Shown here: positions 1 through 20,716 of the stretch, piece after piece
How positions within the stretch are numbered: the first letter of the stretch is position 1
How the letters are laid out: every line of letters begins with the position of its first letter
Origin: an uncultured virus (IMG/VR IMGVR_UViG_3300043496_000149)
Lineage: Duplodnaviria; Heunggongvirae; Uroviricota; Caudoviricetes
Length of the DNA: 20,716 nucleotides
Reading direction: 5' to 3' (one strand)
Virus record (IMG/VR): IMGVR_UViG_3300043496_000149
Translations under genes and position numbers: made by a program
Notes under the pieces: generated by a model
What the model saw: only the letters and a program-made list of their open reading frames with translations
Database searches by the model: none
Told to the model about the DNA's origin: nothing

Positions 1-180
1 ACAAAATATACACTCACCTAATGGCATAGTTTCCCTGGTATTCTTATCATGGCATAGATAATGGAGTTCTCCATGTTCATCTCCCCCAGATACAATGATG
101 ATATTATCATCTTCATACATACCTTTTTTATTGTATACTACCTGATCTTTCATTTTATCACAACATGGTATGGTGCTCAC
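1..180 (-). CDS. Small Cys-rich protein, CC...CxxC family (3' end runs off the window; not in ORF track)
   Basis: Hand translation from GTG at 180: MSTIPCCDKMKDQVVYNKKGMYEDD...PLGECIFC. Same CC / CxxC layout as 495..695, 692..913 and 4062..4364. Confidence 0.7.
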   Translation of the reverse strand, partial: MSTIPCCDKMKDQVVYNKKGMYEDDNIIIVSGGDEHGELHYLCHDKNTRETMPLGECIFC

Positions 181-186
181 AGGCCT

Positions 187-465
187 TCACATATCCCTCT
201 TTAATGGTTCAGGTACCTTGGTGGTTCCTTCAGGCACCGCAGCAAGCATTTCTTTCCAATTATCAATCACTATCATCACACTATATGAGAATACATCTGC
301 ATATGGTATATCTCTGTATTTATATGAAGTATGTTCAGTTAAAACTTTGTTATAATATATTTTCCCTATCTGATCCATTCTTAGATTATTATTCTTCAGA
401 TAGTCATTTACCTCTCGTTTTAATATATCCAGGCTATATGATTCAAAGAATTCTAATTTTACCAT
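187..465 (-). CDS. Hypothetical protein (92 aa)
   Basis: ORF track; tightly packed in the leftward gene run; typical hydrophilic composition. Confidence 0.7.
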   Translation of the reverse strand: MVKLEFFESYSLDILKREVNDYLKNNNLRMDQIGKIYYNKVLTEHTSYKYRDIPYADVFSYSVMIVIDNWKEMLAAVPEGTTKVPEPLKRDM

Positions 466-494
466 ATATTTTGGGTGCTCACACGGGTTATTTA

Positions 495-695
495 TTATTT
501 GATATTATTATATTCCTTGAGAGCTATTAAATTAACATGACAATAAGGACAATATTTAAAATGTAGATCCGTTCTTAATGCTGATGAATCTATACTATCC
601 TCATTCATATTATATTCATATATTTCACCTTTTATACCTATTGATATAAATGGTAATTCAGATAATTCCTTGAATTTATCACAACAGAACTTCAT
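495..695 (-). CDS. Small Cys-rich protein, CC...CPxC family (DUF6980-like layout)
   Basis: MKFCCDKF...HFKYCPYCH; ATG at 695 preferred to 716 because it overlaps the upstream stop and matches its paralogs. Confidence 0.7.
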   Translation of the reverse strand: MKFCCDKFKELSELPFISIGIKGEIYEYNMNEDSIDSSALRTDLHFKYCPYCHVNLIALKEYNNIK

Positions 696-913
696 GTAAG
701 CACCTTTCCGCACCAAAGACAGTTCTTTAATATAATCTCTTTAGTTTTAATCTCATCTGTATCAGGTGTTAACCAATGTTTTATTATACGCTTATTGGTA
801 ACAAACTCTGCAATAAAGATATTATGTTGTGGTAAATGATCGATGAAAGGTTCTTCCTTTATCCATCCCCTCAAGACTGCATCTTCGAGCTTTAAACAGC
901 AGTATTTTCTCAC
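692..913 (-). CDS. Small Cys-rich protein, CC...CxWCG family
   Basis: GTG start; MRKYCCLKL...ILKNCLWCGKVL. Confidence 0.7.
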   Translation of the reverse strand: MRKYCCLKLEDAVLRGWIKEEPFIDHLPQHNIFIAEFVTNKRIIKHWLTPDTDEIKTKEIILKNCLWCGKVLT

Positions 914-1038
914 ATATTTCGGTGCTCACTTGGGATATATATTCTCTGATATTCTCCATATAATCCGACCATATAATGCCATATTTGGCACTATAATGCC
1001 GGATATATTAAGCGGATTAAACGATTTTAGAATTGGAT

Positions 1039-1060
1039 ATATTTAGGAGATATTTAGGAG
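1039..1060 (+). repeat. Perfect 11-bp tandem repeat ATATTTAGGAG x2 in divergent intergenic region
   Basis: 1039-1049 and 1050-1060 are identical. Confidence 0.85.
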
Positions 1061-1351
1061 GTGACCAAACCCCCATTTCCCCTGTTTTTACGGAACCACT
1101 ATTGACAGCAATTTTATTGATATAATAACGATATTTATACTTTGATATAATTGGAATCTCTCAGTCTCACTCCTCATCGGGATCCCATATGAGATCGCCC
1201 CTCCTTCGCCTTAACTGCTCTGGATGCAATATAATATTCAATGATGTGGTATATTAACGGTGCTTAGAGGGAAGGTGTACCTTAATCACCATTAAACATT
1301 AATGGATATAGTTAGAGATATATCCCTACTGATTTGAAATGATATAAGTAA

Positions 1352-1750
1352 TTGGCTACAGGATATAAAAAATCATATAAACCCAAACATCCTAATTCAC
1401 ATAAAAATGGGTATGTTTTAGAACATCGGTATGTTATGTCACAACATTTAGGTAGGTCATTAGAAAAATACGAGGATGTACACCATAGAAATGGTAATAA
1501 GAAGGATAATAGGATTGAAAATCTAGAACTAATTAGTCATTCGAAACATCAAAGTATGCATAATCCCATTATAGATAGAACCAATACATCTTGTAACTTA
1601 TGTAAATCTAATACTACTAGAAAAGTATTCAAATGTGGAACACATTATGATGATTGGTATAAGGATATAAATGGCTCATTATGTGAAAATTGTTATAAAA
1701 CTATAAAAAGACTTAGAAAGAAATTTGGATTATCAACATCAGGGTATTAA
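1352..1750 (+). CDS. HNH homing-type endonuclease with C-terminal zinc finger
   Basis: GYVLEHRYVM...VHHRNGNKKDNRIENLELISHSKH (HNH_3-type motif), then CNLC...WY...LCENCY. TTG start. Confidence 0.9.
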   Translation: MATGYKKSYKPKHPNSHKNGYVLEHRYVMSQHLGRSLEKYEDVHHRNGNKKDNRIENLELISHSKHQSMHNPIIDRTNTSCNLCKSNTTRKVFKCGTHYDDWYKDINGSLCENCYKTIKRLRKKFGLSTSGY

Positions 1751-2092
1751 TTTTAAAAAATAGATGTATCTACTTACTCTTAAACGGGATATAAGCAGAT
1801 AATGGGAGAAGTTATTGTAACAAGGCAAGGATATATTTGGAATTATAATATATAATGATTATGAAACGGTGCTAGAAGGGCTATTGATGAAATACCCAAT
1901 ATGAATACCACTTCAAATATTGTTGATTTGAGTCAACCTCCTAACACCGCCTATGCATGATAGTTTTCATTCAATAAGGACTGTCTGTCTGTAACTGTAT
2001 ATACACTGACGGGATATAAATACCTAGCTTTTCTTGATATATACAGAGAATATCATCGTATAAATACCCCTTCCTGCACCGTAAATATAAAG

Positions 2093-2554
2093 ATGCAACA
2101 AATAGATAAAAACAAACTAAAACAGATATTAGACAAACAATATGATGACTGTCTCAAACACATTACCATGCAAGCAGAAGCAAAGGTAAAAGAATTGAGT
2201 GATTATAACGGTGATGAACTGGATATAAAATTAGAAATTATTATAGGTCATAGTATGGAAAATAAGATATGTCAAACATCCTATGCTGATTATTATAATA
2301 AGGATAGTATTATTGTAGATGTGGTGCCAGAAGCAGTAGAGATAGATAATAACGATTTGAAACGTGCCACTTCAACAGTTAATAGAATGTTGTATGATAT
2401 GGATGGATATAAACAACCATCATCAGTGCCTAAAGGGAAGAAAGTAACAACAACAACAACAATACTAAATACTTCATCATCTGGTTCATCAGTCTCAGAA
2501 GAGATGATTAGAAGGATAGTACGCGATGAATTATTGAAGAAGAGAAATGAATAA
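2093..2554 (+). CDS. Hypothetical protein with Thr/Ser-rich linker (153 aa)
   Basis: ORF track; TATAAATA at about 2059-2066 upstream; overlaps next gene. Confidence 0.75.
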   Translation: MQQIDKNKLKQILDKQYDDCLKHITMQAEAKVKELSDYNGDELDIKLEIIIGHSMENKICQTSYADYYNKDSIIVDVVPEAVEIDNNDLKRATSTVNRMLYDMDGYKQPSSVPKGKKVTTTTTILNTSSSGSSVSEEMIRRIVRDELLKKRNE

Positions 2555-2762
2555 GATGGGGTGCCGAGACGCCTGTAGATACGAGCAAACAGGATTCAAA
2601 TGTATGTATCATAAAGGATATAAGCGCTGTACTGCTTGTCAATGTAATATCAAGACTGATGCTTTAAGATGTTATTGTTGTGGTTTGGTGTTACGTCGTG
2701 GTGCTCAAAGTAATGAATATAGACATAAACGACGTGATACCTATCCGAGGATTGATGTATGA
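2547..2762 (+). CDS. Small zinc-binding protein, family A copy 1
   Basis: CRDAC...GYKRCTACQCNIKTDALRCYCCGLVLRR; paralog of 2918, 3647, 3863. Confidence 0.8.
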   Translation: MNKMGCRDACRYEQTGFKCMYHKGYKRCTACQCNIKTDALRCYCCGLVLRRGAQSNEYRHKRRDTYPRIDV

Positions 2763-2913
2763 AATGAAACGTTGTAATAGTTGTGGTCTTTTACGCACCG
2801 AGACAGATATAAAACCAATCTATGTATCAAGAGAACAAACTGTAGATATCTGTATAAAATGCAGTAGGGATATATTCAAGAAGTTTATCTATCTAAATGA
2901 GGATTTGAAATAG
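2755..2913 (+). CDS. Small CxxC...CxxC zinc-finger protein (start 2755 or 2764)
   Basis: MKRCNSCG...DICIKCSR; internal ATG chosen to avoid a long overlap with the previous gene. Confidence 0.65.
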   Translation: MYEMKRCNSCGLLRTETDIKPIYVSREQTVDICIKCSRDIFKKFIYLNEDLK

Positions 2914-2917
2914 TAAC

Positions 2918-3127
2918 ATGCCACCAATGTGTAGGGGTAGATGTATCGATATAAAACATGGATACTCAAATGATGGATTATATTCACAGGGATATGGGCG
3001 CTGTAACGTATGTGATAAATTCATATACACTACCGATCTTAGATGTTTCTGCTGTAGTATGGTGCTCAGACGGAACTCTAGGATGGGTAGATATAGGAAG
3101 AGGGTGCACAATATTGCTAGGTATTGA
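2918..3127 (+). CDS. Small zinc-binding protein, family A copy 2
   Basis: CRGRC...GYGRCNVCDKFIYTTDLRCFCCSMVLRR. Confidence 0.8.
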   Translation: MPPMCRGRCIDIKHGYSNDGLYSQGYGRCNVCDKFIYTTDLRCFCCSMVLRRNSRMGRYRKRVHNIARY

Positions 3128-3598
3128 ATTGCGGTACGGGAACGAGTAATAATTAATAAGAAACGTAATAAATTTGGAAATTATAAGTACAGATACAAAA
3201 CAAATGATGGTTATTATGAAATATATAAACCCCATTTTATATATTCATATTCAACTGGTTATGTTAGAGAGCATAGATATATTATGTATCTCTATCTCTC
3301 AATTCTAAATAACAAAATTATATATATTCAGGATTATCATATTCATCATATTAATGGAAATCCATTAGATAACAGAATTGAAAACTTACAATTAGTAACA
3401 CGTTCAGAACATAATATATTAGAAAAAATTAAAGATATGTCAGGTAGATTTTGTAATATTTGTAAAACAAATGAAACTTATATTCGTAAAAGTGGATGTC
3501 CTAGTTGGTATGATGATATTGAAGGACATTTATGTGATATTTGTTATGATATGATTAAATATTATAGAAAGAAGTTCGGGATAATAATAATATGTTAG
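3128..3598 (+). CDS. HNH endonuclease with C-terminal zinc finger; frame open from ATT at 3128
   Basis: ORF track starts at 3284, but the frame is open from 3128 and encodes DGYYEIYKPH...GYVREHRYIM upstream of IHHINGNPLDNRIENLQLVTRSEH; then CNIC...WY...LCDICY. Confidence 0.85.
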   Translation: MAVRERVIINKKRNKFGNYKYRYKTNDGYYEIYKPHFIYSYSTGYVREHRYIMYLYLSILNNKIIYIQDYHIHHINGNPLDNRIENLQLVTRSEHNILEKIKDMSGRFCNICKTNETYIRKSGCPSWYDDIEGHLCDICYDMIKYYRKKFGIIIIC

Positions 3599-3646
3599 TT
3601 TATATCCTCAATTTAAGATTGTATGATATAATGGAGTTGGAATAGA

Positions 3647-3859
3647 ATACCTTACAGATGCAAGGATTGTTGCAGGGAAGAGACGCATATATCGGGACGC
3701 AGAAGACCATATCTACTTGGGTATAAATGGTGCAAAACGTGTGATATACATATAAAAACAGAAGAACTGCGATGTTATTGTTGTAAATCAAAGTTTAGGA
3801 CCGTAAGCACCAGATCTAAATCTAAAAGGAAGAGATTAGAGACTGTGGTGAGGTATTAA
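3647..3859 (+). CDS. Small zinc-binding protein, family A copy 3 (not in ORF track; apparent ATA start)
   Basis: Hand translation IPYRCKDCC...GYKWCKTCDIHIKTEELRCYCCKSKFRT...ETVVRY*; no in-frame ATG/GTG/TTG between the stop at 3629 and the Cys motifs. Confidence 0.75.
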   Translation: MPYRCKDCCREETHISGRRRPYLLGYKWCKTCDIHIKTEELRCYCCKSKFRTVSTRSKSKRKRLETVVRY

Positions 3860-3862
3860 GGA

Positions 3863-4060
3863 TTGCCATGTAAAGATAAATGTTATCACGAAAAAAACAC
3901 CTATAGAGCATTCAGTAAGGGTTGGAAGATATGCGCTACATGTGAAAAAAGCATAGATACTACTGATTCAAGATGTTATTGTTGTGGTATGTTACTCCGT
4001 GTCGGTCCACATAAGAATAAACAAAGACAGGAACGTGTACAAAACGTTGTGAGGTTATGA
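3863..4060 (+). CDS. Small zinc-binding protein, family A copy 4
   Basis: TTG start after GAGGT; CKDKC...GWKICATCEKSIDTTDSRCYCCGMLLRV. Confidence 0.8.
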   Translation: MPCKDKCYHEKNTYRAFSKGWKICATCEKSIDTTDSRCYCCGMLLRVGPHKNKQRQERVQNVVRL

Positions 4061-4061
4061 T

Positions 4062-4364
4062 ATGACGGTGCGGGAACGACCAGATATAATAACAACTACT
4101 CCTGATGGAGAGAATTACTGTTGTTGGGAACTAAGGCAGTTAGCACCGACATATGGTGATGGAACACTTACCCATTCATCAGATTATTATTGGTTTGGTG
4201 ATGAACAACAATATAATCCTCATAGTATATGGTATCTACGATTTTTTGATAATGCATGGGATGATCAGGTTGTATTCAAACATAAACAGATCAATTTCTG
4301 TCCCTTTTGCGGAACTAAGATACCTATCATCAAAAAGAAATCTCCAGTGAGCACCAATGAATAA
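4062..4364 (+). CDS. Cys-rich protein, CC...FCPFCG family (DUF6980-like layout)
   Basis: NYCCWEL...QINFCPFCGTKIP. Confidence 0.75.
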   Translation: MTVRERPDIITTTPDGENYCCWELRQLAPTYGDGTLTHSSDYYWFGDEQQYNPHSIWYLRFFDNAWDDQVVFKHKQINFCPFCGTKIPIIKKKSPVSTNE

Positions 4365-4641
4365 AGAAAAGAAGACATATAGTGAAATAAATAAAGAGTA
4401 TTTTAAATTAACATATGAAACATTCCATTCAGACACCATATATACTAAGGAACAATACGTACAAATAATATACCATTTAGCTCAGTTAGCCAGAGATATG
4501 GAATTGATTCATGACGAAGAAATAAAACATCTACGAGATACTTTGGGTAAAAAATTGGCTCAAGAACAGTTTAAACGACAAAGAATTGAAGAAGAACTTG
4601 ATAACCCCAAGGGTGGATATGACGGATTTGACGCATGGTAA
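4357..4641 (+). CDS. Hypothetical helical/coiled-coil protein
   Basis: ORF track; overlaps both neighbours as in an operon. Confidence 0.7.
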   Translation: MNKEKKTYSEINKEYFKLTYETFHSDTIYTKEQYVQIIYHLAQLARDMELIHDEEIKHLRDTLGKKLAQEQFKRQRIEEELDNPKGGYDGFDAW

Positions 4642-4823
4642 TGTATGACGAAGCAGTAATAATAATCATAATCATGTCTCTGATTACCACATCCTTACTT
4701 GTTGGATTACCAATACTATTCCCTGATATGATACCTAATAATATTAAGAAACATATAGATAATATGGTGGTGCCTAAAGGAACAGATGAAATGTCCCCGT
4801 TGCCAAATGGAGATAGCCGATAA
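4641..4823 (+). CDS. Small single-pass membrane protein
   Basis: TAATG stop/start overlap at 4639-4643; hydrophobic AVIIIIIMSLITTSLLVGLPILF. Confidence 0.6.
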   Translation: MYDEAVIIIIIMSLITTSLLVGLPILFPDMIPNNIKKHIDNMVVPKGTDEMSPLPNGDSR

Positions 4824-5106
4824 AAGATATCAAAGAGTATGGTTTTGGAATGGTGGTATATTGACACTCTGTTGTTGGTGCGCACCCACCTGATAATACA
4901 ATATATTTATTATTAATGTCCATATAGGACTATTATGAACATAATCGAGTTCTCAGAAATAATAAATTCAGAACCAAAAATAAAGGTATTATTGGCACTT
5001 AAGGATGTAAATCATATATCAACACTTTACATGTATGAGCAATAGAAACACATTATTGATTTCAATGACATACCTCCTATATTTCAAGAATTTATAGATA
5101 AAAAAA

Positions 5107-5187
5107 TTATTCTTCTTCCTTCTCTTCCTTCTTAATAGTTTCTTTCTCTGTGACCTTTTCTTTTGTAACTTCTTGTTCTGTTGACAT
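5107..5187 (-). CDS. Putative 26-aa Glu/Lys-rich microprotein
   Basis: MSTEQEVTKEKVTEKETIKKEEKEEE*, followed by a T-run on the minus strand; divergent from 5239. Confidence 0.4.
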   Translation of the reverse strand: MSTEQEVTKEKVTEKETIKKEEKEEE

Positions 5188-5238
5188 TATAGATCAATAA
5201 TATCTTAGTATTTATATCTCTTTCAAGCACCGAATTAT

Positions 5239-5634
5239 ATGACTTTTAGATCAATAGATGATAACGATGAAGGTGCAGATGAATATTATAAGAAACATTT
5301 TATGTATAAGAATAGGACCAATGAAGAATCCAATTCAACAATCGCTGATATGTATCTTAAAATTTCACCGAAAATGATCGAATTGATAAATAAATACATG
5401 ATAGAAAACAAAGAGTATATGTCTTTTGCTATGTTTTCAAGATTTCTAGGATTATTTATGCTCAAGAGTATGGATAATAACGTCCGCACCCATGCAGAGA
5501 AAGATAGAAGATATTTAATGAAAAGAGCAACAGGCGAGATCAAACAATTTATGGATAATTATATGGAAAATGTTGATTTCTCAGGAAGTAGGCCAGATCC
5601 AAAATACTTTTCAGAATCAGATGAGGATAAATAA
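5239..5634 (+). CDS. Hypothetical protein (131 aa)
   Basis: ORF track; TTTATAT box at about 5211-5217. Confidence 0.75.
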   Translation: MTFRSIDDNDEGADEYYKKHFMYKNRTNEESNSTIADMYLKISPKMIELINKYMIENKEYMSFAMFSRFLGLFMLKSMDNNVRTHAEKDRRYLMKRATGEIKQFMDNYMENVDFSGSRPDPKYFSESDEDK

Positions 5635-5660
5635 ATAGAGAAATAAGAAAAGAGGATAGT

Positions 5661-6308
5661 ATGAGCACCACCATGACAGATAATAATTATTATAAAGACC
5701 TATGGAATAATCCCAATACAGAAGCAGGTCAATTCTTTAACAAGACAGACTTTAATTCCAAGGATTATAAACTACAGGAACAAGTATTCAGACAATTTCT
5801 CAAAGGTCTTAATGCTTTAAAAGCACTATATCATGATCAAAAACCTATAGAGACGGTGCTTGAAGTGGGTATAGGTACCGGACGAATGTCTAAAATCATA
5901 TTAGAAGAATTTCCTGATATTCAAATATATAATGCAATAGACATAAACTTCTTTCCTATAAAAATTAATGGTGTAGGTGTATATAATGCAGATGTTACAG
6001 ATGAGATTTTCTTTGAAAATATAAATAGTTATTATGATGGTAGACGATGGGATTTAATACTTGCTTCTGAAGTATTTATGCATATAAAACCAGAACATAT
6101 AGAAAGGGTTATAAAATCAATAACAAACCTTCTCGCACCGGAACATGGTATCATAATAAATATCGATTGGGCTGGTGAACCTATGCCTAGTGATTGGTGT
6201 TTTATCCACAACTATGATCAGATATATGAGACTAATGGGTTACATCCTATCTTTATTGCTGATATGAAAGAAATAAAACAAAAGCTGTATTGTTACGGCG
6301 GTGCGTGA
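5661..6308 (+). CDS. Class I SAM-dependent methyltransferase
   Basis: Motif I VLEVGIGTGRM, acidic AID, ADVT, and WDLILASEVFMHI; no DPPY/NPPY or PC DNA-methyltransferase catalytic motif. Confidence 0.85.
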   Translation: MSTTMTDNNYYKDLWNNPNTEAGQFFNKTDFNSKDYKLQEQVFRQFLKGLNALKALYHDQKPIETVLEVGIGTGRMSKIILEEFPDIQIYNAIDINFFPIKINGVGVYNADVTDEIFFENINSYYDGRRWDLILASEVFMHIKPEHIERVIKSITNLLAPEHGIIINIDWAGEPMPSDWCFIHNYDQIYETNGLHPIFIADMKEIKQKLYCYGGA

Positions 6309-6314
6309 AGGATA

Positions 6315-6551
6315 ATGAGTCTAGCTCCGGAAATAGATATTTCAATAAGCAGTATATCATTATTGATAATAACTCTAGTAGGAATGATAATCAGTAGTCT
6401 ATTGGGTAGAAGAATTGCTAAAAAACAGATAAAAGAAGATAAAGAATTGATACAATGGTTATTAGATATGCACTATAAATACAAGAAAAGTAGGATTATG
6501 TTCTTCCATAAAGGGAAATGGAAGATTATAGAAGATCCGGTGCGTGAATGA
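6315..6551 (+). CDS. Small membrane-anchored protein
   Basis: N-terminal hydrophobic ISLLIITLVGMIISSLLG followed by a basic region. Confidence 0.7.
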   Translation: MSLAPEIDISISSISLLIITLVGMIISSLLGRRIAKKQIKEDKELIQWLLDMHYKYKKSRIMFFHKGKWKIIEDPVRE

Positions 6552-6557
6552 ATAAGG

Positions 6558-6884
6558 ATGTTCTCAGAAGAAGAAAAACGTCAATATAGACTAAATCATA
6601 ACCATAATTTATCTAAAGATATAGAGGTTTGGTATGAGTATTTTGATAAAGCGATTAGGGAAATTATTCAAAAAAATAATGATCCTATAATCCCTATCGA
6701 ATACCTCCATGCTACATCAATGATTACAGCCAAATCATTAGCATTGCAAGTAATAGTAAATGCTCAAGCATATAAATCTCCGGATAGACAGATAGAAGAT
6801 GCTGCTGAGGTATATAAAAAAGAATTCATAAAACATTTTACTATTAGTTTTGATAATCAAATATCAAAATTTAGAATGAGATAA
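6558..6884 (+). CDS. Hypothetical protein (108 aa)
   Basis: ORF track; operonic spacing. Confidence 0.7.
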   Translation: MFSEEEKRQYRLNHNHNLSKDIEVWYEYFDKAIREIIQKNNDPIIPIEYLHATSMITAKSLALQVIVNAQAYKSPDRQIEDAAEVYKKEFIKHFTISFDNQISKFRMR

Positions 6885-6933
6885 TATGGATGCATGAAGA
6901 ATAAATAATACTTTTTAGTACCGTAATTACGAG

Positions 6934-7044
6934 ATGTTTAATATAATCATAGAAACAATTAATCAGTCAATAGGTGTTATGTTATTAATAATAACAGTCT
7001 GTTCTATTGTTTCAGTGGTTCATATGTTGAGTCATAAAAAATAA
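6934..7044 (+). CDS. Putative 36-aa membrane peptide
   Basis: MFNIIIETINQSIGVMLLIITVCSIVSVVHMLSHKK* (hand translation). Confidence 0.4.
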   Translation: MFNIIIETINQSIGVMLLIITVCSIVSVVHMLSHKK

Positions 7045-7047
7045 AGA

Positions 7048-7122
7048 TTAGATTTTGTTGGTGCCTATAAGGTAGAACCATCCACCAAATAGACCACCTA
7101 TTATAGCTAGGACTTCAAACAT
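7048..7122 (-). CDS. Putative 24-aa membrane peptide
   Basis: MFEVLAIIGGLFGGWFYLIGTNKI*; starts 5 nt after the stop of 7128..8171. Confidence 0.4.
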   Translation of the reverse strand: MFEVLAIIGGLFGGWFYLIGTNKI

Positions 7123-7127
7123 ATTTA

Positions 7128-8171
7128 TTATTTAATCTCCGCCATACAAAGCCATTTCAATTTCATGTCTTTGACCACATTACTTCCATCTACTCTGATT
7201 GTTATAGTATGTCCGTCTTTGTAGTCCTTGAATTGGTATTTAGGATCTTCCCATGAAAAGAGTTTTACCCACTTGTTAGCTGGGGTACTGCCCTCGTTAT
7301 CGCCCTGATCTTGCCATTGTTCACATAAAACATTACCATTTGGAAGATTCTTTCTTGCATACATATATCCTATATATTTCGTCTTTAATGGTAAACCTTT
7401 TTCTCCTTTTCCTAAATCGCCGGTATATTCTGGATGTTTCGATTCATATCTAATCCTTGTTGCTCCGTCTTTGATACCTGTTCCCATATCAAAACACTCT
7501 GTCTTGTTACTACCACTGTGTGGCATTGCACTGAATTTTCCGCTAACCTCATCATCTGGTGCATTGTCTTGTGGGAATGCAAAGTAACCTAATACCACTG
7601 CATTGACATATTCTCCTGCTTTAAGACTGTTAAAGTCCATTCTCTTACCATCGTCACGGTCGTTGTTCTTGAATACATATTCCATCTTACCAGTTGTTTC
7701 ATAAGGTATCTTTACTCCGTCTTTTGTAACTCCTGAACCGCCAGGTTGTGGGTTAGGATCTACTGGAGGGTCGACTGGTGGATCTGTTGGACCAGTATCA
7801 TCCTTTGGAGGGAATTCATGAGTCTGGAAGTAAGTTACAAAGTTCTCTGCCGTCTCTTTCTTGGTAAAGTTAGTGGCTACATTCTTTCCAGCACCGTCTA
7901 CAATCTTGAATTGTTCTGCTGGTTTCTTCATATTAACCACTTTCCATGCTGCTTTGTTTACTAGATCAGCACCCCATCCACCTTCTTTAACAGTACCTTC
8001 TGTTGGTTTGGTTGGATCGGTGGGTAAAGGATCAGGATCTGGAACATCATCACCTATCTTCTTTATAGTTAAATTGGAAAAATCTACAGTGCCTTGGAAT
8101 TTATACTTCTTCCCATCAATTAGGACCTCGGTATCCATTTTGGCCTTTGCGGCTTCACTATTTTGTGCCAT
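7128..8171 (-). CDS. Two-domain protein: conserved N-domain, Pro-rich linker, beta-rich lectin-like C-domain (paralog 1)
   Basis: N-terminal about 120 aa closely similar to 8249..9214 (VDFSNLTIK, KEGGWGAD, NKAAWKVVNMK, GKNVAT.FTKKE.AE); PTDPPVDPPVDP linker. Confidence 0.85.
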   Translation of the reverse strand: MAQNSEAAKAKMDTEVLIDGKKYKFQGTVDFSNLTIKKIGDDVPDPDPLPTDPTKPTEGTVKEGGWGADLVNKAAWKVVNMKKPAEQFKIVDGAGKNVATNFTKKETAENFVTYFQTHEFPPKDDTGPTDPPVDPPVDPNPQPGGSGVTKDGVKIPYETTGKMEYVFKNNDRDDGKRMDFNSLKAGEYVNAVVLGYFAFPQDNAPDDEVSGKFSAMPHSGSNKTECFDMGTGIKDGATRIRYESKHPEYTGDLGKGEKGLPLKTKYIGYMYARKNLPNGNVLCEQWQDQGDNEGSTPANKWVKLFSWEDPKYQFKDYKDGHTITIRVDGSNVVKDMKLKWLCMAEIK

Positions 8172-8195
8172 ATTTATACGTTGATATTTTCGGTG

Positions 8196-8221
8196 TAATA
8201 AGTGTTATTGCGGTGCTTACA
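8196..8221 (-). promoter_or_regulatory. Promoter element TGTAAGCACCGCAATAACACTTATTA, copy 1
   Basis: 26 bp identical to 9239-9264; ends 25 nt before the ATG at 8171; TTATTA at the archaeal TATA position. Confidence 0.75.
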
Positions 8222-8248
8222 CAACCACAAATAAATGAAGAAGAAAGA

Positions 8249-9214
8249 TTAGGCTTTTGGTTCTATCTCCTGTACTATTGCTAAATGTAATTCAGGAACA
8301 CTACCCTTTGCAAATCCATCTATGCGCTCCTGACACTCATGACCTTTACTATGATCCGGTTTCAAACCGCCTACATGGTCACCTTCTACCTGTTTTACCC
8401 AGCCTTTACCTTCTAGATTGGTCCACAACTCAATATGGTCATTTTTCTCAAAGAATACACCTGCTATCTTTATTTTCTTATTTTGGATAGAACTTATCTT
8501 TGGTCCTTTTACTACACAAAGATGGGTTTCTGGATGATTTGGTTCGGTGCCTAGACAGGTTTGTCCTTCCAAAATTGATACACCAGTATCCCACCAACCA
8601 TTACCAGAAGTATGTTGACCACCGAACTTGAGGGAAATGTTGTCCTCATGCTCCATCTCTTTGATTGTTGTTTCTATAATGAATTGGTAGTTTCTATATG
8701 GAATATCTTTAACGTTTTTCTCTATAGTCTCATCATCTGGTTTACCAGAAGCATAATGACGTGTGGTTGGTCCTCTTTGTGTGCTTTGTAAAGACTTTGA
8801 ACCTGCTTTTTGTGGATATGGGCCATCACCTGTTCCTCCAGGTGTCGGATCTACTGGTGGAGGAGGAGGATTATTAGTATCTTCAGGAGGGAAGGGATTT
8901 GTTTTGAAATAGGTGATAAAACCTTCTGCTATTTCTTTCTTTGTGAATTCTGTAGCTACATTTTTACCTACAGCATCTACAACCTTGAATAAGGCTGGAT
9001 TATCCTTCATATTAACCACTTTCCATGCTGCTTTATTGATAATATCAGCACCCCATCCACCTTCCTTTATGATACCTTCTGCTGGTTTTACTGGATTGTC
9101 TGGATCAGGTTCATTTATATCTGTTGTTTTTATGGTAAGATTAGAAAAGTCTACATTACCTGCTAGTTCATATTCATCTCCGTCGATTGTTATTTTCTGT
9201 TTAAATTCTGCCAT
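8249..9214 (-). CDS. Two-domain protein, paralog 2
   Basis: Same N-domain as 7128..8171, PPPPPVDPTP linker, divergent beta-rich C-domain. Confidence 0.85.
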   Translation of the reverse strand: MAEFKQKITIDGDEYELAGNVDFSNLTIKTTDINEPDPDNPVKPAEGIIKEGGWGADIINKAAWKVVNMKDNPALFKVVDAVGKNVATEFTKKEIAEGFITYFKTNPFPPEDTNNPPPPPVDPTPGGTGDGPYPQKAGSKSLQSTQRGPTTRHYASGKPDDETIEKNVKDIPYRNYQFIIETTIKEMEHEDNISLKFGGQHTSGNGWWDTGVSILEGQTCLGTEPNHPETHLCVVKGPKISSIQNKKIKIAGVFFEKNDHIELWTNLEGKGWVKQVEGDHVGGLKPDHSKGHECQERIDGFAKGSVPELHLAIVQEIEPKA

Positions 9215-9238
9215 ATAATGTTCGATATGATTTGTATA

Positions 9239-9264
9239 TAATAAGTGTTATTGCGGTGCTTACA
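9239..9264 (-). promoter_or_regulatory. Promoter element, copy 2
   Basis: Identical to 8196-8221; ends 25 nt before the ATG at 9214. Confidence 0.75.
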
Positions 9265-9309
9265 GAATATCTAATTATAAATATTCAATCGTCTCATTAT
9301 ATAATACAT

Positions 9310-9480
9310 ATGAACAATATGAAAAAAGAAATAGCTACAATAATAGACATGCGATTAAAAGGAGAGACTTATAATGACGAAAAATATACATCTACAGAAC
9401 AGATGAAAATGATTGATGAATTTGTGAAGTCGTATAGTAATATTGCATGGGGAATTCCATATCCTCTAAAAGCAAAATAA
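9310..9480 (+). CDS. Hypothetical small protein (56 aa)
   Basis: Internal ATG (MNNMKKEIATII...) preceded by TTATAAAT at about 9275-9282 and followed by a T-tract. Confidence 0.6.
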   Translation: MNNMKKEIATIIDMRLKGETYNDEKYTSTEQMKMIDEFVKSYSNIAWGIPYPLKAK

Positions 9481-9494
9481 TTTCCTTTTTTTTT
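9481..9494 (+). terminator. Oligo-T archaeal-type terminator
   Basis: TTTCCTTTTTTTTT immediately after the stop at 9480. Confidence 0.55.
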
Positions 9495-9569
9495 ATTAAT
9501 ATTATATAAGTCCCTTTGAGCACCAAAGAAAATCAAAGTATAAATTAATGTCAACACAATGAGTTGTTA

Positions 9570-9773
9570 ATGGTAAAACAAATACAAGAAAGTCAAGAAC
9601 AAATATCGCCCGAACTACTTAATAAATTCGATAATGATGAGGAGTTAATTAGACAATTCCTTGATCAAGGCTATTCCATAGGGGAATTAAGCACCGCAAC
9701 AATCCTACATCCTACCGAATTAGACCCAGTAGTAATTATTAAAGGTGGTCATGTAGCTGGTTTTTGGCTCTAA
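9570..9773 (+). CDS. Hypothetical small acidic protein
   Basis: MVKQIQESQ...; TATAAATT at about 9539-9546; T8 tract at 9783-9790 downstream. Confidence 0.65.
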   Translation: MVKQIQESQEQISPELLNKFDNDEELIRQFLDQGYSIGELSTATILHPTELDPVVIIKGGHVAGFWL

Positions 9774-9810
9774 TTTTCTATATTTTTTTTGGTTCGGTGC
9801 GGAAAGGAGG

Positions 9811-9993
9811 ATGATTATGGATCAATTAATACCTTTTATATTATCCACTATTGCACTTGTTACTGCGATGTATGTTTTTACATCCTTTCAATTACAACAT
9901 AAAAAAGAAGTTAAAAGATGGGATCAGATAATAAGAGAAATGGATAAAGACTTGCAGGAGTTAAGGAAGCTAAATGGGTATTCTAATTCCTAG
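9811..9993 (+). CDS. Small membrane-anchored coiled-coil protein
   Basis: AGGAGG upstream; hydrophobic N-terminus then charged helix. Confidence 0.7.
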   Translation: MIMDQLIPFILSTIALVTAMYVFTSFQLQHKKEVKRWDQIIREMDKDLQELRKLNGYSNS

Positions 9994-10561
9994 ACAACTG
10001 ACTCAACAACAATATATTAAGGTATTTTCTAATCCTGTAAGCGGTATTGCCTGTGAAGTTTCTGCTTATATGCGTGATCATGGTGTTAAACACAACATTC
10101 AGAATATTAGATATAGCAAGTCCATGATACTTAATGCGTTAAAGTTTTGGAGTGACCAATTATTTAATTATTATTTAAAAATTACAAAGATAACTAACCC
10201 ATTAGCACCACAACATGATTCAGGTCAACATACATTGATGGATATAAACACTTTAAATGAAACTATAGAACTTGTTAAGAAATTTCCTGATACATTTCTC
10301 TTCTCGCACCGGTATATTCAGAGAATTAATCCAAATAATTATACACAGGGTATGAAAATACAAAGCAAATTGTTAGAAGATAAATATCCGATATCAATAC
10401 AATTTCAGAAAGGTAGTGGTGATCCACATTATCCTATGACTACATTTCCAAATTTTATATTCACCATATTTCCTAATGAACATCCATATATTATTAAGCA
10501 AAAGATTACAAAAGTTGGGATGACTGATCGTGGTAATGTCTACGTGATGTTATCGAAATGA
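9974..10561 (+). CDS. Hypothetical protein (195 aa)
   Basis: ORF track; ATGA overlap with next gene. Confidence 0.8.
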   Translation: MGILIPRQLTQQQYIKVFSNPVSGIACEVSAYMRDHGVKHNIQNIRYSKSMILNALKFWSDQLFNYYLKITKITNPLAPQHDSGQHTLMDINTLNETIELVKKFPDTFLFSHRYIQRINPNNYTQGMKIQSKLLEDKYPISIQFQKGSGDPHYPMTTFPNFIFTIFPNEHPYIIKQKITKVGMTDRGNVYVMLSK

Positions 10562-11391
10562 TTAGACCATTTTGTATTGTATATTCAGACAATAATATGA
10601 AAGGTAAGTATCATTTCTTTGATCACCGTTCTAATGAACTTGCCATATATAAGAAAATACCAAAGAACTTCTTGGATAAGTTATTATCATATCCTATAAC
10701 TGCATTTGGATATAGGTTTGTAGATTTTCAAGAATATATTAACCCTAAATTTGAGAAGCATGAAGTAATTAAAGCATTAGATTTCTGGATAGAATATTGG
10801 GTTTATAAGAATAAATGTGATTATATTTTGGAAGGTACAGTTAATCAAGATTTCGAATTGACGGTGCGGGAACTGATTGAGACCAGGGAAGCGGTCTTAA
10901 AATACACTGCTGATACCCAGTTTGTTAGGAATAAGATTAGAGTTGGACCTGAACCAGATAGTAAGAATTTTAATTGGCAAATGGGTAGATATTATTACCG
11001 ATATCAGAACGGTATAGTAGATACCAATATGAGAGGAACAGAGATCACTAAATATAGTAAGAAATATAATCTGGCTTTTCCTAGACCAAAACCATTATTT
11101 CAACCGGCAGTAGATCAGATGATAGAGTTTACAGAGAACGTGGTAGACTCTAGTAACAGTTCTGTAGTGAGCACCGTAGATCAGTTCTGCTATAAAGTAG
11201 TAAAAATGACCTATAAAGAATATATGAACCGAAATCAGATTAAAGGAACTATCAAATACGATTATAGTCAGAATTTCAGAGATGATAATAGGTTTGATTT
11301 TACCAATCTTATGCCTACTGGTGGTATTGATGCGGTTCATGAGAATATATTTACTGCCACAACTACTTCGGCGCTTGCAGGAGGAGGATGA
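10558..11391 (+). CDS. Hypothetical protein (277 aa)
   Basis: Long ORF in AT-rich DNA. Confidence 0.85.
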   Translation: MIRPFCIVYSDNNMKGKYHFFDHRSNELAIYKKIPKNFLDKLLSYPITAFGYRFVDFQEYINPKFEKHEVIKALDFWIEYWVYKNKCDYILEGTVNQDFELTVRELIETREAVLKYTADTQFVRNKIRVGPEPDSKNFNWQMGRYYYRYQNGIVDTNMRGTEITKYSKKYNLAFPRPKPLFQPAVDQMIEFTENVVDSSNSSVVSTVDQFCYKVVKMTYKEYMNRNQIKGTIKYDYSQNFRDDNRFDFTNLMPTGGIDAVHENIFTATTTSALAGGG

Positions 11392-11398
11392 TGATTAA

Positions 11399-12052
11399 TT
11401 AATTAATACTGTTAACTATCTTCTCTCTTATCTCCCTGTTTTTTCTCTCTATCTCTTCATCATCATCTGGTTCAATTTTATAGAAATGGTATGGATTTAC
11501 CCTACTAACATTATAACTACCATCTTCATTATAACTCAGAGTCTTCATCTGGTCATATGTTTTTCCTTTCTTTAAGATAATGTATAGAGGTACTATAATG
11601 TATTCCTGTCTTTGTTCCCATAATGTGTTATTATACGGTGCGGAAAGGCTTGTACCATCTGGGAGTACCGTTATCCTATAAAATGATCTAAATGTATAAT
11701 GGGTGCCTACACTTTTGTTCTTTAGGAATTCACGAATGTATTGTTCTAACTTCATATCAACAGGCTTTGCATGATATGAATCATCAATAAATAATTCTGA
11801 TTTTTCGGTGCGTAGAGCCTGTATTATTTGCTCTAGTTTGGTCAAATCCTGTTGATTATTTATCTTTTTAGACCATGTTATCTCTTCTTTATCATTCATT
11901 TTAAATGACTTTAATTCTGCTAACCATTCATGATTGTCTTTGATTATACGGAATAGGTTCTCATGACATTTGGGCACCGCAATCATAAATGTAGGCTTAT
12001 TCATGGGTAGGTTACGTAAAGAAGGGTTATCATTTTCAAAAATTATACTCAT
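11399..12052 (-). CDS. Hypothetical protein (217 aa; start revised to 12052)
   Basis: MSIIFENDNPSLRNLP...; using ATG 12052 removes the overlap with the divergent gene. Confidence 0.8.
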   Translation of the reverse strand: MSIIFENDNPSLRNLPMNKPTFMIAVPKCHENLFRIIKDNHEWLAELKSFKMNDKEEITWSKKINNQQDLTKLEQIIQALRTEKSELFIDDSYHAKPVDMKLEQYIREFLKNKSVGTHYTFRSFYRITVLPDGTSLSAPYNNTLWEQRQEYIIVPLYIILKKGKTYDQMKTLSYNEDGSYNVSRVNPYHFYKIEPDDDEEIERKNREIREKIVNSIN

Positions 12053-12113
12053 TATACAAATTACACAAAACCCTCCACAAACATATATATCTTTCATCTC
12101 GGACATCAATAAT
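12053..12113. promoter_or_regulatory. Compact divergent promoter with central CATATATATC
   Basis: 61-bp gap between divergent ATGs; TA repeat at 12083-12090. Confidence 0.55.
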
Positions 12114-12644
12114 ATGGTTTTAGAAAACGTAACTGCAATCATAACTGATGTAGTGAACCCATCAGGCTCAGGAGCAAACGAATATGTATGGATATTCCTC
12201 ATTATAGGAGGAATTGTTGGTACATTTTTAGGAGTAATGCTACCCTATTATAGAGAGAAGCGTAAATTTGGTAAAGAAGGTATTGATCTGTTCTTTGACA
12301 AGGACTTTCTCAAGACAGGAGCAGGTGCATTAGTGATTTCTGTTGTGGTTGTAGGAGCGATTTACCCACAATTATTAGCAAATAGTGACCCAGCAGCTTC
12401 ATATGGATCAGCCTTCATTGCAGCAGCAACACTTGCATTCACATTGAACATCGGTGGTAACTGGATCATAGGAACAAACAACTCATCAGCAGAGGCACAA
12501 TTGGTAGATAAGAAAGCACAAGTTTTATTGGCTACAAGACAATTGAACAGTCAGAATAACTCTGTAGGCACCGCACAAAACAACACGACGACAACTACCG
12601 GCGGACCAGTAGTAGGCGGAGAAAATTCACCAACTCAACCTTAA
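12114..12644 (+). CDS. Three-helix membrane protein with low-complexity tail (start revised to 12114)
   Basis: MVLENVTAII...; hydrophobic segments VWIFLIIGGIVGTFLGVML, GAGALVISVVVVGAIY, AFIAAATLAFTLNIGG; T-tract follows. Confidence 0.8.
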   Translation: MVLENVTAIITDVVNPSGSGANEYVWIFLIIGGIVGTFLGVMLPYYREKRKFGKEGIDLFFDKDFLKTGAGALVISVVVVGAIYPQLLANSDPAASYGSAFIAAATLAFTLNIGGNWIIGTNNSSAEAQLVDKKAQVLLATRQLNSQNNSVGTAQNNTTTTTGGPVVGGENSPTQP

Positions 12645-12701
12645 TTTTTTTTATACCCTACATCATTTTTTTAAACTATTTTACTATAATATAATTAACA
12701 A

Positions 12702-12914
12702 ATGGTAGATTTAATAACTGGCATAATAATTCTAGTAATAGGCATTTTTCTAGTCTTTGTGTCAAGAGCATTTCAAGGAACTGTTAGAACAGTGCTGTAC
12801 TATCTGGGATTGGCATTAGTAATAATTGGGGCAATAGTCGTTATCGTTGCTGTGGTGTATATAGCAATGCTTGTTGCGCCGCTAGCGGCTGGACTGCTTC
12901 TATCTCCTCTCTAA
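12702..12914 (+). CDS. Very hydrophobic small membrane protein (70 aa)
   Basis: Almost entirely apolar, 2-3 predicted helices; T7 tract after the stop. Confidence 0.8.
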   Translation: MVDLITGIIILVIGIFLVFVSRAFQGTVRTVLYYLGLALVIIGAIVVIVAVVYIAMLVAPLAAGLLLSPL

Positions 12915-12929
12915 CCTAACTTTTTTTAT

Positions 12930-13208
12930 TTAAAAAAACCATTCTTTCAAACAGTTTTTGCAATAAGCACTCCATAAATATATAACCGGTTCTTGGATAG
13001 TACCCGCTACCTCTTCACCGTCTATGACATTTGCAGTAGAACACTCTTTATCACATTTTAAGCACCATACCATATAAAACTCTAATTCTATTGGTCTACC
13101 ATAATTTACTGCTTGGGATCTATGAATTCTCTTTTCGGTGCTGACACGCACGTCATCGTATTTTCTCTGTGGGGTATGGTATTGTCGCAGTGGGTCTGGT
13201 TGTAACAT
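12930..13208 (-). CDS. Zinc-ribbon-like protein
   Basis: WCLKC ... YCKNC pair. Confidence 0.7.
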   Translation of the reverse strand: MLQPDPLRQYHTPQRKYDDVRVSTEKRIHRSQAVNYGRPIELEFYMVWCLKCDKECSTANVIDGEEVAGTIQEPVIYLWSAYCKNCLKEWFF

Positions 13209-13217
13209 TCTATCTAT

Positions 13218-13307
13218 CTATCTTAGATGTCTTGCCCACAAATATAATACTGTTACTGACATTCCTACTATCAATCCTGCTGCAAATATTTCAAACAATG
13301 TCTTCAC
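13218..13307 (-). CDS. Putative 29-aa membrane peptide
   Basis: GTGA overlap with upstream stop; MKTLFEIFAAGLIVGMSVTVLYLWARHLR*. Confidence 0.5.
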   Translation of the reverse strand: MKTLFEIFAAGLIVGMSVTVLYLWARHLR

Positions 13308-13459
13308 TCATCATAATCCTCAGCCTCATGAACCAATTTAACTATTTCTTCGGCATGATCATCTAGAAAAGAAGATTCATATGAATTTTCTTCAAAACAT
13401 TTTCCGTCAAGATATTTAGCCACTTTCCGCACCGCCTCAGATTCATAAGGTTCAATCAT
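13304..13459 (-). CDS. Putative 51-aa acidic protein
   Basis: MIEPYESEAVRKVAKYLDGKCFEENSY...EAEDYDE*; fills the gap in the leftward operon. Confidence 0.55.
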   Translation of the reverse strand: MIEPYESEAVRKVAKYLDGKCFEENSYESSFLDDHAEEIVKLVHEAEDYDE

Positions 13460-13473
13460 ATCTAATGTTACAA

Positions 13474-13680
13474 TTATTTGATTTTCTCATATAAATTAAC
13501 CAGTCTATTATCTATATCCTTTATTTTTTGATTAGTATCATTGACTATAGGTAAACCTTTTTCCTGATTATTGAGCATTTTAGTTTGATTCTGTACCATA
13601 ATAAAAGTGTTAATTGATAAGATGATTACCGCACCGAGACACAAATATAATAAAAAATCTTTAATTGTTTGTTTTACCAT
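13474..13680 (-). CDS. Small membrane-anchored coiled-coil protein
   Basis: N-terminal TM; AAATGTTTTATAA promoter-like element about 28-40 nt upstream. Confidence 0.7.
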   Translation of the reverse strand: MVKQTIKDFLLYLCLGAVIILSINTFIMVQNQTKMLNNQEKGLPIVNDTNQKIKDIDNRLVNLYEKIK

Positions 13681-13719
13681 TTGAATAAAAGAGATTAGTT
13701 TGAACGGTTATAAAACATT

Positions 13720-13866
13720 TTATTTATAGACTAACTTTTTAGTTCCACCATTCTTCGAGATTGCTCCTGCGACCTTTGCTAATTCTGGTTTTTTTGATGC
13801 AATATTCCCAAGTTCATTTGCAGACCATCCAATTGTATTAACGAGTTTTTTCTTAGCTGCGACCAT
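13720..13866 (-). CDS. Putative 48-aa basic Lys/Ala-rich protein
   Basis: MVAAKKKLVNTIGWSANELGNIASKKPELAKVAGAISKNGGTKKLVYK* (hand translation). Confidence 0.6.
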   Translation of the reverse strand: MVAAKKKLVNTIGWSANELGNIASKKPELAKVAGAISKNGGTKKLVYK

Positions 13867-13938
13867 TTTATAATATATATTTAGATATAGAAGATGATAA
13901 AGTTTTATTACCCTATCATCCTCCAGTCATTGGTTTAG

Positions 13939-14418
13939 ATGACTAGGAGACTTAAATCTGTTAGAAATAAATACTTTTGTAATAATTGTTTTGACCGTAA
14001 TTGGTTAATTGAATGTAAATGTGGTTGTGGTGAGATCTTAAGTAGATATGATAGATATTATATGAAAAGAGATTTCATAAAAGGCCATGGTAATAGACTG
14101 AAAGATTTTAGTAAATATCCTAAAGGAATAGACAGTCATAGCTATAAATTTGGAAGATATAAACAATCTCATGGTTATTGGATATTAAGCAGTATGTATG
14201 GATATACTAATGCTGATAAAAAAGGAACAATTAGAGAACATATTTACTTCTTCCAAGAGTATTATCAATGTTCATTATTACCTTGGGGAATTATTCATCA
14301 TATAATTCCTGTAACTAGAGACTATTGTAATAATATGCCGTGGAATTTGATGGGTATGATGAAAGGACAACATTTTAGATTACATAAAACGATTAAGAAA
14401 ACTAAATTTATATTATAA
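13939..14418 (+). CDS. HNH-family endonuclease with N-terminal Cys modules, opposite strand to neighbours
   Basis: CNNC, ECKCGCGE, FIKGH, GTIREHIY, IIHHIIP...NNMPWNL...H; AAAGTTTTATTA promoter at 13899-13910. Confidence 0.8.
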   Translation: MTRRLKSVRNKYFCNNCFDRNWLIECKCGCGEILSRYDRYYMKRDFIKGHGNRLKDFSKYPKGIDSHSYKFGRYKQSHGYWILSSMYGYTNADKKGTIREHIYFFQEYYQCSLLPWGIIHHIIPVTRDYCNNMPWNLMGMMKGQHFRLHKTIKKTKFIL

Positions 14419-14485
14419 TCTGTAACGGTGCTCGAAGCATAAAAATATTATTTAGGGTAAAAATTAAAAAAATAAAGGAGGGTTA

Positions 14486-15343
14486 TTAATCGTCGTTGTT
14501 GTTATTATCGTTATCTCCGTTATCATCATTATTGTTGTTATTATTTGATGATGCTAATCCGGTTGGAGGTAAGACTACAGCACCTGGGTCTGTAACGCTA
14601 TCGTTTCCACCAGTTCCATTATTATTGTTGTCAAGTACAGTTCCGTCGTCTATTATAACAGTTCCATTGTCACCGTTGTCGATGATAATTGGGGGTAAAG
14701 GTCCATTTGTATCATTACCTGTTCCTGGTGTTATTGGTACAGTTCCATCTGGATTCACTGGGCTTGTGACATTACCTGAATTATCGTCAGTAACATTACC
14801 TACTACTGGGATATCAGTTACGTTTCCACCATCATTATCTGTTACATTACCTACTACTGGTCCCGTAACATTACCCTCTACTGGGTTTGTTACATTGCCT
14901 GTATTGTCGGTTACATTGCCACCATCACCAGTATCTACTTGAGGAACATCTATGATTACAGTTCCATTAACTCCATCTTTACCGGCTGGTCCTTGAATTC
15001 CTTGTTCTCCTTGAGCTCCAGTTTCACCCTGTGGTCCTGCTGGTCCCTGGATTCCGTCCTGTCCTGCTGGGCCTTGTGGACCTTCTTGTCCTTGTGGACC
15101 TGCTGGACCTTGTGCACCATCGGCGCCTGGAATAGAATTAATATTAATTGTTAATTGAAGTTGTGCTATCGGTTCGCCATTAAGTTCTGCGTTTGTTGCG
15201 CTTACATTGACTTGGTTTGCGTTGTCTAAAGTTACATTCCTTTGTTGCTGTTGGGCAAATGCTGAACTACTAGACAGACCTGCTGTCATCATGCTTAATA
15301 CAGATAATATTCCTATTACTGCTAATATTGAGATATTTCTCAT
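14486..15343 (-). CDS. Secreted collagen-like glycoprotein
   Basis: Signal peptide ending AFA; 19 consecutive Gly-X-Y triplets; seven GNVT repeats; Asn/Asp tail; AAATATATATAG box about 21-32 nt upstream. Confidence 0.9.
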
Positions 15344-15387
15344 ACTAATAGTTGTGATATCGGCTATATATATTTAGCACAAAGTCA

Positions 15388-16218
15388 TCATTTGTTGATA
15401 TACCTCTTTAAAGAATTCAGTTGGTATCTCGTGACTTTTTCATTCCAATCACTGAGCTGACGGAATATATCCAGAATGAATTCCATATCAAATCCATTAC
15501 TCTGTAGATAAATACCGAGTTTTATTCTTTGACGGTGCCCAAGGTGATGGTCTCTGTAGGCAATTTCTATTAATTCTTTGATGGATTCTGGTATATTCCC
15601 TTTAGACGGTGCTCGCTGCTTGTCATACTCTGGATATTTTCCTTTAAGCACCGAAACACATTCATTAATCAGATCATTATCCTTATAGACCTTCATACTC
15701 TTGATTTTCTGGTATAATCTTTGTTCTAAAGAAAGGCGTAATAGGTAAATAAAGCGTTGATATTCCAGATATACAAAACCGTTATACAGTGTTTGGTTTA
15801 CTAGATCGAATTGCGGTGCTTGGACGGACAGTCCTTCCTCTAGTAACTCTAGATAATCAATACAATGAATTTTTACAAACGGTTGTTTATGCACCGACTC
15901 GAATAAAATATCTTTAAATATACCAAAATACTCTAAAATCTCAATCCTTACCTCCTTGTTGAGAAAATCCTTAATCAGTCTGGATTCGAAAGTCTTAGCG
16001 TAGTTAGCCACAAACTTCCTTGTCAGGTAGTTGTTGTTTACACACCGCAGTATGATCATAGATGCCAGCCACACTGGAAGATCAAGGTCTAAAATATTGG
16101 TAGGACTGTATTTCTCTATGTTTTCTTTAGCATATAATACCGACTGTTCATCAAATTCGTTAATATGTCGGTGCTGTAAGGCTCCTTTAAGCACCGGATA
16201 ATAAGAATAATTAATCAT
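15388..16218 (-). CDS. priL: Archaeal DNA primase large subunit-like protein, lacking Fe-S cysteines
   Basis: LVNQTLYNGFVYL and IPESIKELI...HLGHRQRIKLGIYL...ILDIFRQLSDWNEKVTRYQL match the PriL pattern (PPC...L.H..R..L..YL...F...PD.NE..T.YQ). Confidence 0.8.
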   Translation of the reverse strand: MINYSYYPVLKGALQHRHINEFDEQSVLYAKENIEKYSPTNILDLDLPVWLASMIILRCVNNNYLTRKFVANYAKTFESRLIKDFLNKEVRIEILEYFGIFKDILFESVHKQPFVKIHCIDYLELLEEGLSVQAPQFDLVNQTLYNGFVYLEYQRFIYLLRLSLEQRLYQKIKSMKVYKDNDLINECVSVLKGKYPEYDKQRAPSKGNIPESIKELIEIAYRDHHLGHRQRIKLGIYLQSNGFDMEFILDIFRQLSDWNEKVTRYQLNSLKRYINK

Positions 16219-16343
16219 TCTATTTCATGTTTATTACATTTAAAACATATTCGTCGTTTGAAATACAGAGTAGTACCATCTCCTTGTATACATCCAGGAT
16301 ACTTTCTATATCTCCATTCATGTTTACAATCTTCTTTATTCAT
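16215..16343 (-). CDS. Putative 42-aa CxH...CxxC zinc-finger protein
   Basis: MNKEDCKHEWRYRKYPGC...RRICFKCNKHEIE*; ATGA overlap with the priL start. Confidence 0.65.
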   Translation of the reverse strand: MNKEDCKHEWRYRKYPGCIQGDGTTLYFKRRICFKCNKHEIE

Positions 16344-16605
16344 ATTTATCTTCCGTAATCTCTAATTTCTCCCTAAAGAAACTTCCATGGCATAAAGTAA
16401 CTATATTATCGGTGCGGTCACAAACATGAAATACCTCTCCAAATTCAAAATCCATTCCATCAAAATCAAATACAATTACATGATACCTATCCCATTCAGC
16501 AGTTTTCAAATACTCTTTAAACCGTTCAAGCACCGATCTATATTCATCAGTAGATCTAAGATAGTCTATAAATTCTAATGATTTAGATTTAATTTCAGTG
16601 CTCAA
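16336..16605 (-). CDS. Hypothetical protein (89 aa)
   Basis: ORF track; TTG start; operonic. Confidence 0.7.
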   Translation of the reverse strand: MSTEIKSKSLEFIDYLRSTDEYRSVLERFKEYLKTAEWDRYHVIVFDFDGMDFEFGEVFHVCDRTDNIVTLCHGSFFREKLEITEDKYE

Positions 16606-16626
16606 AGGCCTTCAGGCATCGTCCTA

Positions 16627-17157
16627 TTATATATTAAAATTAAATTCATATCCAGCACCATCATGACTACCACCACATTCGTGGCATTTTGTGCCCCATT
16701 GCGCTCTTACAGCCTTTGGAAATCCATCCTTAAAATTCAGTCCATAATTAGCAAGTATAGAATTCCACCAGATAACATAATATTTACTTTTTTGTGAAGA
16801 GTCAATTTTATTTGAAAAACAATCAGGACATTTTATAATTATCTCATTATCATCATTAGAACACATATCAGGACAAGCAGCATGATTCTTTTTACAATTA
16901 AAACAACCTCCCAAGTCTATATCATATAGATAATCAATGAATTCATGAAGTTTCTCAGCGTCTTTCTCATTGTCAATCTCAACTATAAAATTCTGAAATG
17001 TTGGTTTATCTATACCAATGGTTTTCTTACTGAATTTTTTATCCTCTGTTTTATTTCTTTTCTTATTCGTATCAAATTTAGTTATTTTGATAATACCATC
17101 TTCTTTCTTAGAAGCGTATTTACAGGTGGTTATTGGAACTATAATTCTTTCAGGCAT
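16627..17157 (-). CDS. Cys-rich protein with four CxxC-type motifs
   Basis: CFNC, CPDMC, CPDC, CHEC. Confidence 0.75.
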   Translation of the reverse strand: MPERIIVPITTCKYASKKEDGIIKITKFDTNKKRNKTEDKKFSKKTIGIDKPTFQNFIVEIDNEKDAEKLHEFIDYLYDIDLGGCFNCKKNHAACPDMCSNDDNEIIIKCPDCFSNKIDSSQKSKYYVIWWNSILANYGLNFKDGFPKAVRAQWGTKCHECGGSHDGAGYEFNFNI

Positions 17158-17167
17158 ATTCGTTCAT

Positions 17168-17431
17168 TCACACACCGAACTTATTATCAACACCATAAGG
17201 AGATTGAACAATAACAGCAGTAGATTCTACTCCTGGAGTTCCTGCAGGCACCGAAGCACCGCAAACACTACATGTCAATTCCCTTTCGGTTTTACCAGTA
17301 CCAAAATCTATAGTATCCGTACAGTCTACATCTCCCCAGGAATTCTCTGAATTCTTACCTTTTTCTGTATGTCTGTGTTGTTCGATAAATTCTTTTGTTT
17401 TACTTATTTCTTGTTCTTGTTTTTGTTCCAT
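17168..17431 (-). CDS. Small protein with CxxC motif
   Basis: LTCSVCG; CTATATATAG palindrome about 24-33 nt upstream. Confidence 0.7.
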   Translation of the reverse strand: MEQKQEQEISKTKEFIEQHRHTEKGKNSENSWGDVDCTDTIDFGTGKTERELTCSVCGASVPAGTPGVESTAVIVQSPYGVDNKFGV

Positions 17432-17517
17432 GAGTATACATGGTGCTTGAAGGGCTATATATAGTCAGATATTTTGTAGTGTCATAAAGTTTTTATGCTC
17501 TATGACATTACAGACAT

Positions 17518-18066
17518 GTGTTCATGATGTCAGTGGATAGAAAGGTTATTGAGGTATTTGAAAGTTTTGTTTTAGGTATTTGTAAATGTAACTGCGGCAC
17601 CGAGATAAATATACGACAAGATCATTATTTGAAAAGATATGTAAAAGGACATTTTAGAAGAACACTAAAAGGTGAAAACCATTGGAATTGGAAAGGTGGA
17701 AAAGCACTGGATAAACGTTATAAACAAATTTGGAGTCCTAACCATCCTTTTCGTAATGGATATGGATGTGTTCTAGAACACAGACTGGTTATGGAAAAAC
17801 ATATTGGAAGATACTTACTTCCTGAAGAGGTAGTTCATCATATGAATAAAAATATTAGAGACAATAGAATTGAAAATCTAATGTTATTTCCAAATAATAA
17901 AGAACATTTAAAATATGAAAGATCTATAAGACCAAAAAATAGATGTTCTAATCCTAATTGTAAGGATCCTGAAAATACTTATGTTGATAAAAATGGGTAT
18001 GACCAATGGTTTAGAGATGGAAAGGGACAGTATTTATGTAGTAAATGTTATAATAGAAAAAAATAA
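17518..18066 (+). CDS. HNH endonuclease with N- and C-terminal zinc modules, opposite strand to neighbours
   Basis: CKCNCG, YVKGH, NHWNWKGG, GCVLEHRLVMEKHIGRYL..EVVHHMNKNIRDNRIENL, LCSKCY; AAAGTTTTTATG promoter at 17486-17497. Confidence 0.9.
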   Translation: MFMMSVDRKVIEVFESFVLGICKCNCGTEINIRQDHYLKRYVKGHFRRTLKGENHWNWKGGKALDKRYKQIWSPNHPFRNGYGCVLEHRLVMEKHIGRYLLPEEVVHHMNKNIRDNRIENLMLFPNNKEHLKYERSIRPKNRCSNPNCKDPENTYVDKNGYDQWFRDGKGQYLCSKCYNRKK

Positions 18067-18089
18067 TCATTGATAGGTATTGGGGTTGA

Positions 18090-19022
18090 TTAACACCACC
18101 CGCGTATGCCACTCTGACTATCATAACTGGAACCAACCAATCTCATAGCATAAATCTTTAGCCAACGTGTCGAAGCTGCTAAAGTTTTTACTCCCATTCT
18201 AAATGTAGCATCAGCATTAGTAGCATTACCTACCAATGGTAGATTTGTTGTTTTAATTATGGTCGTTCCATCACCATCTACTGCTACTATTTTGGAAGAT
18301 GGATACCAATCTATCCTCAAACCAAAAGGTATAGCTCCTGTAGGCACCATATTACCCATATTTTCACCAGACCATGTGGTACCATCAGCACTAAATACAC
18401 GGTTATTGGTGTCTGTACCAGTACATCCCTCAAACCCCAACATGGAATTAACTCCTATAGCATTTTGTATCAATGCCTGTCCGCACCCCATCCTGTAATT
18501 AATAGTAGTATTGTTACTAACTGCATATTTTATCTGTAAAGTAATAGGTTTACCAAAGAAAAGACGACCACCACCAGCTTCACCATTTACAGCATCACTG
18601 CTGGCTGCTGTAGTGGTAGCAATGGTATATTTGGTATGTGCTGAAGTATCTACTGCATCTACAAGTGTTCCGGTGCCTACAACTGTTTTATTGAATGCAG
18701 CAGCAATCATATTAATGGAGTAATCCATCTCTATAATGTCCTTATAATTAGCACGTTTTATGTCGTATAATGTTCCAGATGTAGCATCACTATGGGTGTG
18801 CGGTGCGAAGACGTCCTGTATAACACCATCGTCAGTAATTACATAGATATGTCCTTTTAAATATCCCGCTCCGTCTTCTAAACAGAGAATGTTTAATGGT
18901 TCACCGGCGATGTTGTGGGCTGCAATTTCTGCTCCAGTCATCCTAGTCCACATTCTCTGATTTAGTTCCGGTACACTGAAAACCTCATCTAGAGAAACAA
19001 GCTTTGGCGCAAGGTTCGTTAT
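18090..19022 (-). CDS. Putative virion/tail-fibre-type structural protein (ORF track start 18953; frame extends to ATA at 19022)
   Basis: Thr/Ala/Gly-rich beta-type composition, PHTHSD motif of the HxH kind common in tail fibres; GAGGTG lies 7 nt before the ATA. Confidence 0.65.
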   Translation of the reverse strand: MTNLAPKLVSLDEVFSVPELNQRMWTRMTGAEIAAHNIAGEPLNILCLEDGAGYLKGHIYVITDDGVIQDVFAPHTHSDATSGTLYDIKRANYKDIIEMDYSINMIAAAFNKTVVGTGTLVDAVDTSAHTKYTIATTTAASSDAVNGEAGGGRLFFGKPITLQIKYAVSNNTTINYRMGCGQALIQNAIGVNSMLGFEGCTGTDTNNRVFSADGTTWSGENMGNMVPTGAIPFGLRIDWYPSSKIVAVDGDGTTIIKTTNLPLVGNATNADATFRMGVKTLAASTRWLKIYAMRLVGSSYDSQSGIRGWC

Positions 19023-19077
19023 TGGGAAACACCTCTATTAATCATAATAATATAGGTTATTGAATAGAGTATAAAAA

Positions 19078-19881
19078 TTAGTTGGATTTTTGTCCCAATT
19101 TGGTATCAAAACAATGTTTACAGACATATCCTCCTTTGCTATCAGAACGCCATGTTGATTGACCTGCTCTTGATTCACTCTTTCGAGCACCGCAATCAGA
19201 ACATACCCTACCAGAGAAATCTTTCCTACGATATAATACTTCAGTCCTTACCTGTGAACTAATCCTCTTATAACACTTTTCACATATATATTCTGCTCCT
19301 GTGGTAGGGTGCCTACACCAATGAGGTTGACCGTTCTTACATGGATATGTCGTGTCAGCACCGCACTCAAGACAGACAACTCCATCATAGTCCATTCTAA
19401 ATCCCTTCCTAGGATTATGATGATTCTGGTGGGCTGAACGTGTGATTAATTGAAGGTTTTCGAGTCTATCATCAGACTTTATTTCATTTTTATGATGCAC
19501 TAATTCGTTTTTATTTAGATATCTACCTAAATATTGTTCCATAGTCAATCTAGAACGTTTTACATATCCTTTACTATCCTTATTAGGATGATCTGGTGAT
19601 AGAATTTTTACATATCCATAACTATCTTCAGTCAATCCGCCATTCCATCTTCCATTTAAATTACCCTTAGAAGAATGTCCGTTCTTAAATCTTAATGGTT
19701 TACCATTTTTTCCTATAGTTGGAATCATATCAGGACATTCTGGTGAACATTCACATTTTTTTAACGGTGCTTGCTCTTGTATTTGTTTTATTCTATTCCT
19801 TTTGTAACATGATTGACATATTCCGGCGTAAATATCATGTCTTATCCTATTACATTGATTACATCTTATATCTGTCATCAA
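19078..19881 (-). CDS. HNH endonuclease with multiple zinc fingers, between two structural genes
   Basis: CNQC/CQSC, CECSPEC, FKNGH, LVHHKNEIKSDDRLENLQLITRSAH, then two CxxC...W...CxxC fingers. Confidence 0.9.
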   Translation of the reverse strand: MMTDIRCNQCNRIRHDIYAGICQSCYKRNRIKQIQEQAPLKKCECSPECPDMIPTIGKNGKPLRFKNGHSSKGNLNGRWNGGLTEDSYGYVKILSPDHPNKDSKGYVKRSRLTMEQYLGRYLNKNELVHHKNEIKSDDRLENLQLITRSAHQNHHNPRKGFRMDYDGVVCLECGADTTYPCKNGQPHWCRHPTTGAEYICEKCYKRISSQVRTEVLYRRKDFSGRVCSDCGARKSESRAGQSTWRSDSKGGYVCKHCFDTKLGQKSN

Positions 19882-19921
19882 ACATTTATAATTCTACCCC
19901 ATATATAAATCCAGTAGCTCT

Positions 19922-20617
19922 CTATTCCGAGAGCCTACTACGTCGGTCAATTACATGTAAATGGCTATACACAGTCTTATTCTTTAGGTGATTTACGAAT
20001 TTTGAACTATCGAGCAAACGGTTCACCCAGAAGACAGTATATCCAAATTCATTGGTATCGTTGTGTGTAGCACTGCCAAACGTCTTTACCACAGCATCCT
20101 CTATACCCGTAGGGAATACTGCACCCTGGAATAAGGCGGTGCCTGAAGCGAAGAAGAACCCTGTATCTAGGATTGAGACCCTGGCGTTTTCATCTTCCAC
20201 ATGATCGGAATGGATAGTTGGAGTTTCTGTATTGCCGGTGCCTGACATGATATATAGGAATCTGGTCATATCTTCACCGGTAATGTTCTTGTTTGTAAGT
20301 GATATACCTGGATGGGTGATAACGTTGTGATCTATTGAAGATGTTTTTGGTTTTGGAATGTTATCATCAGGACGTTTAGGCACCACACCATAGTAGATAT
20401 CCACAGCATCACTAACTAATTGGGTAACTAATTCCTTCTTCCCTGAACGGATATCAGCCATAATATCTAGTAACTTGTCATAATTAGCAGCATCGTATAC
20501 GGTGCTCACGCCGAATCCTGCTTCTTGTATAGGTTCTATATCAAAATTAGTAATCTTTTTTAATTTATCTTGACTTGGTGATAGTTGTTGTTGTTGTTGA
20601 TGTTCCTGAAGGACCAT
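19922..20617 (-). CDS. Putative tail/baseplate-associated structural protein
   Basis: HNVITHPG...YIMSGTGNT.TPT.....VEDENARV resembles the N.IT..G...IA.GTG...P......L..E..R pattern of caudoviral tail proteins. Confidence 0.55.
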   Translation of the reverse strand: MVLQEHQQQQQLSPSQDKLKKITNFDIEPIQEAGFGVSTVYDAANYDKLLDIMADIRSGKKELVTQLVSDAVDIYYGVVPKRPDDNIPKPKTSSIDHNVITHPGISLTNKNITGEDMTRFLYIMSGTGNTETPTIHSDHVEDENARVSILDTGFFFASGTALFQGAVFPTGIEDAVVKTFGSATHNDTNEFGYTVFWVNRLLDSSKFVNHLKNKTVYSHLHVIDRRSRLSE

Positions 20618-20716
20618 ATATAGTTATTATGTTACTGTAAGTCACTTAATAATATTATATTTAAGGATGGTCATATAATATACTAATAGTAGGTATAAGA
20701 AGAGATGATATTAACC

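Follow-up and report, generated by a model that had tools for sequence, protein, structure and literature searches.

The hexamer CGGTGC, together with weaker preferences in its flanks, very probably constitutes a recognition word in the DNA of one uncultured soil virus clade, in which selection acting at the DNA level holds about 2.4-5.7 copies per kb and whose reader would be a virus-specific factor not common to the host genome. The host of this virus is probably an ammonia-oxidising archaeon. We consider the word a virus-lineage-specific, selection-maintained signal because of its excess, which survives shuffling, its occurrence in relatives, its turnover, the motif-poor HNH genes, its absence as an enriched word from host-class genomes and the lack of a longer repeat containing it.

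In the window (the whole stretch of DNA analysed, 20,716 nt, or 20.7 kb), CGGTGC is present 50 times, 27 on the plus and 23 on the minus strand, corresponding to 2.4 copies per kb, and all the coordinates and strands given in the original prediction proved exact. The cores, and the PriL gene that holds seven of them, are as follows (L001, L003 and L010 are loci compared with the window).

234-239, minus: gene 187-465 (minus), sense
920-925, plus: intergenic
1258-1263, plus: intergenic
1867-1872, plus: intergenic
2076-2081, minus: intergenic
2795-2800, minus: intergenic in our gene list
4066-4071, plus: gene 4062-4364 (plus), sense (M-T-V-R)
4143-4148, minus: gene 4062-4364 (plus), antisense
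5227-5232, minus: intergenic; an ATG follows 6 nt on, at 5239
5854-5859, plus: methyltransferase-like gene, sense
6135-6140, minus: methyltransferase-like gene, antisense
6299-6304, plus: methyltransferase-like gene, sense
6538-6543, plus: gene 6315-6551 (plus), sense
7891-7896, minus: gene 7128-8171 (minus), sense
8211-8216, plus: intergenic; within a 29-nt stretch duplicated at 9239-9267
8545-8550, plus: gene 8249-9214 (minus), antisense
9254-9259, plus: duplicated upstream stretch, ORF 9232-9480
9691-9696, minus: gene 9564-9773 (plus), antisense; no counterpart here in L001 and L003
9795-9800, plus: intergenic
10306-10311, minus: gene 9974-10561 (plus), antisense; not shared with L001 or L003
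10862-10867, plus: gene 10558-11391 (plus), sense; conserved in L001 and L003
11171-11176, minus: gene 10558-11391 (plus), antisense; conserved in L001 and L003
11636-11641, plus: gene 11399-12202 (minus), antisense; not shared
11806-11811, plus: gene 11399-12202 (minus), antisense; conserved in L001 and L003
11974-11979, minus: gene 11399-12202 (minus), sense; conserved in L001 and L003
12568-12573, minus: gene ending at 12644 (plus), antisense; conserved in L001
13136-13141, plus: gene 12930-13208 (minus), antisense; conserved in L001 and L003
13429-13434, minus: gene 13304-13459 (minus), sense
13631-13636, minus: gene 13474-13680 (minus), sense; not shared
14426-14431, plus: intergenic; 8 nt past HNH-like gene 13939-14418
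15388-16218, minus: gene of a 276-aa viral homologue of PriL, the primase large subunit, in which the four iron-sulphur cysteines are missing; seven sites
15533-15538, plus: PriL gene, antisense; not shared
15607-15612, plus: PriL gene, antisense; conserved in L001, L003 and L010; convergent with 15648
15648-15653, minus: PriL gene, sense; not shared
15814-15819, plus: PriL gene, antisense; conserved in L001 and L003
15891-15896, minus: PriL gene, sense; not shared
16169-16174, plus: PriL gene, antisense; left half of imperfect palindrome 16169-16196
16191-16196, minus: PriL gene, sense; right half of the same palindrome
16410-16415, plus: gene 16336-16605 (minus), antisense
16530-16535, minus: gene 16336-16605 (minus), sense
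17248-17253, minus: gene 17168-17431 (minus), sense; tandem with 17256
17256-17261, minus: gene 17168-17431 (minus), sense
17597-17602, minus: HNH gene 17518-18066 (plus), antisense
18671-18676, plus: 287-aa lectin-fold gene, antisense; conserved in 6 of 9 homologues
18801-18806, plus: 287-aa lectin-fold gene, antisense (Ala-Pro-His); conserved in 9 of 9 homologues
19187-19192, minus: HNH gene 19078-19881 (minus), sense
19358-19363, minus: HNH gene 19078-19881 (minus), sense
19765-19770, plus: HNH gene 19078-19881 (minus), antisense
20137-20142, plus: gene 19922-20617 (minus), antisense; conserved in L001
20236-20241, plus: gene 19922-20617 (minus), antisense; not shared
20500-20505, plus: gene 19922-20617 (minus), antisense; not shared

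In 100 dinucleotide-preserving shuffles of the window, 1.12 ± 1.11 copies were found, with a largest count of 5 and no shuffle reaching 50, while base composition predicts 1.95 copies and therefore a 25.7-fold excess. Both values agree with the one or two hexamers originally expected by chance; the G+C content, put at about 32%, was measured as 34.0%. Other hexamers were far behind, the next most enriched being overlapping derivatives, such as GGTGCT, GGTGCG and GCGGTG. The pentamer GGTGC is present 86 times, and its copies outside the hexamer, estimated at about 34, are exactly 36. The enrichment persists when codons are preserved, since 41 in-gene sites were observed as compared to 5.4, 2.2 and 3.0 in synonymous-codon, codon-order and codon-usage shuffles, respectively. 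Apart from the 29-nt duplication at 8211/9254, no site was found to belong to a longer repeat.

The sites are distributed in proportion between coding and non-coding DNA, on both gene strands and in five of the six frames. In fact, 19 in-gene sites are sense and 22 antisense, and nine are intergenic, where 17% of the window is non-coding according to our gene list, in agreement with the predicted absence of strand or transcription bias. The per-strand spacing, about 800 nt, is near random (CV of 0.69-0.94 as compared to about 0.93 for random placement, with p < 0.05 in only one of six strand sets), so that the proposed site every 250-400 bp holds as a mean but not as a regular interval. The GC skew turns near 12-13 kb with no strand switch there (14 plus and 12 minus sites to the left, 13 and 11 to the right). 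Asymmetric sites dispersed across a whole viral genome recall the stoperators of Cluster A mycobacteriophages and the C1 operators of phage P1, which are asymmetric sites of a monomeric viral protein scattered genome-wide. However, stoperators are oriented with transcription, mostly intergenic and present at about 0.5 per kb, whereas 41 of the 50 CGGTGC sites lie in genes, with no preferred orientation and at higher density, and no repressor was found.

The 3' flank figures withstood a recount: +1 is A in 2 of 50 sites, +3 a purine in 45, +4 never T and +5 A in 39. Positions +6 and +7 are G-rich and, on the 5' side, T prevails at -5, G or T at -4 and T at -2. The resulting consensus, 5'-T K n T n CGGTGC B n R M A S G-3', is asymmetric and graded and spans about 18 bp, with a sharp core, flank preferences over 12 further positions and the strongest flank information 3' of GTGC. 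These preferences recur in 127 sites of independent lineages. Together with the shuffles and the conservation of synonymous positions described below, this upholds the view of a selected, DNA-level consensus independent of translation and transcription direction.

Such a consensus is what a duplex-DNA site of a monomeric virus-encoded protein might look like, and the main idea of the original prediction was that a protein of this kind, for example a small zinc-ribbon basic protein, is the starting point of coating or compaction, picks out viral DNA for packaging or protects it. We consider this a serious but still tentative reading. Variants of the core at position 1 retain the flank signature and those at positions 2 and 3 do not, as a binding-energy matrix predicts; orientation is irrelevant and spacing random. 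Among pairs closer than 60 bp, eight are convergent, eight tandem and none divergent, which suggests a one-sided footprint or contact, although this statistic derives from few, partly homologous pairs. The imperfect palindrome at 16169-16196 is built from two 13-bp words, and the pair is conserved in L001 (4540/4562). The window also encodes three paralogous zinc-ribbon proteins with basic tails; however, members of this family were seen only in the window and in L001, and, structural-looking genes and PriL aside, no candidate protein is conserved across the window, L001 and L003. Moreover, we know of no virus whose packaging or coating signals are dispersed and number in the hundreds.

The sharpness of the core may instead point to a virus-encoded DNA-modifying enzyme, such as a hypermodification enzyme or a methyltransferase that acts on one strand, as known from Type III/IIS systems, whose more numerous sites would give more protection from host nucleases or CRISPR. 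The exact core is 40-fold enriched as compared to 0-5.7-fold for one-mismatch cores, an all-or-none behaviour of a non-palindromic hexamer typical of such enzymes; GCACCG has adenine on one strand only, and L003 encodes a Dam-family methyltransferase. This role is possible but rather unlikely, considering that neither the window nor L001 has a gene corresponding to the Dam-like one, that the clade fragments have no conserved DNA methyltransferase in common, and that the methyltransferase of the window (5661-6308) looks like those acting on small molecules, sugars or RNA. The target of a modification enzyme is usually a neutral or avoided word rather than one enriched 25-fold. The target words of methyltransferases and HIP1 of cyanobacteria are likewise sharply defined short words that occur, within genes and between them, about once per kb or more often, but HIP1 is palindromic and cellular, whereas CGGTGC is asymmetric and viral, with no conserved DNA methyltransferase.

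CGGTGC was found at 1.5-5.7 copies per kb in all 12 related soil-metagenome loci retrieved (63-76% protein identity), with a 25-40-fold enrichment across these and the window, and is therefore common to the whole known clade. Roughly half of the sites have kept their positions and the other half have turned over, with no loss of density: the window and L001 share 12 sites, with 9 not shared and 2 in gaps, and the window and L003 share 9, with 9 not shared. Synonymous positions are more conserved inside the sites (176 of 252 codons as compared to 3578 of 6576). Density peaks in the oldest core genes and is lowest in mobile HNH genes (0.88 sites per kb with respect to 2.98 in the rest). This gradient would fit accumulation with residence time, as in a functionless by-product of a drive by mutation or gene conversion (site-directed mismatch repair toward the word, for instance). 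We judge such an origin highly improbable: repair should deplete one-mismatch neighbours, which are instead at or above expectation, some with the flank signature; at non-shared positions the partner genome typically differs by 3-5 letters, not one; and flank preferences over so many positions are hard to obtain from a repair enzyme.

The affinities of PriL indicate Nitrososphaeria as the likely host class. When 403 genomes of this class, including large low-G+C ones, were compared with the reversed pattern as a control, no excess of CGGTGC was observed except in a few with small counts, and the extended word was at chance level only. Five small-count genomes inspected place by place showed no clusters at special loci, their repeated hits being unrelated repeat elements. 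The suggestion of an uptake-sequence-like signal common to the host is therefore not supported. A self-recognition word of uptake-sequence or Chi type, shared with a host outside the sampled groups, would agree with statistics like those of the DUS of Neisseriaceae and the USS of Pasteurellaceae, namely a core with weaker flanks, both orientations, random placement in genes and spacers, occasional inverted pairs, turnover at kept density and scarcity in recently acquired genes. The assignment of the host to the sampled class is also probable rather than certain. Nevertheless, we find this extremely unlikely, since no excess appeared in the sampled genomes, a few with small counts apart, and PriL favours that very class. 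DUS and USS belong to a cellular genome and a competence receptor, whereas CGGTGC is viral. DUS and USS occur at roughly 1 per kb, and the density of CGGTGC is 2-5 times higher. Chi is also an over-represented asymmetric word marking 'self' DNA, but its orientation is biased and its readers are RecBCD/AddAB, which are not known from archaea, whereas CGGTGC has no orientation bias and is not carried by the host class. We know of no uptake sequence or Chi-dependent nuclease in archaea.

Chance-level occurrence of the extended word would also fit a host protein with few natural sites, such as a replication initiator, topoisomerase or chromatin protein, captured by the virus, which presumably relies on host replication proteins and brings only some itself. 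The lack of word clusters at special loci in the five inspected genomes speaks against this, and we regard it as improbable.

Our preferred, though tentative, reading is that CGGTGC may be where the virus's own primase recognises its template and initiates, the reason being the presence in the window of a conserved PriL without an iron-sulphur cluster. We rank it slightly above coating, marking, packaging or protection, a duplex-DNA-binding or marking protein being nearly as likely. Primase initiation sites were not among the readings listed in the original prediction. PriL belongs to the core gene set of the clade and is present in every locus reaching that position (60-69% identity). Its alignment with cellular Nitrososphaeria PriL covers nearly the whole protein, and residues that are invariant in both sets, such as H228, R231, Y265 and Q266, are retained. 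All four cysteines of the cluster are missing, as are about 70 residues at the C-terminal end. In the loss of its iron-sulphur cluster, the viral subunit resembles PriX. The helical module of archaeo-eukaryotic primases grips the template and the initiating nucleotide, and can enforce strict sequence specificity. In DNA of 34% G+C, chance would satisfy a six-letter requirement only once in about 10 kb. The virus would therefore need to place the word on both strands, inside and outside genes, to make priming possible at any fork, while host DNA without it would remain unprimed.

Known primase words are short; that of the T7 primase is 5'-GTC-3'. The pRN1 primase (ORF904) is reported to have a strict need for 5'-GTG-3' and the base that follows it on the 3' side; the smallest substrate that it accepts ends in ...CTGTGC, recognition resides in the helix-bundle domain and the copied region is 5' of GTG (PMC2034472); the NrS-1 primase prefers GTGA/GTGG (PMC8718748), and TTTGGTTA is a further site of this enzyme. 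According to another report, a cellular PriS-PriL fusion likewise primes sequence-specifically, PriX/PriL constructs without the cluster are active, and the kinship of the helix-bundle domain to PriL is called unclear, which counts against priming (PMC10250227). Like CGGTGC, these sites are short, strictly read, asymmetric and usable on either strand, and the likeness consists in the GTG followed by C of the core and in an element encoding a specificity-type subunit. However, the known words have 3-4 letters and are common by chance, so that they need no enrichment, whereas CGGTGC has six letters plus flanks and is strongly enriched. No catalytic PriS was seen in the window, L001 or L003, and its absence, the near-random per-strand spacing and the lack of strand bias or of a switch at the GC-skew turn are observations against priming, as is the flank information lying mainly 3' of GTGC, the side left uncopied by pRN1. 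Archaeal Okazaki fragments are also shorter than the per-strand spacing of the word.

Literature word searches turned up no described equivalent of this dispersed word, in line with the original prediction, which knew of none in archaeal viruses. The true reader may be encoded elsewhere, since the visible sequence is part of the genome. The excess of CGGTGC in this virus and its known relatives indicates that the word is read by some viral protein, possibly the viral DNA-priming enzyme.

All 50 copies of the hexamer CGGTGC (reverse complement GCACCG) that the original prediction had counted in the window were exact in coordinate and strand, 27 on the + strand and 23 on the - strand. The base composition of the window, whose G+C content is 34.0% rather than the roughly 32% first estimated, predicts 1.95 copies, giving a 25.7-fold excess, and 100 dinucleotide-preserving shuffles of the window gave 1.12 ± 1.11 copies and never more than 5. 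The other strongly enriched hexamers were only overlapping derivatives of CGGTGC. The preferences claimed for the 3' flank were also right (A at +1 in 2/50 copies, a purine at +3 in 45/50, T at +4 in 0/50, A at +5 in 39/50). Further information is present at +6/+7, which are G-rich, and at -5 (T), -4 (G/T) and -2 (T); the full consensus, 5'-T K n T n CGGTGC B n R M A S G-3', covers about 18 positions. With the longer pattern CGGTGCBNRVA the window gave 34 matches (1.6/kb), as compared to a single match for the backwards control.

CGGTGC is a signal at the level of the DNA; neither coding nor a repeat accounts for it. According to our own gene list (83% coding), 41 of the 50 sites lie in genes and 9 are intergenic. 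In agreement with the claim that the word ignores strand and transcription, 19 in-gene sites are sense and 22 antisense, and the coding sites fall, as had been noticed, in different frames: five of the six possible ones are used, only the in-frame CGG-TGC being missing. The excess survived codon-preserving shuffling, since the exchange of synonymous codons within each gene gave 5.4 ± 2.1 in-gene sites (maximum 13 in 1000 shuffles) as compared to the 41 observed; shuffling codon order gave 2.2 and redrawing from global codon usage 3.0. Similarity around the copies is at background beyond -5 and +8, and the repeat finder returned only 18-30-nt families around CGGTGC, plus one gene duplication. 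No Rfam family matching the window was found, and the tRNA search of the window gave no tRNA that explains the word. A dispersed repeat element (MITE, REP or similar) was rejected because similarity does not extend over tens of bases around the copies.

The window was found in soil metagenomes from four studies, as part of an assembled contig of 30.9 kb. Relatives were absent from GenBank phages by DNA and protein, apart from a weak 72-residue PriL-like match in ANMV-1, from IMG/VR when searched with the primase large subunit (PriL) homologue, the 287-aa protein and alignments, and from one-genome-per-species contigs. For the 287-residue protein encoded at 18090-18953 (-), public protein collections contain 68 homologues, some of them on contigs of 93-168 kb; the most distant relatives show 43-50% identity. 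Scanning JGI metagenome contigs with an alignment of these homologues gave 12 related loci, at 63-76% identity. This protein, the most conserved of the clade, is predicted to be a lectin jelly roll and not a capsid protein: its model is concanavalin-A-like (mean pLDDT 82) and closest to tailed-phage tail-fibre/receptor-binding domains. The window also encodes a PriL homologue assigned to PF04104, four HNH_3 genes recognised by Pfam and a fifth (13939-14418) by sequence similarity only, a collagen-repeat protein resembling phage tail fibres, and a class-I methyltransferase of the small-molecule, sugar or RNA type; most other proteins matched no family. The PriL is nearest to Nitrososphaerota PriL in language-model and structure look-ups. 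From these findings together we take the element to be a virus not described before, whose hosts are probably ammonia-oxidising archaea of soil.

Features of the window and of the related soil-metagenome loci L001, L003 and L010
Window 15388-16218 (-): PriL homologue, 276 aa
L001 4479-5348; L003 3061-3894; L010 626-1450: PriL homologues
Window 1352-1750, 3284-3598, 13939-14418, 17518-18066, 19078-19881: HNH_3 genes with zinc ribbons
L001 2797-3378, 5341-5877, 6607-7230: HNH_3 genes
L003 391-1023, 9845-10426: HNH_3 genes
Window 7128-8171, 8249-9214 (-): tandem paralogous gene pair of no known family, 36% identity
Window 2547-2762, 2918-3127, 3863-4060 (+): zinc-ribbon paralogues of about 70 residues with basic C-terminal tails, no family match
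L001 8511-8723: member of the same zinc-ribbon family
Window 1-180, 495-716, 692-913 (-); 4062-4364 (+): small proteins with a CC..K start and a CxxC end
L003 6260-6784: phage-type Dam-family N6-adenine methyltransferase, absent from the window and L001

The load of paralogous HNH_3 genes is unusually high (about 1 per 4 kb); their positions differ among relatives, their G+C content is 28-30%, and motif copies in them are fewer by a factor of three. They resemble homing-endonuclease genes that are actively mobile. Contigs of three or four runs join HNH regions to each other (window positions 1522/3431, 14286/3368 and 17888/3434); the 1522-to-3431 junction omits 1,908 bases and carries 48 other letters between. 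Such junctions are consistent with further HNH paralogues or with strains that differ in their HNH cassettes. Upstream of each gene of the tandem pair lies the same 29-nt stretch (8196-8224 and 9239-9267), with a motif copy. The zinc-ribbon paralogues with basic tails are possible DNA binders, and the small CC..K/CxxC proteins look like a further paralogous family, the one at 4062-4364 giving a sub-threshold match to DUF6980.

The word is also found in the related viruses, as had been proposed for testing: CGGTGC was present in 12/12 loci, at 1.5-5.7 per kb, and was the top hexamer in all four loci ranked (L001, L003, L007 and L008), with 41 copies vs. 0.86 expected in L001 and 36 vs. 0.65 in L003. 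Both L001 and L003 show synteny with the 9.5-20.6 kb region of the window. When orthologues were aligned by codon, 12 sites of the window were shared with L001, 9 were not and 2 fell in gaps; 9 were shared with L003 and 9 were not. In turn, L001 had 16 sites and L003 had 13 that are absent from the window, and at non-shared positions the partner genome usually differed by several letters. Among nine homologues of the 287-residue gene, sites occupied 14 positions, one of them in 9/9, one in 6/9 and eight as singletons. Conservation at synonymous positions, taken over amino-acid-identical, degenerate codons between pairs, was higher inside sites (same codon in 176/252, 70%) than outside (3578/6576, 54%; odds ratio 1.9), with a nominal p of 1e-6 that is too small because the pairs are not independent. 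The HNH genes, apparently mobile, contained 5 sites in 5,691 bp (0.88/kb) as compared to 2.98/kb elsewhere (p = 0.0025), their G+C content being also lower. Of 134 strain differences, the 40 listed included none in a CGGTGC core (0.6 expected). On these comparisons, CGGTGC evolves in the clade like a selected density.

The flank information is real, as the preferences of the window were reproduced in 127 sites of related loci. When window and related loci were pooled (63,276 bases), the exact core was found 178 times, as compared to 4.5 expected under a first-order model, and the 18 one-mismatch cores of the same pool ranged from 0 to 5.7-fold of expectation. Variants at core position 1 (TGGTGC, GGGTGC) were about 3-fold enriched and retained the flank signature, whereas variants at position 2 or 3 had flanks at background; the reader thus tolerates changes at position 1 but not in the GG. 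An all-or-none core of this kind fits CGGTGC as the target of a DNA modification, a reading that we consider rather unlikely: no conserved DNA-modifying enzyme was found, the methyltransferase of the window not being of a DNA type and the Dam-family gene occurring in L003 only, although this is a weak test on an incomplete genome.

The sites are placed nearly at random. Their gaps had a coefficient of variation of 0.80-0.94 when all sites were taken together and of 0.69-0.94 when each strand was taken separately, as compared to about 0.93-0.97 for random placement, with p < 0.05 in only one of nine spacing comparisons. Sites are everywhere on both strands, the largest per-strand gaps being 1.6-2.7 kb, and their evenness is not significantly above random; neither regular spacing or helical phasing of the sites nor any run structure in their orientation was found. 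The GC skew of the window turns near 12-13 kb, and CGGTGC does not switch with it (14+/12- on its left side and 13+/11- on its right). Adjacent sites separated by under 60 bp formed 8 convergent, 8 tandem and 0 divergent pairs, and those separated by under 150 bp 19, 20 and 9, respectively, a pattern that is only suggestive because some pairs are homologous between loci. The pair at 16169-16196, inside the PriL gene, consists of two 13-base words that together form an imperfect palindrome, and it is conserved in L001. The absence of close divergent pairs, together with the graded matrix of the flanks, fits a viral protein that would bind the duplex and coat, package or shield the genome; this is a possibility to be taken seriously, short of probable and almost as likely as the priming considered below.

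The occurrence of the word in the likely host class was determined in 403 distinct Nitrososphaeria genomes (401 drawn evenly across the class and 5 chosen individually, with an overlap of 3); five of the 401 carry an unpublished flag (G236, G137, G330, G287 and G367), and the conclusion on the host is independent of them. The extended pattern CGGTGCBNRVA reached at most 207 copies per 2.3 Mb (0.09/kb), with counts about equal to the backwards control in almost all genomes; large genomes of low G+C content contained 13-40 copies in 3.4-3.9 Mb. By this comparison CGGTGC is not a host-wide repeat, which had been named as a possible objection. Five of the genomes with a slight excess (G143, G190, G245, G257 and G187) showed no clusters of matches, and in G143 and G190 the repeated matches were seen by sequence to sit in unrelated multi-copy elements. 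DNA uptake sequences (DUS/USS), which serve biased uptake by a competence receptor, have the statistics closest to those of CGGTGC, with both orientations, random placement and a core with weaker flanks. However, they are defined by enrichment in the cellular genome, and the suggestion of an uptake-like word common to virus and host did not hold, such enrichment being absent among the 403 genomes. No competence genes were seen in the window with Pfam and NCBIfam. Less likely than priming, duplex binding or modification are the capture of a host factor, which we consider improbable, a functionless drive, which seems to us a little more so, and a host-type word from an unsampled host, which is very improbable.

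Searches of the 401 sampled genomes for a provirus of the clade gave only two weak matches of about 50 residues, and the search for CRISPR-spacer-like or other DNA matches of the window gave collagen-repeat similarity and a few marginal matches of about 30 nt, with no host link. The GGN-rich collagen-repeat part (14959-15141) of the gene at 14486-15343 accounts for most of the 106 matching genomes out of 401, which indicates that collagen-like repeat genes are common in the likely host class; these matches are repeat similarity and not evidence of gene transfer. In G143 and G190 an element of about 40 nt (...GGAGTAATACC-ATAG-CGGTGCGAAAA-GTAGAGTCCAAT; loci L070-L077) is present in many copies with unrelated downstream DNA and may be a transposon end or a small RNA; a second word, CGGTGCTTGGA, lies in an identical multi-copy element of G143. 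The ANME-1 virus ANMV-1 (L067, KP703175.1) has at 12972-13200, beside a TATA-binding-protein gene, an array of GGTGCCATT-like units. The GGTGCC excess of this virus, considered as a 'dialect' of the word, is due solely to this local tandem-repeat array and was discarded.

Other known genome-wide words differ from CGGTGC in their geometry. Chi sites, which are read by RecBCD/AddAB-type nucleases, are biased in orientation to replication or DNA ends, whereas CGGTGC (27+/23-) has no such bias; no gene for a nuclease of this type was found in the window by Pfam or NCBIfam. Stoperator or repressor arrays are oriented with transcription and mostly intergenic, unlike CGGTGC, with 41/50 sites in genes, 19 sense and 22 antisense. 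No window protein matched an HTH or repressor family, many small proteins being unannotated and the genome incomplete. HIP1 is palindromic, whereas CGGTGC is not and its flanks are asymmetric. In line with the statement that archaeal viruses offer no described equivalent, searches of the available literature with the exact word (CGGTGC/GCACCG) and with the concept returned no account of this or a comparable word in such viruses. In a term search of the available text of PMC11849493, on viruses of soil nitrifiers, none of the terms motif, primase, collagen and HNH turned up.

CGGTGC is therefore a sharply specified asymmetric word with graded flanks, and selection acting on the DNA itself keeps its density high. 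Both strands carry it throughout the native backbone of a single virus clade, whereas the likely host does not, and the reader of the word must be something specific to the virus. Closest in kind are the recognition words of primases, and a PriL is present and conserved here; we know of no primase word that is long or enriched. PriL is the only conserved nucleic-acid enzyme gene visible in the fragments of the clade. The viral protein aligns with the cellular PriL of 128/151 Nitrososphaeria genomes at 21-32% identity and retains residues invariant in two cellular PriLs (H228, R231, Y265, Q266; TxYQL). It has Ser at the position of the first cluster cysteine, lacks the C-terminal stretch of about 70 residues with the other three, and shares no invariant cysteine among its four viral copies. 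The viral PriL has thus lost the iron-sulphur cluster.

Cluster-less PriX and PriX-PriL constructs are described as active, and a cellular PriS-PriL fusion as priming sequence-specifically, in the available part of PMC10250227. Likewise, excerpts of PMC2034472 report for the pRN1 primase a very strict need for 5'-GTG-3' and the next base, with a minimal substrate ending in ...CTGTGC and a motif that is not copied, and those of PMC8718748 report that the NrS-1 primase prefers GTGA/GTGG, read by its helix-bundle domain. CGGTGC also contains GTG, as CG-GTG-C. We tentatively propose that the word may be read by the viral primase as a priming site, although the odds are against any single reading of it. 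The cluster-less PriL would reprogramme a primase, its PriS being that of the host or of the virus, so that primers begin at CGGTGC and nowhere else, and the virus would write the word about every 400 bp through its genome, so that viral and not host DNA is primed. Since a six-letter requirement would seldom be satisfied in A+T-rich DNA, the virus would have to raise the number of copies on both strands, inside genes as well as outside them, and host DNA would remain unprimed. This fuller scheme, a replication addressed by sequence, is somewhat more doubtful than priming itself. Against priming, no catalytic PriS was seen in the DNA of the window and related loci, which is only part of the genome, the per-strand spacing is not evened, the orientation of the word shows no strand switch, and the main flank information is on the side that pRN1 does not copy.

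Uptake sequences, Chi and stoperators have each brought to light a machinery by which 'self' DNA is distinguished from other DNA. A genome-wide word is now found in a soil virus clade, probably archaeal, that has no cultured member; it is 25-40-fold enriched, not enriched in likely hosts, and maintained by selection against codon preference. As it is short and sharply defined, its reader can be sought directly, and CGGTGC can serve in practice to recognise, in soil metagenomes, contigs of a virus group that could not be told by other means. Should the primase be the reader, this would mean that subunits of the PriL type are able to determine template specificity, and it would offer a handle on the replication of viruses of ammonia-oxidising archaea. 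If true, this would be the first genome-wide primase code maintained by selection and the first PriL subunit dictating template sequence.
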